Shown: piece after piece, positions 1 through 64,000 of the stretch
Position numbering within the stretch: the stretch's first letter is position 1
How the letters are laid out: the number at the start of each line of letters is the position of its first letter
Sequence record: OR449013
Strand: one strand, 5' to 3'
DNA from: Escherichia phage Mangalyan
Length of the DNA stretch: 64,000 nucleotides
Made by a program: the position numbers and the translations under genes
The notes under the pieces: generated by a model
The model's input: only the letters and a program-made list of their open reading frames with translations
What the model was told of the DNA's origin: nothing
Database searches by the model: none

Positions 1-54
1 TATCGTGACTTCGCTTTAAAAGACATTCTTCAGTTTTACTAAGGAATCTTAACG

Positions 55-1038
55 ATGATGACAAAGTTAACTCTTGAGCAAATTTTAACACTAAAGCAAC
101 AAGGATACACTAATAGACAAATTGCTCGTGAATTTTTAGGCCGTGAGTCACGTGAGAGCTGGATCCGACTACAGCTTAAACGTGCACAAGAGAATATGTC
201 AGAGATTGTAGGAGAAGCAACGGAGCGCTTCCTTGAAGAGCACAAAGGTGCTAAAGTTTGGGTGTATGATACAGAGACATCCCCAACAAACGGCTGGTTC
301 TTTGGGCACTATAAGACCAACATTCAAACCTGTGGTATTGAAGTTATGCCCTATATGCTAACTTTCGCAGGTAAGTGGTTAGACAGCTCTAGTGTGGTTG
401 ACTGCGCTCTTCCAGATTACAAAATGTGGGATGAGGATATTCACAATGATCTCGAATTGATTCAGGATTTGTGGTATTATCTGGATAAATGCGATGTCGC
501 AGTAGCCCACAATTCAGGTTTTGACTGCGGGTGGGCCAACCAACGATTTGCATTTCACGGGTTGCCTCCAACAAGCCCCTACAAAGAGGTTGACACCCTT
601 AAAATGATCAAGAAGGCATTCCGTTTGAATGCAAACACTTTAGAGTATGCATGCAAATACTTCCAACTGGCCCGACAGAAACTGATTGACCACACATTTG
701 AAATGTGGATCAAGTGTGTCCATGGCGATCTTGAGGCATTTAAACAGATGCGGGAGTATAATGTTGGTGATATCCTGTCTCTGGAAGGCTTGTATTTGCT
801 GGCTCGCCCGTTTGCTAAGCAGCACCCAAACATGTCATTGTACTACCAGGACGAGGAGCCAAAGGTTCGTTGCCCACGCTGTGGTGGAGAACACCTTCAC
901 GAGGAAGAAGCTTTGGCGTATACTCAGCTGAGTGCATTTAAAACATACCGCTGCGAAGGTTGTGGATCTGTTGTTCGTGATCGTAACAACATCCGTACCA
1001 GAGAAGAGATGAAAAACACCCTGATTCAGATAATCTAA
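55..1038 (+). CDS. HTH + DEDD-type (DnaQ-like) 3'-5' exonuclease-like protein with C-terminal Cys4 zinc ribbon
   Basis: 327-aa ORF, SD AAGGA upstream of ATG; motifs YDTET (Exo I), HNSGFD (Exo II), YNVGD (Exo III); CPRCG...CEGCG ribbon. Confidence 0.5.
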   Translation: MMTKLTLEQILTLKQQGYTNRQIAREFLGRESRESWIRLQLKRAQENMSEIVGEATERFLEEHKGAKVWVYDTETSPTNGWFFGHYKTNIQTCGIEVMPYMLTFAGKWLDSSSVVDCALPDYKMWDEDIHNDLELIQDLWYYLDKCDVAVAHNSGFDCGWANQRFAFHGLPPTSPYKEVDTLKMIKKAFRLNANTLEYACKYFQLARQKLIDHTFEMWIKCVHGDLEAFKQMREYNVGDILSLEGLYLLARPFAKQHPNMSLYYQDEEPKVRCPRCGGEHLHEEEALAYTQLSAFKTYRCEGCGSVVRDRNNIRTREEMKNTLIQII

Positions 1039-1045
1039 CAAGTAG

Positions 1046-1075
1046 AGGGAGGCTTGCGCCTCCCTTTTCCTTTTG
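1046..1075 (+). terminator. rho-independent terminator
   Basis: GGGAGGC-ttgc-GCCTCCC hairpin followed by TTTTCCTTTT, directly after the stop at 1038. Confidence 0.6.
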
Positions 1076-1083
1076 GAGGCACT

Positions 1084-1902
1084 TTGAGCAAGAAAGAGTC
1101 TAACGACAAGTATTACACAAACCCAGGGTATGCAGAATATCTTGTTGGTAAAGTAAAAGATAAGTATGGGAATTGTGCATACGTTGAGCCTTCTGCTGGA
1201 AGAGGTTCTTTTTCAAAACTATTTTCAGAGATACTGTCGTACGATTTAGTACCAGATCCTGAATTTGAAGGACCAACACCGTGCATTCAGGCAAACTTCT
1301 TGGAGATGCACCCCAAGGCAGATGTCTTCATAGGTAACCCACCATTTGGCAAGAATTCATCTTTAGCTTGCAAATTCTTTAACCATTGTGCATCATTGCT
1401 AGAGCTTGGCGGGGCTATAGCCTTCATCTTGCCACGGACATTTGAAAAAATATTTTTTTCAAACAAACTGGACATGTCTATGCACCTTGTCTACAGCGAA
1501 AGGTGCCCTAAGAACTCGTTTTTACTTAATGGCAAACCTTATGACGTGCCATGTGTTTTCCAAATTTGGGAGAAAAAGGCGTGCAATAGGGATCCTGTAG
1601 AGATTGGAGAGAATAAGTTATTTTCTTTTAGCACACCGGATGACTACGACTTCTGTGTAAGACGTGTTGGGTATAACGCTGGAAAAGTATTGGGTGATGA
1701 TGATCCAAAATCTGAAGAATCTACATATTTCATAAAATCTTTAGTTGACGGTGTTGACAGAGTGTTTGCTGAATGCTATTCTTCTTTTCAAGAAGAAGCA
1801 GGTAAGACTGCTGGAATGAAGAGTATAGGCAAGAAAGAACTACAATACATTTTGGAGACCCGGTATGATCAAAAGCATAGACTTGACCAAAGAACTTGCT
1901 GA
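1084..1902 (+). CDS. N6-adenine DNA methyltransferase-like protein
   Basis: EPSAGRGSF (AdoMet motif I-like) then FIGNPPFG (motif IV NPPF); no in-frame ATG before motif I, so TTG 1084 after GGAGG is assumed; start uncertain (track gives 1054). Confidence 0.5.
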   Translation: MSKKESNDKYYTNPGYAEYLVGKVKDKYGNCAYVEPSAGRGSFSKLFSEILSYDLVPDPEFEGPTPCIQANFLEMHPKADVFIGNPPFGKNSSLACKFFNHCASLLELGGAIAFILPRTFEKIFFSNKLDMSMHLVYSERCPKNSFLLNGKPYDVPCVFQIWEKKACNRDPVEIGENKLFSFSTPDDYDFCVRRVGYNAGKVLGDDDPKSEESTYFIKSLVDGVDRVFAECYSSFQEEAGKTAGMKSIGKKELQYILETRYDQKHRLDQRTC

Positions 1903-1945
1903 TGCAAAAGCTTTTGGTGAGACAGCGGTACAAAGAGGCCAGGCT

Positions 1946-2323
1946 ATGGGACTGGCACTACCTTTCGTCTTAAAAGAGCACTTTACAGATTTTCAACTTA
2001 TCAAGGGTGATAAGGGAATTCTTATCCTGGAGCATAAGTTGAGTAAGAAACGCTATAAAGTTGTTTTTAATTCTAAAGCTCCAACAAAACTGGGATTCAG
2101 AACTTACAATCTTAACCCATCCTACACTAAGGGTGTAGGAAGAGTAGAACAACAGCATTTCAGTGCTAGAGCTTCTTTAGCCCCCTTGATGCTAAATTTT
2201 TCAGGGGTGGCTTTAGGATACCTTGACAAGAAAAGAGTTCTTCATGTCCGTTTCACAGACTTTGTAACGCTTTTAGCTAACAATGAGGTAGATGAAAAGG
2301 GACGTGTAAAAACAAACTTCTAA
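1946..2323 (+). CDS. hypothetical protein
   Basis: ORF track 1865..2323; internal ATG 1946 preferred because of SD AAGAGG 7 nt upstream; no recognisable motif. Confidence 0.35.
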   Translation: MGLALPFVLKEHFTDFQLIKGDKGILILEHKLSKKRYKVVFNSKAPTKLGFRTYNLNPSYTKGVGRVEQQHFSARASLAPLMLNFSGVALGYLDKKRVLHVRFTDFVTLLANNEVDEKGRVKTNF

Positions 2324-2350
2324 TAACGCATAGTATGATTGGAGACCGCA

Positions 2351-2542
2351 ATGACACTAAAGTTAACAGTTCCAGACAGCTTTTCAGAAAACTTTATCCC
2401 AGAAATGATGGATAAGATGCGATCATTGCTTGATCAGATTGAAGAGGCTGTTTGGGAAGACGATGCTGTAGTGGCTAACGAGCTGGTAGATAAGTGTAAA
2501 AGTATTATTGATGCAGTTGAAGAATACCACGGAGGTTTTTGA
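2351..2542 (+). CDS. hypothetical small acidic protein
   Basis: SD GGAGA 5 nt before ATG 2351; stop overlaps next start (TGATG). Confidence 0.4.
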   Translation: MTLKLTVPDSFSENFIPEMMDKMRSLLDQIEEAVWEDDAVVANELVDKCKSIIDAVEEYHGGF

Positions 2543-3156
2543 TGGATATTATTGTTCTTAACGCCCCACCTAGTAGTGGTAAGGATCACATTGCAGATCT
2601 CTTGTTGGAAGCTATTCCTAACTCACACCATCGTGAGGTTAAGGAGATGCTCTTCAGCGTGGCAATTAAGGCAGCTGGTGTAACTCCTCAACTCTGGAAT
2701 GCACTTTATGACCGCCACTACAAAGAAGAGCCTTGCCCTTTCTTAATGATAGACGGTAAGCATGTTTCTCCGCGAGAGTGGATGATCCATTGTAGTGAAA
2801 ATCTGATTAAACCTATCTTTGGTGAAGATGCTTTCGGTAAGGCCGCAGTCACATCCTTGAAGAAAGATTTCCCTAAAGGTAAAGGGGTTGTTGTTTACTC
2901 CGATGGTGGATTCAAAGAGGAGCTGGCATGCCTTAGTGAGTACGCATACAGCACAGGTGGAGATCTGTTGTTGTTCCGTATTCACCGTGTCGGATATGAC
3001 TGGGGAAATGATTCCAGAACCTATCTAAGTCTGGAAAAGAACGGAATAAAAGGGATTGAGTTCGATGTTGTAAACCCTGAAGGTGCACCTTGGGAGTGTG
3101 CATCGGAGATTGTGTGCAAGTATATTGATGCTAAAGAGGCCCAAGAAGAATGTTAA
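2542..3156 (+). CDS. deoxynucleoside monophosphate kinase-like (P-loop) protein
   Basis: SD GGAGG; N-terminal P-loop LNAPPSSGKD resembles the start of phage dNMP kinases. Confidence 0.5.
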   Translation: MDIIVLNAPPSSGKDHIADLLLEAIPNSHHREVKEMLFSVAIKAAGVTPQLWNALYDRHYKEEPCPFLMIDGKHVSPREWMIHCSENLIKPIFGEDAFGKAAVTSLKKDFPKGKGVVVYSDGGFKEELACLSEYAYSTGGDLLLFRIHRVGYDWGNDSRTYLSLEKNGIKGIEFDVVNPEGAPWECASEIVCKYIDAKEAQEEC

Positions 3157-3743
3157 TCGGAATTGATGTAGATTTGACACTGGTAGATTCAGGAACAGCA
3201 TGGTGGGAGTGGTTGGAGCGTTTGTATGGTCCAGCCAGTAAGACAGTCGCTAAACCTTCTAATGGACTGATGTATTACGATCTGTCAAAGTATTGGCCTG
3301 ATCGCCCCAAAGAAAACATCATAGGGCCTTTTGATTTCTGGAGTGACCCATTCCTCTACGACTTTCTTAAGCCTGAAGAGGGGGCTATTGAGGTTATGAA
3401 AGATTTGGTGGCTCGTGGTCACAAGCTTGCATTTATCTCGGTATGCAAGAAAGGTCACCTTGCATCTAAATCAAGGTTCTTAAAGCGTTGGACCAGTGAT
3501 TTTATGGATCTGGACGATCACACCCAGGGTCACGGCTTCTACGCCACACATTTCAAAGGAAATGTGGCTGTAGATGTTATAATTGACGACAGGCATGAAT
3601 ACCTTAACCAATTCGCTTCACGACCTGAAGTTATTAAAATCCTAAAAGATACGCCTTATGAGCAATTCGAGGAGTTAAAGGTCAGTGTTGACTATACCGC
3701 CAATAGCTGGTATAAAATAGGAAAGTTTTTAGAAGGTATTTGA
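3150..3743 (+). CDS. HAD-superfamily 5'-(deoxy)nucleotidase-like protein
   Basis: N-terminal GIDVDLTLVD matches HAD motif I DxDxT; later IIDDRHEY. Confidence 0.45.
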   Translation: MLIGIDVDLTLVDSGTAWWEWLERLYGPASKTVAKPSNGLMYYDLSKYWPDRPKENIIGPFDFWSDPFLYDFLKPEEGAIEVMKDLVARGHKLAFISVCKKGHLASKSRFLKRWTSDFMDLDDHTQGHGFYATHFKGNVAVDVIIDDRHEYLNQFASRPEVIKILKDTPYEQFEELKVSVDYTANSWYKIGKFLEGI

Positions 3744-3744
3744 A

Positions 3745-3945
3745 ATGGGCAGATGTTCTAAAGGTGGCGATCCTGTAGTCAGATACGGTGACTGGCTGGA
3801 GGTATATGATCTGGGAGGTAAGCTAGTGTATGCCTCCAGGATCACCCAAGACATGTGCTCTGATATGTTTAACAGATACCTTGCATTTAAGGCCAACATA
3901 AACCCAGACGAAATTTCCAAAATTAAAACAAGGAGAGCTAAATAA
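3745..3945 (+). CDS. hypothetical protein
   Basis: 66-aa ORF tightly packed between neighbours; no motif. Confidence 0.4.
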   Translation: MGRCSKGGDPVVRYGDWLEVYDLGGKLVYASRITQDMCSDMFNRYLAFKANINPDEISKIKTRRAK

Positions 3946-4928
3946 TGCTAAAACTGTGCACTGCAAAGATCATTGCTGACAGCATTTCCGAGAAAGGTAA
4001 GCGTATCACCACTTTTGAGCTAGAGTATCCTCGAATTATTCACTCAGAGCTTATGACGCACCGAGTGTTCAGCCGAAACGCCATGTCTTCCCGTGCAGTT
4101 CCTGTCGGCAAGATGCTGCAGCAGATTGTGGAGAATCCGGCAATGCCAGTTCGCTTCGGTGTAAATAAGCGAGGTATGGAAGATGGTGGAGAACACGATC
4201 AAAAGATCCGTGTAGAGTACACTGACATGGAGCTAACCCCTGAAGAGTTTTGGAAAGAAGCTGCAAAAAACGCCGCTTGGCATGCAGAGAAGTTCGCCCT
4301 TGCTGGTTACCATAAACAAGTATGTAACCGCTTAGTGGAGCCGTTTCAGCGCATGAAAACAGTTGTAACAAGCACAGAGTGGAATAATTTTTTCCATCTC
4401 CGTTGCTGGCACGATGCGGATCCTACGATTCAGATGTTGGCTAATTGTATGTGGGAAGCTCTTGTGAATAGCACTCCTGAAATCCTTAAACCATGGCAAT
4501 GGCACACTCCATATGTAGAGCACGTTTATTTGGACGGAGAGTTTAACTACGCTGTACGTGACACAGAAGGAAAGCTCTGCATTCTCGATACTAAAGAAGC
4601 TCTGTCTATCAGTGCTAGTTGCTGTGCACAAGTATCTTATCGAAATATTGACAGCACGTTTGAAAAGGCAGACAGTGTGGCTAAAAAATTGATTGGTGGG
4701 GATCGTATCCATGCAAGCCCTTACGAGCACCAGGCAACACCTATGGATCACGATAACGCAATGGAACGTTTAAACTACTACCTGTCTTCATGTGAAATCA
4801 CACAAGACAGCTGTGTTTGGCAGGAAGGTGTAACCCATCAAGACCGTGATGGTAAATTCTGGTCTGCCAACTTTTGTGGGTGGGTTCAGCACAGACAACT
4901 GCTTAATAACCACTTCGTGAAAGGTTAA
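3945..4928 (+). CDS. thyX: FAD-dependent thymidylate synthase ThyX-like protein
   Basis: SD AGGAGAG; ELMTHRVFSRNAMSSR resembles the ThyX RHRxxSxNxxSxRY block; HLRCWHDADPTIQ resembles ThyX LRADSHAQWEIQ; divergent, with a C-terminal extension. Confidence 0.55.
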   Translation: MLKLCTAKIIADSISEKGKRITTFELEYPRIIHSELMTHRVFSRNAMSSRAVPVGKMLQQIVENPAMPVRFGVNKRGMEDGGEHDQKIRVEYTDMELTPEEFWKEAAKNAAWHAEKFALAGYHKQVCNRLVEPFQRMKTVVTSTEWNNFFHLRCWHDADPTIQMLANCMWEALVNSTPEILKPWQWHTPYVEHVYLDGEFNYAVRDTEGKLCILDTKEALSISASCCAQVSYRNIDSTFEKADSVAKKLIGGDRIHASPYEHQATPMDHDNAMERLNYYLSSCEITQDSCVWQEGVTHQDRDGKFWSANFCGWVQHRQLLNNHFVKG

Positions 4929-4929
4929 T

Positions 4930-4957
4930 CCTATCACAGCGATAGGTAACTTTTGTG
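4930..4957 (+). terminator. weak hairpin terminator after thyX-like gene
   Basis: CCTATC-acagc-GATAGG then taacTTTTgtg. Confidence 0.3.
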
Positions 4958-4986
4958 TTGACTAATAGTATCAGATAATCTATAAT
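4958..4986 (+). promoter_or_regulatory. sigma70-like promoter
   Basis: TTGACT, 17-nt spacer, TATAAT. Confidence 0.6.
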
Positions 4987-5014
4987 AATGGCTCACTTTG
5001 TTGGTGAGCCAGAA

Positions 5015-5488
5015 ATGGAGACAGATATGAGTAATGTTATGATTCCTAAAAAGACATTTATTTCAGTTACTTTAGATTTCCTAGCTACCGTCCCTGGGTT
5101 TAACGTTCGCACACGAAACGGTCTCCGAGCTGCACTCTTTGCCGTAGGGTTTGATTTAAAAAGTATTGATGTTCTTCGTGGAAAAAACGTTCGATGCAAA
5201 AATAAGCCAACACATTATCGAAAGGCAGATGTATTTGCTGGTGTTATGCGTGCAGACTTTAGATACCCGCAAATGTATAACGGTGTAGATATTTTAGATG
5301 TGGATAAAGCACCTGGTGAGGCAATGCTTGTTCAAGATCTCCCGTATGATATCCCAGTAGAGGATCGTGTTAATGTAAGAAAGTATACAAAACAATCTGA
5401 AAAGGCTGAAGATATTCATATTGTTGATGAACCTTTCAATTTTGAAGATCTGCATCGCCTGGAAAAATTATTCGGTATTGAAAGCTAA
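5015..5488 (+). CDS. hypothetical protein
   Basis: ORF track start 4988 lies 1 nt after the -10, so a downstream in-frame ATG is preferred (5015 with GGTGAG SD, or 5027 with GGAGA SD). Confidence 0.45.
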   Translation: METDMSNVMIPKKTFISVTLDFLATVPGFNVRTRNGLRAALFAVGFDLKSIDVLRGKNVRCKNKPTHYRKADVFAGVMRADFRYPQMYNGVDILDVDKAPGEAMLVQDLPYDIPVEDRVNVRKYTKQSEKAEDIHIVDEPFNFEDLHRLEKLFGIES

Positions 5489-5498
5489 GGTGGTGAAG

Positions 5499-5729
5499 AT
5501 GAGCCATAACTCCAAGTGGAAGGATCTTGGTTTTGCAAGTCGGGCAGAGTATGTTGGTTGGCTTTGGTTCAACGGCCTGACAAACGATATTAAAATGTAT
5601 GATGATGTTTATTATGACGAGTATACAGGTAAAATTATAAATATCTCTGTAGAAGAGGATACCTTTATCCAGCAAGATACTGATACCTGCCTTGATAAAT
5701 ACGTTAATGAAGTGGAGGAAGCAAATTGA
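5499..5729 (+). CDS. hypothetical protein
   Basis: ATG 5499 preceded by AAGGTGGTG; track ORF 5421..5729 trimmed. Confidence 0.45.
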   Translation: MSHNSKWKDLGFASRAEYVGWLWFNGLTNDIKMYDDVYYDEYTGKIINISVEEDTFIQQDTDTCLDKYVNEVEEAN

Positions 5730-8041
5730 TCACCAAGGTAATTAAAAGCAACGGATGTGAGGTAGCATTCGATCCAGAACGTTTAAATAAGGCAGCTATT
5801 TTCGGTGACGACGGTAACGGCAATTGGTCACATATTGCACTGGATGCATACAAACGACTGTATGATGGATGTACAACCAAAGAAGTTAACCAAGCTATCA
5901 TAGACTCCTGTGTTAGCCGTAAAGACGAAGCACATTCCCGTATGGCTGGTCGTGTTCTTATTGGTCAGATTTATAAAGAGGCTTTTGGAGGGTTTACAAA
6001 GATCCCTTCCTTACCATCATTTTACAATACCATGGTTGAGAAAGGGTATTGGGAGGATATGGGCTATAGCTTTACCGAGCTAAACACTTTAGACGCTGTT
6101 ATTGACCACAGTAAAGATCTCGGTTATGGCTATGCAGTCCTTAAACAGTTTCGCGACAAATACGGGATCAAGGATACTCTTAAAGACACCTTGTTTGAAT
6201 CTCCCCAGATGATGTTTATGGGGATAGCAATGGCTGTCATGAAGAATATGCCGAAAGAACGTCGTATCAACGATGTTGTAAAATTATACACTTATCTGTC
6301 CGACTTAAAGATCAATGCCCCGACACCGTACTTAAACGGGCTGCGCACAGGTAAGACAGGGTATGCATCTTGTTGTGTAATAAAAGCTGACGATACAGCA
6401 AAATCTATTGGTGTGGCACGTGAAGTTGCGTACACAATGACGGTTAACCAAGCAGGTATCGGCTACTATTTATCATCAAGATCTGCAGGCGATGGTGTTC
6501 GTGGTAACACTATTAAACACATGGGTAAGATTCCATATTATCGAGGTATTGATGCTGGGGTTAAGGAGAACAGACAACAATCACGTGGCGGTTCTGCAAC
6601 AGTATCATTTCTTGCACTAGACCCGCAGATTGATGAGCTAATCCGTTTGAGAAACCCTATGACTGTTGCTTCAAAAAGAATCAACACCATGGACTACTCC
6701 ATCGGTATTAATAGGTCGTTTATCAACCGTGTGGCTAAGAATTTGGATTGGATGCTTGTTTCTTATAAGCACGCGCCTCAACTGCATGAGGGTATCTTCA
6801 CCATGTCTATGGAGGAGTTTGATGCAGAGGTTGATCGTATTGCTAAAGATGACAGTATTCCTAAAACATGGATCCGGGCCAGAGATCTTGCTGTTGAACT
6901 GATCACGCAGCGTACTGAGGTGGGAAGGCTGTATGTATACTGGACAGATGAGATGAATAGACATACACCTTTTAAAGATGTGATCTATTCAAGTAACCTG
7001 TGTGCAGAAATAGCCCTCCCGACAAAAGGCTATTCAGATATGCGTAATATCTTCAAGTACGATGCTGATGATGGAGAGGTTGCATTGTGCTTCCTGTCAT
7101 CTCTTGTAGCTGGGAGGGTTACTCCAGAGGAGTATGAGGATGTTGCATACTATACGGTGCTTATGATTGACAATGTTATGGAAATCATGACATATCCGTA
7201 TGAAAATATGGAAAGCACAGTTAAAAAACGCAGATCCATCGGGGTTGGCCTTACCAATGTTGCACATTTTATTGCCAGCCACAAGGTTACTTACGGATCT
7301 CCTGAAAGTAAACAGCTCGTTCACGATCTTGCAGAACTTCACAGCTACAGCTTGCATAAGGCAAGTTTACGGTTGGCAAAAGAGCGTGGTGTCTGCGAGT
7401 GGATGCATAAAACAAAATATCCAGAAGGTTGGTTACCAATCGACACCTATAACAAAGAGGTCGATAGCGTGGTGAAAGATCCTTCTCTTAAACAGGATTG
7501 GGAAGGGTTACGTAAAGAAATCATTGAAAATGGTGGGCTACGTAATAGCGTTCTTGAAGCATATATGCCTAATGAAAGCTCTTCGCTGGCAACAAACACC
7601 ACTAACGGGGTCTATCCTGTCCGTGAGCACATTATCTTTAAAAAGTCGCCACAAGGGCAGGTGCTGTTTATCGTTCCTGACTATGATGAGTTGAAAGAGT
7701 ATTACACTTCGGCTTGGGACGTTGATACTAACGACATGATCGATATGTATGCTGTGATTCAAAAATTCACAGGTCAGGCAATCAGCGCGGATTTGTACAT
7801 AGACTACACCAAGTTGAAAGATGGTAAAATTTCAATGAAGGAGCAGCTAGGGTACCTTATCCGTGCCACTAAATTCGGAATGAAGACATGGTATTATTTA
7901 AACTCTAGGGTTGGTGCTGGCGACTCCTTGGCAGAGGAACTTCATGCCAAGAAACAGGCTGAAGATGAAACCAGAAAGAACTATCCTTTGAATGCAGATA
8001 GTTCAGTTGAAGATCAGTATTGCGAAAGTTGTGCACTATAA
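5726..8041 (+). CDS. nrdA: class I ribonucleotide reductase large subunit
   Basis: 771 aa; N-terminal ATP-cone-like VIKSNGCEVAFDPERLNK; active-site block SSNLCAEIALP; TTG start after GGAGGAAG. Confidence 0.85.
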   Translation: MITKVIKSNGCEVAFDPERLNKAAIFGDDGNGNWSHIALDAYKRLYDGCTTKEVNQAIIDSCVSRKDEAHSRMAGRVLIGQIYKEAFGGFTKIPSLPSFYNTMVEKGYWEDMGYSFTELNTLDAVIDHSKDLGYGYAVLKQFRDKYGIKDTLKDTLFESPQMMFMGIAMAVMKNMPKERRINDVVKLYTYLSDLKINAPTPYLNGLRTGKTGYASCCVIKADDTAKSIGVAREVAYTMTVNQAGIGYYLSSRSAGDGVRGNTIKHMGKIPYYRGIDAGVKENRQQSRGGSATVSFLALDPQIDELIRLRNPMTVASKRINTMDYSIGINRSFINRVAKNLDWMLVSYKHAPQLHEGIFTMSMEEFDAEVDRIAKDDSIPKTWIRARDLAVELITQRTEVGRLYVYWTDEMNRHTPFKDVIYSSNLCAEIALPTKGYSDMRNIFKYDADDGEVALCFLSSLVAGRVTPEEYEDVAYYTVLMIDNVMEIMTYPYENMESTVKKRRSIGVGLTNVAHFIASHKVTYGSPESKQLVHDLAELHSYSLHKASLRLAKERGVCEWMHKTKYPEGWLPIDTYNKEVDSVVKDPSLKQDWEGLRKEIIENGGLRNSVLEAYMPNESSSLATNTTNGVYPVREHIIFKKSPQGQVLFIVPDYDELKEYYTSAWDVDTNDMIDMYAVIQKFTGQAISADLYIDYTKLKDGKISMKEQLGYLIRATKFGMKTWYYLNSRVGAGDSLAEELHAKKQAEDETRKNYPLNADSSVEDQYCESCAL

Positions 8042-8048
8042 TTTTAAA

Positions 8049-8068
8049 GGGGCTTCGGCCCCATTTTA
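8049..8068 (+). terminator. intergenic hairpin between nrdA and nrdB (attenuator or partial terminator)
   Basis: GGGGC-ttcg-GCCCC followed by ATTTTA. Confidence 0.35.
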
Positions 8069-8080
8069 GAGGTTAGAATA

Positions 8081-9169
8081 ATGGCTGTATTTAATGCTGA
8101 GAACACCGCTCATAAAACTGGTGACTATCCGCTGTTTCTAGGACAGCAAATGGGTATGTACGACTCTATCAACAAAAAATATCCACAACTGTTTGAACTA
8201 TACAAAAAACAAAAAGAACAAGACTGGGCAGAGGATGAAGTGGATTTGTCGCAATCTATTTCAGATTTTGTAACATGCTCAAAGTCAACTTATGACGTGA
8301 TGGTGCAGACCTTGATGTGGCAATGGGAGGCTGATAGCGTTGCGGCAAGATCTATCATTTGTCTGTTTTCACCATTTATCACCAATAGTGAGCTTTTCAC
8401 TCTATTGATGAAACAGTCAGAGATTGAAGTTCTTCACGCACTAACTTACTCAGAGATTGTTAGACAATGCCTCCCCAATGCCCGTGAGATTATAGAAGAG
8501 ATTCAGGAAAACCAAAACGTTCTGAGCAGATCCGGCGTTATTGTCAAATACATGCAAGAGCTTGAGGTTATTGGTGCAAAATACCGACTGGATCCTTCTA
8601 GTGTTGAAGAAGATGTTGTGCGGAAATGCATTCTTAGAGCGCTTTTTGCACTTTTAGCTCTGGAAAGTATTGAGTTTATTGCAAGTTTTGCATGCACTTT
8701 CGCAGTAGCTGAGCAGGGTATCTTTGTTCAGGTGGCGCAGCTTGTTCAAAAAATCATGCTTGACGAAATGCTACATTCGAAAGGTGATTTTGCCATCATT
8801 GATATCCTGCTTAATGATCCCGCATGGGAGAAAAGCTTCCTTGAGATAAAAGGGGAGTTAAAAGAGATTCTTGATGAAGTACGAACCAAAGAGTACGGTT
8901 GGAGTGACTATATTTTCAGCGAAGGAAGAGCGATTATAGGTCTTAACTCACCGTTGCTTAAAGAATGGGTTGACTATAACTGCTCACCGATTTATGATTA
9001 CTACGACATCGACAAAGACTTTGTGCCGCCAACAAAGGACCCTCTACCGTTTATGCAGGTGTGGATGAAACCTTCATTGCAACAGACGGCGAACCAAGAA
9101 ATGTCGAACACTGACTACCGCGTCAACACAACTGTTAACGACGCTGAAGAAGAAATTTGGGAGTTTTAA
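8081..9169 (+). CDS. nrdB: class I ribonucleotide reductase small subunit
   Basis: 362 aa immediately downstream of nrdA; ferritin-like E..H pairs (VLHALTYSE, DEMLHSKGD); acidic C-terminal tail. Confidence 0.8.
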   Translation: MAVFNAENTAHKTGDYPLFLGQQMGMYDSINKKYPQLFELYKKQKEQDWAEDEVDLSQSISDFVTCSKSTYDVMVQTLMWQWEADSVAARSIICLFSPFITNSELFTLLMKQSEIEVLHALTYSEIVRQCLPNAREIIEEIQENQNVLSRSGVIVKYMQELEVIGAKYRLDPSSVEEDVVRKCILRALFALLALESIEFIASFACTFAVAEQGIFVQVAQLVQKIMLDEMLHSKGDFAIIDILLNDPAWEKSFLEIKGELKEILDEVRTKEYGWSDYIFSEGRAIIGLNSPLLKEWVDYNCSPIYDYYDIDKDFVPPTKDPLPFMQVWMKPSLQQTANQEMSNTDYRVNTTVNDAEEEIWEF

Positions 9170-9172
9170 TAC

Positions 9173-9451
9173 ATGAGCTGTGAAAAATCTTTTTTCTTTA
9201 TTATTTACGGTAAAGATAACTGCCCACATTGTGTAAGAGCAAAAGAATTTGCAGTCAGTAAGGGTCTGCCTTTTGTATATAAGACACTTGGCGAGGGTTA
9301 CACAAAAGAAGAGCTTATTGAGAAGTGCAGTCCAATCGTACCCAGAACGTTGCCGCAGATCTTCTTAGAAAGTAATCTTGAAAGTGTCCATATAGGCGGT
9401 GCCGACGATTTCATCTCTTTTGTTAAGAATGGTTTTGGAGAGAAAAAGTGA
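9173..9451 (+). CDS. glutaredoxin/thioredoxin-like protein (NrdH/NrdC-like)
   Basis: 92 aa with CPHC redox motif; located between nrdB and nrdD. Confidence 0.6.
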   Translation: MSCEKSFFFIIYGKDNCPHCVRAKEFAVSKGLPFVYKTLGEGYTKEELIEKCSPIVPRTLPQIFLESNLESVHIGGADDFISFVKNGFGEKK

Positions 9452-10308
9452 AAGTTGTAAAACGGGACGGTAGAGAAGAGGTCTATAACGGAATTAAGGT
9501 GATCAAGGCGGCAGAGTCCGCCTTACTTGAGTCTGGACATACTGAAGAAGAAGCTTACCGGATCGCCTGCGCGGTTAATGAAGTTGTTGCTAACACTCTA
9601 CCAACCGACCAGTGCACGATCTCTGTAAAAAATATCCATATCCTTGTTGAAGACGCTCTTATGGATATGGGTTTAAAATGTGCAGCCAGAGAATACATCC
9701 AGTATAGGCAGACAAGAGATAATAATAGAGAGGCAGGTGGAAAACTGCTTGCAGATATTAGTGGCTTCTTGGATCGCACTTGTGATGAATTTACAAAAGA
9801 AAACGCAAATAAGCCTACCAATCATGTACACACTCATCGTGACCTGCTTGCAGGCATCCTTAGCAAACACCTTGCATCAACACAGATCCTGCCAGACCGT
9901 GTCTCAGAAGAGCACAATAGAGGCTTCATCCATGTGCATGATCTTGACTACTTGATCAGTCCGTTAACAAACTGTTGTTTGGTAAATTATCCAGATATGT
10001 TGGAAAACGGATTCAACATTGGTAACGCCCATGTCAGTAAGCCGAAGTCAATAGGGGTTGCAACAACAATCCTTAGCCAAATCTCTAGTGCAGTAGCTAG
10101 TGCTCAATATGGTGGTCAGACTATGAGCCATATTGATCATTATCTGGCACAGTATGCTGAAGCGACCTATGAGAAGAACCTTAAATTTTGCCAGGAACAT
10201 TGGTTGCCAGATGCTGAGACTGTTGCAATGCAAATGACAGATAAAGACGTATTTGACAGCATGCAGACTTTGCTCTATCAAATCAATACGTTAACTTCTG
10301 TCAACGGT
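9448..10308 (+). CDS. nrdD: anaerobic ribonucleotide reductase NrdD, exon 1
   Basis: ATP-cone start MKVVKRDGREEVYNGIKV; frame ends ...LYQINTLTSVNG; last exon base is T, as expected for a group I 5' splice site. Confidence 0.75.
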
Positions 10309-11099
10309 TAACAAACTGGCCGTTGTAAAACTCTCCTAACCTCATAAGAGGGGTCGGTAAATCCGGCTAACGGGGAACGCTAAGGCGAAAGCTATGCCAA
10401 TCCCGTGACTAGTTCTTACAGGAGTTGGAACGGTTGTAACGACTAACGAAAGGCAGAGATGCTTGACAAACATTTCTGAACCAAGTAGTGTAGGGGTTAG
10501 TTGAAATACTAACTTCGAAATGGAGAGGCTCTATGAAAAAGATCATTCTTAATGGTGAAGAATCAAACTATGTGATTGATGAGGTTGGAAACGTATACGG
10601 AAAACGTGGAATGCTACACCCAATATTGTGGGGAGGTTATGGAAAAGGTAAAAAGCATGTTAAACGCCGTTATATGTACTCTTTCAACCACAAAGGTAAA
10701 AAGATTCGAATCCAAACCTCAAGGATTGTTGCCTTGTATTGTTTGCCGGATGTCCCAGAAGACCCTGAAAACTGGGAAGTGAATCATAAAGATGGCAATA
10801 CATTGAATGATCATCCGTCTAACCTAGAGTGGGTTTTGCCGGAAGATAATAAGAGACATGCTTTCCGAACAGGACTTTGTCCAGGTAAGTGCTATAGGAA
10901 AGTGCAGGCATACAAAGGGAAAACCTTGGTGGGTGAATATCCTTCACTCTATGCCTGTGCAAAAGCCTTAAATTTGAACGTAGGTAACGTTCATAGGGCT
11001 ATCGAAGGAAATGCCGAAGGTAAGCATCTCACAATAAAGGGTTATTATCTTATTGAAGTAGAGTAAGAGATAGTCTGGCCCTGTGGAAACACAGGGAGG
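10309..11099 (+). mobile_element. group I intron interrupting nrdD (boundaries +/- a few nt)
   Basis: nrdD reading frame breaks at 10309 and resumes in another frame at ~11100; 5' part 10312-10532 is ORF-free and GC-rich with GNRA-like loops (GCGAAAGC); internal HNH ORF; intron ends in G. Confidence 0.6.
10533..11066 (+). CDS. intron-encoded HNH homing endonuclease
   Basis: 177 aa; HNH block EVNHKDGNTLNDHPSNLEWVLPEDNKRHA; SD GGAGAGG before ATG; lies entirely inside the nrdD interruption. Confidence 0.65.
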   Translation: MKKIILNGEESNYVIDEVGNVYGKRGMLHPILWGGYGKGKKHVKRRYMYSFNHKGKKIRIQTSRIVALYCLPDVPEDPENWEVNHKDGNTLNDHPSNLEWVLPEDNKRHAFRTGLCPGKCYRKVQAYKGKTLVGEYPSLYACAKALNLNVGNVHRAIEGNAEGKHLTIKGYYLIEVE

Positions 11100-12368
11100 A
11101 GACAGCAGACTCCATTCATCACATTGAGTTTAGGACTGGATACCTCGGTCTTTGGTAGAATGATTACCAAAAACTACTTGAAAGTCCACAAAATGGGTCT
11201 TGGTGAAGAACGTATTACACCTGTATTCCCTAAAGTGCTGTTCTTCCTGGAAGAGGGTGTTAACATGAACCCTGGGGATCCTAACTATGATTTGAAACGA
11301 TTAGCTCTGGAATGCTGTGCAGAACGTATCTACCCTGACTTCGTATCTGTACCACTAAATAGAAAAGTGACAGGCTCGACAGATGGCAAAGTAACGAGCA
11401 TGGGTTGCCGGAGTTTTCTTAGCAAATATAATGACTTGGAAACAGGTGAGGAAAAATACCTTGGCAGATTCAACTTGGGTGTTGTTAGCCTTAACCTGCC
11501 AATGATTGCGGCAAAAGCTAAGACGGAAGGTGTTGATTTCTTTGCAGTTCTTGACGAATACTTGGATCTTGCATACGAGGCTCACCTTGTAAGGGTTAAC
11601 CGTCTAAAAGGAACAAAGGCAGGGCAGAACCCCATCATGTGGTGTGAAGGCGCTCTTGCTCGCCTGGATCCTGAAGAAAGTATTGATAAACTCTTCTATG
11701 ACGGGTACGCTTCCATCAGCATTGGGTATATTGGTGTGTATGAAACCTGTCAGATTTTGGGCAGAGAGGGTGACAAGGCTTTAGCTCTTGGAATCCTTCA
11801 GCACATGAGAGATGCTTGTGAGCGATACAAGAAGGAAAGTAGACTAGCGTTTAGCTTGTACGGCACCCCTTCTGAGAGTCTATGCTATAAAGCTGCAACC
11901 TGTCTGGATCGTGAATATCCTGAAGTGTTGAAGCACGAGCATGAATATCTCACCAACAGTTTCCATCAGCCAGTATGGATCAATAGCTCTCCTTTTGATA
12001 AGTGGGCGTATGAGGAAGGTTTTGCTATGATCTCCTCTGGTGGCAACATCGGATATGTAGAGACACCGAATCTGAAAAACAACTTAGATGCTTTAGAGGC
12101 TCTTGTTGACTTCGGGTATAAACACATTATGTATTTTGGTATTAACCAACCTGTGGATAAATGTCTCAAGTGTGGTTTCTCTGGGGAGTTCAGTGCAACA
12201 GCTAAAGGCTTTGTATGCCCAGAGTGTGGAAACCATGAAGAGGGAACGATCAGTGTGATCAGACGTGTGTCTGGATACCTTTCCAGTCCTAACTCCCGTC
12301 CTTATAATAAAGGTAAGCAAGCGGAAGTTATCGAGCGAGTTAAGCACTATGGAAGTTGTAGTTGCTGA
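11100..12368 (+). CDS. nrdD: anaerobic ribonucleotide reductase NrdD, exon 2
   Basis: frame reads RQQTPFITLSLGLDTS... from 11100 (no start codon needed); C-terminal Cys4 CLKCG...CPECG and glycyl-radical motif RVSGYL. Confidence 0.75.
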   Translation, partial: RQQTPFITLSLGLDTSVFGRMITKNYLKVHKMGLGEERITPVFPKVLFFLEEGVNMNPGDPNYDLKRLALECCAERIYPDFVSVPLNRKVTGSTDGKVTSMGCRSFLSKYNDLETGEEKYLGRFNLGVVSLNLPMIAAKAKTEGVDFFAVLDEYLDLAYEAHLVRVNRLKGTKAGQNPIMWCEGALARLDPEESIDKLFYDGYASISIGYIGVYETCQILGREGDKALALGILQHMRDACERYKKESRLAFSLYGTPSESLCYKAATCLDREYPEVLKHEHEYLTNSFHQPVWINSSPFDKWAYEEGFAMISSGGNIGYVETPNLKNNLDALEALVDFGYKHIMYFGINQPVDKCLKCGFSGEFSATAKGFVCPECGNHEEGTISVIRRVSGYLSSPNSRPYNKGKQAEVIERVKHYGSCSC

Positions 12369-12432
12369 TACTTGACAAAAGCCACAAGGATGTGGCACCA
12401 TACAGATGTTTAGGGAAGTTAGGAAACAAGAG

Positions 12433-13566
12433 ATGGCTAAATTATCGACAGAAGAGTTTATAGAGAAGGCGAAAATCATTCACGGTTATAAATACAATTA
12501 CAAGAAAACAGTGTACGTGGATTGCTATGCGAAGGTTTGCATTACCTGTCAAATCCATGGAGATTTTATGCAAGCACCTTGTCAACACTTGCAAGGTCGT
12601 GGTTGTCCTTTTTGTGCAAAACTTTCTCGTGCTACAAAGTGTAATAAAGGTCTTAAATTTGTAGAAAGAGCCAAAGAAATCCATGGAGATAACTATGACT
12701 ACTCTCTCGTATACTACAAGACTTGCAAAGATAAAGTAGAAATAATCTGCAATACTTGTGGAAATCACTTTACACAGACACCTGACAATCATATAAATTT
12801 GAAAAGAGGTTGTCCAGTTTGCAAGGGGTCAAGAATCTCACAAAGCAAAACCAAACCTCATGAAAAGTGGGTTGAGGACATAGAGAAGAAAAATACTTAT
12901 ATTGAAATATTAGAAGAGATCACCACTGGGTGGAATAAAGTATTATGTCGTTGCAAAGTTTGCAACCACGAATGGTCAGCTACGCCTGTTATCCTTAAGC
13001 GTGGTCACGGCTGCCCCGGATGTGGCGGATCTATGAAAAAGACCACTGAAGAGTTTATCCAGGACGCTGTGGCTATCCACGGGAACAAGTATGATTACTC
13101 TAAAGTGAGGTATGTGAATTCACACATCAAGGTTACAATTGTTTGCACAGATCATGGAGATTTCTGTCAATCCCCTACCCAGCATTTAGGAGGGGGAGGG
13201 TGTCCTAAATGCACCAAAAGAGGATTTTTATCCCACGATTGTGGTAAACTTTACATTATGGTTGATGATCCGGAAGTGCCTACATTTATGAAAATAGGTG
13301 TCAGTCATAATGAAAGTAAGCGAAGAGACCAGATACTTAAAAGTGCACAAAGATCTGGAGCTGGTATCTGCGATCTGTACATAGTGAAAACGTTGGAAGG
13401 ATCAACTGAAAACATGCTGGCTGTAGAAAAATCTATGCACAAAGCCTTCAGTAAATATAAAATAAACTTCCCTGTAAAATTTGATGGTAGCACCGAATTC
13501 TTCTACTACAGGCCTGAGGTGTTCAGCACAGTGGAAGCAGCGTACAAAGAGATCTGCGGTAAATGA
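12433..13566 (+). CDS. multi-zinc-ribbon protein with C-terminal T5orf172/GIY-YIG-like domain
   Basis: four tandem ~45-aa modules (IHG.KY.Y ... GCPxC); C-terminal YIMVDD...KIGVS...R...E resembles the GIY-YIG/T5orf172 fold; SD AGGAAA before ATG 12433. Confidence 0.5.
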   Translation: MAKLSTEEFIEKAKIIHGYKYNYKKTVYVDCYAKVCITCQIHGDFMQAPCQHLQGRGCPFCAKLSRATKCNKGLKFVERAKEIHGDNYDYSLVYYKTCKDKVEIICNTCGNHFTQTPDNHINLKRGCPVCKGSRISQSKTKPHEKWVEDIEKKNTYIEILEEITTGWNKVLCRCKVCNHEWSATPVILKRGHGCPGCGGSMKKTTEEFIQDAVAIHGNKYDYSKVRYVNSHIKVTIVCTDHGDFCQSPTQHLGGGGCPKCTKRGFLSHDCGKLYIMVDDPEVPTFMKIGVSHNESKRRDQILKSAQRSGAGICDLYIVKTLEGSTENMLAVEKSMHKAFSKYKINFPVKFDGSTEFFYYRPEVFSTVEAAYKEICGK

Positions 13567-13618
13567 TCGTAGAAAGATACACATATCTTAAACATGCTAT
13601 AAACTAAGGAGGTACAGT

Positions 13619-13735
13619 ATGTCTACAGGCATTTATAAAATTTGCAAGTGTGGTTGTCGTTGCAATCTTCGTTGGTGCAAGGCACTGGACGATTTTATTT
13701 GGCATTGTCCTGAATGCGATGCAGAGTACTTATAA
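13619..13735 (+). CDS. small Cys-rich (zinc-ribbon-like) peptide, 38 aa
   Basis: perfect SD AAGGAGG 7 nt before ATG; 8 Cys in CKCGCRC...CPEC; below the track's 60-aa cutoff. Confidence 0.4.
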   Translation: MSTGIYKICKCGCRCNLRWCKALDDFIWHCPECDAEYL

Positions 13736-13886
13736 GCATAAGGGGTCGAAATGCGGAAATCTATCAAGAAAATCAAGATAAAATTGTTAGCACTGAAGCG
13801 TAAGTATAAAAAGTTATACGGCTTCATCAAATGGACTTTTATAAGTTTATCTTGAATAGAAGCACACCACAGAAGAGAGGTTCCTT

Positions 13887-14123
13887 ATGGTAGGTGTCTG
13901 TGTAAAAGCTAACAGATGGTTTACATTCGGCAAGGATTACGAAATTATCTTTCATTCGGACAGAGCCACAACAGTAGAAAGCGATGATGGGTGCTACTGG
14001 TTCGTTAGTTACCAGGGTGATGGGTATTATAGATCTACTGATTCCAGAGGGGAAGAAGCTGTTTTCTTAGATAGAGCTTATTGTGGGCCTGAATATCCCT
14101 ACCTCAAAGAGGGTAAGGAATGA
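13887..14123 (+). CDS. hypothetical protein
   Basis: 78-aa ORF; stop overlaps nrdG start. Confidence 0.45.
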   Translation: MVGVCVKANRWFTFGKDYEIIFHSDRATTVESDDGCYWFVSYQGDGYYRSTDSRGEEAVFLDRAYCGPEYPYLKEGKE

Positions 14124-14593
14124 ATGTTGTTAATATTATAGAGTGTAGCATGGTTGACGGCCCAGGCATTAGGACAACGGTGTTCTGTTCTGGTTGTCCA
14201 CATCACTGCGTTGGTTGCCAAAACAAAAGTGTTTGGTCACCCGCTAAAGGGGAACCGTTAACAAATGACACAATTGAGAGTATACTTCACTCTATAGAGC
14301 CGAAACATATTACTGGCGTTACATTATGCGGTGGCGAACCTTTAGCGCCTTACAATATCGATGGTATGTACTCGATCATTCTCGCTATCCGTGAACGCTT
14401 CGGCAACACAAAAACTATCTGGGTGTACACAGGGTATTTGTTTGAAGAAGTCCCAGGTTATATTAAAGATAGTGTCGATTACATTATGGATGGTAAGTAC
14501 GAAAAAGATAACCCCACCAAAAAACCATTCAGAGGTAGTGATAACCAAAGAATGTTTAAAAAAGTATCAGGCGGTTGGGTTCAGGTAGACTAG
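14120..14593 (+). CDS. nrdG: anaerobic RNR activating enzyme (radical SAM)
   Basis: 157 aa; CSGCPHHCVGC (Cx3Cx2C radical-SAM cluster); adjacent to nrdD. Confidence 0.75.
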   Translation: MNVVNIIECSMVDGPGIRTTVFCSGCPHHCVGCQNKSVWSPAKGEPLTNDTIESILHSIEPKHITGVTLCGGEPLAPYNIDGMYSIILAIRERFGNTKTIWVYTGYLFEEVPGYIKDSVDYIMDGKYEKDNPTKKPFRGSDNQRMFKKVSGGWVQVD

Positions 14594-14596
14594 CTG

Positions 14597-14626
14597 TTGA
14601 CAAAGCTTTGTTTAGATAGGTATAAT
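14597..14626 (+). promoter_or_regulatory. sigma70-like promoter
   Basis: TTGACA, 18-nt spacer, TATAAT. Confidence 0.6.
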
Positions 14627-14657
14627 TATCGTAAAATGAAAGCAGAGGAGGTGCCAA

Positions 14658-14771
14658 ATGGCTAAAAAAGCCTTGAAGAAGGCGTACAAAAAAGAAATTG
14701 CGCTTGAGCTCAAGAAAAAACACAAGCGTGAAAAGAAACATCATGAGGATGAAGAGGAGCTGCAACAGTGA
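14658..14771 (+). CDS. small highly basic peptide, 37 aa
   Basis: SD GAGGAGG before ATG; MAKKALKKAYKKEIALELKKKHKREKKHH...; stop overlaps next GTG start. Confidence 0.4.
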   Translation: MAKKALKKAYKKEIALELKKKHKREKKHHEDEEELQQ

Positions 14772-15118
14772 CACAAGAACGTATCGATTTGGCTAATAAG
14801 TTTGTAGATCTCATTTTGCCACGGTTAGTTACTCAACATGCAGACGCTATTTCTACTAATCTTGATGGCTTACGCCTAATGCTGAATCGCACAGATGACC
14901 CTCGCATTCGGGCTGATTTAGAAGCCTCTGCCAACAAACTGGAAAAGTTCTTGCAAGTAGATACGCAAGAAGCCTTACACAAGATTATGGTGGAAGGTTT
15001 CTCTAAAGAATTTACCATTAAAGAGCTTAAGGAGCTGATCCACCAAGAAGAGATGAATATCCGAGTTCAGGCTGTTGCAAGCAGCATGGAAGCGGCTATT
15101 GAAAAACTGTTGCAGTAA
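14768..15118 (+). CDS. hypothetical protein
   Basis: 116-aa ORF, GTG start overlapping upstream stop. Confidence 0.45.
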   Translation: MTQERIDLANKFVDLILPRLVTQHADAISTNLDGLRLMLNRTDDPRIRADLEASANKLEKFLQVDTQEALHKIMVEGFSKEFTIKELKELIHQEEMNIRVQAVASSMEAAIEKLLQ

Positions 15119-15156
15119 AAGTACTTGGCACATCTCAATCTGAAAGGAGTCCCAAC

Positions 15157-15945
15157 ATGGGTCGAGCTAAAGAAACAAAACGCATGCGTGATGAAGCTAG
15201 AGAGGCTCGCAAATCTGATCGCCTGCGCAAGGCTGCTGAGAAATTTGCTGACGAAAGAGAGCACACCGCTCCAGCTCTCCGACCAATGAATAAGAAGCAG
15301 CAAAAGTATCTTGATTATCTAGGGTCACGTAAGATTATCATTGTAAACGGTGTGTTTGGATCCGGTAAGACATTCATGGCATCTGCATATGCAGGTGATC
15401 TTCTGCGTAAGAACGAGATTGATAAGATCATTGTTGCACGTCCTTACGTTCAGACAGGAAAGACTTCAGGATTTAAACCTGGAAATGCAATGCAGAAACT
15501 GTGGCCCTATCTTCGAAGCATGATGGACACGATTTGTCGTCGTGTTGGCAAAGGTGCTTTTGCCGCAATGCTGGGAGACGGTCAGAACAGTCGTATCGAG
15601 ATTTGTGAAGTTGAAAGCATTCGTGGTCGTAGTTTCGATGAGCGATGCTTTGTCCTGATTGACGAGGCACAGCAAACTAACCCTGAAGAAATGTTGTCAA
15701 TTATCACAAGGATCTCTGATCAGGCCACCCTTGTAATCATGGGCGATAATAGCCAACGTGACATCCCTGGTAAATCTGGACTTGCATGGGTGACGGATTT
15801 CTTTACTCGTCATCCAGATCCTGAGGTTGGAATGATCAGCTTTGATAGTCCAGACGATGTCGTTCGTTCCGGATTGGGTCGTCAGATTGCACTCAATCTT
15901 ATTGAGGATCGTGCAAATCATATTTGGACCCCTGTTTCCGAGTAA
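15157..15945 (+). CDS. phoH: PhoH-like ATPase
   Basis: 262 aa; Walker A VNGVFGSGKTF; Walker B-like CFVLIDEAQ. Confidence 0.8.
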   Translation: MGRAKETKRMRDEAREARKSDRLRKAAEKFADEREHTAPALRPMNKKQQKYLDYLGSRKIIIVNGVFGSGKTFMASAYAGDLLRKNEIDKIIVARPYVQTGKTSGFKPGNAMQKLWPYLRSMMDTICRRVGKGAFAAMLGDGQNSRIEICEVESIRGRSFDERCFVLIDEAQQTNPEEMLSIITRISDQATLVIMGDNSQRDIPGKSGLAWVTDFFTRHPDPEVGMISFDSPDDVVRSGLGRQIALNLIEDRANHIWTPVSE

Positions 15946-15989
15946 CACAGAAGGGTGGTTATTCCACCCTTAGATATCTAAAACAGTTG

Positions 15990-16018
15990 TTGACAAACAG
16001 GTAAGCTTTAGATATTAT
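15990..16018 (+). promoter_or_regulatory. sigma70-like promoter
   Basis: TTGACA, 17-nt spacer, TATTAT; preceded by a GGGTGG-ttatt-CCACCC hairpin. Confidence 0.55.
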
Positions 16019-16043
16019 TATCGGACAAGGAGAAGGAGATAGT

Positions 16044-16355
16044 ATGGCTACAGTACAAGAGAAACTGAATAAAATATACTGCCTGTTTGTCTATAACGGC
16101 GAGACAATTCTGGCATATAAAGGATCCAAGAATGTATGGATCAAGGACAGTGGTGGTAATATAATCAACTTAGCGTTGCTACGTGAGCGCCGACACAGAT
16201 TCTTTATCGAGTCTCGGATTATTGAAAGCAGCACCTGCTACAGAACAGGCGATAAAGTAATTGTTGACAATGATACGTGGTATGTGGTAGACTGGCAATC
16301 ACTGAGCTGTGATGCTTCTGACAATCGTAAGTACTCTATAGTGATTGCTAAATAA
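16044..16355 (+). CDS. hypothetical protein
   Basis: 103-aa ORF with SD AAGGAGA. Confidence 0.5.
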   Translation: MATVQEKLNKIYCLFVYNGETILAYKGSKNVWIKDSGGNIINLALLRERRHRFFIESRIIESSTCYRTGDKVIVDNDTWYVVDWQSLSCDASDNRKYSIVIAK

Positions 16356-16415
16356 AGGTAAATGTGAATCAGGTTTAAATAAATAGCTTTCAACTTCCAA
16401 TATTAAGGATCTCTC

Positions 16416-17465
16416 ATGAATTTAACACCTCGCAGCACCATGGTACACGGCATGAAAGAAAAACAGAACGGTTTCGAACCTATGAGTAATAAAATGTTTG
16501 GTATGCCGGGGGGTATTATGGAAACATATAGCTACCCAACACCTGTTGTTGACCACGTTCTTTATATCGACGATTTGGAAGACTTACAAGATCATATGTC
16601 TCGTCTGCAGACGATCCGTATGGCTCAGCCGGAAGAAAGCATTCGGGTGATCATCAATAGCCCAGGGGGCTGCGTGCACATTGCAATGGCTTATTTGCAG
16701 GCATTCCGCGAGTCTCAGGCAAGCGTTGTTGCACACGCTGAAGGGATGTGCTGCTCGGCAGGAACAATCTTATGGCTGGGCTGCAAAGAACGAACTGTGG
16801 CTCCGGACACAGAATTTATGTTCCACTACTATCAAGGTGGCACCTATGGTAACGGTGTGAACATGAATACCCAGATCAACTACTGGAAGAAACGTTTTGA
16901 ACGCCTGATCGAAAAATACTACGGTGGGGTGTTAACAGAAGATGAGATCGCATCCATCACAGCTGGCGGTGAAGTGTGGTTAGATGGAGAAGAACTGGCA
17001 TCTAGAACTGGTGCTATCATTCTGGACGATGAAAACATTCAGCGCATTCAGAATGGACAGAAACCGAAAAAGCTTTTGGCAAAAAGTGATGAAGAAGGTG
17101 TGCTAGGCGAAGCAGGCCTGCCAGAGATTCACCAATGCACATCTCTGGACGAGCTGGTTCATGCTGTTGAGTCTGCAAAAGCAAATGGTATGAAAGATGA
17201 TGTTCACACTGTGTTCCTGAATCTGCAGATGGAAAGTGGCGAGACCGTCCGGATCGCCCTGGGTGAAATTACTTCAGAAGATCTGCAGCGATTCTCTGTC
17301 GTCGAACTTCAGGATATTCTGTCTCAATTGAAGACTACTCTGAACGGCGGTGAAGAGGTTAAGGTGAAAGACAAGACCCGCAAGCGTCTGATGGACAATA
17401 TCATTAAAACAGCAAAAGAGCTCAATGAAAAAATCCTGGGTGCAGGAATTGTCGAAGAAGCTTAA
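16416..17465 (+). CDS. ClpP-like (S14) serine peptidase with C-terminal extension
   Basis: INSPGG; GMCCSAG (catalytic Ser context); FMFHYYQGG (His context); ~150-aa acidic C-terminal extension. Confidence 0.6.
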   Translation: MNLTPRSTMVHGMKEKQNGFEPMSNKMFGMPGGIMETYSYPTPVVDHVLYIDDLEDLQDHMSRLQTIRMAQPEESIRVIINSPGGCVHIAMAYLQAFRESQASVVAHAEGMCCSAGTILWLGCKERTVAPDTEFMFHYYQGGTYGNGVNMNTQINYWKKRFERLIEKYYGGVLTEDEIASITAGGEVWLDGEELASRTGAIILDDENIQRIQNGQKPKKLLAKSDEEGVLGEAGLPEIHQCTSLDELVHAVESAKANGMKDDVHTVFLNLQMESGETVRIALGEITSEDLQRFSVVELQDILSQLKTTLNGGEEVKVKDKTRKRLMDNIIKTAKELNEKILGAGIVEEA

Positions 17466-17479
17466 ACATTAATTCTAAA

Positions 17480-17500
17480 GCCCTCTTCGGAGGGCTTTTA
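17480..17500 (+). terminator. rho-independent terminator
   Basis: GCCCTC-ttcg-GAGGGC followed by TTTTAT. Confidence 0.6.
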
Positions 17501-17516
17501 TGATCTGGAGATTTGC

Positions 17517-18050
17517 ATGACTTGTGCTAGAAAACCTGATGAACAACGTAACGCCTACGATGAGTATGTGACACCGGAGTGGTGTGCAGAAGGGCTGTAT
17601 GACCTTATTCCGTTCCCAGAAGACTGGACCTACTTAGAGCCTTGCAGGAATAGTGCCTCAGGTGTGTTCTACTCCCGTATGCCGTTAGGATCTGCATGGG
17701 GAGAAATACAAGAAGGTGTTGACTATCTGAATACAGAATACAACCATGTTGACTGTATTATCACCAACCCACCATACAGCCTGGCTCGTGAGTTTGTAGA
17801 CAAGGCGTTGAAAGATGCTGACGTAGTTATTATGCTTTTGCGTCTTAATTTTCTGGAAAGCAAAGCCAGATTTGAATGGTGGCTTGATAATGCACCTACT
17901 ACTGTGATCACAATATCTAAGCGTCCATCATTTCAATCAAACGGCAGAACTGACGGGCAAGCATATGCATATTTTGTGTGGGATAAGAAAAACCGTTTAG
18001 ACTTGCCGCCGTTTATGTGGTTGGCACCCCCAGAGGTAGACCTGAAATGA
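17517..18050 (+). CDS. N6-adenine methyltransferase-like protein (paralog of 1084..1902)
   Basis: IITNPPYS (motif IV); N-terminal YVTPEW parallels YYTNPGY of the other copy. Confidence 0.45.
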   Translation: MTCARKPDEQRNAYDEYVTPEWCAEGLYDLIPFPEDWTYLEPCRNSASGVFYSRMPLGSAWGEIQEGVDYLNTEYNHVDCIITNPPYSLAREFVDKALKDADVVIMLLRLNFLESKARFEWWLDNAPTTVITISKRPSFQSNGRTDGQAYAYFVWDKKNRLDLPPFMWLAPPEVDLK

Positions 18051-18331
18051 AAATGAGTGCTAAGGACAAATTACACCAGCTAGCGCTAAAACGCCCTGTA
18101 ACGCTCCCTGACGAGCTTAACTCCATTTATGATGCGATTGTAGGGGAGATACAAAATAAAGCGTTAGCAGGCTTTCTGGGGTGCGGATTTTCGATAAATC
18201 TACCCTCGCATCTCTCAGATTACTTCCCGCACATTGTTGGAGATTTAAGGGCAGGAGGTCTGCAGGTAGATGTTGTTGGCATCTCCCCAGAGAAAAATAA
18301 TACGGTTGCCTACTTGACAGTAACCTGGTAG
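18047..18331 (+). CDS. hypothetical protein
   Basis: ATG overlapping upstream stop (ATGA); track ORF 18017..18331. Confidence 0.45.
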   Translation: MKMSAKDKLHQLALKRPVTLPDELNSIYDAIVGEIQNKALAGFLGCGFSINLPSHLSDYFPHIVGDLRAGGLQVDVVGISPEKNNTVAYLTVTW

Positions 18332-18367
18332 TTGTGTATTGTTGTTTTCAACAAGAGGGGGTCATTT

Positions 18368-18607
18368 ATGTACAAGTCATTTTCAATCTACTCAAGACAG
18401 GCGAAACACTACACAGAGATCCTGATCACTCAGAAAAAATCTGTGGAAGGTGAGTGGGAATATCACCATAAAATGTTGCGTCCAGACTGGGTTTTTGATA
18501 GACTTATTGCTATGATCCCTCTCGGAGAAGTATACCCTCTGACAGCCCATCGCGATGCTTGGGATTTAATTGATTACATAGATTCATTTAAGGAGCCTAG
18601 ATTATGA
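18368..18607 (+). CDS. hypothetical protein
   Basis: SD GAGGGGG before ATG 18368. Confidence 0.45.
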   Translation: MYKSFSIYSRQAKHYTEILITQKKSVEGEWEYHHKMLRPDWVFDRLIAMIPLGEVYPLTAHRDAWDLIDYIDSFKEPRL

Positions 18608-19002
18608 AGATTGAGATTACTAAAGAAGGTAAGAAAGTGTCCGGCAACTATGCAACAGTAATTCGGGATTTAATGTTTGAAGCCACCAAGATCGGTACAT
18701 CTAAAGTTGGTCAAACTGTTAGTGTGAAAAGTAATATCTCCACAGGAGAGAAGGTATTCATTGTGGTCAAAGGGCAGGATCCCGTGGAAGGAACAGTGGG
18801 CCGAGGTGGCTACCTGTGCATTTCTGAAGAGCCGCGTATGTTAGTGGCTGACGCTACTATGGGTGGGAAACGTGTGTGCGAGGCGGATGAGGTAATGATT
18901 ATCCAACCTGTTGATCCAGATGACCCAGCAACTTGGGTGGTAGGAAATGAAATCTTCTCTTTAGAAGAGTTATCCTTCCCAGCACCGCGCTCTGTTCAGT
19001 AA
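18604..19002 (+). CDS. small acidic protein, MKxK paralog family
   Basis: SD AAGGAG; starts MKIEITKEG. Confidence 0.5.
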   Translation: MKIEITKEGKKVSGNYATVIRDLMFEATKIGTSKVGQTVSVKSNISTGEKVFIVVKGQDPVEGTVGRGGYLCISEEPRMLVADATMGGKRVCEADEVMIIQPVDPDDPATWVVGNEIFSLEELSFPAPRSVQ

Positions 19003-19041
19003 TAATTTATCTTACCAGGGACGGTAGAAGCAGGAGGTAGC

Positions 19042-19275
19042 ATGAAAGTTAAATTTCTTACAGATTTAGGGTACCCTTCCTTGGTTGACTGCGTTGGTAA
19101 AATTGTGGAAGCAAAACGGCTATCTGCAAACGAGAATGTTGTCCTGGTTAAGGGAAAGGATTTACTAGCTGCAGGTGCAGAGTCTGGCAGGATCTCTCCT
19201 GACTATACATATTACCTATCTTTAAGTAATCTGCCAGAACGAGGCGGCAAAGGCCTTGAAGTTGTGGAGGAGTGA
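19042..19275 (+). CDS. small acidic protein, MKxK paralog family
   Basis: SD AGGAGG; MKVKFL...LVKGKDLLAAGA...LEVVEE. Confidence 0.5.
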   Translation: MKVKFLTDLGYPSLVDCVGKIVEAKRLSANENVVLVKGKDLLAAGAESGRISPDYTYYLSLSNLPERGGKGLEVVEE

Positions 19276-19280
19276 CAGGT

Positions 19281-19805
19281 ATGCTTCTTATTAACTGGGA
19301 AGACCTCTATGGGGACAAAGACCCTGTTGCGTTTGTTGATCGTAGATGGAGATATACTGAAGAACAACTGGCTGCAAAAAATTTAACTGCGAAACGCAGA
19401 AAGATTATCCAGTGCAAGTACAAATACGCACAGTTTGCTGCAAAAGTGTCTCCACAAATCGAGAGCTTTGTACTTAAATTGTATGACGAGTATCTCAAAT
19501 TCAAATTGGATTTTGTGCAGGTATACCGTGCACAGGTACGCCCAGATACCAGCATTTGCAGATGGAAGGTTGTTTGTGACGGTAAAGCTTTGCCGATCAG
19601 CTTGACAATTGAGCAGCGTTGGGGGTATCATGAGTGTGGTCTGTATGAGACTTGGGATGTCATTGTAGATCCTGCTAAGTACCTGAACACAGAGGAGCTG
19701 GAATATATCAATAAGGTTATTCTAGATATGTTTTTCAACTACACCCGTGAAAACTCTGAGAAAGAACGAGATAATTTTCTTGACACCATCAGCAACCATC
19801 TGTAG
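19281..19805 (+). CDS. hypothetical protein
   Basis: SD GGAGGAG 10 nt before ATG 19281. Confidence 0.5.
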   Translation: MLLINWEDLYGDKDPVAFVDRRWRYTEEQLAAKNLTAKRRKIIQCKYKYAQFAAKVSPQIESFVLKLYDEYLKFKLDFVQVYRAQVRPDTSICRWKVVCDGKALPISLTIEQRWGYHECGLYETWDVIVDPAKYLNTEELEYINKVILDMFFNYTRENSEKERDNFLDTISNHL

Positions 19806-19835
19806 TATATAATTTAACCTACAAAGAGAGGACTA

Positions 19836-20072
19836 ATGAGTATAGATGTTGCGCTAATAGGTTACCTGGTAATAGCCGTTATAACGGCAGTATTCTTGAC
19901 AGGTGTATGCATCGTGTCCACACGAAGGGTGAAGTTTGATGATTTTATCACTATCATCACTGCTGCACCTTTTTGGCCTGTTGTTATCTTCATCGTGATA
20001 ATGTGCCTGGTGGATTACTACAAGAATACCCGTAAGGAGAAAAAGGAGAGTAGGGATGGAGACTGCACCTAA
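19836..20072 (+). CDS. small membrane protein (two predicted TM helices)
   Basis: hydrophobic segments LIGYLVIAVITAVFLTGV and FWPVVIFIVIMCLV; SD AGAGAGG. Confidence 0.45.
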   Translation: MSIDVALIGYLVIAVITAVFLTGVCIVSTRRVKFDDFITIITAAPFWPVVIFIVIMCLVDYYKNTRKEKKESRDGDCT

Positions 20073-20291
20073 AACTGTTTATACTGTTCTTAAAGAGATT
20101 GCGTTCTACGCAGATCTTAGCCAGGCACCTTTATGGGAAAAGAGCATGTATTTAAAATGGTGCATTAATTTAGGGAGATCTTCCAGTGTTTCAAGCCATG
20201 TTTATTGAAATGCTATCTGGGGTATTGTTACTGGTAACCATCTTAGGTGGTGCAGTTCTGATGTATAACTATCTTGAAAAAGGAGACAGCA

Positions 20292-20477
20292 ATGGTAAAA
20301 AATAAATCTTTAGAGCAGGCTGAAAACCTTCTCCACGAGCTGGTAAAGGAGTGGAAAGTTGAATACTCAGATTTTAATGCAAGAGAGGGGGAAGATTATT
20401 GGCCTACGGAGCGCTCAGAGGGAGAGTGGTATCAAGATTTCATAGAATGGTTATATCAGACGTGTGATGAGGGGTGA
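20292..20477 (+). CDS. hypothetical acidic protein
   Basis: SD AGGAGA 5 nt before ATG. Confidence 0.4.
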   Translation: MVKNKSLEQAENLLHELVKEWKVEYSDFNAREGEDYWPTERSEGEWYQDFIEWLYQTCDEG

Positions 20478-20479
20478 CG

Positions 20480-20935
20480 ATGTTTGTTAAATATGTAAAA
20501 ACGTGCCTCAACAACCTTGGTAGAGAGCATTGGTACACCTTGCTTGAAAAAGGAGAAATTTTAACAAAATCTGGAAAGATAACTTTGATACCCTTGGATG
20601 ATAAAGACCCGTCACTACTTGTCATAGATGATTACGTTACAGGTGTGTCGTACGAGGTCTCTGTGGAGAGGTTAATACGCAGATCTGGAGGGCCTTATGA
20701 CCGAAGAGAGTATGTTTTCGATTCTGTTACAGAGAAGGAGGATCCGTCTCTAATGTTTAGGATGGTAATCAGGGATATGAAATCATCTATAAATAGGATC
20801 GTAAAGGACATTAAAGAGCCTTTTAGGGTAAAAGTTAAGAAGTTTTTTGATTCTAAGATTAACATACTCGCCGTTGTACTAGGCGTAATTCAACTTCTGT
20901 TAATTTTGCACTATCTTGAACTGTTGTTCAAGTAG
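20480..20935 (+). CDS. hypothetical protein with C-terminal membrane anchor
   Basis: C-terminal ILAVVLGVIQLLLIL. Confidence 0.45.
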   Translation: MFVKYVKTCLNNLGREHWYTLLEKGEILTKSGKITLIPLDDKDPSLLVIDDYVTGVSYEVSVERLIRRSGGPYDRREYVFDSVTEKEDPSLMFRMVIRDMKSSINRIVKDIKEPFRVKVKKFFDSKINILAVVLGVIQLLLILHYLELLFK

Positions 20936-20995
20936 TGTGCAACAAGGCACAAAGGAGGTGCCATGATTAAATAAACTAAGAAAGAGGTAGAGAGA

Positions 20996-21343
20996 ATGCC
21001 AAAGATTAAGTCGGTATTAATGTGGGCAGCTGTTGTAGCTTTTGTAGGATACTGGACTTGGGAAACTGAATTAAAAGATATCGGATATACCAGTCTTGAG
21101 AGCAAGGCATGCATTGGCATAACCGATGCATTCAGGCAAAATGCTATGGATCACGAATGTGTTGATGCAGATATAGATGAGAAACTGTCTAAGGACAAGG
21201 ATTTTTACCATGGTCATGCCTTGCTTGATAGTGGTGACACTGTGGAATTCTGGTCGTGGTTCCGTGAAGATGGAACAATAAAGACAGCAGTAAAGATTTC
21301 CAACAAAGAGTTAATGCTGTTGCAGCAGAAGGAGGTGCAATGA
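20996..21343 (+). CDS. hypothetical protein with N-terminal TM/signal anchor
   Basis: SD GAGGTAGAGAG; N-terminal SVLMWAAVVAFVGYW. Confidence 0.45.
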   Translation: MPKIKSVLMWAAVVAFVGYWTWETELKDIGYTSLESKACIGITDAFRQNAMDHECVDADIDEKLSKDKDFYHGHALLDSGDTVEFWSWFREDGTIKTAVKISNKELMLLQQKEVQ

Positions 21344-21627
21344 TTTGGATATCCTACACTGATGGCACCATGCTGTATACCGCAGGTACTAGGTATGAAG
21401 TTCAGGAGGACGATAAAAAATTTATCGTAAAAACATTTGACAAGGACGACAACCTTTTGCTAGAGTTAACTTACAAAGTTGGAGAGGTATCCAATATCCA
21501 GCTGGATTGCGGTCATAAAGATAATCCACTCAAAAAACCTGGGATAGGCAAGGCTTCAGAAGAACGTTTGTCTCGTGTTGCAGAAAGCGTTTCTCCCCAA
21601 AAATCTAAGAAGAGGATTAGAAAATGA
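21340..21627 (+). CDS. hypothetical protein
   Basis: SD GGAGGTG; overlaps upstream stop. Confidence 0.4.
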   Translation: MIWISYTDGTMLYTAGTRYEVQEDDKKFIVKTFDKDDNLLLELTYKVGEVSNIQLDCGHKDNPLKKPGIGKASEERLSRVAESVSPQKSKKRIRK

Positions 21628-21824
21628 GTGACAAAATTCTTAAATTTAATACCTACTATGAGAATGATTTGAACGATCTGTATTATATAGTGCGTAGCGA
21701 AAACCCAAATGTAGTACTGTTTTGTCGAGAACCTTTCAAAAAAGAGGAGATTGAATCTACCATGAATGTGGATCAGATTTCACACCTGCTGCTCCTTGGA
21801 TCATTAAAAGAGGCTGTATTCTAA
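21624..21824 (+). CDS. hypothetical protein
   Basis: 66-aa ORF, coupled start. Confidence 0.4.
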   Translation: MSDKILKFNTYYENDLNDLYYIVRSENPNVVLFCREPFKKEEIESTMNVDQISHLLLLGSLKEAVF

Positions 21825-21843
21825 ACCAGGGTGGAGGGTTTTT

Positions 21844-22029
21844 ATGAAGCACTACTGTCTGTCTGGTAGAATGGGTGCAGATTGTGATTGGGTTTTCTTG
21901 AAACTTGTCAGTATTCGAGAGTTCATTCCAGAGGAAGAGCAAGAAAGCGAGCTGATGTCATGGATCAACCATTACGGTAACACTTTTAGGCATGTTAAGG
22001 TGGAAGAGTTGCCAAGCGAGGCTGATTGA
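21844..22029 (+). CDS. hypothetical protein
   Basis: SD GGTGGAGGG. Confidence 0.4.
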   Translation: MKHYCLSGRMGADCDWVFLKLVSIREFIPEEEQESELMSWINHYGNTFRHVKVEELPSEAD

Positions 22030-22124
22030 CTATGATTGCATCAATATTAACGTTTATGGGTGGCGTGGCATTCGGATTCATTGTTTGCCTGTTTATAGTG
22101 ATTATGTCTATGCGAGGCTGAATT

Positions 22125-22418
22125 ATGAAACTTTTTGAGTGGTTTAAAAAGTTTAAATATAAAGCTGTAGCCATCGTGCCGTGGTCCATTCAGTGGGTGG
22201 ACGATGAGGGATTACCAATTCCAGGTGATAAAGACACGGGATACTGGATCATGCTTGAGAACGGGTTCGGTAAACGGAAATATTCCTGCACGGATACCTC
22301 AGGAGCATCTTTTAGGAGAATTCCTGGGTATAAATGTATGATTGTGTGGAAGATGTCTGGTGTACCTCCGGCTAATGCACAATATCTTACTACCAATCCA
22401 ACCACAGAAGAGGACTAG
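22125..22418 (+). CDS. hypothetical protein
   Basis: 97-aa ORF. Confidence 0.4.
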   Translation: MKLFEWFKKFKYKAVAIVPWSIQWVDDEGLPIPGDKDTGYWIMLENGFGKRKYSCTDTSGASFRRIPGYKCMIVWKMSGVPPANAQYLTTNPTTEED

Positions 22419-22420
22419 TA

Positions 22421-22702
22421 ATGAAAAAGATTTGCGATACAGATGTGGAGTTCAAGGTGTGTAGTAAGGAGACCTATTGGGAAGTGAGACAAAAGGTATA
22501 TTTGTTTGGACTTATCCCATATTGGTCTAAATTCTACTGGGGAGCAGATGAATTAGGGAGATATGCCACCAAAGCTATGGCGCTTATAGGTATAGCTGAA
22601 TATATTGCTGCTAGGGACAGGGCTGGAAAAACCTGCTACTACACTGCTGACGAGATTCGTAACAGTGTTTACGTCCCCCAACCACCTGAAGGAGACCGTT
22701 GA
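22421..22702 (+). CDS. hypothetical protein
   Basis: 93-aa ORF, SD GAGGA. Confidence 0.4.
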   Translation: MKKICDTDVEFKVCSKETYWEVRQKVYLFGLIPYWSKFYWGADELGRYATKAMALIGIAEYIAARDRAGKTCYYTADEIRNSVYVPQPPEGDR

Positions 22703-22926
22703 TGAAAGTTAAAGTTTTAGATTCAAGCTTCTATATTGGTCAGGAGCCTTTAGTGGGTAAAGTGTTTACCGCTGTCCCTAACGAAGATTACCCTGACCTT
22801 TTAAAAATAAAGGGTGCAGATCTTATTGCCGCTGGTGCATCTCAGGACTGCTTTGACAGCCAGTGGACCTACAACTTTGCCCTAGGTGAGGATGTGGAGA
22901 TAATGGAGGACGATCATGAAGGTTAA
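22702..22926 (+). CDS. small acidic protein, MKxK paralog family
   Basis: SD AAGGAGA; MKVKVLDSSFYIGQ...IKGADLIAAGA. Confidence 0.5.
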   Translation: MKVKVLDSSFYIGQEPLVGKVFTAVPNEDYPDLLKIKGADLIAAGASQDCFDSQWTYNFALGEDVEIMEDDHEG

Positions 22927-23170
22927 AATTCTTGATTCTAACGTCTACTTGGGGCAATCCTTTCTTAAAGGGAAGGTTGTACCTGCGGTATACTTCGAAG
23001 GGTTGCCGTGGGATGATCCTGTGCGGCAACATCACAGTTATGTAGGCCACAACGTGGTGTTTATCTTAGGATCAGACCTGATCACCGCTGGTGCACCTGA
23101 ATATTATTTCGGGGAAGAGTCCTATTATGCCTTTGGGGTAGGTTCAGATGCAGATATTGTAGAGCTGTGA
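22916..23170 (+). CDS. small acidic protein, MKxK paralog family
   Basis: SD GGAGGA; MKVKILDSNVYLGQ...LGSDLITAGA. Confidence 0.5.
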   Translation: MKVKILDSNVYLGQSFLKGKVVPAVYFEGLPWDDPVRQHHSYVGHNVVFILGSDLITAGAPEYYFGEESYYAFGVGSDADIVEL

Positions 23171-23182
23171 TGGGTAACCGTT

Positions 23183-23581
23183 GTGAAAAATAAACTGTTC
23201 AAAGTTACAATGAAAATTCGCGGAGCTTGGAGCGTAAAGCAAGGGCGTATTCCGGAATTTGAGAAAGACTTCTACGTAGTCTCCACCTCGGAGGAGGCTG
23301 CATGCTGGCAGGCTGGCTATGCCTATGCAAGAACCTGGTACGAAGGATACCAGACTGGGGGCTATGACGGAGAAATTGTCAGCAAGGGTGTAGAAGAAAT
23401 TAATGTGTTGACAAGTGAAAAAGTTTTTGTTATAGTGCATCCAGATTCCAGAGTGAAGCATTACTGGAATGCCAGAACAAAAACTTGGACACCGTTTGCA
23501 GACTCTGCTACACCACTTTTAAACCAAAAAGCTCTTGACTCTGCCCCGAGCTATGGGGTTGTTGAAGAAAAGCTAAACTGA
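23183..23581 (+). CDS. hypothetical protein (paralog of 25391..25786)
   Basis: shared C-terminal block HYWNARTKTWTPF vs YYWDVLNNEWTPD; start uncertain. Confidence 0.4.
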   Translation: MKNKLFKVTMKIRGAWSVKQGRIPEFEKDFYVVSTSEEAACWQAGYAYARTWYEGYQTGGYDGEIVSKGVEEINVLTSEKVFVIVHPDSRVKHYWNARTKTWTPFADSATPLLNQKALDSAPSYGVVEEKLN

Positions 23582-23598
23582 AACAGTGAGGTGTCACT

Positions 23599-23889
23599 AT
23601 GATGGATTTAATTCTAAATATTGATAACGCAGAAGAGGTTAAAGACGATGGTGTAACAAGCATGGACCAACCATGCCCTGCCAAGATTGACTCAAAATGG
23701 ACATATAAGTTTGACGGAGAGATCTCTGCAAATGATGAAAAGGTTGTAGATGCTGCAGCCATTTTGAACGCTCTAGGGTACGACCCTGTAAATTCTTTGA
23801 TCAAGGATCCTGTTGAGTTTGCAGAGTATGTTCGAAAAATGGCAGATCTTGCTGTAGATATTTTAAATACTATCGACAACAATCTGTAA
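23599..23889 (+). CDS. hypothetical acidic protein
   Basis: SD GTGAGGTG. Confidence 0.45.
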   Translation: MMDLILNIDNAEEVKDDGVTSMDQPCPAKIDSKWTYKFDGEISANDEKVVDAAAILNALGYDPVNSLIKDPVEFAEYVRKMADLAVDILNTIDNNL

Positions 23890-23895
23890 AAACTG

Positions 23896-23924
23896 TTGAC
23901 ACAACGCTTCAGCTATAGTATTAT
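23896..23924 (+). promoter_or_regulatory. sigma70-like promoter
   Basis: TTGACA, 17-nt spacer, TATTAT. Confidence 0.6.
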
Positions 23925-23971
23925 TGTTTTCAAAGAGAGAGTTATTCCCTCTTCTTTAAAAGGAACACGTT

Positions 23972-24289
23972 ATGCAAATTGAGATCACTGGCAACGTAGA
24001 AATCACCGAAGGTATGGTGTCTTTCATTTCCCACAAAATGTCAAAACTGGAGCGTCTACATCCTTCTGTAAATCATGCACGTGTAAGTGTAAAAGTTGAA
24101 AATGATCACCAGGAAGTTATGGCGTTCATTTTTGACACTTCTGGAAAAGAAGTTATTGCCAAAGCTAAAGGCAGTGATGCTTACGAGGCAACTGACCGTA
24201 TGGTAGATGTTGCAGCACGTCAGCTGGCTAAATGCGGTGGAAAGAAAGGTAAAGGGAAAGGAAAAGTAAAGATTGACTTTGGAGAATGA
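23972..24289 (+). CDS. small protein, MKxK-related, Gly/Lys-rich tail
   Basis: MQIEITGN...; C-terminal KKGKGKGKVK. Confidence 0.45.
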   Translation: MQIEITGNVEITEGMVSFISHKMSKLERLHPSVNHARVSVKVENDHQEVMAFIFDTSGKEVIAKAKGSDAYEATDRMVDVAARQLAKCGGKKGKGKGKVKIDFGE

Positions 24290-24426
24290 GGTGCTACAAT
24301 GGGCGTGATTAAGAAATTAGTCCCAAGTGTATAGATTGCATGCTTTGAAATTATGTTTGCAATCGCAGTTGTAGTTAATGTGTTAGGTTACGGCTATTAA
24401 TATCAAATAATTGAGGAGACCTCTAA

Positions 24427-24696
24427 ATGAAAATTAAATTATTCAAAACCGAGCTGGCAGACAAAAACTGTGGACTGGTTGAAGGCATGATCGTTGAAGC
24501 ACAACCAGTGGACTACATGAAGGTAGTTCGTGATGCCTTGGGTGAAGGTTTTGATCTGATGGAACCAGCTCTGCGAGAAGATGTTATTGAGATGGCTAAA
24601 AAGCACACACCTGAAGGTTTGGTGGTGTTTGTTGCACCTGGTAACGGAGAAGAGTTGATTGTAACCCCTGATGTGTATGAGATTGTAGAAGAGTAA
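24427..24696 (+). CDS. small acidic protein, MKxK paralog family
   Basis: SD GAGGAGA; MKIKLFKTE...VYEIVEE. Confidence 0.5.
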   Translation: MKIKLFKTELADKNCGLVEGMIVEAQPVDYMKVVRDALGEGFDLMEPALREDVIEMAKKHTPEGLVVFVAPGNGEELIVTPDVYEIVEE

Positions 24697-24790
24697 TCCT
24701 GCTCGGATCAGCATACTCCTTCAATAAAAAGAAAAGTTTGTAATTATTTGTGGGAAAGGAGTCCCCATCTCTTGCCAGAGGTGATACTAT

Positions 24791-25054
24791 ATGATTATTT
24801 ATTTTAAAACTTCAGGTGGATACCCTGATTCTCAAAGCTTGATCGGAAAAACGTGCACAGCATACTCACCTCTTGATGAGGAGGTAAGCGATATCATACG
24901 AGATATGTATCGGATTGACCCCCAAGAAGCTTTTGATCAAAACCTTGTATTTGTCAAGGGCTCAGACATGAAGTCTTTGGGAGCATTTCCTGAAGCAGAT
25001 GATGATGCCGTTTATTCGTTTATGGCCCCTTTTGAAGCTATGGTTGTTGGGTGA
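24791..25054 (+). CDS. small acidic protein, MKxK-related
   Basis: VFVKGSDMKSLGA block shared with family. Confidence 0.45.
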   Translation: MIIYFKTSGGYPDSQSLIGKTCTAYSPLDEEVSDIIRDMYRIDPQEAFDQNLVFVKGSDMKSLGAFPEADDDAVYSFMAPFEAMVVG

Positions 25055-25058
25055 GAAT

Positions 25059-25391
25059 ATGAAAGTACGATTTATTGGTGAAACAATTCCTGTGCATCTC
25101 CGGTCGCCTGAAGATTCTGCAGATCTTGCATCTCAGAAGGCGAGAGGTTATGATAAGAAAGTAATCTCAACCGATGTAGAACTTGAGGCTACTAGTTTAC
25201 CTGACCCTGCTGCATTCTTTAATCATTATGGATACTATTTCAGCAATCTGATGAATATCGGTGAGCTTGTGTTTATTAGTGGTGGAGAAATTGTCAGCAA
25301 GCTTGGCGGCGATCCGGATGTCTTTCATGAAACCTGTCCTTTTGCATTTGTGGTGGGTTCAGATGTGGAAGTTATTGAGGAGGTGCGGTAA
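25059..25391 (+). CDS. small acidic protein, MKxK paralog family
   Basis: ATG 25059 (MKVRFIG) preferred over track start 24999; ends VEVIEEVR. Confidence 0.45.
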   Translation: MKVRFIGETIPVHLRSPEDSADLASQKARGYDKKVISTDVELEATSLPDPAAFFNHYGYYFSNLMNIGELVFISGGEIVSKLGGDPDVFHETCPFAFVVGSDVEVIEEVR

Positions 25392-25786
25392 TGGTAAGCC
25401 TATACCGTGTTGAGTATAGCTCAGATACTGTGTACAACGTAAGAAGCAAAGATCGCAGCGACAGAGTGCAAGAAATGTATGTTCTTGCCGACAGTCAGTT
25501 ATCTGCAGCGTTCAAGGCAGGGGCTCTTGCATCTCGTTGGAAATTTGAAGGCGGATCTTTCTATGAAGAAACCCTTGAAGATTCTGTTGTTATTTCTTCT
25601 GTAGAGGTTTCAGATGACTACGAAGGGAAAAAGTTCGTAATGCGGCACCCACACAGCAACATTGCGTACTACTGGGATGTTCTGAACAACGAGTGGACCC
25701 CAGATCTTCAGAAGGCTACTGTGCTAACACCGTTTTTGGCAGATAAGTTCCCACCAGAAGGTAATTTATCCGCACTGTTTCAGTAA
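25391..25786 (+). CDS. hypothetical protein (paralog of 23183..23581)
   Basis: shared C-terminal YYW...WTPD block. Confidence 0.45.
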   Translation: MVSLYRVEYSSDTVYNVRSKDRSDRVQEMYVLADSQLSAAFKAGALASRWKFEGGSFYEETLEDSVVISSVEVSDDYEGKKFVMRHPHSNIAYYWDVLNNEWTPDLQKATVLTPFLADKFPPEGNLSALFQ

Positions 25787-25804
25787 TTTTCTTGCACACA
25801 GGTG

Positions 25805-25833
25805 TTGACAACACCAACCCTGTGTGAAATAAT
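25805..25833 (+). promoter_or_regulatory. sigma70-like promoter with -35 inside a palindrome
   Basis: TTGACA, 17-nt spacer, AATAAT; -35 embedded in GGTGTTGACAACACC, itself inside CACACAGG...CCTGTGTG. Confidence 0.5.
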
Positions 25834-25865
25834 ACCTTCATCTTAACAAGACAGGAGACTGATTG

Positions 25866-26123
25866 ATGAAGATTAAACTGAAAAACCTTGAAATGGCAGA
25901 GATTCAGGATGGTGTTGATTTCCGCTCTAAAGATGGTGACATCTTAGAGGTAAATCTTCCAACCTACAAGCTGATTAAAGGTTTTGGCAACGTTCCGGAA
26001 GAGGATATTCCAGAAATTCTTATGATGTTGATTCTTGACGGAACTGTGTTTGTAGGTGAAGGTGAGAACGCTATTGCAATCCCAAGCCATTTTTATGAAG
26101 TAGTTGACGAAGAGGTGCTGTAA
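25866..26123 (+). CDS. small acidic protein, MKxK paralog family
   Basis: SD AGGAGA; MKIKLKNLE...YEVVDEEVL. Confidence 0.5.
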   Translation: MKIKLKNLEMAEIQDGVDFRSKDGDILEVNLPTYKLIKGFGNVPEEDIPEILMMLILDGTVFVGEGENAIAIPSHFYEVVDEEVL

Positions 26124-26474
26124 ATGAAAGTAGAAATTACCGGTTTTGATGTGAATGCGGTTCCGGAAGATATTTTATCTAAATTGCCGGAAGGTTTTGG
26201 TAACGGTGTTGTGGTGGACGCTGTTCCTCCTACCAAAGACATTCTGCTGCAGTATGGTGTAGCAGAGGAAGATGTTGATAAAGTTCTTACAATGATGGCA
26301 ATCGATCGTGTTGTCGTTGTTAAAGGTCTCGATAATTTTGAGAGTGATCCTCTGATTATTCGTGGAGATGACTACAAAATCATCGATAATGAAGGCCAAG
26401 AGTTCTATGAGCCTTGTGCAGAAGATATTCTTAACTTATTACTGGAAGCAGGCACCGAAGAGGAGGACGAATAA
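26124..26474 (+). CDS. small acidic protein, MKxK paralog family
   Basis: SD GAGGTG; MKVEITGFD. Confidence 0.5.
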   Translation: MKVEITGFDVNAVPEDILSKLPEGFGNGVVVDAVPPTKDILLQYGVAEEDVDKVLTMMAIDRVVVVKGLDNFESDPLIIRGDDYKIIDNEGQEFYEPCAEDILNLLLEAGTEEEDE

Positions 26475-26803
26475 TGAAGATTGACCCGTTACTGAAGGCT
26501 CGTGCAGAAAAAGCGTACACCATTAAGCTGACCAACCTAGTTCCTACTTGTCATCCAGATGTAGGTTGGCCCGAAGGTTTGGTGGAAGGAACTGTAACAG
26601 CTGCATACCTTCCTAACATCAAATACCTCATGGAGATCTTAGAGATGGATGAGGAAACTGCAGAACAGTTCCAGTTGGATATGAAACAGAGTGGGACTCT
26701 GGTTATTCACGGGTGGTATAATACTAAAGATGCAGAAGACCCTCTGGTAACTTCTAATCTGGCATATGAAATCTTAGGGCCTTTGAACCTGGAGGAAGAC
26801 TAA
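26474..26803 (+). CDS. small acidic protein
   Basis: SD GAGGAGG; MKIDPLLK. Confidence 0.45.
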   Translation: MKIDPLLKARAEKAYTIKLTNLVPTCHPDVGWPEGLVEGTVTAAYLPNIKYLMEILEMDEETAEQFQLDMKQSGTLVIHGWYNTKDAEDPLVTSNLAYEILGPLNLEED

Positions 26804-27090
26804 TGAAAGATCTGGTTAAGATTAAGATTAAAGATACCAATGGGGAGCTCAGCCATTTTGGAATTAATGATGGTGACGAGCTGATCGCACACCTGCCTAC
26901 CAAGGAGGTTGTAAGCAAAGCAGTTGCCGGAGAAGAAGCTGCAATGCAGGCTGCAGGTGTGGATGAAAACTATGTAGCTATGTGCATGTGCCGAGATCAG
27001 GTTGTTCTGTATAAAGCGTATAGACCAAACGGAGCCACGGAGTGGCTTGTATTCCGACCCGAAGGATATGAAATCTTAGAGGCACTATGA
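26803..27090 (+). CDS. small acidic protein, MKxK-related
   Basis: SD GGAGGAAG; MKDLVKIKIKD...GYEILEAL. Confidence 0.45.
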   Translation: MKDLVKIKIKDTNGELSHFGINDGDELIAHLPTKEVVSKAVAGEEAAMQAAGVDENYVAMCMCRDQVVLYKAYRPNGATEWLVFRPEGYEILEAL

Positions 27091-27179
27091 TAAATCTTGC
27101 CAAGGTTGCAACGGCACTGTTAATTATTTGCTGGTCAGTAACCTTAACACTGTGTCTTGTATTTCAGTGAGGTGCTTGT

Positions 27180-27443
27180 ATGAACATCCTGATGTGGGTT
27201 GTAGCAGTGGCGTTTGTTGCATGTTTTTGCTGCTGGGTTGCGGTGAGGATTTCTGTAGCTACCCTTCGGAAGTTGGGGTTCTCAGAGTGGGATATTAATA
27301 TCCTTTCTTTTCGCAATGAAACAATCTCAGCCGCCCTGCTCTGTAAGAAATTCAAGTGGGAACCTTGCGAGGTCATGAACTATCTAAGAACGGGAGATAT
27401 CCCTGAAAGATTTAAAAAAGTTCTTGACGACAAGGATAAATGA
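27180..27443 (+). CDS. small membrane protein
   Basis: N-terminal ILMWVVAVAFVACFCCWVAV; SD GTGAGGTG. Confidence 0.45.
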   Translation: MNILMWVVAVAFVACFCCWVAVRISVATLRKLGFSEWDINILSFRNETISAALLCKKFKWEPCEVMNYLRTGDIPERFKKVLDDKDK

Positions 27444-27471
27444 TAGTATAGTGACTAACAAGAGGTGAGGA

Positions 27472-27612
27472 ATGACTGATTTTACTGAAGCTTTAATGAT
27501 GGCCTTGTCTGTTTTAGCGCTATCGGTGTGTTTTGGGGCGTTATTCACATCTCTGGTTAAAGTTTTACATACAGTATTATTACCCAAGGAGCGCAGTAAT
27601 GACGAAGATTGA
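27472..27612 (+). CDS. small membrane peptide, 46 aa
   Basis: SD AGAGGTGAGGA before ATG; hydrophobic ALMMALSVLALSVCFGALF; below track cutoff. Confidence 0.35.
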   Translation: MTDFTEALMMALSVLALSVCFGALFTSLVKVLHTVLLPKERSNDED

Positions 27613-27850
27613 CTTAAATGCTGGAGACCATGTTGTTGTCAAATGCATCGGAGATTATCTTGGATTCACAATCGGCAATACTTACGAGGCGGTAGTGGCG
27701 AAGGTTTACCATGATAAAGTCCTCAGTCTTGTATTTGACTGCGATGATGATGGGGATGACCGATACGTCTGTGAGGTGCTGGCACGAGACGATAGTGAAG
27801 ACCAGAAATTCCTGGTTATTGAACTGAACGGTATTTTTGTAGAACGTTAA
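27599..27850 (+). CDS. hypothetical acidic protein
   Basis: ATG 27599 with SD AAGGAG; track ORF 27533..27850 trimmed. Confidence 0.45.
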   Translation: MTKIDLNAGDHVVVKCIGDYLGFTIGNTYEAVVAKVYHDKVLSLVFDCDDDGDDRYVCEVLARDDSEDQKFLVIELNGIFVER

Positions 27851-27878
27851 TTTAAAACAACATAAGGAGACTCTTACT

Positions 27879-28184
27879 ATGGCTAAATCTAAAGTTGAAC
27901 TGTTCACCTCTCTTCCTTCTGACACTGCAGAGCGTGATCGCCTTCGCAAAACAATCGAAGAACTGGTAGAACTCCAACTTCAGATTAAAGATCTGAAAGA
28001 TGCCATTAAGGATATCATTCTCGTTGAGAAGCAGGATCACCTGTATTCTCCTAAATTCATCAAATCTCTGGTGGCTACCGAGTTCGATATTCGCTATGAG
28101 GCTGAAAAACGTCGAGCTAAAATCGAAGAAGAGGTTGAGCACATGTCCGAGGCAGACATTCTGTTCAAACGCTCTGTAGAATAA
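27879..28184 (+). CDS. hypothetical coiled-coil-like protein
   Basis: SD AAGGAGA; charged heptad-like sequence. Confidence 0.5.
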   Translation: MAKSKVELFTSLPSDTAERDRLRKTIEELVELQLQIKDLKDAIKDIILVEKQDHLYSPKFIKSLVATEFDIRYEAEKRRAKIEEEVEHMSEADILFKRSVE

Positions 28185-28192
28185 TGACAAAA

Positions 28193-28216
28193 AGAGGGGC
28201 TTGGGCCCCTCTTTTT
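28193..28216 (+). terminator. rho-independent terminator
   Basis: AGAGGGGC-ttgg-GCCCCTCT followed by TTTTACT. Confidence 0.65.
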
Positions 28217-28239
28217 ACTATCTATGAAGGAGATTTGAG

Positions 28240-28572
28240 ATGGGTATACCGATCACTGTAAAAGAATTGAATGAACGTGATGCAGGTGGTCTATGGCCTG
28301 CACGAAAAATACGCTGCATCCGTATGAAAGAGAACCTTGAGCATCTTGAGCAACAGAAACGGATTGAGGTTGGTGATATTTTCGAAGTATTTTATTCTGA
28401 TCGCCGTAACTGGGAAACCATTCAACCTTCCGGTTTTGTTCTTGCTAAGCTTGACACTGGAGAAGTGATTGTTCCTGGGTTGGATATTGTCTTCGAAATT
28501 ATCCAGGAGTGGGATCCGGACAAGATTAGATACGAAGAGCTATTCGGTGAAGGTATTATCAAACCTGTGTGA
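28240..28572 (+). CDS. hypothetical protein
   Basis: 110-aa ORF, SD GAAGGAGA. Confidence 0.5.
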   Translation: MGIPITVKELNERDAGGLWPARKIRCIRMKENLEHLEQQKRIEVGDIFEVFYSDRRNWETIQPSGFVLAKLDTGEVIVPGLDIVFEIIQEWDPDKIRYEELFGEGIIKPV

Positions 28573-28580
28573 GGTGGATT

Positions 28581-28880
28581 ATGTCTACAAAGGCGGCTAA
28601 ATACTCCTACATGCCATCAACCTCTGCAGAGGTAGACTTTAGTTTCGATGTGTTTCCACTGTTTGAGGTGGTTCTGGCATACCCAACAATACTATCTACT
28701 CCTGAATCACTTGTGCCTGTTAAGTTGCAGAACGCTATGCATTCCATGCACTACAACAACAAATGTAGGCACAGATGGTGTCAGGACGAGGAAAAAGATT
28801 TGGATAGTTTGAGAGATTTTGACAGTCACCTTTTGACACCTTTCAGCTACTCCAACCTTGATAAGCCTTCGTGGGTATAG
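28581..28880 (+). CDS. hypothetical protein
   Basis: ATG 28581 with SD GAGGTGGA; track 28569..28880. Confidence 0.45.
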   Translation: MSTKAAKYSYMPSTSAEVDFSFDVFPLFEVVLAYPTILSTPESLVPVKLQNAMHSMHYNNKCRHRWCQDEEKDLDSLRDFDSHLLTPFSYSNLDKPSWV

Positions 28881-28904
28881 CAAAATATCAAATTTAAGAC
28901 ACCT

Positions 28905-28930
28905 AGGACGCTCTGTGGCGTCCTTTTCTT
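28905..28930 (+). terminator. rho-independent terminator
   Basis: AGGACGC-tctgtg-GCGTCCT followed by TTTCTTTATC. Confidence 0.6.
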
Positions 28931-29093
28931 TATCTGGTGCACGATTGCATACCTTGGGCAGTTAATCTCATTACAGAGCGTTTAAGAGCTCCCTACAAAC
29001 AACTCCATATTTCGAGCGTAGCGAGAACGCACGTCCGTTTTGACCCAAATCACCATACGCTCGGATTTTAACCAAACCCTCGCGGCGTTTCTG

Positions 29094-29122
29094 TTGACAC
29101 ATTACCGATCCAGTGATAGTAT
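29094..29122 (+). promoter_or_regulatory. sigma70-like promoter
   Basis: TTGACA, 17-nt spacer, TAGTAT. Confidence 0.5.
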
Positions 29123-29154
29123 CCACACATAGTTTGTAGAATATGGAGTACACA

Positions 29155-29244
29155 ATGAGAACATTGTCCGAAGTTTTAGTGGTGATCCTGATGATCATTA
29201 CGTCCATAGCGGCTGTTGCCGGAATACTCACGGGTGGAACATGA
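29155..29244 (+). CDS. small hydrophobic peptide, 29 aa
   Basis: SD GGAG before ATG; MRTLSEVLVVILMIITSIAAVAGILTGGT; stop overlaps next ATG (ATGA). Confidence 0.35.
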   Translation: MRTLSEVLVVILMIITSIAAVAGILTGGT

Positions 29245-29453
29245 TAAACACACATGCATCTGAAGAGACATCCAAAGGAGTGACTATATGTCCCTTGGCT
29301 GAGCCAGTGAAAGAGGAAAACTTAGATTCTGAAGATTCTCCATCTTCGCTCCAGGTAGATCCTGAGGCTGATGACCTAACGTGGGAAGACATCGTAGACA
29401 TCTGGTTCTCCATTATGCCTGAGCACGAAGAGTTCAGAGGTGGTAGACTATGA
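29241..29453 (+). CDS. hypothetical acidic protein
   Basis: 70-aa ORF coupled to upstream peptide. Confidence 0.4.
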   Translation: MINTHASEETSKGVTICPLAEPVKEENLDSEDSPSSLQVDPEADDLTWEDIVDIWFSIMPEHEEFRGGRL

Positions 29454-29574
29454 AGCACCGAGCCCACACAGGTTCCTCATGCTAAAGCATGGCCTGAAGA
29501 GGCAAACGTGTATAATTCCTGTGCATTAGAACGTATAAAACCCTGTTCACACTTTCATTCCCAGAGGAGATTTT

Positions 29575-29790
29575 ATGAAGATAGAGATATTTGGTGGAGC
29601 TGACAACACTCGTGGCCTGATTTACCTTGAATTCGATGAATCATACCTGCCAGAGGTGTTAAATATGGACTCTGTTGCTGAGGCTTTGGGAGTAAGTCCT
29701 AAAGATCTCCACTCTGGTGCTGAGATTGATGGTTGGGAGGAGACCATGAACATCGATTTCAGTGAAGTAGGGGATGAACCACTGGACTGA
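29575..29790 (+). CDS. small acidic protein, MKxK paralog family
   Basis: SD GAGGAGA; MKIEIFGG. Confidence 0.5.
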   Translation: MKIEIFGGADNTRGLIYLEFDESYLPEVLNMDSVAEALGVSPKDLHSGAEIDGWEETMNIDFSEVGDEPLD

Positions 29791-31319
29791 CACACAATTA
29801 GTTGCCCGGCTAAAGTGCTGGGAGCACCCATAACACATCTTTCAACTAAATTTTCTACCACCACAATCACTTACCTCCCACACATGACTGTTTGCTTGTT
29901 TAGTGAGCAGTCATGCCTTGACATTCTTGCCTATCCTGATAAAATTAAGTTCTTCTCTTTTCTTTTACCGAGTAATTCGGGTTTTCTGTTCTCTTCGGTT
30001 TGAAGGGGTATGGAGATACACCTGAGTGAACAGGGTGAACAACCGAACCATTGGCTATGGCATTAGCATGGCGAAGCGGACGGGTGACGAAAGAGGGGCC
30101 GGAGGACACCAGTCACTGCCATATGATATATGGGTGATAACCTGAAGAGTCTGAATAAGTGTTTAAGTACCAGTCAGAGGAAAAGGTGAATGGTAGCCGA
30201 AGGGGGAGGGGGGTTACCTGCTTCTGTAAACATGCATCTGAAATACTACTTTAGATAACCTGAACCTGCCTTTCTGACAAATATTCCCTATTAAACTTGA
30301 ATTATTTATAGAAAATACCACAACACCACTTAAGTCTTTGATTTTACACACAAATCTTACAGATATTAAACCTCTCTATTTAACATACCTGTAACATATA
30401 CTATACTCCACCTGTCTGATCAATTTCCCCAACTACATCCCCATATTTTCCCTGTCTGTACTACCCCTGCCCCGCCGGGAGTCCCGTCATATCTGGCTTT
30501 CCAGCAAATATCACACCCACAAATATCATCACCTGAAGAGGGTTTCATCCCATAATACATGCCTTACCTGAAGAGCGCTTCATACACCACATAAATTTTT
30601 TAATTGACCCCCTCCCCGCCGCCGGAGAGGTTGGCTTTTCCCACACAGACCTGGAGAGTCAGCCAGAAATATCTGAAGAGGGTCTAGTTCTGCCCTGTCA
30701 TAAGCGGTAGCGACTGGAGTGCTGCTAGGCGGACGAAATGGGAATACTTCTCATTCTTATAACAATTCTCAAATATCGAGGCAGTGAGGCAAATTAATAG
30801 GTGAGGCCGTTCACACAGTGGCACAACATTTGCAACCTATCTTGTGGGATTGAATGAGAATACCTATCATTGTGAGAACTGTTATCATTACGGGCAATTT
30901 AACATAATACCCATTATGCGCACCACTGGCGATACATACAGGGATTGATAACATGGGTTACTGTTTACGCACATAACAATTATATTTCTTACTATTTGTG
31001 TGGGATATAGTTAGCAGCCGATAGATTAGATATTAACCTGCAGACTTCTGACCGTCCAGACGTCTAAACGCCCACACACCAAGGATTATACATACACTCC
31101 TGAATGTAAACAGGGCCGCAAAAATGCTACCATACAAGCTTGTAAATTTTTCATGCAGCACTTGACAAAGAGGAGAAAAACTTGTCTGACATAATGTGAC
31201 CTAACTGACACAACATGACACTTTTACACACCTATTAGTTTACACACTGGATTGTTTACATTCCTGATTGTTCACATGCTAACCATTTACATGATTGACT
31301 GTTTACACACCGATAATCA

Positions 31320-31339
31320 GCCATGCCATTCGTTTGCAT
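31320..31339 (+). repeat. 20-nt direct repeat GCCATGCCATTCGTTTGCAT (copy 1)
   Basis: identical 20-mer recurs at 31551..31570. Confidence 0.7.
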
Positions 31340-31397
31340 GACAATAATTATACATGACAATAATCGCACTGATCATAATTAGCATGACATAATATAA

Positions 31398-31437
31398 AAG
31401 CAGGGCAACTATTAGCAGATCTATAGTTGCCTTGCTT
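31398..31437. repeat. inverted repeat, 15-nt arms around a 10-nt spacer containing AGATCT
   Basis: AAGCAGGGCAACTAT ... ATAGTTGCCTTGCTT (1 mismatch); GGCAACTAT/ATAGTTGCC recurs at ~31464 and ~31563. Confidence 0.65.
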
Positions 31438-31550
31438 GTTATGTCATGATTAACTAAATACAAGGCAACTATGATCTGATTAATAGTTTGCAGACAAACT
31501 ATCACGGGGGTGATGGTTACTGCTTTTATATTATGTCGCGACTCCGTCGC

Positions 31551-31570
31551 GCCATGCCATTCGTTTGCAT
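31551..31570 (+). repeat. 20-nt direct repeat GCCATGCCATTCGTTTGCAT (copy 2)
   Basis: identical to 31320..31339. Confidence 0.7.
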
Positions 31571-32176
31571 AGTTGCCTTATTGTTACAGATAAAATAATT
31601 GTATTGTTAATTATTTCTTATCTTTCTATTAGTCATCTAATGATTTCAGTTAATATAGTAACGTACAGTAAACATTAGACGACTAAAGATTTCTATGCTT
31701 ATGGTAACCTAACGTGACAATTCCAGACTGTTTACGAAAAATGTTGACACCTGGGCCGATTTATGTTATGCAGTTTACACGAATAATTATTTTATGCAGG
31801 TATTGACTATTCCGTTATTCTATGGTTGGAATAAATGCTTAGCAGGCTATAGAATGGCGAGCGTACGTAAATTCTGAGATCTGGCGGCTATAGTTATACT
31901 CGATTTTTCACGTAGAAAACGCTTTTGTAGTTATGTAAGTGTATGACTTATAAAGTTGACAAGCTATTGAATATATGCATCAGGTTAAATTTTGTGCAAA
32001 TGCTGCATTACGTGCAATTTTGGAAGGAAAAACGTGTAAAAATGGCCCTGCTACCACACAATGAAAAATTATGCAATAGTTATTTTATATGTATGTTTGT
32101 ACAGTGTGTGGGATTGATGGCTCGTCAATTATTCCACTTGCCAGGTAGGGCCGTTTATGGTAGGGGGAAGAGCAGA

Positions 32177-32202
32177 CAAAAAGAAAGGGGCCTAAGCCCC
32201 TT
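32177..32202 (-). terminator. rho-independent terminator closing the - strand gene block
   Basis: on - strand AAGGGGC-ttag-GCCCCTT followed by TCTTTTTGTCT. Confidence 0.55.
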
Positions 32203-32220
32203 GATAATTCAGTTAAAAAA

Positions 32221-32640
32221 TTATAATGATTCGTATATTTCAAAAATCCGATTTGCCAGGTCGTTACGGTAGCGGAATTTTTCCTCGCGTTTGATCATAA
32301 GATCTTTATAGCCGTACTCTTTAAGCACTTCATTAACTTTATGGCGGCATACTTTCATATTATCCTGCGCGTCACCAATAAATCTGTTGCTATGGTGCAT
32401 GGCTTTAATTTCTTCTTCCAGGACCAGGGCAACTATGCGGACCGGATCAAGCTGATAGGCGGTAACATCCATGCGGCATTGTAGACGGCTTTTAACGTCT
32501 GCCACCGGATATACTGCAACCTCTTCCCCGTCAACATTGACAATAATTAGTTTACCATCGATTTCGAATCCTTTCGCCGCCGGACCGTGACAAAAAGCGT
32601 TATCAAAGCTATATGCCGGATTATTAGATTTAATGTTCAT
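32221..32640 (-). CDS. hypothetical protein
   Basis: 139-aa ORF; SD AAGAGGT before ATG. Confidence 0.5.
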   Translation of the reverse strand: MNIKSNNPAYSFDNAFCHGPAAKGFEIDGKLIIVNVDGEEVAVYPVADVKSRLQCRMDVTAYQLDPVRIVALVLEEEIKAMHHSNRFIGDAQDNMKVCRHKVNEVLKEYGYKDLMIKREEKFRYRNDLANRIFEIYESL

Positions 32641-32689
32641 GGTGTTTTTACCTCTTAGTTAATTTTCTTACAACTCCCCTTCAAAAAAG

Positions 32690-32718
32690 AATATAGCAAA
32701 ACTGCCGATCCCTGTCAA
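32690..32718 (-). promoter_or_regulatory. sigma70-like promoter with -35 inside a hairpin
   Basis: - strand TTGACA, 17-nt spacer, TATATT; -35 lies in ATCCCTG-gttga-CAGGGAT. Confidence 0.5.
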
Positions 32719-32783
32719 CCAGGGATAGCATAATTTTTATGTGATCAAGGGGCTTTATTACCCCCTGACCGTAACTTGTTGTA

Positions 32784-33047
32784 TTATTTGTTGCTCATCC
32801 AGTTTTCCCAAGCTGCCTGATAATCTGCCTCACTGCGGCGGATCTCTTCTTGTTCTTCAAGCCGGATCTCTTCTTCCAGGTACCCCAGGATATCGGATTT
32901 TTTGGTCTGGCGTAGCATCCAGTCATCTTTTTTGCGAGTAAAGATCTTATAAGCTTTCTCGCAAACCTCTTTTTTGCTACCTTTTTGGACTTCAAGAATT
33001 CTGTAGGCCATGTACTGAACTAATTTAAGCTGATCCAGACGTTTCAT
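32784..33047 (-). CDS. hypothetical charged protein
   Basis: ATG 33047 with SD AGAGGA; track start 33119 is TTG. Confidence 0.45.
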   Translation of the reverse strand: MKRLDQLKLVQYMAYRILEVQKGSKKEVCEKAYKIFTRKKDDWMLRQTKKSDILGYLEEEIRLEEQEEIRRSEADYQAAWENWMSNK

Positions 33048-33125
33048 GATGTTTTCCTCTTTATGCGGTTCGTTTTGATTAGTTGATAATACAGCAGTTC
33101 GCAGATCAGTCTTTAGCAATTCATG

Positions 33126-33344
33126 CTATTTACTCACAACGGTGTCGAAAACAAATTTTTCTTTGTTGTCTAAACTCACGTATCCGATTCGACCACGCAA
33201 GCCGCAAGTAGTGCCGTACTCGTAACCATTAAGGCCTTTAACCTTCCAATCCGTACCCATTAAAACCGCATTATATTCCTGACCAACTACAAAAGCGCCC
33301 CCAGTCGATTCAATGCAAACAACTTTAATTTTACGGGTTGTCAT
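33126..33344 (-). CDS. hypothetical protein
   Basis: 72-aa ORF, SD AGAGAGAAAG. Confidence 0.5.
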   Translation of the reverse strand: MTTRKIKVVCIESTGGAFVVGQEYNAVLMGTDWKVKGLNGYEYGTTCGLRGRIGYVSLDNKEKFVFDTVVSK

Positions 33345-33404
33345 TTTCTTTCTCTCTTTGTGTGGTTCTGATTAGTGGGCCTTTTGGCCCGTGTCATTAT
33401 CTTA

Positions 33405-33677
33405 TTACTTACGGCGGCAGAATTCAAGCGTTTTTAATTGATAATCTTCCTCAGCCTGGAGTACAACCGCCTCGATCATTTCGTTGGCATTGTTGAAGCC
33501 ATACCCTTTAGCGAACTCATCCGCACCACCTTCGTGATCATGTTCTGCGTTCATCGCTTCCACGAAATGGAATTCAAGATTATTGAGATAAGGGCTTGAT
33601 GTTCCGTCCTCTTTTTCGATGAGATCCCAAATAGCATTAAAACGTGATTCGACTTCTTGATTAATCCAGCTTGACAT
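33405..33677 (-). CDS. hypothetical acidic protein
   Basis: SD GAGAGGA before ATG. Confidence 0.5.
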   Translation of the reverse strand: MSSWINQEVESRFNAIWDLIEKEDGTSSPYLNNLEFHFVEAMNAEHDHEGGADEFAKGYGFNNANEMIEAVVLQAEEDYQLKTLEFCRRK

Positions 33678-33731
33678 AATGTTTTCCTCTCTTCTGGTTG
33701 TTGTGTGGGCACTTTTGCCCCTTCAAGATAA

Positions 33732-33760
33732 ATGTTACCCCACCACCTGGCAGATGTCAA
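33732..33760 (-). promoter_or_regulatory. candidate sigma70-like promoter
   Basis: - strand TTGACA, 17-nt spacer, TAACAT. Confidence 0.4.
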
Positions 33761-33784
33761 CGGTTTTTATAGTTCTTATATGAC

Positions 33785-33829
33785 AGGCAGGCCCGGTGAT
33801 TGTCTCCACCCGTCGCCAGGTGCCTGCCG
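33785..33829 (-). repeat. GC-rich hairpin element, copy C (reverse orientation)
   Basis: reverse complement CGGCAGGCACCTGGCGACGGGTGGAGACAATCACCGGGCC matches 42999..43034 and 43133..43174. Confidence 0.6.
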
Positions 33830-33888
33830 TGAAACAAGTATAACAAAAAACAGGACCATTGCAAGCCCTGTTTTGTAGTTTATAAGGA

Positions 33889-34080
33889 TTATATTTTTTC
33901 GCCTATGTAGTCCGGTCGGTTTTTCTCTGTCATGCGCTTGAGCAATTCTTGCATGTTGCTTATGGCTTGCAGTGTATCCCCTTCCAGGCTTGAATCGACA
34001 TAATCAGGATCGTCTATGACCTTTCTATGATTATGATAACGCAGTACCGCCAATACCTTTCTAACTTGTTCGATATTCAT
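33889..34080 (-). CDS. hypothetical protein
   Basis: 63-aa ORF. Confidence 0.45.
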   Translation of the reverse strand: MNIEQVRKVLAVLRYHNHRKVIDDPDYVDSSLEGDTLQAISNMQELLKRMTEKNRPDYIGEKI

Positions 34081-34093
34081 TTTTTATCGCTCT

Positions 34094-34228
34094 TTAAAAC
34101 AAGGTGCCAACCGTTTCCAATAGATCACTGACCATCAGGACAATACTGATCAGCACATATCTAACCATAAGGGGAAAGAGCGCCAGCGATCCCGCCACGA
34201 TCCCCATGGTAATAATTATCTTTCTCAT
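34094..34228 (-). CDS. small hydrophobic membrane peptide, 44 aa
   Basis: ATG 2 nt after upstream stop (coupled); MRKIIITMGIVAGSLALFPLMVRYVLISIVLMV; below track cutoff. Confidence 0.35.
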   Translation of the reverse strand: MRKIIITMGIVAGSLALFPLMVRYVLISIVLMVSDLLETVGTLF

Positions 34229-34230
34229 GG

Positions 34231-34515
34231 TTAACGGTTCACGTAAGTTTTCCCGTTTACGGTTATCGGCAGATCCTCCAGGTCTGGATCTTCTTTAAGG
34301 TCGCGAGCAAGCTCACCGCACCGGATACCCTCGAATCCGTAGTACTCTGTTGTGCCGTCCTTAAAAGTTTTTGCGGCAAGGCATAACCGATAAGTAACAC
34401 CGATTTGATTGACTGCATGAATATCTGTTAGATTAACCTCTTTTGCCAGCTCTTTGGCCATTGCAGGCGCATTAAGTCCAACAACCAGGGCAACCACTGC
34501 GATCATCTTTTTCAT
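34231..34515 (-). CDS. small secreted/periplasmic protein (signal peptide)
   Basis: SD AAGAGGA; N-terminal MKKMIAVVALVVGLNAPAMA followed by KE. Confidence 0.5.
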   Translation of the reverse strand: MKKMIAVVALVVGLNAPAMAKELAKEVNLTDIHAVNQIGVTYRLCLAAKTFKDGTTEYYGFEGIRCGELARDLKEDPDLEDLPITVNGKTYVNR

Positions 34516-34604
34516 TGTGTCTATCCTCTTTCTGCTGCGTTTAAGGCGGTCACCGCCGCCTGTTTATGCTTTGTTAGTTAATGGGGCGCACGGTATAGAT
34601 TAAA

Positions 34605-34829
34605 CTATGCTGTACGCTCAACTATAACAACGGCTTGAGGGATCTCACCTTCCACCACTATCAAGGCTTTTTTCTGCGTAATGGATATCTTTACCCGTTG
34701 CAGCGTGGCGGTGAAGTCTTTCATTTCGTCACGTGGTGTTTTAGTGCAATGCCAGATCTCAGGTTTGCCGATCTGCAAGCCGCGTAAAAATTCCGTTTTG
34801 CCTGTTTTGTTAGTTATCATTTGATTCAC
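34605..34829 (-). CDS. hypothetical protein
   Basis: 74-aa ORF; SD GAGGTG. Confidence 0.45.
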   Translation of the reverse strand: MNQMITNKTGKTEFLRGLQIGKPEIWHCTKTPRDEMKDFTATLQRVKISITQKKALIVVEGEIPQAVVIVERTA

Positions 34830-34830
34830 C

Positions 34831-34935
34831 TCAACCGATACCGTGGGAAGATAGGATCATGTTAGCCATAGTTGCAACCAATCCAACCAATAATGCCAGG
34901 CCAACTACTACAACCGTGAAAATTTTTTCTAACAT
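34831..34935 (-). CDS. small hydrophobic membrane peptide, 34 aa
   Basis: SD GAGGG before ATG; MLEKIFTVVVVGLALLVGLVATMANMILS; the antisense track ORF 34859..35104 is rejected. Confidence 0.35.
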   Translation of the reverse strand: MLEKIFTVVVVGLALLVGLVATMANMILSSHGIG

Positions 34936-35012
34936 GATTCTACCCTCAGTAATGGCGGGAAGTATTCCCGCGCTATGTAGTACACTTTACCAGATTGTTG
35001 ACTGTTGTCAAA

Positions 35013-35207
35013 CTAATTTTTACAAGGGATCAGTAAACTTCTTGCTACTGCTTCACGTAGTCCTTGACTTTTTATCAGATCTATTGTTGCAGGATGGCAA
35101 GTAAAAGCCTTTGACCATTTTTGATCCCCTGGTTTACGGGCAAAAATGTAAACTTCCCCGTCGATTTCATCCCAACGAGTATTGCTTGTTAGTTTTTTAA
35201 GCGCCAT
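35013..35207 (-). CDS. hypothetical protein
   Basis: ATG 35207 with SD AAGAGA; track start 35237. Confidence 0.45.
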   Translation of the reverse strand: MALKKLTSNTRWDEIDGEVYIFARKPGDQKWSKAFTCHPATIDLIKSQGLREAVARSLLIPCKN

Positions 35208-35295
35208 GATGATTTCTCTTTTAGTTGTGAGCGGCACTATTGCCGCCCTATATGATAAACTATACCAGAATAAAAAACAGTGTCAAGCTATTTTA

Positions 35296-35535
35296 TCACA
35301 TTCCAACCATCGCGGCACGGATCGCCGTAGTGCTGTACTTGAAGCCGTCCGGGGTCTTATCTTGTCCGGTTAGCTCCAGAAAAAGCATCATATCCCGCGC
35401 CGCATCATTACGATTAGCATTAGCGTTAATAAAGCCTTGGGCCAACCGGTACAATGACTCATCGTTATTAATCCAAAGGCTTACATTCCAATGAGTTTTG
35501 TTTTTGTAACCGTTATAACCTTTATTGCTTTTCAT
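35296..35535 (-). CDS. hypothetical protein
   Basis: 79-aa ORF, SD GAGGT. Confidence 0.5.
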   Translation of the reverse strand: MKSNKGYNGYKNKTHWNVSLWINNDESLYRLAQGFINANANRNDAARDMMLFLELTGQDKTPDGFKYSTTAIRAAMVGM

Positions 35536-35626
35536 GGTGTTTACCTCTTCTTTGTTCCGGGTGGAGGATCATTCTACCACCTTATGTATTATGCTTTGTT
35601 AGATGGTTGTTTGTTGCCAAACTATT

Positions 35627-35806
35627 TTAACGATAATCATCATATGCTTTATTTACCTGGCGAATATAACATTCAAAAGCCAGATCAATAGATTTATATT
35701 CACGGATATACTCACCATAGGAAACCACATACATTTCTATAGCTTCCTCATATGCGAGGAGAATAGAATCTAAGCCTACGATCTCAGTTTTTGCAATAAT
35801 AGCCAT
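35627..35806 (-). CDS. hypothetical protein, 59 aa
   Basis: SD AGAGGA before ATG; fills an otherwise empty 350-nt gap; just under track cutoff. Confidence 0.45.
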   Translation of the reverse strand: MAIIAKTEIVGLDSILLAYEEAIEMYVVSYGEYIREYKSIDLAFECYIRQVNKAYDDYR

Positions 35807-35881
35807 GATTTTTATCCTCTTTGTGGTTGGTGGGGCTTGTTGCCCCCTTTGATTTATATACTACAGTTTTATATGGTCATG

Positions 35882-36115
35882 TCAACACTTTTCAAAAAAT
35901 TTTTCTGCCGTGATATTCTTCCCGGTAGGGTTCGCTACTTTCAAAATTTTATCATGCACTGGACGCCCAAAAGAATAAGATCCGTATACAGTAAACCAAT
36001 AATCTCCGTCAGGCTGTACTATTACCGCCGCATATGGTACGCCTTTTTCGTTTTTGCTGACAAAATAGATCACATTACCATTAATAGCCTCAGCGCGTTT
36101 AATTTGTTCCATCAT
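35882..36115 (-). CDS. hypothetical protein
   Basis: 77-aa ORF, SD AGAGAGG. Confidence 0.5.
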   Translation of the reverse strand: MMEQIKRAEAINGNVIYFVSKNEKGVPYAAVIVQPDGDYWFTVYGSYSFGRPVHDKILKVANPTGKNITAEKFFEKC

Positions 36116-36182
36116 GATGATTTGCCTCTCTTTATTTTTTTTATGATTTTATGCTGTAGGGGCCTTTTCGGCCCCGCCAGGT

Positions 36183-36467
36183 TTATTTATTGATAGCGTG
36201 CAGCGGGAAAGCTACGCCAGGTTGATAGATAACCTTTACAACCTCATCAGGACAAAAGAAATTGCAGAACTCACCGCAATAGGCCTCATCCTCTTTTAAT
36301 TCTTCATCAACATACTCAAAAAAGTAGTCGATGCTTGGATAATCCTGGCCGGGATTATAGTCGACCATCGTTAATAATAACTCTTGATCATTCCGTAAGA
36401 TATGCATACCCGCTTTTAAGTATTTTGCTTCCATTTCTACTGCATCGCCAGCGGTAACAATAGCCAT
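36183..36467 (-). CDS. hypothetical acidic Cys-containing protein
   Basis: SD AGGAG; CGEFCNFFC. Confidence 0.5.
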   Translation of the reverse strand: MAIVTAGDAVEMEAKYLKAGMHILRNDQELLLTMVDYNPGQDYPSIDYFFEYVDEELKEDEAYCGEFCNFFCPDEVVKVIYQPGVAFPLHAINK

Positions 36468-36690
36468 GGTTTTAACTCCTATCTATCCGGTTAATGATTT
36501 GGGGCCGCCCCCTGATGCGTCCTATTATCCATATTGTGGGGCTTGATGCAAGTACTTCTTTAAAAATTTTTTAAGCGCCTTGGGGCCGCTGTAACGCTAA
36601 AATAATAAAGACCATGCAACCGCATAGCCTTAATGTGATTATATCGCTGCAGGCCCTGCTAGGGGCCTTATTTTGCATCATTTACCGGAA

Positions 36691-36990
36691 CTATACAGAG
36701 AAAACATCGTTCACAATAGCGATCACAATGCCGCCCACCTTGTCACGGTCAACAATGCACAAATCACCATAGATCATGTGGTAGTCTGGATGATCTTTCA
36801 CAGAATAGTCAATAAGCGTTTTCTTGTCGTCCAGCTTCGTAACTTCCATTCTCATAACGATATGAGAATCATCAAAGGCATTATTCCGAAAAATCATAGC
36901 CTGGCCGCCAGGGCACCCGGTGATCTCCACTTCCACACCATCTACGATCTGACCATCAAAGAAATAAAGATTATTAGCCTGGATAAACAT
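36691..36990 (-). CDS. hypothetical protein
   Basis: ATG 36990 with SD AAGGAG; track start 36999 is GTG inside the spacer. Confidence 0.5.
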   Translation of the reverse strand: MFIQANNLYFFDGQIVDGVEVEITGCPGGQAMIFRNNAFDDSHIVMRMEVTKLDDKKTLIDYSVKDHPDYHMIYGDLCIVDRDKVGGIVIAIVNDVFSV

Positions 36991-37036
36991 GCCTATCACT
37001 CCTTGTTAACTGCGTGGTATTTTAACAGGGTTTAAA

Positions 37037-37081
37037 TTTACTTTATTGATGGCCTTGGAGTCAAGGCCATCTAAAAATAAA
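37037..37081 (-). promoter_or_regulatory. conserved ~45-nt promoter cassette, copy 1
   Basis: - strand TTTATTTTTAGATGGCCTTGACTCCAAGGCCATCAATAAAGTAAA: AT-rich upstream, 9-bp hairpin carrying TTGACT, then GTAAAT/TAAATT. Confidence 0.5.
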
Positions 37082-37083
37082 TT

Positions 37084-37284
37084 TTACAGGCCTACAATCT
37101 CTTTAATTCGTTTTACTGCTGCCTCAGCGCCTTGAGGGTAAAAATTATGGTAACCAATCACGCGAGTGATACTAATCGCCGTTTGATGATCTTCATAATC
37201 ACCTTTAAAGATTTCTTGACCGTCAATCAGCACGGCAATTTTTTCTTCTTTTTTGAAGTTAATAACGCGGATATTGTTGCTCAT
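37084..37284 (-). CDS. hypothetical protein
   Basis: 66-aa ORF, SD AAGGAG. Confidence 0.5.
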   Translation of the reverse strand: MSNNIRVINFKKEEKIAVLIDGQEIFKGDYEDHQTAISITRVIGYHNFYPQGAEAAVKRIKEIVGL

Positions 37285-37425
37285 TTTGTTTCTCCTTTCT
37301 GGTTTTTGTGGTGGTGGGGATTAGCTCCCCGTTGATTGTTATTATCCACATTCCGGACCGGATTGCAACACCCCGGAAGAATTTTTTTTTTTTTAAAGAT
37401 AGGCCCCCATGATCGGGGGCCGTTC

Positions 37426-37545
37426 TTAGTTACTTACAGCGATAAAGTACATCCCTACGCCTAGCAATATTTCAAGGGCGATAATCTCAAGCCATACCAT
37501 AACGCGGCGCACCTTATCGGTGCGGGGCTTATCCTTGGGTGTCAT
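37426..37545 (-). CDS. small membrane peptide, 39 aa
   Basis: SD GGGGGAG; ATGA overlap with upstream stop; MTPKDKPRTDKVRRVMVWLEIIALEILLGVGMYFIAV. Confidence 0.4.
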   Translation of the reverse strand: MTPKDKPRTDKVRRVMVWLEIIALEILLGVGMYFIAVSN

Positions 37546-37787
37546 CGTCTCCCCCTTCCCTTCTGGTAGTAGTGACGTGGTTTACAATGGCCCCCAGGAG
37601 TATTATCACCACGCACATTACAAGAAAAATTATCTCTGTCGTTGTTCGATCCATTGTTATAAAATTCCTTAAGATCAGGCCTGAAAATAAAGCTTTCATT
37701 ATTGAATCCATCCCGCCAGGCGGCTGGCCTCAAATCTTCACTAAATGGATTAATTAACGTGGTATTATTTAAACGGCTGGCCCACAT
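37542..37787 (-). CDS. hypothetical Asn/Gly-rich protein
   Basis: ATG 37787 with SD GAGAGGA; stop overlaps downstream ATG. Confidence 0.4.
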   Translation of the reverse strand: MWASRLNNTTLINPFSEDLRPAAWRDGFNNESFIFRPDLKEFYNNGSNNDRDNFSCNVRGDNTPGGHCKPRHYYQKGRGRR

Positions 37788-38136
37788 ATTTTCTATTCCT
37801 CTCAAATAAGCGATCCGCCTCAGTTAAACAAATCTCATGGGCGTGATCTCTGGTTTTAGCTTCATCGAAAACCTGTTGTGCAAGGCTGCAACGTAGGGAG
37901 ACTGGAAGATCACTATAATAGGCGTTGACAAACGTTTGAGCGTCGTACAGGTCGGAAAATACTTTACCCTTTCTATTATTCCCCTTGTCAACAATTGCAA
38001 GGATAACCAATACAATAGTTGCAACCACCCCCAGGAAAATAGATATAATAAACCATAAAAAGGCGGATCTTCCCATCTTGCCAGCGATCCAGGCGTTAAA
38101 CAAGGCAACCAATACAGCCAAAATAATAAATTCCAT
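37765..38136 (-). CDS. membrane protein (two N-terminal TM helices)
   Basis: ATG 38136 with SD AAGAGGT; MEFIILAVLVALFNAWIAG...FLWFIISIFLGVVATIVLVILAIV. Confidence 0.5.
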   Translation of the reverse strand: MEFIILAVLVALFNAWIAGKMGRSAFLWFIISIFLGVVATIVLVILAIVDKGNNRKGKVFSDLYDAQTFVNAYYSDLPVSLRCSLAQQVFDEAKTRDHAHEICLTEADRLFERNRKYVGQPFK

Positions 38137-38200
38137 TCTATGTACCTCTTTTACAGTTCTGATTAACAATAAGGCGGCAAATATGCCGCCTGTTACCTGA

Positions 38201-38581
38201 TTAAAAATTATCGCCGTAAATCTTTCCGCTTTCTACCCATACCACCACGCGAGGCATACTATCCCACACGTCTTGTTTTAGATTGAGCGCGTGCAATTCT
38301 TCGGTGGTGCTCATACCGGGCACGGGCTGATTGTATACTGCAAAACGACCGCCTGCATAATCATAGGCCAGGGTTAAATCACACTGGATCATCTTTTTGA
38401 TCATGGCATTAAGCATGGCGTTAGCCGCATATTGGTCACGTTTTAAAGGCAACTCTTTGATTAGTTTGCGATAGTTTTCGATATGGTCGCACACTGTTTC
38501 ACGCGGAAGATCTTTCATATCCTCGCGAAAGGTAACCAGGTTAAACATAACGGTGTCAATAGCCTTGGTAGTGTTTTTCAT
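38201..38581 (-). CDS. hypothetical protein
   Basis: 126-aa ORF, SD AAGAGGA; GC hairpin in 5' leader. Confidence 0.5.
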   Translation of the reverse strand: MKNTTKAIDTVMFNLVTFREDMKDLPRETVCDHIENYRKLIKELPLKRDQYAANAMLNAMIKKMIQCDLTLAYDYAGGRFAVYNQPVPGMSTTEELHALNLKQDVWDSMPRVVVWVESGKIYGDNF

Positions 38582-38635
38582 GATTTTATCCTCTTTGTTT
38601 TGTGTGGGGGCAAACGTCTTGCCCCCTTGAGTTTT

Positions 38636-38663
38636 AATATAGCAGGTTTTTAGGTTATTGCAA
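38636..38663 (-). promoter_or_regulatory. candidate sigma70-like promoter
   Basis: - strand TTGCAA, 16-nt spacer, TATATT. Confidence 0.45.
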
Positions 38664-38671
38664 CACTTTAT

Positions 38672-39295
38672 TTATGAAAAAGTCATCTCGCCATATTCAT
38701 CCACATCAAACCGCCAATCATTGGCCTCGATAAGGCCGATCAGGTTTTCGGTAGTGAATTGTTCAAGATAGGCCCCCTCCAGGTCTACGTAAACCTTGCG
38801 GGATAGCTCCCGTACCGTCTCGGTGATCAGCTCTTCCAGGTCTTCCACTTTGTTTTCTTGTTTGGCGGTCAGATCTAGCCAGGTGGTATCAATGTATCCG
38901 CTTACAGTGTTTTCATGGCTGTAATGGCTGTACTTGTCGCGTTCAACACTGGCCGATAACTCGCCATCGTGCATTGTGCCGAACAAGTGACGAATTGATC
39001 GGAACTTGGTCAGGGCCTTGACTTTACGCAAGAATTTTTCTAAGTCTACATTTTCAGCACTAATCGATGCGCCATCGCCTTGACACCAAAAGCCGGACCA
39101 ATGTACTTCGGTATCTTCAAGGCCGTACTCTGGAAAAACTTGTTCTTTATAGTATTCAATTACATTTTCTGCAAAAAAGTTATCCCCGCTGTGTTCTTCT
39201 CTTTCGCGTACCATTTCAATGGCTTTTTCTTTTTGTTCGTCGGTCAGCACGTCGAAAGATAAATTGTAACCTGTGGTAATGTTAACGGTGGTCAT
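38672..39295 (-). CDS. hypothetical acidic protein, 207 aa
   Basis: SD AGGAG; conserved-looking HWSGFWCQGDGASI block; family not recognised. Confidence 0.5.
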   Translation of the reverse strand: MTTVNITTGYNLSFDVLTDEQKEKAIEMVREREEHSGDNFFAENVIEYYKEQVFPEYGLEDTEVHWSGFWCQGDGASISAENVDLEKFLRKVKALTKFRSIRHLFGTMHDGELSASVERDKYSHYSHENTVSGYIDTTWLDLTAKQENKVEDLEELITETVRELSRKVYVDLEGAYLEQFTTENLIGLIEANDWRFDVDEYGEMTFS

Positions 39296-39369
39296 GATAT
39301 TTTCTCCTGTTTTCTTTGTTAGTGGCGGGAAGTTTTCCCGCCTATGTTTTTAATTATACTTATCAAGAT

Positions 39370-39630
39370 TTACTTGTCAACACTATTTTTTAAATTATTG
39401 TGGCGCAAAATGTTTAAAATCTCCTCAACGTCATCAACACGGCGGCAATTTTTAAACGCTACCAATTGCCCCAAGATTTTAATTACTGGGCGGCCTTGCC
39501 AGTGACCTTGAAGAAAGCGCGCTTTAACTTTATCGGTGGAACTATCACGCCACCAAATAGCCTTGTTGTTGCAGTAGTAAAAATTATTCAGGATAACATC
39601 AACCTTATCAAAATTTTTTAATTTACGCAT
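39370..39630 (-). CDS. hypothetical basic protein
   Basis: 86-aa ORF, SD AAAGGAG. Confidence 0.5.
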   Translation of the reverse strand: MRKLKNFDKVDVILNNFYYCNNKAIWWRDSSTDKVKARFLQGHWQGRPVIKILGQLVAFKNCRRVDDVEEILNILRHNNLKNSVDK

Positions 39631-39840
39631 GGCGTTTACTCCTTTCTCTCTTTGATGTGGTTAGTATAGCTAACCTGTTTAAGATGTCAAGCTTTAAATA
39701 AAATCACTGTCAATAATATTTTTAACGCCATAAAACGGTCCTGGGCGATGTTTTCAGGTTAAAGGGGGCGATTTTGCATAGGTGGGGGCCTTTTTGGCGC
39801 TTACAGGGCCAACCAGGGGCGCTATTCGTAGGATAGAAAC

Positions 39841-39865
39841 AAAAAGCCCCGCACAATGGCGGGGC
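39841..39865 (-). terminator. rho-independent terminator
   Basis: on - strand GCCCCGC-cattgt-GCGGGGC followed by TTTTTGTTTC. Confidence 0.65.
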
Positions 39866-39873
39866 GTTGGTTG

Positions 39874-40071
39874 TTATTTGTCTTTATGGCGGTACCGTTC
39901 CGCCTGTCGTTCACGTTCCAAAAGTAGGCTGGGCAATTTACGATCATAATGATTGCGCCAGATCTTCCCAAACCTTTTTGGCTTATTCAGTTTATTGTTA
40001 CGCTGGCGGCGTTCCGGCAGCTCTTCGGAATCATGAGGGCGCTTTACAATTTTCTCGAAATTAATTTTCAT
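39874..40071 (-). CDS. small highly basic protein
   Basis: 65 aa, Arg/Lys-rich; SD GGGGGG. Confidence 0.45.
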   Translation of the reverse strand: MKINFEKIVKRPHDSEELPERRQRNNKLNKPKRFGKIWRNHYDRKLPSLLLERERQAERYRHKDK

Positions 40072-40415
40072 ATATTCCCCCCCTTGCTAACTTCAATATT
40101 GGCCTGAATGGCCCGGATACGGCGCTTTATAACTTCCTGATCTGTGTGATCGTATCCCCAAAAGTCCACAATTTTTGCGCCCCCCGCCTCCAGGCGGTAT
40201 AGTGTTTCCTGCATTTTGTAAGCCGGGATCGGTCGCGGTGTTACTTGGTCACCTTCTTTATTTTTATACTTTATAATATAATCTTCGTTATCGTTAAATG
40301 TCCAAAATGGATATTCTGCAAGGGCGGTACTTCCTCTTTCCTTTTTATCCTGGATCTTGTTTACAATTAAAGCCGTAGCAATAGCGCCAATAATAAAACT
40401 AGCCCCGCTAATCAT
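40068..40415 (-). CDS. membrane-anchored protein
   Basis: ATG 40415 with SD AAGGAG; N-terminal TM ISGASFIIGAIATALIV. Confidence 0.45.
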   Translation of the reverse strand: MISGASFIIGAIATALIVNKIQDKKERGSTALAEYPFWTFNDNEDYIIKYKNKEGDQVTPRPIPAYKMQETLYRLEAGGAKIVDFWGYDHTDQEVIKRRIRAIQANIEVSKGGNI

Positions 40416-40489
40416 GTACTTTCTCCTTTCATTGTATTGATAAACTATCTTTATAGATGGCCCTGCAACCAGGACCACCGAAAAAATAA

Positions 40490-40735
40490 CTATTTCACAA
40501 TGCCTACAAAACAGATTCCGCCTTCACCTATATAGGCAATATCGGTAATTTTATAATTTGTCAAGATCCGCGTGTTCAGCTCATTAATAAAATCGGTCAT
40601 CGCGTTGGTGTAGTTGTCTTCCGTATCTAAGGCATAATCCCAGGTGTAAACCTTTTTACGTCCGAAGCCTTTTACCATGATACGGGCGCTTTTGGTGTTG
40701 GTAGGGGCATAATATTTGGTGATTAGTGCTGCCAT
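40490..40735 (-). CDS. hypothetical protein
   Basis: 81-aa ORF, SD AGGAG. Confidence 0.5.
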   Translation of the reverse strand: MAALITKYYAPTNTKSARIMVKGFGRKKVYTWDYALDTEDNYTNAMTDFINELNTRILTNYKITDIAYIGEGGICFVGIVK

Positions 40736-40778
40736 GGTTTTAACTCCTATGCATTAGTTCAGTGTTAACAGTATAAAG

Positions 40779-40823
40779 TTTACTTTATTGATGGCCCTGG
40801 TGTCAAGGCCATCTAAAAATAAA
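40779..40823 (-). promoter_or_regulatory. conserved ~45-nt promoter cassette, copy 2
   Basis: near-identical to 37037..37081; -35 here is TTGACA. Confidence 0.5.
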
Positions 40824-40824
40824 T

Positions 40825-41166
40825 TTACTCGTTTTCTTCCAGTTCTGCAAGCTCTTCTTTCACTTCTTCCAGCTCTGTCTGCAATTCTTGGTACTCTTCA
40901 TCGTCCTCAATATCCAGGCTGTCGATGTAGTCGCTAAATCCGCAGCGGTAAGCGATAGGATCTAACTCCTTGAGGATACGCGACGGAAGAAAAGAAATGT
41001 TTCCGATCATAATTTCGCCATAGATCTCGTCTAGCCATTCATCATAGTTTTCGTCGTACTTGTCCTCGTCGATTTCAAAGTTATCGATCTTGTTCTCAAG
41101 GTCTGCGATCTGTTTTTTCAGCGCGGCGATCTGAATAGCTTTTTCTGCGGCGGTCATAGTAGTCAT
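40825..41166 (-). CDS. hypothetical acidic coiled-coil protein
   Basis: 113-aa ORF, SD AAGGAGA. Confidence 0.5.
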   Translation of the reverse strand: MTTMTAAEKAIQIAALKKQIADLENKIDNFEIDEDKYDENYDEWLDEIYGEIMIGNISFLPSRILKELDPIAYRCGFSDYIDSLDIEDDEEYQELQTELEEVKEELAELEENE

Positions 41167-41216
41167 GGTGTTTTCTCCTTTTTGTGTTTTGGGAAGTTTT
41201 CCCGTTTACGTGTTTA

Positions 41217-41244
41217 AGTATACCGATTTGGGTTAGCTTGTCAA
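41217..41244 (-). promoter_or_regulatory. sigma70-like promoter
   Basis: - strand TTGACA, 16-nt spacer, TATACT. Confidence 0.5.
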
Positions 41245-41364
41245 TTAAAAATTTAAGAAAAATTTTGCAAAACTGTTGGCGCTACCCATCAACATTTGCG
41301 CCAGGATGTACCCAATGATGCAAACGATGATGGTTACCTTTGTGTGCTGGCGTGTAGTGCTCAT
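41245..41364 (-). CDS. small hydrophobic peptide, 39 aa
   Basis: SD GGAGGC 6 nt before ATG; MSTTRQHTKVTIIVCIIGYILAQMLMGSANSFAKFF. Confidence 0.35.
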   Translation of the reverse strand: MSTTRQHTKVTIIVCIIGYILAQMLMGSANSFAKFFLNF

Positions 41365-41398
41365 CTTTAAGCCTCCTTTTCCGCTCAACTGTGGTTAG

Positions 41399-41443
41399 TT
41401 TACTTTATTGATGGCCCTGGAGTCAAGGCCATCTAAAAATAAA
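41399..41443 (-). promoter_or_regulatory. conserved ~45-nt promoter cassette, copy 3
   Basis: near-identical to copies at 37037 and 40779. Confidence 0.5.
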
Positions 41444-41444
41444 C

Positions 41445-41840
41445 TCAATAAGTTTTTAGTACTTTCCCGTCCAATCTGTCAAGCTGGATCTCGATAGCTG
41501 CAGAAAACCTATTGTAAACCACATCGCCCAGGGAGTCCAGCCAATCTATGACGTTATATACCTGCTCTTTATTCTTGCAAGTCCGGATCCGTTTCATTAC
41601 GTAAGACGGATCAATATTAGCGCTCTCGTTGTTGTGGTCCTGCGCCTGGCCTGCTGCGCTAATTATAGATTTTACAACCACCTGAAAGGGCTTTAAGGTG
41701 CCTTTTGCGTTCATCTCACGCGCTTTTGCGGCGCGGTTGTTATATGTTACACAACGGCGGCAAATGTTGACCAAATGCATATCAATAATTTTTTCATCGT
41801 TTGCCAGTTCGTTCATGATGCGGCGTACGTTCTTATTCAT
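41445..41840 (-). CDS. hypothetical protein
   Basis: 131-aa ORF, SD AAAGGA. Confidence 0.5.
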   Translation of the reverse strand: MNKNVRRIMNELANDEKIIDMHLVNICRRCVTYNNRAAKAREMNAKGTLKPFQVVVKSIISAAGQAQDHNNESANIDPSYVMKRIRTCKNKEQVYNVIDWLDSLGDVVYNRFSAAIEIQLDRLDGKVLKTY

Positions 41841-41922
41841 GATCTTTTTCCTTTGTGCTGGCGGGAAACATTCCCGCCTTTTGTGTCTAGTTTACTTAAA
41901 TTTTGCAGCGTGTCAATGATTT

Positions 41923-42321
41923 TTATTCGTGGGCGCATGTTACAATGTGTTTTTTATAGCCCAGGTGGTCAGCAAGTGCCGACAAAAACTCTTCTTCGTA
42001 GATCCAGCCGTCGGCAGTGATCCCCATAGCATTTAATGCGCTCTCAAGTGCTGCGTTAGCTTTATCGTAACCGTGACCGCTCGCCTTGCCGCCAGTATAA
42101 CCGTACTTATTGTTCTTGTTGTCGTGAATCCAAAACACGCAGTAGTGAGTGTTCCCGCTGGCGGCGGCATAATACCGGATCTCAGCTACTTCGTGCAAAT
42201 TATTGTCATCGTCCAGGCCCACCAGATTATAAGCCTTGTAAAATCCACGATCACGGCGGCAGTTCTTGACATCAGAAAAAGAAAAGTCCGCATTATCAAA
42301 ATTAAAGGTAGTGGTTTTCAT
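41923..42321 (-). CDS. hypothetical protein
   Basis: 132-aa ORF, SD AAGAGGA; family not recognised. Confidence 0.5.
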   Translation of the reverse strand: MKTTTFNFDNADFSFSDVKNCRRDRGFYKAYNLVGLDDDNNLHEVAEIRYYAAASGNTHYCVFWIHDNKNNKYGYTGGKASGHGYDKANAALESALNAMGITADGWIYEEEFLSALADHLGYKKHIVTCAHE

Positions 42322-42385
42322 GATTTTATCCTCTTAGTGTCTTTTGTGCTTTTAGTGTATTTGGTGTCTGACTATATGTCAATAC

Positions 42386-42583
42386 TTATTTTTTATTAAA
42401 CCAGTGGTTGATCTGGCCTTTTGTCAGGGCGCAACGATTAAGCTGTTGCCGGGTATAGCTCTGACCGCGACGGAATTTATAAAGGCCTTGCCCGTTGTTG
42501 ATGGTTACGTCCACCTGGCAAACCATTTGATCGGTGACGGCCTGGCGAGTGTTGCGACGTACTTTAATTCCGTAGGCGTTCAT
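42386..42583 (-). CDS. hypothetical basic protein
   Basis: 65-aa ORF, SD AGAGGA. Confidence 0.45.
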   Translation of the reverse strand: MNAYGIKVRRNTRQAVTDQMVCQVDVTINNGQGLYKFRRGQSYTRQQLNRCALTKGQINHWFNKK

Positions 42584-42998
42584 GATTTTTTATCCTCTCT
42601 GTTAATTAGTGTGGTGTTGTTCACCTTGCGAGGATAAGAATAACAGAACTATCCGAGCTGTCAACCATTAGTTAGAATTATTTTTTGGGCAGAATTCTCC
42701 AGCCGCCGCCCCTGCCAGGTTAACCATCATTTTTTCGTACTCTTCTTTATGTTCCAACGCTCCCGCCATAGCCTTTTCAACCAGGGCGATAACTTCAGCG
42801 GCATTGATCGCTACATTTTCCAGGGGATTATATTACTTTTCATTTTTGTACCTCTTCTGTAGCTGCTTACTTTATAGCGTGGACCTGCCAGGCTGGCCCC
42901 GCCAGGTTGCAACGGTTAGCGCATCAGGTTAGAATTTTTTTTTTGAAAAGTGTTGACAGCGGCCCCGCCAGGTGGCACAATATACCTATCGAAAGGAC

Positions 42999-43034
42999 GG
43001 CAGGCACCGGTGACGGGGGAGACAACCACCGGGG
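42999..43034 (+). repeat. GC-rich hairpin element, copy A
   Basis: GGCAGGCACCGGTGACGGGGGAGACAACCACCGGGG; CCGGTG/CACCGG stem; followed by GAGAACGGTTATCATTATCATTTAAAAA. Confidence 0.6.
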
Positions 43035-43132
43035 ATGGGCGCTGCATAAAATGAGAACGGTTATCATTATCATTTAAAAATTTATGCAAAAAGTCCTTGC
43101 TTTCTTTGTCCTGTGTGATACTATAATAACAA

Positions 43133-43174
43133 GCCGGGGCAACAGGGGCCGGGAGACAATCACCGGGGGTGCCC
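43133..43174 (+). repeat. GC-rich hairpin element, copy B
   Basis: GGGGCCGGGAGACAATCACCGGGGGTGCCC; followed by GAGAATGATTATCATTCAAAAT. Confidence 0.6.
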
Positions 43175-43321
43175 GTTATTCTGCAAACGAGAATGATTAT
43201 CATTCAAAATTCTAAATGAGAACTCCTCGCATTTAATAAATTTAATTAGCATGCTAATTACCCTCCGTAACAATTTCCTATAAAACAGTATCCCATAAAA
43301 TATTCCCATATAGAAATTTTA

Positions 43322-43504
43322 AAAATCCATTTCTGAAAACGAAAAATCGATTTCGTCCCCAAAAATTTCAGGTCGAGATCCGGAACGATTTCCAGAAAAT
43401 CCGATTTAGAAAACGAAAAACAGATCGAGTACTGAGAAATTTATCGAGAAAAATTTTCAGAAAATCCAAGCCATGAAATGAAAAGTAGATCGAGTACTGG
43501 AAAA
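43322..43504. repeat. AT-rich iteron array (~60-nt period)
   Basis: three degenerate direct repeats built on TTTCAGAAAATCC...GAAAA..AGATCGAGTACTG; inverted copies near 43672-43700. Confidence 0.55.
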
Positions 43505-43806
43505 ATTGTACCGCAACCCACTGATAGTGATGGGTTTTCCGTCATAAATCACTAAGAGTGAGTGGAGAAAGGTATGGTGGAGAGGTGTGTATGTGTGGGA
43601 AATATGGAACGGTGATCTCGAGTATGGTGCAAACGGCTAGATAGATTGGCACAATTTTCCGCGCTTGTGTTGAAAAAATCCATTTTAGTTTTCGATCCAT
43701 TTTCTGATTTTCTAAGAATTTTAAAATATCTATGTGTTCAAAATATCAGGAGAAAATACATTTTAGAAATTCCCCTGATTTCTGGCAACTTGGCAATTTA
43801 AAAATA

Positions 43807-44139
43807 TCAGGTGCCCAGTTTGTTCTTTCCTTTATATAAACGCAAGGGTATAGTTTTTGTAACAGTCCACCTTCCCACACCTTCCCAGTTCCAGTTGTAG
43901 GCATGGTACCCGGTTACGCATGCACTGCTAGAGTGGTCATAGGCATAAGAGAACGCTATACGCACCAAATGGAACCAGTCTTTCCACGGTTGTGGTCCGT
44001 AAGCTTTTCTCCAACACCGACACAAACTAAATGTCTCAAGAATAGGCAGGATAACAAATCCATACACCGCCACCAGAATAGCCAGCGCAATGATTGTCAG
44101 GAATACATACCCTGCAGTTGAAACGATGATCTCTGTCAT
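43807..44139 (-). CDS. membrane protein
   Basis: N-terminal hydrophobic IIVSTAGYVFLTIIALAILVAVYGFVILPIL. Confidence 0.45.
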   Translation of the reverse strand: MTEIIVSTAGYVFLTIIALAILVAVYGFVILPILETFSLCRCWRKAYGPQPWKDWFHLVRIAFSYAYDHSSSACVTGYHAYNWNWEGVGRWTVTKTIPLRLYKGKNKLGT

Positions 44140-44333
44140 TTGTCGTCCCCTTTCTTACGGATATAGATGTGAGAGCCTGCCTGTATATAAATTTCTCGAC
44201 CATCTTCTGCAAAGATATGAAATACACGATCACCTTCATACTCGATACGTGATATCTTCATAATGGTCTTTCCACCTGGGATGCGGATCTCGTCCCCCAC
44301 AGCGATGTTCCATGCAGATTTAAGCTTAAACAT
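44136..44333 (-). CDS. hypothetical protein
   Basis: ATG 44333 with SD AAGGAGGG; track start 44339 is GTG. Confidence 0.45.
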   Translation of the reverse strand: MFKLKSAWNIAVGDEIRIPGGKTIMKISRIEYEGDRVFHIFAEDGREIYIQAGSHIYIRKKGDDK

Positions 44334-44571
44334 CTGCACCCTCCTTTGGGAACTTAAACTCTGGCATAGCCATATACGCTACAACAGGGTTGTGATCAAA
44401 GTAGAACTGACCGTTAATTATCCCGGTTTTACTCACATAGTTACCAGATCCTGCAAGAACAACCTCGCAAGCTCCGAAATCTACATTGCCATCCTCATCA
44501 GCCATGGCTACGATATACTTTCCAAGAGGCATGTTTTTAACGCCATCTACAAATGTCCACTCTGTGTTCAT
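44326..44571 (-). CDS. hypothetical protein
   Basis: 81-aa ORF. Confidence 0.45.
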   Translation of the reverse strand: MNTEWTFVDGVKNMPLGKYIVAMADEDGNVDFGACEVVLAGSGNYVSKTGIINGQFYFDHNPVVAYMAMPEFKFPKEGADV

Positions 44572-44580
44572 ACTTTACCC

Positions 44581-44913
44581 TTAAGGTAGCCAGTAAACAA
44601 TCTCGCCTTTCAGCTTCATGTCGTTTCCAACATAAATTTCCCAGCCATCCATCTTAGCAACTGTAGGCCCAAAGTCATCCGCACCCCTTACCTCTTTCCA
44701 GGTCCCGTAGTCAGGTTGCCAGATATAGAATCCACCCTCTTTATCCCATGCTCCGTACACTACGTTTAACAGGTTTCCCATTGCAACAATGGTGGGCCGT
44801 GGGAATAATACATCTACAGATGCGCCACAATTTCTGGTATCTTTTAAGTTGCAATCCCAAAAGATGTCTGCCAGTGTGGCGGCGATAGCTTTACGTCTTT
44901 CCAATGTTACCAT
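44581..44913 (-). CDS. hypothetical protein
   Basis: 110-aa ORF. Confidence 0.5.
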   Translation of the reverse strand: MVTLERRKAIAATLADIFWDCNLKDTRNCGASVDVLFPRPTIVAMGNLLNVVYGAWDKEGGFYIWQPDYGTWKEVRGADDFGPTVAKMDGWEIYVGNDMKLKGEIVYWLP

Positions 44914-44920
44914 ATCATAC

Positions 44921-45112
44921 TCACTTGTTGTTAATAAGTTCTAAAACTTTCTGTCTTACTTTGTCAAGGTCTGTGGATTCAAAAACTGTACGGTATCCCC
45001 AACTTTGCCCATAGGAGTGACTGCAATCCCCGTAGCACCATTGCTCAATTTGATAGTATTCAAGGAACGGGTGCTGTCTAACTATGATACCATCTCGGTT
45101 AAAAATTACCAT
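44921..45112 (-). CDS. hypothetical protein
   Basis: 63-aa ORF. Confidence 0.45.
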   Translation of the reverse strand: MVIFNRDGIIVRQHPFLEYYQIEQWCYGDCSHSYGQSWGYRTVFESTDLDKVRQKVLELINNK

Positions 45113-45175
45113 AATACATCGCTCTCTGTTAGTTTATGCGTATATTATACACTGCAGTTTTCAGATGTCAACCTC

Positions 45176-45370
45176 TTACAGATTGCTCCAGTACAATCGG
45201 CATTTACATTTTGGGCAATGAGGTTCTTTTATATAATAACCATCAGTCTTTGGAACACTTTTTGGTGCAGTTTTAAGATTGTACCTGGTAAAACATCGGA
45301 AGCAGGTTACCTCTCCCACCTGTTGATCGTTGATCCACTCACCAGAGTAAAGTTCTTTCTTGTTTCTCAT
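45176..45370 (-). CDS. small zinc-ribbon protein
   Basis: ATG 45370 with SD GGGAGAG; CFRCF...CPKCKC. Confidence 0.45.
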   Translation of the reverse strand: MRNKKELYSGEWINDQQVGEVTCFRCFTRYNLKTAPKSVPKTDGYYIKEPHCPKCKCRLYWSNL

Positions 45371-45602
45371 AATTCTCTCCCAAATCATCTGCAATCTTAT
45401 ACCAAAATCTCCAGCCAGAAAGCACACGGGAACACTTTGAGGATTGAATCTTTACTTGGCTCGGAAGTTCTTTTTCCGTATGATAGGTAGAAATACCCTC
45501 CTGCAGATTCGAATATAGCTCCTTCGGTTGTATCTACCACAGCAAGAATTAAGATTTTAGTCTCCACAGTGCTCTCCTCTCTTAGTTGTTGTGGAAACTA
45601 TA

Positions 45603-46118
45603 TCACCTCAGAAGATGGTCGTCAACACTTTTGTACTCTACTACAACCACATCAATATCTGTGGTTGCAAGATTAATTACATCTTCTACATGTTCCCACT
45701 TTAGACCTCCAATACCGCATCCGATTTTAGGAATGTAGAACGGCAATGACATACCTTTGAATACCTCGTTGACTCGCTCAAAACCTTTCATGATTGAGAA
45801 GTATTCAGCATTGGGCCCTGGGTAGAACTGGGTATACAGGTTGATTCCATATACGACCCTGGCCTTGGCAAAATGCTCCCAACAAGAAAACATACCCAGC
45901 TTGTCTAGATTACCATAAGCAGTCTCTTTGTCGGCTGCCAGTGCTTGAGGGAACTCACGGGCAATATCTTTCGCTATACCTGCACCCATTGTGTGAAAGC
46001 AGTTACAACCGTGGATCATGTGGCCTGACCCTTTCTTGAAAATGGAGATTAGATCTCCCTTTACAGTATCAATAATCACGGTATTCCAGCTCCTCTTCTG
46101 CAATTTCCAAAAACTCAT
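45603..46118 (-). CDS. macrodomain protein, TARG1/OARD1-like ADP-ribose hydrolase (start uncertain, 46076-46178)
   Basis: VKGDLISIF...HMIHGCNCFHTMGAGIAKDI and PKIGCGIGGLKWEHVEDVI align by eye with human OARD1 (YVKGDLFACP...AHCISEDCRMGAGIA; PRIGCGLDRLQWENV); 5' end overlaps upstream gene. Confidence 0.7.
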   Translation of the reverse strand: MSFWKLQKRSWNTVIIDTVKGDLISIFKKGSGHMIHGCNCFHTMGAGIAKDIAREFPQALAADKETAYGNLDKLGMFSCWEHFAKARVVYGINLYTQFYPGPNAEYFSIMKGFERVNEVFKGMSLPFYIPKIGCGIGGLKWEHVEDVINLATTDIDVVVVEYKSVDDHLLR

Positions 46119-46494
46119 CCCAACCCTGTGGCATATTTGAGTTGCCGAAGTGGCTTTCGTAGTAGAGATTTTTACCACTTGGAAGGTAGAAATCTGTTAC
46201 CTCATAGAATCCACAATCGTCGCACTCACCTTCTTCAAACTTGGCCTCAACCTTAATACCGAGGAAGGTGAAAAGTTTATGGATATCTTCAGTTTCGAAC
46301 TCCCAGTGAATGTTGTTTTCCGCATCGGTGTAGAACTGGATCAGCAGACCATTGTCCAGTTTACCAAAATACTCTGTGAAGTAACTTCCTTCCCAGAAAT
46401 CTTTATGACAAATAATATCCATGCGTTTGCCCATAATAATGGTGTGAGCGTTTTGGGCATCGTCACGAATCAGTTTTGGCATTTCATAGGTCAT
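46069..46494 (-). CDS. hypothetical acidic protein
   Basis: 141-aa ORF, SD GGAGAA; overlaps macrodomain gene start. Confidence 0.5.
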   Translation of the reverse strand: MTYEMPKLIRDDAQNAHTIIMGKRMDIICHKDFWEGSYFTEYFGKLDNGLLIQFYTDAENNIHWEFETEDIHKLFTFLGIKVEAKFEEGECDDCGFYEVTDFYLPSGKNLYYESHFGNSNMPQGWDEFLEIAEEELEYRDY

Positions 46495-46562
46495 CTTAGT
46501 TCTCCGGGTTCAACAGGTGGTGGCGCTATAGGAAGATCATAAAACATGGCTATCACATCCTC

Positions 46563-46760
46563 TTACACAGGAATTGCTTCAAATAGACCGTTATCTATAC
46601 CGTCCTTCAGATAGAGATTATATTCTATGTCGGTATCTGTATAAAGGGCAGCATCCAGCATTCTATCTGTGAGTCCATCCATCGGGTGGAGAAACCACCA
46701 CCCACGCCAGTCAAAGTAACAGCCTGGTGCATCTTCTCTTACACGGATTCGATAAATCAT
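46563..46760 (-). CDS. hypothetical Trp-rich protein
   Basis: 65-aa ORF, SD AGGAGG. Confidence 0.45.
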   Translation of the reverse strand: MIYRIRVREDAPGCYFDWRGWWFLHPMDGLTDRMLDAALYTDTDIEYNLYLKDGIDNGLFEAIPV

Positions 46761-46855
46761 GGGCAGTGGCCTCCTGTTAGTTATACATCCCAGTTTTCTT
46801 CGTTCATCACGTCCTCCCGTCTATGAAGTTATAATTGCACACCTTTCAACCTGTG

Positions 46856-47272
46856 TCAACAGAAAACTTCAACAAACTCTTCCACAGTTTTAATGTCGTG
46901 GGAAAAAGGTTTACGGCTATAACGGGCAATAGCACTATCAACCACCGCTCGGTACTCAAGATCTTCAGAGTATTTCATGAAGCATTGCAGTGTTTCTGGA
47001 CAGATAGCTAGATAGCTCCACCACCCTTCATCAGATTGATAGTCAAAGCCCATGCTCTCCAACCATGAAGCATATACGCCTGCACCTTCCAGCCAGTGAG
47101 TATTTTCATCCAGAAACTTGTTAACAGACATGTGAGCTTCTAAGCACTTGTCCAGCTCTTTTCCGTTAACCAGCCACGCACTAACTGTGGCGCATCCAAG
47201 GTCTACAGATTGAGTTGACAGGTTGTATTGGTCATAGTTCTCAGGTTTAACAATGATATCTTCTAATGTCAT
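46856..47272 (-). CDS. hypothetical protein
   Basis: 138-aa ORF, SD AAGGAG. Confidence 0.5.
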   Translation of the reverse strand: MTLEDIIVKPENYDQYNLSTQSVDLGCATVSAWLVNGKELDKCLEAHMSVNKFLDENTHWLEGAGVYASWLESMGFDYQSDEGWWSYLAICPETLQCFMKYSEDLEYRAVVDSAIARYSRKPFSHDIKTVEEFVEVFC

Positions 47273-47290
47273 TTTTCAGATCTCCTTATA

Positions 47291-47319
47291 CAAAAATGCC
47301 CCACCCTTTCGGGCAGGGC
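47291..47319 (-). terminator. rho-independent terminator (copy 1 of an identical pair)
   Basis: on - strand GCCCTGCCC-gaaa-GGGTGGGGC (9 bp incl. 2 G.U) followed by ATTTTTG; the same stem has A.C mismatches if read on +. Confidence 0.7.
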
Positions 47320-47334
47320 TATGTTAGTTAGGTG

Positions 47335-47958
47335 CTAAAAGTATTCATAGAGGTATCCATCGGGGGCTGGAATTTTTTCATGAATGTAGTAATCAACACA
47401 TATTCCGGTTTCTCTTCTACAAGAATTGTGGGATACCCATTCTTTAAGAACGTTTCCATTCATGTCCAGCCTTCTTACATTTTTACACCGTCTACCGCTG
47501 GTGCTTCTATGCAACAGAATATCCTCCGTCTGCTTGTCTTTATTTTCTCCCCAGGTCGTTAAACGGATATTATCAAAAGAGTACCCTTTGAAATCATCTA
47601 TCCTGTCACAAGAAGGCTTTTTCCTTTTGTCGTATCCGCTGGCTACCCACTGATCATACAACTCTTTGTAACCGTTCAGGTATAGCCACTCCTTAAACTC
47701 TTTTTTGGTGTAAGTCGGAGGAGGGTGGCCTCTTTGCTTGCTGTTGCACTTTTGAGCCTTGTACAGCACGCGTATTACACCTTTTTCTGAAGAGTCGTGG
47801 GAAAACCTGTCAGCCTCCCTGCTGGCCTTCTTGCAACACTCTTTGCACTTATTAAGATGACCGTCAGACATCTTTGGGTGTTTGTAGAACTCGGAGAGGT
47901 TTTTCACCTCTCCGCACTTGATGCACCTCTTACAATGCGTGGATTCTGCTTTTTCCAT
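47335..47958 (-). CDS. zinc-finger HNH-like endonuclease (putative homing endonuclease)
   Basis: N-terminal CKRCIKCG...[10 protein letters not shown]; later [26 protein letters not shown] resembles an HNH core; ATG 47958 assumed. Confidence 0.45.
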
Positions 47959-49201
47959 ATTGCAAACCCACCGGAGCGAAAGGTATGTCATCACAGAAGT
48001 CATACTGTGCTGGATTCTGATCCATCGGGTCATCTTCCTCGTCATTTACAGGAGGAGCGTCTACAGTGTTTTGCTGTGGAGCTGCTTCCTGTTTGGCAGC
48101 TTGAGGTTCTTGATGGTCAGTGGACCCAGCACCGTTCTTGATCCAATCGTACAACGGCTCAGCCAGATTAGTCAAGACATCTTTTGCTTCTGCAGTAATT
48201 GCCGCTGCAAAATCATCAACTTTCGTTTTCTTGTCAATACGGCGACAAGCGTTCAACACCGCATTGCCGACACTGGCACCTACTTCATCTTCAGTTCGGT
48301 TGGTGGCTTGAGCATACTCTTTCTTAAGCTCGATGGTGACTACGTGCAGTGTTTTAGCCACGCCTAGTGGGTCGTCTACCTTAAACCCACGATCCAGGAT
48401 GATCTGCAACGCATTGATGCTATGCCCCGTCTCCACACCAATAGGGTCGTAAGAGGATTTACGCTTGCCACCAGGGCCTTGAGTGCCGTTCTCTGCCTTA
48501 GGTGGGTAGGCTTTGAAACCACTGATAATGTTTCCGGTGTCTTTGTCCACAATGGCTGCAACACGACCGCCTACCACCAGGTCTTTAAGCTGCTCATCAG
48601 TTACAACCATAGCACCTTCGCCAATCTTGTGGTCATTTACAGTAACCACGTTGCCAACAATCTGAGTCACATCACCATAGATGCGTAAAACGTCCTGATT
48701 GGCATTCTGCTGAGGTTTCTGCTTCTGGCCTTGTGATTGTGCACCTTGTTGCTGTTTTTGCTGCTGAGTCGCTGCTGGAGCCTCTCCTGCGCCCAGCTTA
48801 ACCATCTTAGCCAGTGAGCCTTTGTAGTAGGTCTTACCGTTATGCTCGTTTGCCTTCAAAGGGATATTTACGATCCATCCTGGCGTTACGGTTTCCCACT
48901 TGTCATCAATCTTAACAGAGACAGAGTCTTGATGACCCGGTTTAAGCAGTTTATCACCCATGCTGATCCAGACTTCTTCACCACCTTGAAGCAGGTTATC
49001 AGAGGAATCCAGTTCAGAAATCAGTAAAGAGATGGTGTGGCTGGACTCAATTTTCTTACCTTGCCACACAGTGGTTTTAATACCTGTTGTAGGATCAGCA
49101 CCTTTGATAGGCTTGATGCTGACGCGTTTAATCATGCCGTGAGCCAGTAAAACAGTTTCACGCGGATTCATCGGGTTAGCGAATTGTTGAATAACGCTCA
49201 T
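47930..49201 (-). CDS. SSB-like protein with acidic C-terminal tail
   Basis: 423 aa; Gln-rich linker; acidic tail [22 protein letters not shown] resembles the SSB C-terminal DDDIPF tip (frame continues 16 aa beyond); SD AAGGAGA. Confidence 0.4.
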
Positions 49202-49566
49202 TATTTGTCTCCTTGTTCTTCGTTAGTGTTTGCCGTGTGTGCAAACCCTGCTTGAATTAATTTGTCCTGAACTTGAGCCAACAGGCCCATTGCAAAACTT
49301 GTGGTCCCAGAGAGGGCCATCAGCATATCTCGTTGTTGAGCTACCCAACCTAAGGCATAGTCCAAACGACGATATTTTTCTTCTTCACGCAGAGCCTGAA
49401 ATAATTGTTCAGCCTCCGGTTGTTGTGTGAGCTCCTGAAGTCTTCCCATGAAAGAAGAAAGCACTAGCAAAAGAGACACTTGATCTTTACTTAACCCTAA
49501 GAAAAATTCTTGAGGTTGTTCTTGCTCGTTCATCGCAACCGACGCTTGATCGTTCATTTGTTCCAT
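49201..49566 (-). CDS. hypothetical acidic protein
   Basis: 121-aa ORF, SD GGAGA; TAATG overlap with downstream gene. Confidence 0.5.
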   Translation of the reverse strand: MEQMNDQASVAMNEQEQPQEFFLGLSKDQVSLLLVLSSFMGRLQELTQQPEAEQLFQALREEEKYRRLDYALGWVAQQRDMLMALSGTTSFAMGLLAQVQDKLIQAGFAHTANTNEEQGDK

Positions 49567-49649
49567 TATGGAATCTCCGATTTTATTTGAACAACATAGA
49601 AGGAGACACTATTTTAGCATCCCCTTCTGTAAATTACAATAGGTATTTG

Positions 49650-49895
49650 TTAGCCAATCACTTCGAAAGTTCCCCAATTCCCGTCCAGCAGGCAGGTGAT
49701 CGGATCCCCATCGTCGTCAAAGATTTCAAAGTTTTCAGCATCCAGGATGTGGCCCTCGAACACAATACTTTCGTCGCCACCACCAGAAATAACAGCGTAT
49801 TCCTTACCTTGAGTCAAGTTTTGACACCCTTTGCCACCAAAACCTACTTCAACACAACGTACTTTCTGTCCTGCGCGAGCAACTACTTCAGTCAT
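49650..49895 (-). CDS. hypothetical protein
   Basis: 81-aa ORF, SD AGGAGA. Confidence 0.5.
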   Translation of the reverse strand: MTEVVARAGQKVRCVEVGFGGKGCQNLTQGKEYAVISGGGDESIVFEGHILDAENFEIFDDDGDPITCLLDGNWGTFEVIG

Positions 49896-49912
49896 CTTAA
49901 GGTCTCCTGATA

Positions 49913-50215
49913 TTAATCGTCAAGTTCAAAATAGATTTTAACAGCTTCATCAAAGATTGGAATCCCGATGTTGTTAATAAGCTGCCAAACTACCATATCT
50001 TTACCTGGGTCGGGGAGAATGTCAACCTTTCTCCATGCGCTGTATATCCAGTTCGGACCACCTTCTGCACTAACTGGCAGATTTTCACCAGCCTCCTGCA
50101 GATACTTATACAGCAAAAGATATTCTGGATACTCTAGAACACTGTCCTCTGTAGTATATAGCAGTTCACGGTATACTTTTAAGAACCCTGCGGGGGTGAT
50201 GTTTTCAGTCTTCAT
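49913..50215 (-). CDS. hypothetical protein
   Basis: ATG 50215 with SD AGGAGAAG; track start 50233 lacks SD. Confidence 0.45.
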   Translation of the reverse strand: MKTENITPAGFLKVYRELLYTTEDSVLEYPEYLLLYKYLQEAGENLPVSAEGGPNWIYSAWRKVDILPDPGKDMVVWQLINNIGIPIFDEAVKIYFELDD

Positions 50216-50594
50216 TTGCTGCTTCTCCTGCATTCATCAGATCTGCCATAGCGTCACCCACGAAGAGAACAACCACATCGTTGACAGCGTCAGCATCATC
50301 TTTGTTGACGTTGCTGAATTTAGGACACACAGCAATGATCATATAGACACCGTTACCAACTTGAACTGTCCGTGTGGTGCACATCATGGCGGTATTTGTG
50401 CCTTCTTTGAAGGCGAAGCCTTGAAGACGCTCCTCTAAAGTGTTACCGGTAGATTTCAGAAGCGCCAGCTCGTCCAAGGCATAGATGATATCTCCGGAAG
50501 TTAGTGTTGCCTTGCCATCAGACACCATAATCACTCCATCAGCACCATCAAACTTAGAGGCTTCAAAGATATCGATATCCCAAATATTTTTCAT
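50205..50594 (-). CDS. hypothetical protein
   Basis: ATG 50594 (track GTG 50597); SD GAGGAAG. Confidence 0.45.
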   Translation of the reverse strand: MKNIWDIDIFEASKFDGADGVIMVSDGKATLTSGDIIYALDELALLKSTGNTLEERLQGFAFKEGTNTAMMCTTRTVQVGNGVYMIIAVCPKFSNVNKDDADAVNDVVVLFVGDAMADLMNAGEAANED

Positions 50595-50866
50595 CACGCT
50601 TCCTCATCATCTAAGTAATCATCAAGAGAGGTGAAGATTTCACCGAAGTATTCTAAGATTTCTAGCTCACGTGTGGTGCAGCAAACATAATCGCCTTGGT
50701 CGTCCTTAATAGTGGCCTCTTTACCCAGAATATCTACTTCAAGTTCATCGTTCAACAGGACGGCCCCTGTGTAAACTTTGTCAGCTGTGCAGTCCCGAAA
50801 AGCAGAGTCCTTCTCCAGATAGTCTGGCTTAACCTTGGCTTTAATTCGTTGATATTGTTTGGTCAT
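50594..50866 (-). CDS. small Cys-containing protein (paralog of 50930..51184)
   Basis: ATG 50866 with SD AAGGGGA; shared block SAFRDCT vs RAFKDCT. Confidence 0.45.
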   Translation of the reverse strand: MTKQYQRIKAKVKPDYLEKDSAFRDCTADKVYTGAVLLNDELEVDILGKEATIKDDQGDYVCCTTRELEILEYFGEIFTSLDDYLDDEEA

Positions 50867-50929
50867 TGCTGTGGTCCCCTTTCGTTTTGATAGGGCCATT
50901 ATAGTAGGCCCTATGACTGTTGTCAAGCA

Positions 50930-51184
50930 TTAATGTTCAGGTTTTACAAAAACTACTTCATTAACAGTGCACCAGACAGAGTCTCCTTCATCATCTTTAA
51001 AGGTAAGGCACTGTGCTGAGTTTTCCAACTCATCAAGCTCTTCCTGTGATAGAGGAGCTCCTTCTTCCAGAAGGGCTTTTACCAAAGGGTTCTCACAAAA
51101 CTCTGCTTCATAAATTGCACCGATTGTGCAATCTTTAAAAGCTCGGTCATTTTCAACGCATTCTGGCTTCAGAGTAATTTTCAT
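50930..51184 (-). CDS. small Cys-containing protein (paralog of 50594..50866)
   Basis: SD AAGGAGA; RAFKDCT block. Confidence 0.5.
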   Translation of the reverse strand: MKITLKPECVENDRAFKDCTIGAIYEAEFCENPLVKALLEEGAPLSQEELDELENSAQCLTFKDDEGDSVWCTVNEVVFVKPEH

Positions 51185-51284
51185 CTTAGCGGTCTCCTTA
51201 AGTGTTAAACAATCAACGCTCTGTTTGTGTGAAGCATCTTATATCTAATCTTACTTCCTGTCAACGACTATTTTCGATCATCCA

Positions 51285-51632
51285 CTAAGGATCAAGATAA
51301 GTTTGTTGACTTTTTGCCCACTGACAAACTTCATTGTACATCTGAACCTCGTTGTCCGTCAATTCACGAATAGGTTCATCTATACCCTCATTTTTATGGT
51401 AATCCCATTCTGCGTCTATCTCCCACAGCCATGACTTGTTGTCACCACGCTTACGCACACAGAAATCACCAGGGCGGCCTGCCAGTGCATTTAAGAACTC
51501 GTTCTCCGCTCGCTCCTGGAGAATACTAAGGAGCAAAACGTTGGAGCATGACCGTAAAATATGCTTCAGCTCACAATCATCAATCTCAACTTCAATACGT
51601 TGTTTGACTGTGTGGGTACCTTTTACTAACAT
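51285..51632 (-). CDS. hypothetical protein
   Basis: ATG 51632 with SD GAGGAGG; track start 51659 is TTG. Confidence 0.45.
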   Translation of the reverse strand: MLVKGTHTVKQRIEVEIDDCELKHILRSCSNVLLLSILQERAENEFLNALAGRPGDFCVRKRGDNKSWLWEIDAEWDYHKNEGIDEPIRELTDNEVQMYNEVCQWAKSQQTYLDP

Positions 51633-51642
51633 CCTACCTCCT

Positions 51643-51837
51643 CTAAACGAACTCTGCAAGAGTTGTGTTGTTCACTGCACCGCAGTAAATGGAGTATCCC
51701 AGCCCATTAGAGTGCAGAAACCACGGCGTGCCGAAATTATCTTTCACGTAGACATCACCGTTGTTTGTAAAGGGCCAATATTCTTCACCAAGGGTAAAAT
51801 ACCTATTCATACCTTCAGCAAGATACTTTACTTTCAT
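51643..51837 (-). CDS. small protein, 'GKxY...KDxxG..W' paralog family
   Basis: SD GAAGAGGA; FTLGEEYWPF...VKDNFGTPWFL. Confidence 0.5.
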   Translation of the reverse strand: MKVKYLAEGMNRYFTLGEEYWPFTNNGDVYVKDNFGTPWFLHSNGLGYSIYCGAVNNTTLAEFV

Positions 51838-52061
51838 AGGTCCTCTTCAACAACTACAAACTTGGCAAGCAAAGTGGTTCCGTAGATATGATACTCACCG
51901 TTTGCCAGGTGAGAGATATACCAGGCAACCCCTTCCTCGTCTTTAATCATTTTGTTTGCACGAGCTTTATCGTAATAAACCTCGTAGGTCTTTCCTTCTT
52001 TAAAGAATGACAGGTCTGTCATCTTTTCTTCTACAAAGGTAGCTTTAACCAAAGTCGTCAT
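51834..52061 (-). CDS. small protein, 'GKxY...KDxxG..W' paralog family
   Basis: SD AAGGAGA; FKEGKTYEVYY...IKDEEGVAWYI. Confidence 0.5.
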   Translation of the reverse strand: MTTLVKATFVEEKMTDLSFFKEGKTYEVYYDKARANKMIKDEEGVAWYISHLANGEYHIYGTTLLAKFVVVEEDL

Positions 52062-52342
52062 TGATCGGTCTCCTTCTTGTTAAGTCTGAATACTGCAATA
52101 ATAGCATTCCCAAGGTGCAGTGTCAAGTCATTTCCAAGATACCACAGCATCCCACGGTCATCTTTAATGAAAGGGTAACAATCTGGTGCCTTCCAGACAT
52201 TGTACACTTTCCCAACCTGAAAGAAATCAGGCCCTGTTGGGATTTTAGTGCCTGGCCACACTTGAGATACCTGAACACACTCCACCTGCATAATAACAGG
52301 GATAGTCATGGATGTAAATGTTTTTGTTGGTTCTACTACCAT
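52058..52342 (-). CDS. small protein, 'GKxY...KDxxG..W' paralog family
   Basis: ATG 52342 with SD AGAGGAGA; FQVGKVYNVW...IKDDRGMLWYL. Confidence 0.45.
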   Translation of the reverse strand: MVVEPTKTFTSMTIPVIMQVECVQVSQVWPGTKIPTGPDFFQVGKVYNVWKAPDCYPFIKDDRGMLWYLGNDLTLHLGNAIIAVFRLNKKETDQ

Positions 52343-52391
52343 AAAAGTCTCCTCTTTGCTCAACAACACTTCCATGTGTTGATAGTTTACA

Positions 52392-52748
52392 TTAGTGACA
52401 ATCACCCCAATTACGACCACACAGGTATTCACCTGTGATCTGGAACGGGACGCCCATCATTTTAGAAGCTTGCCAGAAGCAATGCACCACCATTTCACCC
52501 ACAGGGCTCCAGATAAGTTCAAGCTTTCCGTCATCGTTCAGGATAGGATCGTACACCGTGTTTCCGTCTCTGTCAACCACTTCGTTTCCGTCCTCATCCT
52601 TGCGTGCCTTTTTGTACTTATGACCGTCGAACACATGAAGTTTGGCCTCCTGCTCTGCCTTAAATGCTTCCAGTTCTTCGATTGTGTCGAAGGTGTACAC
52701 AGTCTTATACTTCGGTGTGTCAGGGACCTGAAGTTGGTACTCATCCAT
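52392..52748 (-). CDS. hypothetical protein
   Basis: 118-aa ORF; no SD upstream of ATG; preceded by a 190-nt structured leader. Confidence 0.45.
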   Translation of the reverse strand: MDEYQLQVPDTPKYKTVYTFDTIEELEAFKAEQEAKLHVFDGHKYKKARKDEDGNEVVDRDGNTVYDPILNDDGKLELIWSPVGEMVVHCFWQASKMMGVPFQITGEYLCGRNWGDCH

Positions 52749-52940
52749 CTGTTCAGGTAGGTCGTTAAGCTACCCCGCACCATTACGTGCATAGCCATAC
52801 AGTTTCCTGTATGGATCGGACTACCTCACTGCCTTGGTAACAAGGCACCTCCCATTTCGACCGCACTTGCTGGCCTACTCTACTCGCTTCTTCACACCAA
52901 CCTGTGTTGGAGCTATGCTTTCGATAGTCTCTGAACGTTA

Positions 52941-53447
52941 CTACCAGGTGTAGTTTTTAGAGATATGTTTCCACTGTCTTCTTTGCTTTATGGCTCTGAC
53001 CGTCTCATAAGGATACCCAAGATCCCTAATCTCACATTGTCGTAGACCACTCTGCAACAGTTCGCAAATCTCTATTACCTCATCTTCTGTCAGCACAGCG
53101 TTGGCATTATACTCACCAACTGGCCTTACTCTGAGGTCATTATCATAGGCGTGCTTGATATTTCCACCAGGGGTGGTCCATTCCAGGTTCCAGTATGCAT
53201 TGTTGTACTTATTCCCATCCTTATGGTTCACCCATGTGAGCCTTTCAGGATCTGGGTTTGATACAAAGCATTCAGCAACCAGGTGGTGGACACCTTTTGT
53301 GCACTGCTTCCCCTCGATTAGCATGGTTACGCAAAGGTAACCTCTACCATTATCAAAATAAAACATTGTTGTATGATCACGTTTCGATAAAGGTATTGTT
53401 CCATCATCAAACACGGTATACCCGTGATAATCAGCTGTTCTAGCCAT
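52941..53447 (-). CDS. free-standing HNH homing endonuclease-like protein
   Basis: VHHLVAECFVSNPDPERLTWVNHKDGNKYNNAYWNLEW (HNH core), same family as the intron ORF; SD AAGGGG. Confidence 0.7.
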   Translation of the reverse strand: MARTADYHGYTVFDDGTIPLSKRDHTTMFYFDNGRGYLCVTMLIEGKQCTKGVHHLVAECFVSNPDPERLTWVNHKDGNKYNNAYWNLEWTTPGGNIKHAYDNDLRVRPVGEYNANAVLTEDEVIEICELLQSGLRQCEIRDLGYPYETVRAIKQRRQWKHISKNYTW

Positions 53448-53582
53448 TTTAACTACACCCCTTTAGTCTTCGCTGCGGATTAGCATATTGAGCTTTTACC
53501 ATACTCAGGTGTAAAAGTCAACTTAGCTTTCCCGTCAATTAAAGAGGTTATTCGACATAGATCACTCTATGAAGCCACAATG

Positions 53583-56500
53583 TTATTTATGGTAATAGAT
53601 AATACGACGAACACCTTCATCGTACCACCCACGCTTCACCATTTGATGGTGCATGAGTATCCCAACTAAGTCACACAACGATGCGCCGCCATTTTGTTGG
53701 TATGCATTAAGTAAAGAGTGTTTAGATCGGGTCCAGATGGCATGACCATCAAAAGAGTAGATAAACTTCTTACCCGTTGCTTCCCAGAATTTCTCCAGAT
53801 CTTCTTTACGCCCCTTAAGACCAGGGTTGGCATCCCAAAGTGCATCGATTACCCTTTGTCCCAACTCTGGAGAGATATCCAGCATGTCTGCAACTTTATC
53901 TTTTTGTGCCCCGTACATAACACCGTACGTGACAGGTTTACCGTCGTTACGGGAAATCTCCTTGCCTGCTACAGAAGAGTAAGCTTTGGCGTTATTACAG
54001 TTACCGCACACTGCCACTTTACCATTCCTTCTCACAATGATTGCTCCAGAAGGGACGGTAACGCAATAAACCAAAGAACCGCTCACCTCGACAGACTCTT
54101 TAGATAGTGTCAGCAACCCTGCTCTCTGTTTGCTACCAATCGTGATTCTGTGCTGTACGGAACGACCTTTTTTGTGAATCGCCACCGTATTATTCCGTAA
54201 ACCACACTGAGTAGCCAGCGCAGACACAACCTCTACAGATTTCTTCCTGCACTCGGCCTGAGAGTAGTAGGCAACTTTTCCACCTTCGGAAGATACCCAC
54301 CCGTCCCAGTTAGATAAAGAAGCTATAAACAGGTTTTTAGATTCTTTATCAAGGTCCATCAGGTTGTAGGTGAAATCCTTATTGCTGTCCAAAAACTCAA
54401 ATACCCAGGACGGAACGTGGAATTGGAACCTTCTCGCCAGTAAGCCCCCTTTTGTGGTTTTCCCGCTCTGCTCTACATAACTAAGGCTTAGAGCAGAAAA
54501 AGTATCTAAAAGCGTTGCAACTTTTCTGCCCTTCCCGACCTGAATCCTGCACACGATGCTGCCGTCCTTATTTGTATGCAAGTGCCCATCATCGTGAATA
54601 GCAATAAGCAAATTAACCTGGGCAGGAGATAAGGTTGTATTCCCATAAAACTCTGCCGCATGGATAAACCTTCTTCCTGAATTAGACCCTTTACCTGCTT
54701 TCAGGTCTTTTGCCAAATCTTCAAACAATTTATTGCTTCTGTGATCCACGGTCAGCATCCTGTGTTGATCTGTAACCATAAAATCCACACTGCTGTTGTG
54801 GAAATGATACATATCCCCACAATAACTACGCTTAACGTAATTTAATGGAGTAACAAGGTTCATCGACGAGGTGTTGTGATCGTACTGGAACACTTGTGTT
54901 CCCGGATCAAGATCTTCAAACCTCACCCACCCTTTCTCCGTGAGAATTTGTGTATCTCCTGAATAACAGTGTGCATCGCCATTACTTACAACATCATAAT
55001 ACAGACCGTTGTCAAACTCAAAGGCACCCCAGGCCCCGATGAGCTGCTCTAAGTTGGACCCGTCAATACCGATCTCAAAGTATCCTGGAGGAACACCCCA
55101 CAGACTACGCATCTCTTTACCCATAACCACTTTAGGAGATGGTTTAGGCATGTTTGCACAAATACTGTGTTTCTGTCGGGAAGTGTTTGTTAACCCAGAA
55201 CTTTTAGCAGGAAGCTTATGGTCAATCTTCAAACGTGGGTGATTAAGAAGACCAGTATCAACCTTATCCTCCTTGATTGGATCAAGGACCGATCTGCGGT
55301 TTCGCAATGATAACCACAAGACGATATCTTTAGCCATCTCTCCGTTCAATTTTTCAAGATTCGGGCATAGGTGTCCAAACGTATCTTTCAGTTGCGGAGA
55401 AGTAATAAGTGCCCTAGCTTTTCTACGTATTTTCCCGAATACTTCCTTTTTAATCCTTTCGGAGTTAGGAAAGCTTCGGAACTTGTGCACGGTTGTCTGG
55501 AACTTAGCATCAGTTTTGTTCCAGAAGTTGATAATTAGGTCACAATACTCTGACTCTAAAAGCTCGTCCATATATGCATACACTCGTGCATCAACATCTG
55601 CATCAGGTAGAGCTTTCTTCTTGCTGTCTTTAGTTACATCCTTAGTTCTCCACATTGTCGGAAGCCAACCAGCACTGATCAGGTATCGCTTAATGTCGTC
55701 CTGATTGCTGATTTTCATAGGTATCTTGCAGTCCGGCATTCGCTTCTGCTGTAGATCACTTATTGCCTGATCCATTAGCTCTTTAGGTAAAGGTTGTGGT
55801 GTGGAAGTGCCCTTAATATAGCCTCTCAAGAAATCAGCCATCTTATCAGGGTCTTTGCAGCCCATCTCTTCACACCATTTTATCCCCATCTTGCTGACAT
55901 CTCCTGTGGAGGTAAATGCTCGCTTAGGCGGGGCTTTGAACTCTAAAGCACTCATGTCCACAGGATAGCCAAGCTTATCTTTTAACCATTTCCAACCATT
56001 GTTGGAGATTGTCCCATCTTGGTTAAACGGCTTTTCAGGGAACTTGGGCCGCTGAGACATTGACAGCTCTTTTAAAGGAAGTTGAGGTTCAACACGATCA
56101 GCGATTTCTTTCATCCACGCATCGCAACGGTCACGTAAAGCAATAGCTCCATCTATGTCGAAGTATACACCCTGACGGGCCTGCAGCTCCATCAGGAAGT
56201 GCTGCAGCATGCCTCGACGTAGTGCGTTCTTCCAGGTGATCTTCTTGAACCCTTTCGGCTTCTCTTTGGCTGGATCGTACATAAAGTTCTGCATGTCAGA
56301 TTTGCCGTAGAATACACCTTTTGATTCCGCTACCAGCTCTTTCCAGAGCAGCTCCTGGATGATAACGTCCTCGAATACACGATCCACATACTTCCACAAC
56401 GGAAGATCGCGCCAGTCATCGATTTGAACTTTCTGGTTACCAAGGGCGTAGCCCCATGCCATAAGGCCGTGAGGACCAACAGGCTGCATTTTCTTAGTAA

Positions 56501-56981
56501 CCGGGTTGAATACAGAGTCCGGACAACCTTTTGGTAAAGGGCGATCAGGCCACAAGATTCGGCTCATCGCCAACGTATCAAACAGGTTAACCTGGTGGTC
56601 GTTGATAGTCCCCATACATTTAGGATCACGGAACATATCAAAATGAATACCGGATAATCTCTCCATCAGCATAAAGTCATAACTGTAGCAGTTATGGCAG
56701 TTCAAAGCTGTTGGTGACCAGTCGGAATTGCCTGTAAGCCAACCCTCCAACTCTGAAAAATCTGCTATGCGAACTTCAAAATCTTTATAAAGAGTTTTCT
56801 TTGCCAGAATAAAGTTCTTAGCCTTCTCTATATCCTCCTCGGAATAGTGTGTGCGGTCATTTAGAGGGAGGAACAGCATAAAACGGTTCTTATTCAGCTC
56901 TTTAAACAGGCCGCAGTGATAATAAAGATCTGGGTCTTCCAGCAAACCGGATGACTCAAAGTCGAACGACCACATGCTCAT
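53583..56981 (-). CDS. family A (T7-like) DNA polymerase precursor containing an intein
   Basis: SD AAGGAGA; N-terminal exonuclease FDFESSG...HCGL and HNCYSYD (T7 gp5-like); motif A GIDGSNLEQLIGAW; motif B-like RNDGKPVTYGVMYGAQ after the intein; 1132 aa including a 323-aa insertion. Confidence 0.75.
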   Translation of the reverse strand: MSMWSFDFESSGLLEDPDLYYHCGLFKELNKNRFMLFLPLNDRTHYSEEDIEKAKNFILAKKTLYKDFEVRIADFSELEGWLTGNSDWSPTALNCHNCYSYDFMLMERLSGIHFDMFRDPKCMGTINDHQVNLFDTLAMSRILWPDRPLPKGCPDSVFNPVTKKMQPVGPHGLMAWGYALGNQKVQIDDWRDLPLWKYVDRVFEDVIIQELLWKELVAESKGVFYGKSDMQNFMYDPAKEKPKGFKKITWKNALRRGMLQHFLMELQARQGVYFDIDGAIALRDRCDAWMKEIADRVEPQLPLKELSMSQRPKFPEKPFNQDGTISNNGWKWLKDKLGYPVDMSALEFKAPPKRAFTSTGDVSKMGIKWCEEMGCKDPDKMADFLRGYIKGTSTPQPLPKELMDQAISDLQQKRMPDCKIPMKISNQDDIKRYLISAGWLPTMWRTKDVTKDSKKKALPDADVDARVYAYMDELLESEYCDLIINFWNKTDAKFQTTVHKFRSFPNSERIKKEVFGKIRRKARALITSPQLKDTFGHLCPNLEKLNGEMAKDIVLWLSLRNRRSVLDPIKEDKVDTGLLNHPRLKIDHKLPAKSSGLTNTSRQKHSICANMPKPSPKVVMGKEMRSLWGVPPGYFEIGIDGSNLEQLIGAWGAFEFDNGLYYDVVSNGDAHCYSGDTQILTEKGWVRFEDLDPGTQVFQYDHNTSSMNLVTPLNYVKRSYCGDMYHFHNSSVDFMVTDQHRMLTVDHRSNKLFEDLAKDLKAGKGSNSGRRFIHAAEFYGNTTLSPAQVNLLIAIHDDGHLHTNKDGSIVCRIQVGKGRKVATLLDTFSALSLSYVEQSGKTTKGGLLARRFQFHVPSWVFEFLDSNKDFTYNLMDLDKESKNLFIASLSNWDGWVSSEGGKVAYYSQAECRKKSVEVVSALATQCGLRNNTVAIHKKGRSVQHRITIGSKQRAGLLTLSKESVEVSGSLVYCVTVPSGAIIVRRNGKVAVCGNCNNAKAYSSVAGKEISRNDGKPVTYGVMYGAQKDKVADMLDISPELGQRVIDALWDANPGLKGRKEDLEKFWEATGKKFIYSFDGHAIWTRSKHSLLNAYQQNGGASLCDLVGILMHHQMVKRGWYDEGVRRIIYYHK
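54000..54968 (-). mobile_element. intein (323 aa) with LAGLIDADG-like endonuclease motifs
   Basis: starts CYSGDTQILTEKGWVRFEDL (block A), ends ...GKVAVCGN followed by +1 Cys; internal LLIAIHDDG and LFIASLSNWDG; inserted between polymerase GDAH and motif B. Confidence 0.65.
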
Positions 56982-57039
56982 ATACAGTTCTCCTTAAAGG
57001 GGAGGCGGTTGTACTACCCCTCCCACTCTTGGTTAAACA

Positions 57040-59118
57040 TTAAAAAGGTGTTTCATCGTCCTCAAAACCAGGGACAGGGTCAGAGGATGGATCATCGTAC
57101 TGGAGGTCTTCCTGCGTGTCAACAGGCTTAACAGTAGGAGTTACAACCTTATCAGCCACAACCTTACCCATAGGTGTTTCTACAACTGTATGCTCCTGAT
57201 CCTCAAACATAGCCTGAGGTCTCCAAACAACCTCCCCACCTTCTCCGTCTGTAAACATCTGCATTTCTTTGTCCCAGTACCAATTGCTGGCATCATGGAA
57301 CTTGCCTGTGTGAGGGTCCATAACTAAAGTGTCAGCAATACCTAAAGTTTTTGCTGGACGGTTTTTAAGACCTACCAGACGGACACGTCCACGAGAACGA
57401 TCCACCATTTCTTCGGCCTCGACACCTATGACTACCCAACTCAACTGTTCAAGCCCAGCCGATCCTCGCAAATTCTCTTTTCGCACAGGATACCAGAAAG
57501 GTAACGGGTTACCATCCTTGTCCTTAGGAGGCACAATCTCTATACGCTTGAGGTGAGCGATCACCAAGATAAACACGTTAAACTGCTTACAAAACGCAGC
57601 CAGTTGGGTCATAGCCATGTCCAGTTCTTTTCGCTCATCCTTAACATTAAGCCCTGAAATTACCATGGACAGGTGATCCAGTACAATATAACGACAATGG
57701 TACAGGCAAACCATTTGCTTAAGCTTAGTAATCAACTCGTCCACCGGAATAGATCCGAAATGTTTGAACACTTTGATTTTTCCAGCTTTTGCCCATGATT
57801 GGTGAATCTCTGCGTGTTCTTGATCAGTTAAAAACTGGCTAGGATCTTCAACAAACTCTTTAACATCAAACCCTAACTGGTTTGCATACAAGGAGTTAAT
57901 TGCTTCCTCTGGGTCCTCCTCAAGATGGATCATGCATAGACGATCATCCTCTTCGTAGTCATCGGCCTTCGGACATGTCGGGTCCATTAGGTATCTTGCA
58001 ATACAGTGTTCCAGTTTTTTAGCTACGGTTGTTTTACCGCCACCTGACGGACCTGTAAGCATTACAAGTGTCCCTTTGTGCAAGCCTTTTAGCATTTTTT
58101 GCAGTTTTGGGAACTCTGCGCTGATATCTACCCCGTTGGAAGTCTTTTTCCGCAAAGACTCGATAGAGAAGTCTTCTAAATCCGACACAGCATCAGGCAC
58201 ATATTTAACAGGGTGCCGGAACATGTTGACAATATCTTCCAGCTTTTTAGCCTTCAGCATGTCTCGGATATCTTTTACACCGTCAGGGTCGTTTACTTCA
58301 CCAGGGTATTCTACGTGGTAAACGTTATCGGCCATCAAAAATGCTGCGATATTGTGCGTGGCCTCAACACCTTTAATGACGTGTTTTTGCTTCTCTACCT
58401 CGTTAGCTGCATCGTTATCCATTGCCAGCACAACTGTTCCATAGCTACGGATAAACTTCTCATTGTTTGCAAAAGTATCTACTGCGTTTGCACATCCACA
58501 GTTAATTCCAACAAAAGGCAGGCAGGGTTTTCCTGCCAGATCACCACCATTGATAACTGCGTCGATCCCGTCCTGGACCTCTTTAGCCCACTGCTTCACC
58601 TTTGCCGGGGCTTTAGCGTTGGTGAGAATCCCTTTTACTTGTATCTGATATGCAGCCTGCCATGCTGCAATAACATCCCCTTCTCCCTCACAAACGTTAA
58701 TCTGCTTACGGTTGTTGGAAGATGCACACAGCTTTTGACCAAACATCTGAGAGTTAGCCTTTACGATGCCAACAACGGAGAAATGGCCCCTTTGCTCTTT
58801 AGGAATCGTCCAGTCACGCTTTTTGAAACCGGACAGATTTCCGTAGCGGTCGTAATATGGGAAATATGTTGCAGTGACTGTCACACCGTCTTCTTGGGAC
58901 AATGCTGATCGCACACCAAAATATTGTGCAGCCATCAGACCGATATTTTGTTGTGGGACAGGGACAATTTTAGTATTTTCTAAAACAGTTTCTACAGTTT
59001 CAACTTCTTTTTCATCACGATAGTCTCGTTTCACACTTCCCCCACTCTTATACTTAGTTGCTTTCGGGTTTGGCTCACCGAAACGGTTGTATGCAGATGC
59101 CATAAATTTACTTCCCAT
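57040..59118 (-). CDS. primase-helicase (TOPRIM primase domain + DnaB-like helicase, T7 gp4-like)
   Basis: TOPRIM-like INVCEGEGD and LAMDNDAAN; Walker A LTGPSGGGKTT; 692 aa; SD AAGGAG. Confidence 0.6.
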   Translation of the reverse strand: MGSKFMASAYNRFGEPNPKATKYKSGGSVKRDYRDEKEVETVETVLENTKIVPVPQQNIGLMAAQYFGVRSALSQEDGVTVTATYFPYYDRYGNLSGFKKRDWTIPKEQRGHFSVVGIVKANSQMFGQKLCASSNNRKQINVCEGEGDVIAAWQAAYQIQVKGILTNAKAPAKVKQWAKEVQDGIDAVINGGDLAGKPCLPFVGINCGCANAVDTFANNEKFIRSYGTVVLAMDNDAANEVEKQKHVIKGVEATHNIAAFLMADNVYHVEYPGEVNDPDGVKDIRDMLKAKKLEDIVNMFRHPVKYVPDAVSDLEDFSIESLRKKTSNGVDISAEFPKLQKMLKGLHKGTLVMLTGPSGGGKTTVAKKLEHCIARYLMDPTCPKADDYEEDDRLCMIHLEEDPEEAINSLYANQLGFDVKEFVEDPSQFLTDQEHAEIHQSWAKAGKIKVFKHFGSIPVDELITKLKQMVCLYHCRYIVLDHLSMVISGLNVKDERKELDMAMTQLAAFCKQFNVFILVIAHLKRIEIVPPKDKDGNPLPFWYPVRKENLRGSAGLEQLSWVVIGVEAEEMVDRSRGRVRLVGLKNRPAKTLGIADTLVMDPHTGKFHDASNWYWDKEMQMFTDGEGGEVVWRPQAMFEDQEHTVVETPMGKVVADKVVTPTVKPVDTQEDLQYDDPSSDPVPGFEDDETPF

Positions 59119-59872
59119 TAATTCTGCTCCTTACTACAGGCTCGTTTGCTAAGAATACGGCTTTTGCCCAGCCACGTGGTGTGAGGCTTCGGATCATCTT
59201 CGTTCTTGCACTCTTTCCACCCAGCTTGGCGTGTTGCATGGAATACCCGCTAACCGCGTCAACTATTTGCGGGACAGGTTTTGTGGCCGGGATTATAAAT
59301 CCATTACCTATCCAGCCGCAAGTTATTTTTGGATAGGCATCACGTGGAGCTATAAATTCAGGAAACCATGGGTTTACATCATCTTCCGGTAAATACCCGC
59401 CATAATCCGAAGGGTGAAAACGGTAATCAGGTTTGCGCCACAGTGTGGACATAACACCCACAGGATTCTCTACATGCCACGGGCAATCGTAAATCTCTCC
59501 CAGCTCTTCCGCAACCCGAGCATCCTTTACAGCATTAATTTGGATCATGGGGTCCTTAGCCAGCTTTTTCTTAAAATGTGCAGCACCTGATACCGCTAAA
59601 TGCGTGCACGGAGGAAATGCAAGAATAAAGTCTGGAGCCGGATACATGCAAAAAGTTTCCTGAGGGAACCACGGGTCAATCCAATAGTCCACATAGTGAA
59701 TGTTGGGATGATCGGTGATCACCTCTGCATAACTGCCGTGATCAGCGCCTTCTGCATTAAAGCACAGACACAGGTACCCAGCTTTTGCCCAGTCAATGAC
59801 TGCACCGCCAGATCCGTCAAATAGACTCCACACAACACCTTTGTGGTAGTGTTCTTTATAGATAAATTTCAA
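59108..59872 (-). CDS. DNA (cytosine-5)-methyltransferase-like protein (short form)
   Basis: motif I SLFDGSGG, motif IV FPPCTHLAVSGA, motif VI HVENPVG; TTG 59872 after AGGAGA assumed because track start 59902 falls inside the terminator hairpin. Confidence 0.5.
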   Translation of the reverse strand: MKFIYKEHYHKGVVWSLFDGSGGAVIDWAKAGYLCLCFNAEGADHGSYAEVITDHPNIHYVDYWIDPWFPQETFCMYPAPDFILAFPPCTHLAVSGAAHFKKKLAKDPMIQINAVKDARVAEELGEIYDCPWHVENPVGVMSTLWRKPDYRFHPSDYGGYLPEDDVNPWFPEFIAPRDAYPKITCGWIGNGFIIPATKPVPQIVDAVSGYSMQHAKLGGKSARTKMIRSLTPRGWAKAVFLANEPVVRSRINGK

Positions 59873-59889
59873 TTTGCTGTCTCCTAATG

Positions 59890-59917
59890 CAAAAAGCCCC
59901 ACCCTTTCGGGCAGGGC
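59890..59917 (-). terminator. rho-independent terminator (copy 2 of an identical pair)
   Basis: same GCCCTGCCC-gaaa-GGGTGGGGC + TTTTTGC as at 47291..47319. Confidence 0.7.
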
Positions 59918-59923
59918 CTAGTG

Positions 59924-60406
59924 TTAAACCCGGATACCTATTGTATACTCGGTGGATACCAATGTCAAATCTAAATTTAAAATTTCTTGCATCTCATAGT
60001 ATGCATCCAGGGTGAGATACATTTCCCCATCCTTTTCTACATACTTGTCCAAGTGCTTGAGGCATTTCGGATAACTATCAAGGGCAGCCTTTAGGCACTC
60101 AAACTCTGTGCTGTTGATGAGTCCTTCCATCTTGGCTACCCGTTCTGGGGTAACGATAGCACTGTAGTGAGATTTAGCTTCCTGAATGCAATGGGTCCAA
60201 GCATCAACTTTCTCTTCGAAAAGTCCGAAGAACTTCTTTTTGGTGAGCTTCAGATTCTTTAAGTGCTTAAGCACTCGGTTGCCGATCACAGCTACATCAC
60301 GAAACTTAAGGATCACTTTGTCGATATCCTCGCGGCCTATTTTCACAAAGCAAGCCTCACACATTTCAGGAGCTGCGTAACCTACTTTCCACATAAAATC
60401 TGACAT
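59924..60406 (-). CDS. hypothetical protein
   Basis: 160-aa ORF, SD AAGGAGA. Confidence 0.5.
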   Translation of the reverse strand: MSDFMWKVGYAAPEMCEACFVKIGREDIDKVILKFRDVAVIGNRVLKHLKNLKLTKKKFFGLFEEKVDAWTHCIQEAKSHYSAIVTPERVAKMEGLINSTEFECLKAALDSYPKCLKHLDKYVEKDGEMYLTLDAYYEMQEILNLDLTLVSTEYTIGIRV

Positions 60407-60418
60407 AACACTATCTCC

Positions 60419-60817
60419 TTATTCTTCCTGAAAAGCAACGATATCATATGAACTTGCAGACGATCCTGGTGAAGAATGACTCCAGTCTAGGTCATCAGAG
60501 TAGTCAGCGTATTGTGCACCACTACGTAGTTTATATTTTACCCACTTACCTGGTGCAGGGTTTTCACCACCTTCCCATACTTCCCAGCCTTCTGGCAGGC
60601 CGTCCTGGGGATAGTCATCCACCTCACTGATAATCTTAGGGTTTGGCACCAAGATCCCTGCAGGCTCCTCCTTCCGGATAAGTGTCCACACAACGTAGGT
60701 GTCTGAGCAGGAGCATGATAGCAAAGTATATCCACTGTTCAGAACTTCTGCAAGCTCTTTTTCAGCATCTTCCAATTTAGTTAAGTGGTATTGGAGAATC
60801 TTCACACCTGTAATCAT
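60419..60817 (-). CDS. hypothetical protein
   Basis: 132-aa ORF, SD GGGAGG. Confidence 0.5.
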   Translation of the reverse strand: MITGVKILQYHLTKLEDAEKELAEVLNSGYTLLSCSCSDTYVVWTLIRKEEPAGILVPNPKIISEVDDYPQDGLPEGWEVWEGGENPAPGKWVKYKLRSGAQYADYSDDLDWSHSSPGSSASSYDIVAFQEE

Positions 60818-61119
60818 CAGAAACCTCCCACTTCTTCAGCAAATGCAGCTGCTGTCGTCGCTGCATCCAGATAGGACTCTAGTTCACGGGCTGCACGTTT
60901 GTAAATTGAGTGGCGAATATCGTTTGGCAGTTGGTGGAAGTCCACCTCTTCACCGTTGTGGTAAACATGCACATCAGTGATCTGTCTAAATCCGTAATAG
61001 TCAACATCAGAATCACGGCACTCCGGGTCTGGCAACTGGACAACTGCCTGAGCTTCTACAGTGAACATATCGTCAAGTTCGAAATCGATTTCAAAAGTGT
61101 ATGGTTTATAACGTTTCAT
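60817..61119 (-). CDS. hypothetical acidic protein
   Basis: 100-aa ORF, SD AAGGAAG. Confidence 0.5.
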   Translation of the reverse strand: MKRYKPYTFEIDFELDDMFTVEAQAVVQLPDPECRDSDVDYYGFRQITDVHVYHNGEEVDFHQLPNDIRHSIYKRAARELESYLDAATTAAAFAEEVGGF

Positions 61120-61179
61120 CGTTTAGTGCTTCCTTAGTTTTTGTGGGGAGGAGTGCCTCCCCTTTATACTCACATCTTA

Positions 61180-61521
61180 CTACTCAAGGTCTTCAGAGTC
61201 AAGCTCAAAAAGAATCAAACTGTGCATGCCTGCAGAGAGATCAACACACCCTGCAACAATAAGGGTTTGATAGTAAGGTTCAGCACCCTCAATGTCTTCG
61301 TTAAAATCCACAACAAGGTAGTCACCTTTGTTAAAGGTGTATTTGTCCGATGTAAACGCAAAACCTGCCCAGTCCCCTACTGCAGGATCTTTATCAGTCA
61401 CCTTTGTTAGCAGTAGATCTTTTTCACGAGATCTTTTAGTAAAATCGTGAATCACAACATCCTTCTCTTCAGGAGTTGGATTGCCACACACGTAGTTAAC
61501 GATATTTCTCCACAAACTCAT
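61180..61521 (-). CDS. hypothetical protein
   Basis: 113-aa ORF, SD AGAGGGGGA. Confidence 0.5.
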   Translation of the reverse strand: MSLWRNIVNYVCGNPTPEEKDVVIHDFTKRSREKDLLLTKVTDKDPAVGDWAGFAFTSDKYTFNKGDYLVVDFNEDIEGAEPYYQTLIVAGCVDLSAGMHSLILFELDSEDLE

Positions 61522-62888
61522 ACGTCCCCCTCTTCTGCTCTGGTTTCAAAATCTTTCCTGACAATTTTGTCTAAGTCAGGGAATGTTGTATTGTAAAACT
61601 CTACGACTCGCGGGTCAACAATAATGTCAACTTCTCTTAGTGGACGCAACAAGTTTATTCCCTGTATTGTCTTAACTCTACTCAAAGCGACATACGTCAT
61701 CCCAGGAGAGAAAGCTCCGTTCTTTCCAAGGTCTAGGTTGTAACAATCTAGAGTAAGTCCTTGACTTTTATGAGATGTTACGGCGTACCCAGATTTCAGA
61801 GGAAGTTGCTTGTATGACCCAATCACTACCCTCTCTATAAACTTCTCCATCTTCCTTTCTGCAATGTTGTATCTCTGAGAGGGCTTATACTCGTTATTCT
61901 CCCACAACCTCTGCTCTATGTCAACCTGTGTTCCATCTTCAAGCTCTACCACCACTGCCTTGTTCTTAAATTTAACAATTGTGGCACGTGTTCCGTTAAC
62001 ATAATAAGGTACTTTGTGCGTCGGGTCAACATCGTTGGCGGTTATCATAACTTTCATGCCAATTTTCAACTTCATCTCCTGCTCAACTGGCAGGGTGGAG
62101 GGAAACTTACCCTTCATTTCACCAGTGTATACCTTCTCTGGGGCGTTGATGGCATCATAGAACCTTCTGTTCACTTCCTCTGCTTGTTTGTTGGTGGCGC
62201 AAATTGTGAGAGCGTCTGTTGGTACACCGCCTTTGTAACAGCGAGCATTAAGTTCTGCTACAACCTCTTTTATGCGACGACCCTCACGAACACAGTTGAG
62301 CATTGTGGCAAATCGAATAGACTCCTGTCGGAACTGATCTATTAGAGCTATGTTGTGGAGGTCAAGTTCTTTCCAAGATTCGGTGTAGCAACACAGGTCC
62401 GTATGGTAGAAGTTGAAGTAGGCTTCCTTCTCCATAGAAGAGACAACAGGAGGTGCCTGGTAAAAATCGCCAAACAATATGACCTGTATGCCTCCGAAAG
62501 GTTTGTCATTTTTTCGAAGGAAGCGGAGTTTCCTATCCATCTCTATAAACTTATCAGCACGGATCATAGAGATTTCATCGATAATTAGGATGGTAAATGC
62601 CTTGCTTTTCAAAGGCTTTGCTGTTTTTGCCCTTATTGCGGTCCAGTCTGACTCCATGCTCACACCTGCTGCAAGATCGAAGGTTCGGTGTGCTGTTGCT
62701 CCATTAACGTTTAAAGCGGCTACCCCTGTCGGGGCAACCGTTATGCAAGAGTCTCCATACATTGACTGGATCATGTTGATGAGGTACGTCTTCCCACAAC
62801 CTGCGGGTCCTGAAACGAAGACATTCTCACCGCTCATGATTGCAACGAGGGCAGCATCTGTGCCTACATCATACTGCCCTTTTTCCAT
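61518..62888 (-). CDS. Dda/PIF1-like SF1B DNA helicase
   Basis: Walker A VSGPAGCGKTYL; Walker B ILIIDEISMI; VTSHKSQGLTLD; SD GAGGAGG. Confidence 0.75.
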   Translation of the reverse strand: MEKGQYDVGTDAALVAIMSGENVFVSGPAGCGKTYLINMIQSMYGDSCITVAPTGVAALNVNGATAHRTFDLAAGVSMESDWTAIRAKTAKPLKSKAFTILIIDEISMIRADKFIEMDRKLRFLRKNDKPFGGIQVILFGDFYQAPPVVSSMEKEAYFNFYHTDLCCYTESWKELDLHNIALIDQFRQESIRFATMLNCVREGRRIKEVVAELNARCYKGGVPTDALTICATNKQAEEVNRRFYDAINAPEKVYTGEMKGKFPSTLPVEQEMKLKIGMKVMITANDVDPTHKVPYYVNGTRATIVKFKNKAVVVELEDGTQVDIEQRLWENNEYKPSQRYNIAERKMEKFIERVVIGSYKQLPLKSGYAVTSHKSQGLTLDCYNLDLGKNGAFSPGMTYVALSRVKTIQGINLLRPLREVDIIVDPRVVEFYNTTFPDLDKIVRKDFETRAEEGDV

Positions 62889-64000
62889 TACGCCTCCTCG
62901 TAAAGAATGTCGATAGTGTTACCGTCACGATCAACTACATATTCAATAGGGTCTCCATCTTTGCGTGCTTCCGGAGCTACCACAATCTCATAGCGGCATG
63001 CACGGCACTTAGCGCTATTGTGTTGATATGGCACACTAACTACATCTGCAGGGTCAACCATGACAGTCATTACAGTGCCGTAGCTCTTTGCATACTCTTT
63101 GCTGGCGCAGTGTAAGCCATAGGAGCACGCAGCTTCAGGATCATCCTCTACAAAGTTACGAGGCATGGATACAAAAGCACCTTGGTATTGTGGGACTTTA
63201 CCACTGTGCCAATCCACCCACTTGCTGCCGTTAAACTGAACCCCTTTGTAGCAAATGATTCGACCATCTTCTGCAATCTGAATATCATTGGCCTGCATAA
63301 AATCGTAGAGCATGTTTACAGATTTTGCAGAAGGATTGCGTAGCAGGCGAACGAGGAATTTCACATAGCGGTCATCCAGCGTTCCGTCTGCATAATCTTT
63401 CTCAATTTTCTTTGCAATGGTGGATCGCATCTCTACACCGTAGTAGTAGAGCTTACCATCTTTCATGATCAGGTTGTCTGCAAGTGTGGTGAACTCATTC
63501 TTGCGTTCCAGCCAGACAAGGATTTCACCAATTGCCTCATCATATTCCTGAACAGAGATATGGTCGAAGACTTTCTGGTAAACTTCCTCACTTTCGCTGC
63601 GGCGAATTTCAAAAATTCCTTCGTTGCAGGTGATCTGGAGGAGTTCCCCGCAAATAACTACCAAAGGCTCGATGCTTCGAGTCTGTTGCTGAGACACACT
63701 GCTCACCACTTCCAGCACCGGATCTTTGACTTCTACTAAAGGTTCTTCTGACTTGATTGCTACCCCAGTAAACCCCACACCGTGAACAACACACAGTGGG
63801 TATACCACGCCCCAACGTTTAACGGAACCTTCGCCTAAGTCTAAGATCATGGCGTACTTACCGTTATCTTCCAGCCCATATCTAAATAAACGGGCCTCTT
63901 CACGGGTTTCAAAATCCTCACGGGTGTAGCAGACGCTGTCACGGTCAGGATCGAACAACTCTGGGGCACCAACTGCCAGTGTCCAGGTTGTGTCGCCTTT
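62888..64000 (-). CDS. hypothetical protein, 5'-truncated at window edge
   Basis: frame stays open through 63959-64000 upstream of the track start, so the gene continues beyond the window; no motif recognised. Confidence 0.45.
   Translation of the reverse strand, partial: KGDTTWTLAVGAPELFDPDRDSVCYTREDFETREEARLFRYGLEDNGKYAMILDLGEGSVKRWGVVYPLCVVHGVGFTGVAIKSEEPLVEVKDPVLEVVSSVSQQQTRSIEPLVVICGELLQITCNEGIFEIRRSESEEVYQKVFDHISVQEYDEAIGEILVWLERKNEFTTLADNLIMKDGKLYYYGVEMRSTIAKKIEKDYADGTLDDRYVKFLVRLLRNPSAKSVNMLYDFMQANDIQIAEDGRIICYKGVQFNGSKWVDWHSGKVPQYQGAFVSMPRNFVEDDPEAACSYGLHCASKEYAKSYGTVMTVMVDPADVVSVPYQHNSAKCRACRYEIVVAPEARKDGDPIEYVVDRDGNTIDILYEEA

Follow-up and report, generated by a model that had tools for sequence, protein, structure and literature searches.

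Introduction

The locus considered here raises a simple question: do nine open reading frames (ORFs) of only 29 to 59 codons encode proteins and, if so, what might such small proteins do for the phage? They lie between positions 13,619 and 41,364 of our window, the 64,000-nucleotide stretch of Escherichia phage Mangalyan (OR449013) that was analysed, and are called A to I here in order of position. The window belongs to a Vequintavirus (rV5-like) coliphage, in which accessory arrays of about 90 mainly small genes with σ70-type promoters lie on both sides of 2 kb of non-coding DNA on which transcription converges. We consider it likely that each of the nine is a real small protein gene of these arrays in its own right, encoding a small binder or modulator rather than an enzyme or a lysis protein. 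Host-specific accessory modulators are their most likely description, and it is plausible that such small proteins would modulate those of the host.

Nine short reading frames are conserved and under selection

All nine ORFs translate cleanly. A to D are on the plus strand and E to I on the minus strand, which the initial annotation had left unstated, and each agrees with the local direction of transcription. That annotation had named disruption or lack of conservation in close relatives as grounds for rejecting the frames; for nine of nine, start and stop are preserved and the frame is intact in every relative examined (7–13 sequences per ORF). In the claimed frames pN/pS is 0.08–0.54, against roughly 0.6–5.9 in the shifted frames, which indicates purifying selection, and variable alignment columns pooled over the nine are distributed 69/36/130 by codon position (chi-square p = 2.5e-13). 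The pN/pS values for E (0.54) and F (0.40) are only moderately low, and the codon-position bias is not significant for C, E or H taken singly. Between 112 and 235 phage records contain each ORF. Sequence comparison showed A, C, D, H and I to be conserved genus-wide, and E, F and G to be shared horizontally with other coliphage lineages.

Open frames of such size are common, since 31 kb holds 390 ORFs of at least 25 aa, and one might ask whether the nine arose by chance in intergenic DNA or are by-products of coding on the other strand. An antisense ORF over A (13633–13830) also has a pN/pS of 0.11, and the bias for C, E and H singly gives no help. However, that antisense ORF extends over A, the gap that follows and some of the small ORF beyond it, starts with TTG and opposes local transcription, whereas the nine are intact in all relatives, contrast clearly in pN/pS with their shifted frames, have correctly spaced Shine-Dalgarno (SD) motifs and are oriented like the surrounding operons. 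Among 266 ORFs of 25–59 aa at 12.5–43.5 kb, 86 are in gaps between well-supported genes, and the nine belong to the few of these 86 that combine the transcribed strand, intactness in relatives and low pN/pS. By contrast, ORFs in the non-coding zone at 30–32 kb have a pN/pS of about 1 and frequent indels. We therefore regard a chance or artefactual origin as extremely improbable.

These genes are real and conserved, but they are not new, being already annotated and catalogued. The claim that a 60-aa cutoff had missed them is correct for the ORF list from which the initial annotation was made, and wrong for public annotation. Table S3 of the rV5 genome paper already has seven of the nine (ORF118, 156, 170, 173, 174, 181 and 193), and five of the rV5 orthologs are labelled '1 TMD membrane protein' there (Kropinski et al. 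2013, PMC3606486). The rV5 orthologs agree with the window ORFs in length, synteny and sequence, with 56–100% amino acid identity; the E and F alleles of the window differ from those of rV5 (68% and 56% identity). The rV5 RefSeq record has the wrong frame for A and D only (ORF114 and an N-terminal extension of ORF162), and both are correctly annotated in the later LL12, PMBT16 and BASEL genomes. Full-length HMM matches place all nine in PHROG families (20137, 7670, 16755, 34195, 16005, 14631, 9374, 13629 and 16391). Pfam gave no homology to characterised proteins for any of the nine, and a search for direct signs of their translation, whether in Ribo-seq, in transcriptomes or as mass-spectrometry hits in the rV5 virion proteome, found none. 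As a separate observation, 20198–20305 (a transmembrane peptide, pN/pS 0.10), 20056–20208 and 13751–13855 are similarly supported, so the list of micro-ORFs is incomplete.

Translation starts, promoters and the possibility of leader ORFs

SD strength was taken as duplex dG with the anti-SD, for which 33 long genes of the window have a median of −7.1 and all ATGs a median of −2.2, with 13% at −6 or lower. Strong SD sites had been reported for several of the ORFs. This is the case for four, A and B (both −13.3), H (−10.8) and I (−11.6); four others, C (−7.1), D (−5.9), F (−6.1) and G (−5.8), have sites of ordinary strength, and E has none (+0.3), its start codon lying 2 nt past the stop of the upstream gene (TAA-CC-ATG). 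Coupled overlaps, also proposed earlier, were found for B, whose stop codon shares nucleotides with the GTG start of the 116-aa gene that follows, for C, which overlaps the next gene by 14 nt, for D, with an ATGA overlap with a 70-aa ORF at 29241–29453, and for H, with an ATGA overlap with the upstream 81-aa gene.

σ70-like promoters were seen directly upstream of C (27424–27452, plus strand; TTGACG-17-TATAGT, 10/12 matches) and upstream of D (29094–29122, plus strand; TTGACA-17-TAGTAT with an extended −10 TG), F (34984–35011, minus strand; TTGACA-16-TAAAGT with TG) and G (35858–35885, minus strand; TTGACA-16-TAGTAT). The rV5 promoter P118 is annotated directly upstream of B, which is the first cistron after this σ70 promoter. 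A near-consensus promoter on the minus strand begins right after the stop codon of I (41217–41244; TTGACA-16-TATACT, 11/12), where rV5 has its annotated P192, and an intrinsic terminator immediately follows H (37402–37421, minus strand; its stem of 8 bp includes 7 GC pairs and is followed by a T-rich tail). From promoter sequence only, we infer early expression of the arrays.

This arrangement would also suit regulatory leader or upstream ORFs, in which the act of translation counts, by coupling to the downstream gene or attenuating it, and the peptide does not. B, C, D, F and G are each the first cistron just past a promoter, B, C and D run into the start of the gene that follows, and E relies on re-initiation after the upstream gene. 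Nevertheless, we find a leader function for B, C, D, F and G quite unlikely: constraint acts at the amino acid level (pN/pS of B, D and G: 0.08, 0.12 and 0.11), the fold of G is a confidently predicted domain, and in F and E the transmembrane cores and the C-terminal motifs outlast extensive nucleotide divergence. Moreover, G and F move between unrelated phage lineages, in which their downstream neighbours differ.

Six single-span membrane peptides

We therefore turn to the peptides themselves. C, D, E, F, H and I had been described as hydrophobic, and each is indeed a hydrophobic peptide with a single transmembrane (TM) segment; A, B and G are not membrane peptides. The six are located in two small-gene arrays with σ70-type promoters. 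C (27472–27612, plus strand; 46 aa) has an acidic N-terminus and a C-tail with K/R and then acidic residues. It is rV5 ORF156 ('membrane protein, 1 TMD'; phrog_16755; pN/pS 0.33; 117 records), with an ATG start in the window and GTG in most relatives. D (29155–29244, plus strand) has 29 aa; an alternative ATG at 29143 would give 33 aa. In the window GGAG precedes 29155 and no SD precedes 29143, and phrog_34195, itself 29 aa long, matches residues 5–33 of the 33-aa version. D has variable columns of 0/3/9 and occurs in 113 records. The N-terminal extension of rV5 ORF162 was rejected as the true start of D, being in the wrong frame and broken in C5.

E (34094–34228, minus strand; 44 aa), with re-initiation after the upstream stop, has a conserved mid-membrane Arg/Lys. 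It is rV5 ORF170 ('1 TMD'; phrog_16005; 164 records, including Stephanstirmvirinae), and alleles with 50–68% identity all keep its length, its hydrophobicity and the core FPLMV(R/K)(Y/H)VLIS…VSDL. F (34831–34935, minus strand; 34 aa) has an invariant C-terminal half, ATMxNxILSSxGIG. It corresponds to rV5 ORF173, annotated there with a longer start (phrog_14631; 154 records, including Justusliebigvirus and Phapecoctavirus), and its two alleles, 56% identical, have length, hydrophobicity and C-terminal motif in common. H (37426–37545, minus strand; 39 aa; SD GGGGGAG), the last gene of its operon, has a basic N-terminus, which varies, and a TM segment of the tail-anchored type, VWLEIIALEILLGVGMYFIAVSN, which is invariant and holds two Glu (rV5 ORF181, '1 TMD'; pN/pS 0.14; 118 records). 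I (41245–41364, minus strand; 39 aa; SD AAGGAGG) ends in a conserved AKFFLNF (rV5 ORF193, '1 TMD'; phrog_16391; pN/pS 0.17; variable columns 7/1/13; 112 records).

We suggest that these bitopic peptides would insert in the inner membrane and, through sequence-specific helix-helix contacts, attach to a larger membrane protein of host or phage and tune it; binding of this kind fits the polar or charged residues within their invariant cores. In bacteria, AcrZ, MgtS and MgrB are small inner-membrane regulators that each bind a larger membrane protein (AcrB, MgtA and PhoQ, respectively). Small phage early proteins such as λ Kil and T7 Gp0.4 act on host targets (reviewed in PMC11323111). The six peptides are like such proteins in having 29–46 aa, one TM helix and a conserved, sequence-specific TM core, and in being dispensable under standard conditions. 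They have no sequence homology with any of those named, and the resemblance would be one of possible mode of action, not of family membership.

Published Tn-seq data for the related phage Bas54 cover seven scorable orthologs of the nine; none is essential, and the classes range from non-essential to intermediate or reduced fitness. The orthologs of B and D have too few TA sites for scoring. Insertions hit 11/11 TA sites in the ortholog of H (0117), 6/6 in that of I (0107), 8/9 in that of E (0128) and 22/22 in that of G, all 'non-essential'; the ortholog of C (0144, a tag assigned by size and synteny) is 'intermediate' (9/12) and that of F (0125) has 'reduced fitness' (7/9).

The possibility of a lysis role

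It had been proposed that some of the membrane peptides are holin- or antiholin-like, and other lysis-timing roles might be added. Holins usually have two or three TMDs (or one with a large periplasmic domain), a charged C-terminus and late expression. They are encoded in, or co-regulated with, the lysis genes and are needed for plaque formation. The micro-ORF peptides share with λ S105/S107, T4 T/RI/RIII and pinholin S21 that they are small, hydrophobic, phage-encoded membrane proteins, but they show none of these hallmarks: each spans the membrane with a single short TMD and has no charged tail at its C-terminus, the promoters are σ70-type and not the late motif described for rV5, and the orthologs of H, I, E and G accept insertions at essentially all TA sites. 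No endolysin is in or near the region, the rV5 endolysin region has no counterpart anywhere in the window, and Bas54 has its spanins at the terminase operon. For rV5-like phages the holin is known by candidates only, and the rV5 paper and BASEL propose different ones. The BASEL annotators' 'putative holin', a 123-aa membrane protein encoded two genes upstream of H, is non-essential too (27/28 TA sites hit), and that of the rV5 paper is a different protein of 78 aa with 2 TMDs (PMC3606486). None of the nine ORFs, nor either holin candidate, bears a PHROG lysis label. A lysis role for any of the peptides is thus very unlikely.

A cysteine-rich peptide between nrdD and nrdG, and a charged peptide

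Our preferred reading, of small binders or modulators, extends to A, B and G. A (13619–13735, plus strand; 38 aa) has seven cysteines (CxCxCxC…C…CPxC), and not eight as first counted, and is probably a zinc finger; its structural model reaches moderate confidence (pLDDT 71), and the folds that match it are zinc modules. Among the closest known systems are zinc-ribbon or treble-clef modules and small zinc-binding regulators, for instance CsfB/Gin of B. subtilis, an anti-σG of 48 aa. The position of A between nrdD and nrdG is fixed, and 92–100% identity is kept across exchanges of the nrdG allele and of the genes that intervene. Type-2 genomes have an ATGA overlap between the stop of A and the start of nrdG, and this implies that their expression is coupled. 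We would see A as a zinc-finger mini-protein expressed together with nrdD and nrdG, the class III ribonucleotide reductase (RNR) genes.

Whether A is a functional accessory part of the anaerobic enzyme (the activase NrdG might, for instance, have it as a zinc or iron-sulfur partner), and not an unrelated passenger, is more doubtful, although its constant location, the overlap with nrdG and its cysteines would all fit; we see this as a minor possibility. NrdD has kept the Cys4 ribbon and NrdG the CxxxCxxC cluster, which leaves no obvious gap for A to fill, and no homologs of A adjoining RNR genes were found outside the genus. In the aerobic Bas54 Tn-seq A is 'intermediate' (6/9 TA sites) whereas nrdD and nrdG are fully dispensable, which hints at a role beyond RNR, nine TA sites being a small sample. 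The PHROG label 'ribonucleotide reductase' on the family of A is guilt by association.

B (14658–14771, plus strand; 37 aa; SD GAGGAGG) is highly charged, with a Lys-rich N-terminal part and an acidic C-terminus, and is rV5 ORF118/gp113 (phrog_7670). It would be a charged helical peptide at the head of the transcription unit that contains phoH.

An acidic mini-domain and fitness in a clinical isolate

G (35627–35806, minus strand; 59 aa) is an acidic, soluble mini-domain (β4-α) that is shared across coliphage lineages. Its predicted fold has a pLDDT of 95.3, and a Foldseek search of the PDB with G gave no match. We suggest that this folded domain most likely binds a host protein, with a fitness effect only in particular hosts, as for an anti-defence or host-range factor. 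In Bas54, the G-F-E block was depleted 4–7-fold in the clinical isolate CFE311, with q < 0.05 only for G (q = 0.0012), 0126 and 0127; the block-wide depletion could reflect polar effects on a single gene. A confirmed anti-defence gene against DS-28, bas54_0140 (99 aa; HIDEN-SEQ preprint, 10.1101/2025.11.20.689424), is located at 28581–28880 of the window, two genes upstream of D and in the same array, and is not among the nine. Like G, bas54_0140 encodes a small hypothetical protein, has the same array and promoter type and is non-essential on K-12, and it is conditionally required in a clinical isolate. The depletion of the G block is of the same kind as that of bas54_0140, but weaker.

Nine micro-ORFs are small genes under selection

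The nine micro-ORFs listed in the initial annotation are real small genes under selection. All of them translate cleanly: A (13619-13735, 38 aa), B (14658-14771, 37 aa), C (27472-27612, 46 aa) and D (29155-29244, 29 aa) on the + strand, and E (34094-34228, 44 aa), F (34831-34935, 34 aa), G (35627-35806, 59 aa), H (37426-37545, 39 aa) and I (41245-41364, 39 aa) on the − strand. Genes in this part of the window run on the + strand to ~30 kb and on the − strand from ~32 kb, with a gene-free stretch in between. For comparison we used a panel of 11 Vequintavirus sequences, comprising rV5, PMBT16, LL12, Bas59, five unannotated GenBank records and two IMG/VR contigs, one of the latter only ~85% identical to the window, to which two Stephanstirmvirinae genomes were added. 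The panel was built from GenBank records after an IMG/VR search with two anchor proteins had returned one divergent Vequintavirus-like contig and unrelated loci. Conservation in relatives, the check proposed with the original list, bore it out: each micro-ORF is intact, with its start and stop kept, in every panel genome that carries the locus (8/8 for B), and no internal stop was seen in any of the nine in any relative compared.

Substitution patterns point the same way. Pooled in-frame pN/pS is 0.09 for A, 0.08 for B, 0.33 for C, 0.12 for D, 0.54 for E, 0.40 for F, 0.11 for G, 0.14 for H and 0.17 for I, against about 0.4-5.9 in the two shifted frames. Variable columns pooled over the nine are distributed 69/36/130 across the three codon positions (chi-square p = 2.5e-13), with the bias in C, E and H individually not significant. 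As a control, all 390 ORFs of at least 25 aa in 12.5-43.5 kb were scored; 266 of these are 25-59 aa long, 86 of which sit in gaps between well-supported genes, and it is there that the nine stand out. Low pN/pS is also seen in ORFs antisense to real genes, such as 13633-13830 (−) over A, so the strand assignment rests on Shine-Dalgarno (SD) signals, orientation and operon context. The 81-aa gene upstream of H (37542-37805, the rV5 ORF182 homolog) shows no clear frame-specific selection, with two other overlapping frames scoring about equally (pN/pS 0.47-0.57), and this gene is either fast-evolving or mis-called.

The strong SD sites initially ascribed to these ORFs are found at A and B (both −13.3), I (−11.6) and H (−10.8), as judged by duplex energy with the 16S 3' end, for which the median is −7.1 among 33 well-supported long genes and −2.2 among all 1066 regional ATGs. 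The sites of C (−7.1), F (−6.1), D (−5.9, for the ATG at 29155) and G (−5.8) are milder, and E has none, its start lying 2 nt past the stop of the upstream 94-aa gene. Coupled overlaps with neighbouring genes, also part of the original description, hold for B, C, D and H. σ70-like promoters precede B, C, D, F and G, each of which is a first cistron; a strong terminator closes the unit of H, and a near-consensus promoter begins directly past I. Rfam and ARAGORN searches were empty across the window, and hence no RNA gene overlaps any of the micro-ORFs. We found no Vequintavirus transcriptome or Ribo-seq data in the literature searched, and none of the nine is among the rV5 virion mass-spectrometry data (PMC3606486).

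Prior annotation and distribution

Mis-annotation affects short ORFs more often than any other class. The nine micro-genes are already known and were catalogued earlier, and nothing here alters known phage biology. Table S3 of the 2013 rV5 paper (PMC3606486) lists B as ORF118 (37 aa) and G as ORF174, and assigns one transmembrane domain (TMD) each to C (ORF156, 'membrane protein, 1 TMD'), E (ORF170), H (ORF181), I (ORF193) and F (ORF173, with its start placed longer). Each of the nine matches a PHROG family of its own over the full length (E = 1.8e-18 to 6.5e-39), and none has a Pfam family. By tblastn and annotation mapping, the same neighbours flank them in rV5, LL12, PMBT16, Bas59, Bas57 and Bas54. 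A and D are annotated in LL12, PMBT16 and the BASEL collection phages as well; only the rV5 record mis-frames them. In that record (NC_011041, our L001), gp109/ORF114 (452-679), a 75-aa 'membrane protein', lies over A out of frame, and stops interrupt its frame in 8/9 sequences compared. The first 31 codons of gp157/ORF162 (16051-16356) likewise lie over D out of frame, and an indel breaks this frame in phage C5. Thus gp109 and the N-terminal extension of gp157 are probably annotation errors in the genus reference genome. Our analysis corrects these two frame errors in the rV5 RefSeq entry and narrows where the function of the nine should be sought. In many GenBank relatives E, F, D or I lacks an annotation, and these genes are therefore inconsistently called.

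More than 100 rV5-like Vequintavirus coliphage genomes match the window at 92-95% nucleotide identity (megablast of 13-30 kb and 30-43 kb). When the micro-ORFs were compared by tblastn with 50,697 phage records, A matched 121, C 117, D 113, H 118 and I 112; these five are present in essentially every Vequintavirus and are thus genus-core. E (164 records), F (154) and G (235) all reach Stephanstirmvirinae, and G also occurs in 350-kb 121Q-like jumbo phages at ~73% identity, a spread beyond the genus that indicates horizontal sharing among coliphages. B has no tblastn record count, its sequence being masked as low-complexity, so that absence is not implied. About 20 GenBank MG0656xx records labelled 'UNVERIFIED: Campylobacter phage' (e.g., our L014, L015, L017 and L020/L021) are Vequintavirus sequences 92-95% identical to the window phage; their host labels are probably incorrect, or else mixed samples were involved.

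A cysteine-rich peptide between nrdD and nrdG

A was originally credited with 8 Cys; the actual count is 7, and all of them (C9, C11, C13, C15, C20, C30 and C33) are invariant in 9/9 sequences, with H29 not conserved. The peptide has two conserved Cys-x(1-2)-Cys knuckles, the pattern expected of a zinc-ribbon/zinc-finger mini-protein. An exhaustive search of representatives returned, beyond tiny close relatives, only Cys-rich repeat noise. A always lies between nrdD and nrdG, and stays there even where the nrdG allele has been exchanged and two ORFs in between have been lost. In one architecture (13619-14593 in the window; loci L005, L015, L017 and L021 were also compared), a 34-aa ORF, a 78-aa ORF and nrdG allele 1 come after A; in the other, the A stop overlaps the start of a strongly divergent nrdG allele 2. 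The two architectures suggest cassette exchange beside homing-endonuclease sites.

In the window, nrdD is in two parts, 9448-10311 (ATP-cone and NRDD profile positions 1-154) and 11124-12368 (NRDD 163-562 and Gly_radical), separated by a 177-aa HNH endonuclease ORF at 10533-11066. The BASEL annotation of the Bas54 nrdD homolog joins two exons into one CDS and places a homing endonuclease between them, which amounts to an intron; no group I intron was found in the window at the Rfam gathering threshold. Between nrdD and A lies a 386-aa gene of mobile-element type (12406-13566; PHROG endonuclease/HNH, Pfam DUF4379 treble-clef and T5orf172), which is absent at that position from rV5 and LL12; PMBT16 has a smaller ORF there.

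A zinc-binding peptide in this position might supply the zinc site of NrdD in trans. NrdD keeps CLKC…CPEC before RVSGY, however, and since it thereby retains its own Cys4 ribbon, A does not replace that ribbon. A reading of low probability is that A might join the phage class III RNR module as a third component, of zinc-finger type. The fixed association of A with this operon is one of only two leads that we consider worth following.

Membrane peptides and the question of lysis

A single hydrophobic stretch of at least 17 residues is present in each of C, D, E, F, H and I (mean Kyte-Doolittle 2.3-2.9). Across alleles their flanks drift, and their membrane or C-terminal cores are invariant. These cores include polar residues, namely two Glu in the H transmembrane segment, Arg/Lys in that of E and ATMxNxILSSxGIG in F, a feature from which we infer that the cores would make specific helix-helix contacts rather than act as generic anchors.

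A holin or antiholin role, raised at the outset for such peptides, is at odds with their genomic setting and architecture, with the type of their promoters and with their dispensability. A holin would be expected to have at least two TMDs, or one TMD and a large domain, and a strongly charged C-terminal tail. Each peptide has but a single hydrophobic stretch, and the C-terminal flanks carry 0-3 K/R, their net charge ranging from −2 to +1. Nothing in the window matches the rV5 endolysin region, the spanins are bas54_0001/0002 at the terminase operon, and the micro-ORF promoters are of σ70 type. An antiholin would be a dual-start N-terminal extension of a holin or would carry a holin-binding domain like that of RI/RIII; these are separate short ORFs rather than alternative holin starts, and they match no Pfam or PHROG lysis family. 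A holin would be needed for lysis and plaques, and published transposon-insertion sequencing (Tn-seq) of the related Vequintavirus Bas54 (phage MaxBurger, MZ501093, as identified from taxid and accession order; 2025 preprint, 10.1101/2025.11.20.689424) recovered viable phage with TA sites disrupted in each of the six orthologs. In the reference library of that study, I (6/6 TA sites hit), H (11/11), E (8/9) and the soluble G (22/22) are classed as 'non-essential', F (7/9) as 'reduced fitness', and C (9/12) and A (6/9) as 'intermediate'; D (5/5) and B (1/2) offer too few TA sites for a class. Orthology to Bas54 was confirmed by tblastn for all but C, whose assignment is based on gene size and synteny. 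The BASEL 'putative holin' bas54_0115, whose window homolog is at 37765-38136, is itself non-essential in Bas54, with 27/28 TA sites hit (10.1101/2025.11.20.689424).

The micro-ORFs might also be leader peptides or regulatory uORFs. Their amino-acid sequences are constrained (pN/pS 0.08-0.4) and G is a folded domain, and on this constraint the leader reading fails. The frames of B, C and D run into the start of the next gene, leaving no room for an attenuator. Most likely, in our reading of these sequences, the nine small peptides would each bind specifically to some larger protein of host or phage, and would be relevant only in certain hosts or conditions.

Conditional depletion of the G-F-E block

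Small proteins of phages are well known as a source of functions that modulate the host or counter its defences. The second lead worth following is a conditional fitness signal that goes unremarked in the existing Bas54 Tn-seq data (10.1101/2025.11.20.689424). When insertions on K-12 are compared with those on a clinical isolate, the entire bas54_0123-0129 block, which includes G, F and E, is depleted: G −2.85 (q = 0.0012), bas54_0126 −2.34 (q = 0.018), bas54_0127 −2.24 (q = 0.025), E −2.42 (q = 0.095) and F −2.25 (q = 0.24). Insertions in the block are tolerated on K-12 and 4-7-fold depleted on CFE311, a signal on which the preprint authors are silent; H, I, C, D and A show no change in the same comparison. 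The data are in Extended Data Table 8, sheet 'Data S6', whose title gives K-12 vs CFE303. This sheet appears to be mislabelled, since its recorded command line names the CFE311 library and the depletion of bas54_0140 matches CFE311.

According to the same preprint (10.1101/2025.11.20.689424), bas54_0140 is required against DS-28, a predicted defence system of E. coli CFE311, as judged by both Tn-seq and deletion. It is not one of the nine micro-ORFs: its counterpart in the window is the 99-aa ORF160 homolog at 28581-28880, which is 99% identical and lies two genes upstream of D. The genes on either side of I are also reported as depleted, bas54_0106 just upstream (41445-41840) strongly so in CFE311 (log2FC −3.18, q = 0) and bas54_0108 just downstream (40825-41166) in CFE303.

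G has a fold of β-sheet plus C-terminal helix, as do AP2/integrase-arm-type domains, and could on that ground be taken for a DNA-binding protein of this type. Such a domain would be expected to present a basic surface to DNA and to show sequence homology. G has a net charge of −5, no Pfam hit and only 6-16% identity to the fold hits, and for these reasons we do not file it as an AP2/integrase-arm member. We offer as a long shot that G, an acidic 59-aa β4-α protein, might act alone or with F and E in counter-defence or host range, as a host-specific factor that has so far escaped notice and is shared horizontally among Vequintavirus, Stephanstirmvirinae and 121Q-like jumbo coliphages.

The convergence zone and further micro-genes

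The + and − gene arrays converge on ~2.2 kb without genes (~30000-32200). No coding-looking ORF was found in this zone, and ORFs at 30-32 kb show pN/pS of ~1 and frequent indels. It contains an AT-rich part at 31.2-32.0 kb (30-35% GC), a perfect 20-nt direct repeat with copies 231 nt apart (31320/31551) and a perfect 18-nt inverted repeat (31386-31403/31520-31537). The homologous ~2 kb of Bas54 received zero insertions in the Tn-seq experiment, which its authors take to suggest an important function (10.1101/2025.11.20.689424). The zone may serve as an origin of replication or in regulation.

The original list of micro-ORFs is incomplete. Support comparable to that for the nine was obtained for a transmembrane peptide of 35-39 aa at 20198-20305 (rV5 ORF131; pN/pS 0.10), a 50-aa ORF at 20056-20208 that overlaps the end of ORF129, a 'putative holin' of rV5 (pN/pS 0.33 for the 50-aa ORF), and a very basic 34-aa ORF following A at 13751-13855 (pN/pS 0.20). 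Two further hydrophobic micro-ORFs, at 22032-22121 (29 aa) and 27087-27170 (27 aa), have no PHROG family and too few substitutions to separate frames; both are intact in all panel genomes, and the former is annotated in PMBT16.

Follow-up and report, generated by a model that had tools for sequence, protein, structure and literature searches.

A ten-gene, Vequintavirus-specific expansion of small accessory proteins in Escherichia phage Mangalyan

The locus described here is a Vequintavirus-specific expansion of one family of small (74-116 aa), mostly acidic accessory proteins. It comprises ten genes in two subgroups, A and B, which are interleaved with an unrelated ribosome hibernation factor and with a two-copy family that we call C (Table 1). 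The window, a stretch of 64,000 nucleotides from Escherichia phage Mangalyan (sequence record OR449013), belongs to a Vequintavirus, an rV5-like E. coli myovirus; genes are named here by their start positions. We consider the homology of the ten genes and the statements on their fold to be very likely correct. For their function we infer a mechanism with a probability of about 0.5, in which an early-expressed barrel scaffold would use loop and insert surfaces to bind and neutralise different host proteins.

Homology of the ten genes

All-vs-all comparisons with phmmer and hhalign linked the group A proteins pairwise at E-values of 1e-20 to 1e-5, while 24427, 25866, 26124 and 26803 were linked more weakly, at 3e-4 to 1e-3. 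In leave-one-out profile searches all ten members ranked first among the 454 ORFs of the window (E 8.5e-19 to 1.6e-3), and the best non-member reached only E >= 0.26. Left-out E-values ranged from 8.5e-19 to 6.9e-5 in group A and from 2.1e-8 to 1.6e-3 in group B, where the profile was built from the other four ortholog sets. The weakest member, 26474, still ranked first, with the next non-member at E = 2.6. The top score of shuffled sequences was 7.8 bits, compared to 80-130 bits for group A members. In addition, a profile built mostly from distant relatives in other phages (A5) recovered two window members that had been left out of its build, 24791 at 5.5e-9 and 25059 at 2.7e-6.

Groups A and B form one superfamily, as their profile-profile score lies above a matched null and they have the same predicted fold and strand order. 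This alignment was run after removal of the insert columns, guided by AlphaFold2 (AF2) models. The core-only comparison gave E = 2e-5 and a score of 29.8, a value reached by none of 100 column-permuted nulls (9.2 +/- 1.9, maximum 16.5), and a further A-B profile comparison gave E = 0.0039. The idea that there is no real family, and that the likeness reflects composition and a favoured translation-initiation context (MK followed by hydrophobic/charged alternation), draws on the weak pairwise scores of group B and does hold for three of the twelve genes listed initially, but for the ten core members it is refuted by the shuffles, the permuted null, the A5 profile and the leave-one-out ranks, as well as by the agreement of two independent AF2 models, and can be dismissed.

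The initial annotation had proposed at least twelve paralogs. All twelve start coordinates are genuine ORF starts and match CDSs annotated in the close relatives FFH2, rV5, JLBYU08 and Bas54. Similarity beyond composition was borne out for nine of these genes and also for 26474, which had not been listed, so that the count becomes ten. Gene 23972 was rejected as a member because its product belongs to the HPF/RaiA ribosome hibernation factors (PF02482, E = 4.4e-13). It begins with MQIEITG, similar to the N-terminus of the barrel family, but is unrelated to that family and has no profile link. Genes 18604 (phrog_5748) and 29575 (phrog_12108) were not supported as members either, since they lack a profile link and have only an MKIEI start in common with the family. 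Against family members, these three genes gave hhalign E-values of 0.056-0.25, and they appear in none of the HMM result lists. The separate pair 23183/25391, in turn, was confirmed as a real family of its own (phmmer E = 1.3e-11), both proteins matching phrog_7379.

Some GenBank records label the ortholog of 24427 a "sigma 54 modulation factor". The evidence does not support this label: HPF/RaiA proteins have a beta-alpha-beta-beta-beta-alpha fold, whereas the AF2 model of 24427 is an SH3-like beta-barrel with a helical insert. Gene 24427 did not match PF02482 at E <= 0.1, and the pairs listed by hhalign include no link between it and 23972.

Table 1. Barrel family genes, family C genes and promoter-like sites in the window. 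Left-out E is the E-value in the leave-one-out profile search.
Feature	Position	Strand	rV5 / Bas54 counterpart	Left-out E	Remarks
Group A member, 77 aa	19042..19275	+	gp122 / bas54_0166	1.8e-7	Short form without insert; phrog_5009 E = 8.5e-36; hhalign to 22702 E = 1.5e-19
Group A member, 74 aa	22702..22926	+	gp135 / bas54_0159		Modelled representative
Group A member, 84 aa	22916..23170	+	gp136 / bas54_0158	1e-16	~13-aa insert, strands 2/3 (alignment A3); start overlaps end of 22702; phmmer to 22702 E = 2e-12
Family C member, 132 aa	23183..23581	+	bas54_0157		Last gene of first A-A-C cassette
Sigma70-type promoter-like site	23896..23924	+	P144 (rV5)		11/12 consensus match; in 23890-23971 gap
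Group B member, 89 aa	24427..24696	+	gp141 / bas54_0153		Modelled representative; helical insert at residues 30-60
Group A member, 87 aa	24791..25054	+	gp142 / bas54_0152	6.9e-5	~16-aa insert, strands 2/3
Group A member, 110 aa	25059..25391	+	gp143 / bas54_0151	2.4e-6	~49-aa insert
Family C member, 131 aa	25391..25786	+	bas54_0150		Last gene of second A-A-C cassette; phrog_7379 E = 4.5e-66
Sigma70-type promoter-like site	25805..25833	+	P150 (rV5)		11/12 consensus match, extended -10 TG; in 25787-25865 gap
Group B member, 85 aa	25866..26123	+	gp145 / bas54_0149	8.3e-5	phmmer to 26124 E = 6.6e-5
Group B member, 116 aa	26124..26474	+	gp146 / bas54_0148	2.1e-8	Additional acidic C-terminal tail; net charge -21
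Group B member, 109 aa	26474..26803	+	gp147 / bas54_0147	1.6e-3	Absent from the initial list; alignment A4
Group B member, 95 aa	26803..27090	+	bas54_0146	8.5e-6	Two ORFs, gp148/gp149, with a 2-nt gap in the rV5 reference record

Predicted fold, relatives and selection

Both modelled representatives, 22702 for group A and 24427 for group B, are confidently predicted by AlphaFold2 to be SH3-like five-stranded beta-barrels, with pLDDT of 90 and 92, respectively. What varies most from one paralog to another is an insert that separates strands 2 and 3 and is 0 to ~50 residues long (alignments A3 and A4). A conserved GxDLxxAGA helix follows strand 3 in group A alone, where the motif G-x-(D/E)-L-x-x-x-G-A was found together with Y-x-F in strand 4. 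Columns G38, D40, G45 and Y57 are nearly invariant in alignment A3, and Y11, G38, L41 and G45 in the alignment of distant phage relatives, A5. The central GxDL(I/L)AAGA block initially described for the whole array is thus a feature of group A and is missing from group B (A4). The MK(V/I)(K/E) N-terminus corresponds to strand 1 of the barrel within the family, while for 18604 and 29575 it is the sole likeness; MK(V/I)(K/E)x begins 8 of 126 greedy ORFs compared to 0.48 expected, all of them within 18.6-26.8 kb. The C-terminal (Y/V)E(I/V)(V/L)E corresponds to strand 5. Net charges of the family proteins range from -1 to -21; acidity is also common among many neighbouring gene products.

No match was found in Pfam, NCBIfam or PDB and the family has no curated name, in agreement with the initial view that it could not be named. 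PHROGs divides the ten genes over nine families of unknown function. Three genes, 19042, 22702 and 22916, belong to phrog_5009 (E 1e-32 to 1e-38), which 24791 matches weakly (2.9e-4), and every other member has a PHROG of its own (phrog_13920, 13661, 11868, 12359, 12155, 12457 and 12794, all "unknown function"). A literature search found no mention of phrog_5009 or of the rV5 locus tags.

Outside Vequintavirus, group A is rare, with 45 matches, one of them spurious, among 1.84 billion representatives. These relatives mostly occur singly, in accessory regions of other phages or of prophages. In P22/lambda-like prophages they lie between recT/erf-ssb and ninX/MT-A70/int, in MagusPhagus between Q and the holin, and in other phages of ~143 kb within small-gene arrays, in one case at about 5 kb from Lar and Gad2. 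The non-Vequintavirus loci examined each yielded a single copy, and tblastn matches outside the genus were few. In Seunavirus 4MG and Mydovirus VLCpiM5b, a search of +/-20 kb around the ClpP-like gene gave no family member. As judged from these searches, the expansion is specific to the genus and the lineage. Some relatives are multi-domain proteins, with three family domains in P0098 and two each in P0101 and P0126, which would fit a modular binder.

All ten orthologs were recovered in five of five Vequintavirus genomes, in which their dN/dS was 0.03-0.25, compared to 0.00-0.29 for neighbouring genes. The initial description of the array as diversifying did not hold, since the orthologs are each under purifying selection, like their neighbours. 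Each barrel paralog therefore has some selected function.

Probable early transcription and a possible requirement on a clinical strain

The family genes lie in a block of small genes, and host RNA polymerase probably transcribes them early in infection from sigma70-type promoters, as suggested by the two promoter-like sites in Table 1, the second of which precedes the four-gene group B run. The depositors of rV5 annotated P144 and P150 at the corresponding positions. Promoter-like matches across the region number 56, only about 2 sd above the 42.6 +/- 6.3 found in shuffles.

Transposon insertion (Tn-seq) data are available for phage Bas54, analyzed as a pool, in the supplement of an independent preprint (10.1101/2025.11.20.689424, Extended Data Table 8). 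The Bas54 orthologs are 92-100% identical to the genes studied here, and the gene mapping was confirmed by tblastn. On E. coli K-12, the orthologs of all twelve genes (the ten and family C) tolerate insertions; the family orthologs are classed as "Non-essential", among them that of 25866, or as "Intermediate" with fewer insertions, namely 24427, 24791 and 25059 (10.1101/2025.11.20.689424). On CFE311, a uropathogenic clinical E. coli isolate, reads fell from 142 to 0 in bas54_0152 (24791; log2FC -7.16), from 71 to 0 in bas54_0151 (25059; -6.17) and from 108 to 0 in bas54_0150 (25391, family C; -6.77), and bas54_0157 (23183, family C) was also depleted (-2.14), each with an adjusted p = 0 (10.1101/2025.11.20.689424). 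The ortholog of 24427 showed a partial, non-significant drop (-2.78), and seven of the ten family genes (19042, 22702, 22916 and all four of 25866-27090) were unchanged (10.1101/2025.11.20.689424). Two or three family genes may therefore be needed for growth on this one clinical strain. The loss of insertions in 24791, 25059 and 25391 makes the family proteins candidate host-range or anti-immunity factors; it is the pattern that a host-specific counter-defence or host-range factor would show, although a host-specific requirement need not mean immunity.

The loss of insertions in 24791 and 25059 might stem from polarity on 25391, the overlapping gene downstream. Base 25391 is both the first base of 25391 and the last stop-codon base of 25059, and 24791 is separated from 25059 by 4 nt, making translational coupling likely. 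An alternative reading is that family C alone is the host-specific factor and that the barrels have no role on CFE311, being largely redundant or serving some other function such as inter-phage competition or activity in other hosts. The depletion of both family C paralogs does point to C as the key player, the drop in upstream 24427 is what graded polarity would give, and seven barrel genes have no phenotype on CFE311. However, insertions in 22702 and 22916 of the first cassette do not phenocopy those in 23183, the family C gene downstream of them, and the authors of the dataset argue that polarity is not widespread (10.1101/2025.11.20.689424). This lack of phenocopy does not settle polarity in the second cassette (24791-25059-25391). 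Purifying selection on each barrel paralog also speaks against this alternative, which we consider unlikely.

Proposed role and comparison with known systems

According to the mechanism that we favor, the array would be transcribed early by host RNA polymerase from its sigma70-type promoters. The common barrel would serve as a scaffold, and each paralog would have a loop or insert surface of its own with which to capture and inactivate a distinct host protein. The likeliest targets would be parts of strain-variable immunity or of other host-range barriers. Direct nucleic-acid binding seems unlikely because the proteins are so acidic. The array would represent a set repertoire of binding specificities, and this would account for single copies being important in certain hosts only.

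One could also consider the proteins general host-takeover modulators, for example adaptors or inhibitors redirecting host or phage proteolysis, translation or transcription together with the ClpP-like protease (16416), the PhoH-like ATPase and the hibernation factor, with the requirement on CFE311 reflecting differences in strain physiology. The genes for these proteins and a methyltransferase share the strand and gene block of the family, the "Intermediate" class of three orthologs on K-12 hints at a mild general fitness role, and SH3-like and Sm-like barrels act as adaptor domains in other systems. Yet core takeover functions are usually kept across related genera, whereas the family is missing from the syntenic block of Seunavirus and Mydovirus; elsewhere it occurs sporadically and in accessory regions only, and the sequence and profile searches did not connect it with any adaptor family. 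This general role seems improbable to us.

An anti-defence or host-range role for the family is plausible. More doubtful, and offered tentatively, is the specific idea of a hard-wired binder repertoire on one scaffold, each variant directed at a different strain-variable host immune or exclusion protein, with the A-A-C cassette 24791-25059-25391 acting as a multi-component counter-defence module against a CFE311 system. If true, the array would partly set Vequintavirus host range inside the cell, and the relatives that prophages and other phages carry as single copies would make up a new and widespread family of anti-defence folds. Only DS-28 and Gao_Tmn were cloned as defence systems from CFE311, and each was paired with other genes (10.1101/2025.11.20.689424). 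The BASEL study found Vequintavirinae to be exceptionally sensitive to restriction-modification systems (PMC8594841), so the family proteins are not effective against restriction.

The nearest known fold is the SH3-like small beta-barrel of SH3 domains, Spt5/NusG KOW domains, PsaE and the retroviral integrase C-terminal domain; the Pfam SH3 and KOW models gave no match in the family. The phrog_5009 set of PHROGs contains the same proteins without a function, and it does not record that they form one superfamily with a common fold and a division into groups A and B. The gene block does hold a reported counter-defence gene: bas54_0140, the anti-DS-28 gene, has its ortholog at 28581-28880 of the window, about 1.5 kb downstream on the same strand. 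It is reported as such from a knockout and a cloned defence system (10.1101/2025.11.20.689424), whereas the data on bas54_0150-0152 are pooled Tn-seq results from a supplementary table, and polarity is possible. Otherwise bas54_0150-0152 resemble bas54_0140 and bas37_0260 (anti-McrBC), conditionally essential genes found by HIDEN-SEQ: all are small genes of unknown function in which insertions are tolerated on K-12 but strongly depleted when the phage grows on a clinical isolate.

Membership and predicted fold of the family

The initial annotation described at least twelve tandem paralogs of a small acidic protein in this region. All-vs-all phmmer, iterated HMMs, hhalign and leave-one-out tests support nine of those listed and add a tenth, 26474, with a separate pair standing apart. 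Genes are named here by their start coordinates, and all lie on the plus strand. Some pairs were recognized directly by phmmer (22702 and 22916, 2e-12; 22702 and 19042, 5e-7; 25059 and 22916, 5e-5; 25866 and 26124, 7e-5), while 24791 was recruited by iterated HMMs, in which members scored 80-130 bits versus 7.8 bits for the best shuffled control. Profiles made from the orthologs of each paralog and compared by hhalign formed two clusters that stood apart from all other pairs: group A (19042, 22702, 22916, 24791 and 25059) and group B (24427, 25866, 26124, 26474 and 26803, with 26474 the weakest). When a gene and its orthologs were both withheld, each of the ten still ranked first among 454 window ORFs (E 8.5e-19 to 1.6e-3), and no non-member scored better than E = 0.26.

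All start coordinates proposed initially correspond to annotated CDSs in related phages, nearly all labelled "hypothetical protein". Genes 18604 and 29575 never scored in the family searches, and 23972 encodes an HPF/RaiA hibernation factor (PF02482, E = 4.4e-13). The second pair, 23183 and 25391, was correctly set apart and constitutes a two-member family C (1.3e-11; both match phrog_7379). Family C is not related to P22 NinX, which follows a family-A gene in prophages (hhalign E = 0.46). The ten genes are spread over nine PHROGs of unknown function. Searches of Pfam, NCBIfam and PDB sequences with single members and a 27-sequence profile returned nothing meaningful, and the literature searched on phrog_5009, rV5 locus tags, and Vequintavirus paralogs or early genes did not describe the family.

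AlphaFold2 models based on family alignments (22702, pLDDT 90.3; 24427, pLDDT 91.8) each predict a five-stranded SH3-like barrel with a common strand order; strand 1 is formed by the MK(V/I)K start, and strand 5 by the (Y/V)E(I/V)(V/L)E end. In group B, three helices are inserted between strands 2 and 3. Group-A inserts of 0, ~13, ~16 or ~49 residues occupy the same site, and only group A has a conserved GxDLxxAGA helix, which follows strand 3. Full-length A and B profiles matched over strands 1-2 with E = 0.0039. Removal of insert columns, which was guided by the predicted structures, gave E = 2e-5 and a score of 29.8, compared to 9.2 +/- 1.9 (maximum 16.5) for 100 column permutations. Because of this profile similarity and the common predicted fold, A and B are treated as one superfamily; we hold the homology and fold assignments with high confidence. 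Orthologs of 24427-24696 are labelled "sigma 54 modulation factor" in OK272482.1, PQ505080.1 and other records, yet they have no PF02482 match and are predicted SH3-like barrels. The label was apparently carried over in error from the adjacent HPF gene.

Relatives and history of the array

Searched exhaustively by HMM, 1.84 billion representative proteins yielded only 45 matches to the group-A profile at E <= 1e-3. One of these, the top long match (P0090, 5191 aa), owes its score to 24 weak repeats added together and is spurious. True relatives are 63-86 aa long, with the consensus MKVKLLNDGGY..G....GKVV.A....I.G.ELI.AGA...F....Y.F..G.E.EVIEE. A few carry two or three fused family-A domains (P0098, P0101 and P0126, 136-264 aa), showing tandem repetition within genes as well as between them. 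Homologs were found in P22/lambda-like prophages of Morganella and other enterobacteria, within the early-left accessory stretch between recT/erf-ssb on one side and ninX, MT-A70 methylase and int on the other. They also occur between Q and holin in MagusPhagus and within long small-gene arrays of two other ~143 kb phages, in one of which Lar and Gad2 lie ~5 kb away. Only a single copy was detected per prophage or phage locus examined. Scattered homologs, all annotated as hypothetical, were detected by tblastn in Proteus, Cronobacter, Vibrio, Iodobacter and T4-like phages, and the prophage type is present in 32 of 5426 complete E. coli genomes. Group B matched only Vequintavirus. In Seunavirus 4MG and Mydovirus VLCpiM5b, neither group occurs in the syntenic block, scanned over +/-20 kb from the ClpP-like gene, and the ten-copy state is therefore specific to Vequintavirus; tblastn of these two whole phage genomes gave no family match either.

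The initial interpretation holds insofar as an unnamed family of small acidic accessory proteins, with a predicted SH3-like barrel, has expanded specifically in this genus, but its description of the array as diversifying does not. All ten genes were recovered in each of five Vequintavirus genomes, and their dN/dS values (0.03-0.25) were no different from those of neighbouring genes (0.00-0.29), rejecting positive or diversifying selection between strains. The paralogs, 20-47% identical, are old and individually maintained. The order A, A-with-insert, C occurs twice (22702-22916-23183 and 24791-25059-25391), and this order together with the best cross-cassette hhalign matches (22916 with 25059, 6.6e-6; 22702 with 24791, 1.1e-5) is suggestive of an ancient block duplication, although 22702 and 22916 resemble one another much more strongly (47% identity).

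The array is not static. In a 133 kb metagenomic Vequintavirus genome (L020, 3001-3213), 22702 and 22916 are fused into one 70-aa hybrid with loss of a copy, and a family-C gene follows directly. Another related locus (L021, 210-428) carries a 22702 ortholog with an N-terminal half of the prophage type. In rV5 (L011, NC_011041.1, 13099-13369), the ortholog of 26803-27090 is split into overlapping gp148 and gp149 by a 2-nt gap relative to the window, representing either a frameshift pseudogene or a sequencing error.

Gene neighbourhood

More than 100 rV5-like E. coli myoviruses (genus Vequintavirus), among them JLBYU08, FFH2, rV5 and BASEL phages, share 95-96% identity with bases 18000-30000 of the window. 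Eighteen GenBank "Campylobacter phage" records (MG0656xx, host C. jejuni) also match, those listed being 95-96% identical; the C. jejuni host looks doubtful. The region contains ~37 small plus-strand genes in a row. Genes for a PhoH-like protein, a ClpP-like protease and a methyltransferase lie upstream of them, and the run stops near 30-32 kb, where a non-coding strand-switch region follows. No tRNAs or Rfam families were found in or near the family region. Judging from sequence, the barrel-gene array would be transcribed early by the host polymerase. The HPF gene (23972-24289, +) sits inside the array, apparently with its own sigma70-type promoter (23896-23924); insertions in its Bas54 ortholog are tolerated on K-12, with no change on CFE311.

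Six small genes between 20474 and 22418 (20474, 20996, 21340, 21624, 21844 and 22125) lack a counterpart at E <= 1e-10 within the part of Bas54 examined, and some are also partial or missing in other relatives. This is a variable accessory segment inside an otherwise conserved block. The strand-switch region (~29800-32300) comprises ~2 kb of repeat-rich non-coding sequence, densest at 31320-31590, where GC skew flips sign. It may be a replication origin or a control region, and the equivalent region of Bas54 tolerated zero transposon insertions (10.1101/2025.11.20.689424).

Host-strain-specific requirement and possible function

Transposon sequencing of the Vequintavirus Bas54, which we identified as phage MaxBurger (MZ501093), was published in a 2025 preprint (10.1101/2025.11.20.689424). 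Bas54 genes map one-to-one on the window, with 92-100% identity for family genes (tblastn).

Table. Family genes with Bas54 transposon data, and regulatory and repeat features. K-12 classes are from Extended Data Table 8 of 10.1101/2025.11.20.689424; CFE311 values are taken from the resampling table that, according to its own command line, sets K-12 BW25113 against uropathogenic E. coli CFE311.
Feature	Position	Group or remark	Bas54 ortholog	K-12 class	CFE311 log2FC
Gene	19042	A	bas54_0166	Non-essential	+0.72
Gene	22702	A	bas54_0159	Non-essential	+0.98
Gene	22916	A	bas54_0158	Non-essential	-0.30
Gene	23183	C	bas54_0157	Non-essential	-2.14, adj. p = 0
Gene	24427	B	bas54_0153	Intermediate	-2.78 (n.s.)
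Gene	24791	A	bas54_0152	Intermediate	-7.16, 142 to 0 reads, adj. p = 0
Gene	25059	A	bas54_0151	Intermediate	-6.17, 71 to 0 reads, adj. p = 0
Gene	25391	C	bas54_0150	Non-essential	-6.77, 108 to 0 reads, adj. p = 0
Gene	25866	B	bas54_0149	Non-essential	+0.40
Gene	26124	B	bas54_0148	Non-essential	+0.06
Gene	26474	B	bas54_0147	Non-essential	-0.04
Gene	26803	B	bas54_0146	Non-essential	+0.32
Predicted sigma70-type promoter	gap at 23896 (23896-23924)	consensus match; annotated at same place by rV5 depositors (P144)
Predicted sigma70-type promoter	gap at 25805	consensus match; annotated there by rV5 depositors (P150)
Terminator-like hairpins	after 17465 and after 28184
GGCAACTAT-containing unit	31395-31586	four copies, both orientations
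Direct repeat, perfect, 20-nt	31320 and 31551
Inverted repeat, perfect, 18-nt	31386 and 31520

These independent data show a strong host-strain-specific requirement for one cassette, 24791-25059-25391. The main text of the preprint does not mention the barrel or family-C genes (10.1101/2025.11.20.689424). The sheet "resampling_K-12_vs_CFE303" shows the command line of the CFE311 sheet (BW vs 311) and likewise counts 27 significant genes, and the true CFE303 comparison may be absent from Extended Data Table 8.

We favor a mechanism, at roughly even odds (about 0.5), in which the barrels would be an early-expressed common scaffold, with variable loops binding distinct host proteins that are probably components of strain-variable immunity. 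Family C alone may instead be the host-specific factor on CFE311: 25059 and 25391 overlap by one base, and upstream insertions may act through 25391 by polarity. However, insertions in 22702 and 22916 do not phenocopy those in 23183, and the preprint authors report little polarity overall (10.1101/2025.11.20.689424). Another possibility is that the barrels are general takeover modulators. Vequintavirinae are exceptionally sensitive to restriction-modification (BASEL, PMC8594841). The barrel proteins are therefore not effective anti-restriction proteins.

Phages of the rV5 type are common candidates for therapy and biocontrol, and to our knowledge a function has yet to be assigned to most of their small genes. 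Here, ten "hypothetical proteins" from nine PHROGs become one family with a confident fold prediction, a defined signature and rare known relatives, and a recurring "sigma 54 modulation factor" mis-annotation is corrected. Tying this family to existing transposon data with a strong strain-specific need for one cassette suggests a way in which Vequintavirus may encode intracellular host range, and provides a testable lead in the CFE311 locus that makes genes 24791-25786 necessary.

For CFE311, the preprint authors followed up only bas54_0063 and bas54_0140, against the system DS-28 (10.1101/2025.11.20.689424). A 99-aa gene at window 28581-28880 (+) is 99% identical to bas54_0140; the "portal vertex protein" label on its orthologs in some GenBank records looks wrong. 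By knockout, bas54_0140 is reported to be needed against DS-28, a predicted defence system of E. coli CFE311, and its Tn-seq log2FC is -5.48 (10.1101/2025.11.20.689424). A reported counter-defence gene thus lies in the same block as the barrel genes.

Follow-up and report, generated by a model that had tools for sequence, protein, structure and literature searches.

Positions 29791-32220 of the analysed window, a 64,000-nucleotide stretch of DNA from an E. coli phage of the rV5-like group (Vequintavirus), lie between two converging gene blocks. The plus-strand block stops at 29790 and the minus-strand block ends at 32221, which agrees with the original prediction. The minus-strand block is closed by an intrinsic terminator that is given as t164 in Table S4 of rV5 and is also annotated in the Alma, Murica and EdH4 records. 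The whole length of the region is matched by 121 phage records with 85-97% identity. The features of the region are as follows:

29791-32220, no strand: ORF-free region between the converging plus and minus gene blocks
29883-29915, plus strand: hairpin (CATGACTG, 17 nt, CAGTCATG) directly 5' of the -35 hexamer, from reading the sequence
29918-29945, plus strand: predicted sigma-70 promoter (TTGACA, 16 nt, TAAAAT) with TG before the -10 hexamer (extended -10)
29948-30215, plus strand: candidate structured non-coding RNA gene of ~265 nt, from conservation, fold and covariation
30216-30727, plus strand: spacer from the RNA gene to the terminal repeat, C-rich and G-poor, GC skew -0.35 to -0.76
30728-31186, no strand: direct terminal repeat of 459 bp, single copy in the window, mapped from relatives' records
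31187-31320, plus strand: hypervariable TGTTYAC(A) iteron array directly right of the terminal repeat, unit ~16 nt (family D1)
31320-31570, no strand: cassette bounded by exact 20-nt direct repeats GCCATGCCATTCGTTTGCAT (31320-31339 and 31551-31570)
31571-32184, no strand: conserved AT-rich segment, identity 84-97% among 15 genomes
32202-32185, minus strand: intrinsic terminator closing the minus gene block, from a terminator scan

The locus is marked 'non-coding', between ORF163 and ORF164, in the legend of Fig. 2 of the rV5 paper (Kropinski et al. 2013), and the region has been named 'wastelands' (PMC8785237). Terminal redundancies of 458 bp were reported in EdH4 and HdK5 (Korf et al. 2019). 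Both descriptions concern the same locus as 29791-32220, and the redundancy maps inside the ORF-free box; Kropinski et al. (2013) and Korf et al. (2019) left the two unconnected, and the conserved RNA block and its promoter are undescribed there, as are the iteron arrays and how they vary. The promoter table of rV5 derives from a scan limited to the DNA that precedes genes and has no entry between P162 and P164. The region is thus known in outline as a non-coding box and a terminal redundancy, and the new part is the candidate RNA gene at 29918-30215.

The absence of credible ORFs, which had been noted previously, was confirmed. The region contains 20 ORFs of at least 30 aa, most of which are broken in the other 14 genomes; none of the 20 combines a Shine-Dalgarno sequence with conservation outside the near-invariant block at 29878-30215, and Pfam and PHROGs searches of all 20 returned no match. 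Within the RNA block, no reading frame is common to clade A (Vequintavirus) and clade B (an uncultivated sister clade, ~75% identical in this block), and the two are separated by indels. Short 'hypothetical proteins' are annotated here in several records, such as JLBYU08 (7), MiataMamis (14) and PMBT16 (13), and could be taken as small genes that other annotation pipelines missed; however, the annotated ORFs vary between records. Given these results, the small ORFs were rejected as genes, and hidden coding capacity is considered very improbable.

All of the items listed in the original prediction were recovered in the region; instead of one system, they form several separate modules that differ greatly in conservation. 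The motif TGTTYAC occurs 29 times in the 64-kb window, with 11 copies within 29544-31735 (local enrichment of ~15-fold over expectation), thereby supporting the proposed iterons, whereas the exact sequence TGTTTACA by itself is weakly enriched window-wide (7 observed versus 3.5 expected). The proposed four copies of CTGAAGAG and the C-rich tracts are real: the plus-strand copies in the region start at 30142, 30533, 30568 and 30673, with ACCTGAAGAG common to three of them, and the tracts lie at 30463-30477 and 30607-30621 (family D14). The window holds 13 copies of CTGAAGAG (2.1 expected), and those outside the region sit in coding sequence. The exact 20-nt duplication at 31320 and 31551 (D6) and the 15-nt-arm inverted repeat around AGATCT (31398-31412 / 31423-31437, I6) were likewise found, and the arm AAGGCAACTAT recurs twice, at 31462 and 31569; four of its eight matches in the window (1.65 expected) fall in the region. 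No enrichment of GATC was detected in the region (5 sites counted by eye versus ~9.5 expected). Three features had been missed: a block of near-invariant sequence (29878-30215), the terminal repeat, and a perfect inverted repeat with 18-nt arms (31386-31403 / 31520-31537, I1).

The spacer left of the terminal repeat includes an AT-rich stretch at 30250-30450 (GC 26-33%), ACCTGAAGAG boxes at 30531, 30566 and 30671 together with AAATATC boxes (families D2 and D4), and an indel-rich zone at 30683-30710 immediately left of the repeat. Positions 30450-30548 are among the few islands conserved with clade B. Rho loading and terminase recognition are suggested as possible roles of this spacer. Right of the terminal repeat, the copy number and spacing of the iteron array vary in nearly every genome, with a mean identity of 62-67% and gaps of 13-19%. 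The cassette that follows contains CATGACAATAAT boxes, four AAGGCAACTAT boxes including the palindrome at 31398-31437, the 18-nt inverted repeat (repeat families D3, D5, D6, I1, I4, I6 and I15) and, according to the terminator scan, a plus-strand terminator-like hairpin at 31497-31518 followed by a T-rich run. In phage FV3, one of the 20-nt repeats is missing together with the sequence between them; therefore, the cassette (31320-31550) is dispensable. The identity of the AT-rich segment at 31571-32184 is mostly above that of the neighbouring gene (83-88%). It carries TGTTTAC at 31668 (minus strand) and 31729 (plus strand), TTGACA-type hexamers, and TGTGGGATTGA at 32107, a second copy of which lies at 30843.

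The terminal repeat was mapped from the records of relatives. The EdH4 record starts at the position corresponding to 30728, ends at 31186 and has an exact 459-bp repeat at both ends (given as '458 bp' in Korf et al. 2019). HdK5, YN3, bov10K2, bov22_2, bov11CS3, bov25_3 and ECP2309 also start at 30728, ECP2303 ends at 31186, and EcoIv14a_Aya starts there in reverse orientation. Overall, approximately 10 GenBank records from at least 5 groups share exactly these two boundary positions, and 8 records hold both copies; the same sequence is thus found at both ends of the relatives' database records. The repeat is a conserved island (91-99%) with hypervariable DNA on either side, and its edges coincide, within ~5-20 bp, with an abrupt switch to indel-rich DNA. 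The Phapecoctavirus relatives share the flanking 139-aa gene (~89% amino-acid identity), and in Mt1B1_P17 of that genus, the gene-free gap next to this gene contains an exact terminal repeat of 328 bp. As judged from these database records, positions 30728 and 31186 are probably the physical left and right ends of virion DNA, in support of a genome terminus and of the suggested packaging site.

The packaging mode of these phages is disputed, because the shared record boundaries stand against reports of permuted or headful DNA. The genome of rV5 was described as circularly permuted (Kropinski et al. 2013), vequintaviruses were listed as 'circular permutated' on the basis of PhageTerm (Svab 2021), and BpE1AUH (2026) was assigned to headful packaging by the same program. 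If packaging were headful (pac) with permuted ends, the 459-bp repeat would be an artefact of assembly or of PhageTerm, and the region would be a pac site at most. However, the same two nucleotides recur as boundaries in records from at least five groups, the conservation changes sharply at both boundaries, and an exact repeat of its own occupies the syntenic position in a related genus. Moreover, the Svab records were later revised (version 2) and now start at 30728, and the statement on rV5 rests on 3.6-fold Sanger coverage without end mapping. Headful packaging with permuted ends is therefore considered unlikely.

Upstream of the terminal repeat, the plus strand carries a predicted promoter with 11 of 12 consensus matches plus the TG. 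The hexamers and the TG are retained among relatives while the spacer is altered; in one genome (L030), the spacer is 18 nt long and differs in sequence, and the promoter of clade B reads TTGCAA-17-TGcTATAAT. The hairpin directly 5' of the -35 hexamer probably closes the upstream plus-strand operon, as its 3' hairpin or terminator, and clade B has a hairpin of different sequence (ATACCTAC..GTAGGTAT) at the corresponding place. The block downstream of the promoter is near-invariant in the 15 aligned genomes. Its identity is at least 98.2% in the full-length Vequintavirus matches listed, and 117 records cover at least 80% of it. The 5' end of the putative RNA would lie at ~29950 and its 3' end at ~30213-30220. 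Expression of the RNA is predicted from its sequence, and the searched literature yielded no transcript data for any Vequintavirus.

The predicted fold is closed by P1, in which a 5' CU tract (~29952-29963) pairs with a 3' G tract (30200-30213); its register is ambiguous because both strands are of low complexity. P3 pairs 29984-29995 with 30004-30015, P8 (30150-30154 with 30174-30178) closes an invariant GUUUAAGUACCAG loop, and a further hairpin lies at 30113-30137. The folding z-score was -2.29 on the plus strand versus -0.58 on the minus strand. A covariance model built on clade B alone (R1) recovered every clade-A copy with 44-55 bits (E ~1e-13 to 1e-16). Pair statistics were compared with shuffled and slid controls. 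In the merged alignment, 93.3% of cells pair (43-48% in slid controls) and 26 two-sided pair changes were counted (1-7 in slid controls), figures that come from two clades only, in which changes inherited by many sequences are counted repeatedly and alignment A3 is fitted to the structure of the model itself. Compensatory changes were also present within clade B. G-U pairs make up 21% of paired cells and become A-C mismatches on the other strand, where pairing falls from 93% to 72%; thus, the fold is specific to the plus strand. P1 and P3 were recovered in a sequence-only MAFFT alignment, and P3 and P8 were predicted independently in each clade; P1, P3 and P8 are the best-supported helices, and clade A gives poor support for P2, P4-P7 and P9. 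Hand-drawn versions of P6 and the outer part of P8 were discarded for the window, as their coordinates did not pair on checking. Three of the nine clade-B copies carry an optional hairpin insertion, which is typical of structured RNAs. With its own promoter, no shared ORF, and one-strand helices kept by compensatory changes, the block has the general properties of a structured RNA. We conclude that 29918-30215 is a candidate gene for a highly conserved structured RNA of a previously undescribed family, with its own host-type promoter. Among the roles originally proposed, non-coding RNA is thus supported by covariation, in a block in which just one copy of CTGAAGAG had been noticed.

Known RNA classes were compared with this block. 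No match was obtained at the gathering score when the whole window was searched against Rfam release 15 (4227 families), which covers hammerhead, 6S, pRNA and group I intron models as far as that release includes them; with E up to 10 on the region, the block and the clade-B copy, chance-level matches alone were returned (E at least 0.56, scores far under the family cut-offs). No tRNA or tmRNA was found. A hammerhead ribozyme was considered because CTGAAGAG fits CUGANGA, and was rejected: by eye, the copy at 30142 would have a G-G at the closing pair of stem II and its CU belongs to another helix, the motif is missing from six of nine clade-B copies, and Rfam gave no matching family. A CsrA sponge was dismissed because the ~5-7 GGA motifs counted by eye are not enriched over the ~8 expected from composition, and host mimicry because the block had no blastn match in 5,426 E. 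coli genomes. In Phapecoctavirus, the corresponding gap has no DNA similarity and no match to R1; in Seunavirus and Mydovirus, the region was sought through a conserved 101-aa gene, beside which synteny is lost and no gap exists. Four pattern scans of IMG/VR and a single metagenome scan yielded clades A and B alone, and the remaining 40 metagenome matches were chance matches to the 18-nt pattern.

The block at 29878-30215 could instead act as DNA, that is, as a cis element such as a terminase 'pac' region or a protein-binding platform, with the RNA fold as a by-product. Its location, ~500-800 bp before the left edge of the repeat, is consistent with such a role, and so is conservation of nearly each nucleotide, loops included, beyond the typical needs of an RNA. 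In addition, the block contains iteron motifs at 30026 and 30035 (10 bp apart), and the RNA gene has two copies of this motif in its longest conserved stretch, GAGTGAACAGnGTGAACA, so some of the conservation may reflect a function of the DNA. However, several observations speak against a DNA element: helices are maintained across clades by two-sided changes, a full consensus promoter is kept in register in both clades despite its diverged spacer, one hairpin is an optional insertion, and the G-U pairs would be mismatches in a DNA cruciform as well. We judge a purely DNA-level element improbable and retain the structured RNA gene as the preferred reading of this block.

A replication origin that shares the terminal region is plausible on account of the iterons, the AT-rich DNA and the DnaA boxes of the sister clade. 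Four regular direct repeats (D1) start at 31223, 31239, 31255 and 31286 with spacings of 16, 16 and 31 nt, and AT-rich DNA is adjacent both at 30250-30450 and at 31550-31700 (GC 25-29%). DnaA boxes are present in the homologous region of five sister-clade contigs, four of which have three perfect tandem boxes and one of which has two. No DnaA box (TTATCCACA) was found in 29791-32220; the relaxed consensus occurs in the region at 30342 and 31222 only, and DnaA boxes are not enriched in the window. The flanking small proteins had no Pfam match, and no initiator gene is recognisable beside the region. The iterons, AT-rich DNA and sister-clade boxes count in favour of the suggested origin, and the missing DnaA-box cluster and initiator gene count against it.

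A stronger version holds that the whole region is mainly an iteron-type origin in which the terminal repeat lies incidentally. A phage or host initiator would bind TGTTYAC, 31550-31700 would melt, and the promoter at 29918 would give a priming or activating transcript, as in T7, T4 oriF and ColE1. An RNA-DNA hybrid would be favoured by the G-richness of the putatively transcribed block (GC skew ~+0.3) and by the GGGGGAGGGGGG at its end, and the phage encodes a family A polymerase as well as a primase-helicase similar to that of T7 (Kropinski et al. 2013). On the other hand, the iteron array that such an initiator would bind is the least conserved part of the region, and the GC-skew switch tracks gene orientation, as the rV5 authors noted. 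A region that is mainly an origin is hence possible but doubtful, although clearly less so than the headful or the DNA-element alternative.

The reading that we favour, and regard as probable, is a composite genome-end control region of an rV5-like myovirus, comprising an RNA gene, the genome ends and possibly an origin. The four options offered originally (origin, packaging site, protein-binding cluster and non-coding RNAs) were thus partly supported, with evidence for the terminus and the RNA. In the proposed model, host RNA polymerase would transcribe the ~265-nt structured RNA from the sigma-70 promoter when the DNA enters the cell, and the CU-rich 5' end and the G-rich 3' end would pair to close a multi-helix fold. 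Transcripts may end in the C-rich, G-poor spacer by Rho or by processing. The single 459-bp copy would represent the genome-genome junction in replicating concatemers, where terminase would cut both boundaries and the repeat would be duplicated during packaging, following a T7-type model. Sites for recognition or handling would probably be provided on the left by the ACCTGAAGAG and AAATATC boxes and on the right by the TGTTYAC arrays, and the iterons, AT-rich DNA and sister-clade DnaA boxes suggest an origin in the same region. More speculatively, and with a likelihood slightly below that of the headful alternative, the conserved RNA may act on the adjoining genome end, by analogy either with the packaging cofactor pRNA of phi29 or with structured primers or activators such as ColE1 RNA II and T4 oriF. 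On this view, the RNA might recognise the TGTTYAC iterons on the flanks of the terminal repeat, to which its invariant GUGAACA-GUGAACA segment is complementary; either role, if true, would be the first for such an RNA in a large Gram-negative myovirus.

Phages of the rV5-like group are isolated widely, and therapy and biocontrol cocktails, O157 typing sets and the BASEL collection make use of them. A 2.4-kb "wasteland" that had been unexplained for more than 10 years is now assigned to physical genome ends, as mapped from database records, and a near-invariant candidate RNA gene. The assignment raises the questions of what an RNA conserved at almost every base does, and of how replication, end formation and packaging share one region. 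It also has practical implications, including where vequintavirus genomes should start in annotation and, for phage engineering, that the "empty" region is an unsafe site for DNA insertion.

Several known systems share parts of this arrangement. Iteron origins with DnaA boxes are found in P1 oriR, F, pSC101 and RK2, and transcript-primed origins in ColE1 (RNA II), T4 (oriF) and T7 (primary origin). The region resembles them in its direct repeats of 16-22 bp, its adjacent AT-rich DNA and a promoter with a G-rich transcript nearby, with DnaA boxes in the sister clade only; it differs from iteron origins in its hypervariable iterons, in the lack of DnaA boxes in the window and of an identified initiator gene, and in modules that extend over ~2 kb and are interspersed with the genome ends. 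Similar to phi29 pRNA, the candidate RNA is small and structured, lies beside a genome end, has paired 5' and 3' ends and is preceded by a predicted early promoter for host polymerase; unlike pRNA, it shows no sequence or model similarity across all families of Rfam release 15, and rV5 has an ordinary large terminase, so the likeness is one of analogy only. A parallel in layout is the concatemer junction of T7, where a short terminal repeat is reportedly flanked by arrays of short repeats and the phiOR promoter is said to read towards the right end. The rV5-like region likewise combines a short direct terminal repeat with repeat arrays to either side and with a promoter that lies a few hundred bp upstream and points at the right end. 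In contrast to T7, the phage here is a 137-kb myovirus, the promoter is taken to be of the host sigma-70 type because rV5 lacks an RNA polymerase of its own, and a conserved, putatively structured RNA lies downstream of it.

Full-length matches to the 2.4-kb stretch at 29791-32220 were found in 121 phage records at about 85-97% identity, and all of these were rV5-like E. coli myoviruses of the genus Vequintavirus. The stretch is unannotated in most records and elsewhere carries short "hypothetical proteins" that differ from record to record. Nineteen records named "Campylobacter phage" (GenBank MG065635-MG065690, e.g. the sequence handled here as L009) match at 83-94% identity; the one entry inspected, MG065654 (C15), carries the UNVERIFIED flag and a taxonomic assignment to Vequintavirus FFH2, and the names look like mislabelling or contamination. 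In the rV5 genome paper, the locus between ORF163 and ORF164 is a grey box, "non-coding ... contained no ORFs", and its GC-skew change is ascribed to the switch of transcription direction; a later annotation guide, citing rV5, speaks of "wastelands with no apparent genes". The region itself and the terminal redundancy are already in the literature, while the content of the region was previously undescribed. What is new is the invariant block, which has good support as a candidate for a novel phage RNA family, together with a modular map of the genome-end region.

All features listed in the original prediction were recovered at the coordinates given there. The last base of the + gene block is 29790; the - block runs down to 32221 and is closed by an intrinsic terminator (32202-32185). 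No credible ORF lies between them: none of the 20 ORFs of at least 30 aa combines a ribosome-binding site with conservation outside the invariant block, most are broken in the 14 further genomes of the alignment, and searches of Pfam and PHROGs gave no match to any. The TGTTYAC iteron occurs 29 times in 64 kb, with 11 copies inside 29544-31735 and a four-copy array spaced by 16, 16 and 31 nt. The CTGAAGAG cluster is real (four + strand copies inside 540 nt); the whole window holds 13 copies vs 2.1 expected, those outside the region lying in coding sequence. Also confirmed were the duplicated 20-mer, the palindrome that surrounds AGATCT and the further copies of its arm. The proposed interpretation, a replication origin, packaging site, cluster of protein-binding sites or source of non-coding RNAs, was partly right: an RNA and genome ends are favoured by the evidence below, and an origin is a plausible co-tenant.

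An alignment of 15 diverse Vequintavirus genomes divided the region into blocks that behave as separate modules.

Conservation of the region among 15 Vequintavirus genomes
29878-30215: invariant block, 99.5-100% conserved
30216-30290 and 30683-30710: variable, indel-rich
30741-31190: conserved island, 91-99%
31191-31390: most variable part, 62-81% identity, gaps up to 19%
31391-32190: conserved segment, 84-97%, mostly above the neighbouring gene (83-88%)

At 30216-30290, directly after the candidate RNA gene, the window is unlike all 14 other aligned vequintaviruses, which agree among themselves; this looks like a replaced or recombinant patch.

The invariant block (338 nt) was at least 98.2% identical in all full-length matches listed, vs 85-97% for the region overall, and at least 80% of it was covered in 117 records. 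It had no match in E. coli genomes or in Rfam. The candidate RNA gene begins with a promoter and is preceded by a hairpin.

29883-29915: hairpin immediately before the -35 hexamer; clade B has one there too, of different sequence
29918-29945, + strand: near-consensus sigma-70 promoter, TTGACA-16-TAAAAT with upstream TG

The hairpin probably marks where the upstream operon ends. Compared with shuffled sequence, the + strand folded more stably (z = -2.29), and the - strand no better (z = -0.58). Divergent relatives were sought because near-identical sequences cannot reveal covariation. Through the flanking 139-aa protein, an IMG/VR contig (L024) was found whose RNA block is only about 75% identical to the Vequintavirus copies (clade A). 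Pattern scans of IMG/VR and metagenomes yielded nine copies of this uncultivated sister clade (clade B), up to ~15% apart from each other. The clade-B promoter (TTGCAA-17-TGcTATAAT) occupies the same position, and in one clade-A variant the promoter hexamers are retained and enclose an 18-nt spacer of different sequence.

Within clade B alone, two pairs of the helix closing the invariant GUUUAAGUACCAG loop are exchanged from G-C to A-U, and two others vary on one side with pairing kept. A covariance model built from clade B only matched every clade-A copy (44-55 bits, E about 1e-13 to 1e-16) and had no match in Phapecoctavirus, Seunavirus or Mydovirus loci. In the merged alignment, which was fitted to the model and represents effectively two lineages, standard pairs filled 93.3% of cells (43-48% with partners slid by 1-3 columns), 26 pairs changed on both sides (1-7 in slid controls), and the covariation score was 0.269 (0.04-0.10 slid, 0.127 shuffled), a value reached by 0 of 500 shuffles. 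G-U pairs accounted for 21% of the paired cells, which restricts the fold to the + strand. A sequence-only MAFFT alignment recovered the closing helix P1, which consists of low-complexity tracts, and hairpin P3 with four compensatory pairs; P3 and P8 were predicted independently in each clade, and P2, P4-P7 and P9 have weak support in clade A. An extra hairpin holding CCUGAAGAG occurs in three of the nine clade-B copies, the others having no hairpin there. No reading frame common to both clades was found. That the invariant block holds a structured RNA is, in our judgement, quite probable; the gene is a candidate whose expression is predicted from sequence, and the literature searched contained no Vequintavirus transcriptome.

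Downstream of the candidate RNA gene comes AT-rich DNA, followed by a stretch whose + strand is very rich in C and poor in G (GC skew as low as -0.76), a composition that would suit a Rho loading zone. One of the few further islands common to clade B, 30450-30548 with CAAATATC and CCTGAAGAGGGYTTCA, lies here, and another begins at the left boundary of the terminal repeat; both would fit putative recognition sites for end formation.

Korf et al. described a 458-bp terminal redundancy in EdH4 and HdK5. In the EdH4 record, the first base corresponds to window 30728 and the last to 31186, and an identical 459-bp sequence stands at either end. Records from other laboratories have the same limits: 30728 is the first base in HdK5, YN3, ECP2309 and four Hungarian phages (revised versions), and 31186 is the last base in ECP2303 and, in reverse orientation, the first in EcoIv14a_Aya. 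The repeat is present twice in eight records. Both boundaries coincide with switches from conserved to hypervariable sequence, which supports the ends independently, from sequence alone. Fixed ends with a 459-bp repeat are likely for this phage, as judged from the records of relatives. Published statements conflict on packaging: rV5 was described as circularly permuted, and two PhageTerm reports called vequintaviruses permuted or headful, vs the 458-bp terminal redundancy. In later GenBank versions, the records of one "permuted" report begin at the repeat boundary.

32221-32640, - strand: 139-aa ORF164 homologue, next to the genome end

This gene adjoins the gap and shares about 89% amino-acid identity with Phapecoctavirus, of a different subfamily; its product has no Pfam match, and record annotations vary ("DNA translocase", "Rel homology domain"). 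Beside it, phAPEC8 (Phapecoctavirus) has a gene-free gap of ~1.5 kb and Mt1B1_P17 (Phapecoctavirus) an exact 328-bp terminal repeat. The two genera differ in the terminal repeat that lies downstream of the 139-aa gene, and the gap DNA of Phapecoctavirus is unrelated to the Vequintavirus region.

Right of the repeat, the TGTTYAC array varies from genome to genome, almost without exception, in the number of copies and in their spacing. It is followed by a segment bounded by the exact 20-nt repeats.

231 bp bounded by the 20-nt repeats: AAGGCAACTAT boxes (palindromic), a perfect inverted repeat of 18 nt and, on the + strand, a hairpin resembling a terminator

Phage FV3 (L008) lacks exactly this segment and one repeat copy (window 31318-31550), so the segment is dispensable, including the palindromes and inverted repeats noticed originally; it was probably lost by recombination between the 20-nt repeats. 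The remaining 600 bp of the region are AT-rich and conserved. The 11-mer TGTGGGATTGA has exactly two copies in the 64-kb window, one in the terminal repeat and kept in clade B (30843-30853), the other near the - strand terminator (32107-32117); a version with two mismatches lies at 30999.

Iterons and AT-rich DNA would fit a replication origin, as would tandem perfect DnaA boxes in the repeat-homologous segment of five clade-B contigs.

L024 6845-6884 (-), L028 11959-11998 (+), L029 1004-1043 (-), L066 660-699 (-): three tandem perfect DnaA boxes TTATCCACA, spaced 12 and 19 bp
L035 6430-6457 (-): two tandem perfect DnaA boxes TTATCCACA

These boxes are non-coding, lie about 1.5-1.7 kb downstream of the clade-B RNA gene and form an insertion relative to window 30945/30946, a position at which Vequintavirus has none. 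The stretch at 29791-32220 contains no DnaA box, no initiator gene is recognisable beside it, and an origin as the region's main function appears rather unlikely; an origin as co-tenant is plausible.

The longest stretch conserved between the RNA clades (GAGTGAACAGnGTGAACA, 30026-30041) holds two GTGAACA motifs at a distance of 10 nt; in reverse complement this motif is the TGTTCAC iteron that lies beside the terminal repeat. A DNA-binding protein could be shared with the iterons or, more speculatively, the RNA could pair with them. There is one candidate protein for binding the repeat motifs.

27879-28184, + strand: 101-aa protein, annotated "transcriptional regulator" or "double-stranded DNA-binding protein"

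Identity is 100% among most vequintaviruses and falls to 42-58% in other Vequintavirinae genera; the protein has no Pfam hit.

Likenesses to known systems are drawn here without a claim of membership, no Rfam family being matched. The T7 concatemer junction comprises a short repeat with repeat arrays on its flanks and a promoter directed towards the right end, and the layout of the region resembles it in these three respects. The putative end-proximal RNA, as an early host-polymerase transcript, would recall phi29 pRNA, and the promoter, G-rich transcript and AT-rich DNA may recall transcript-primed origins.
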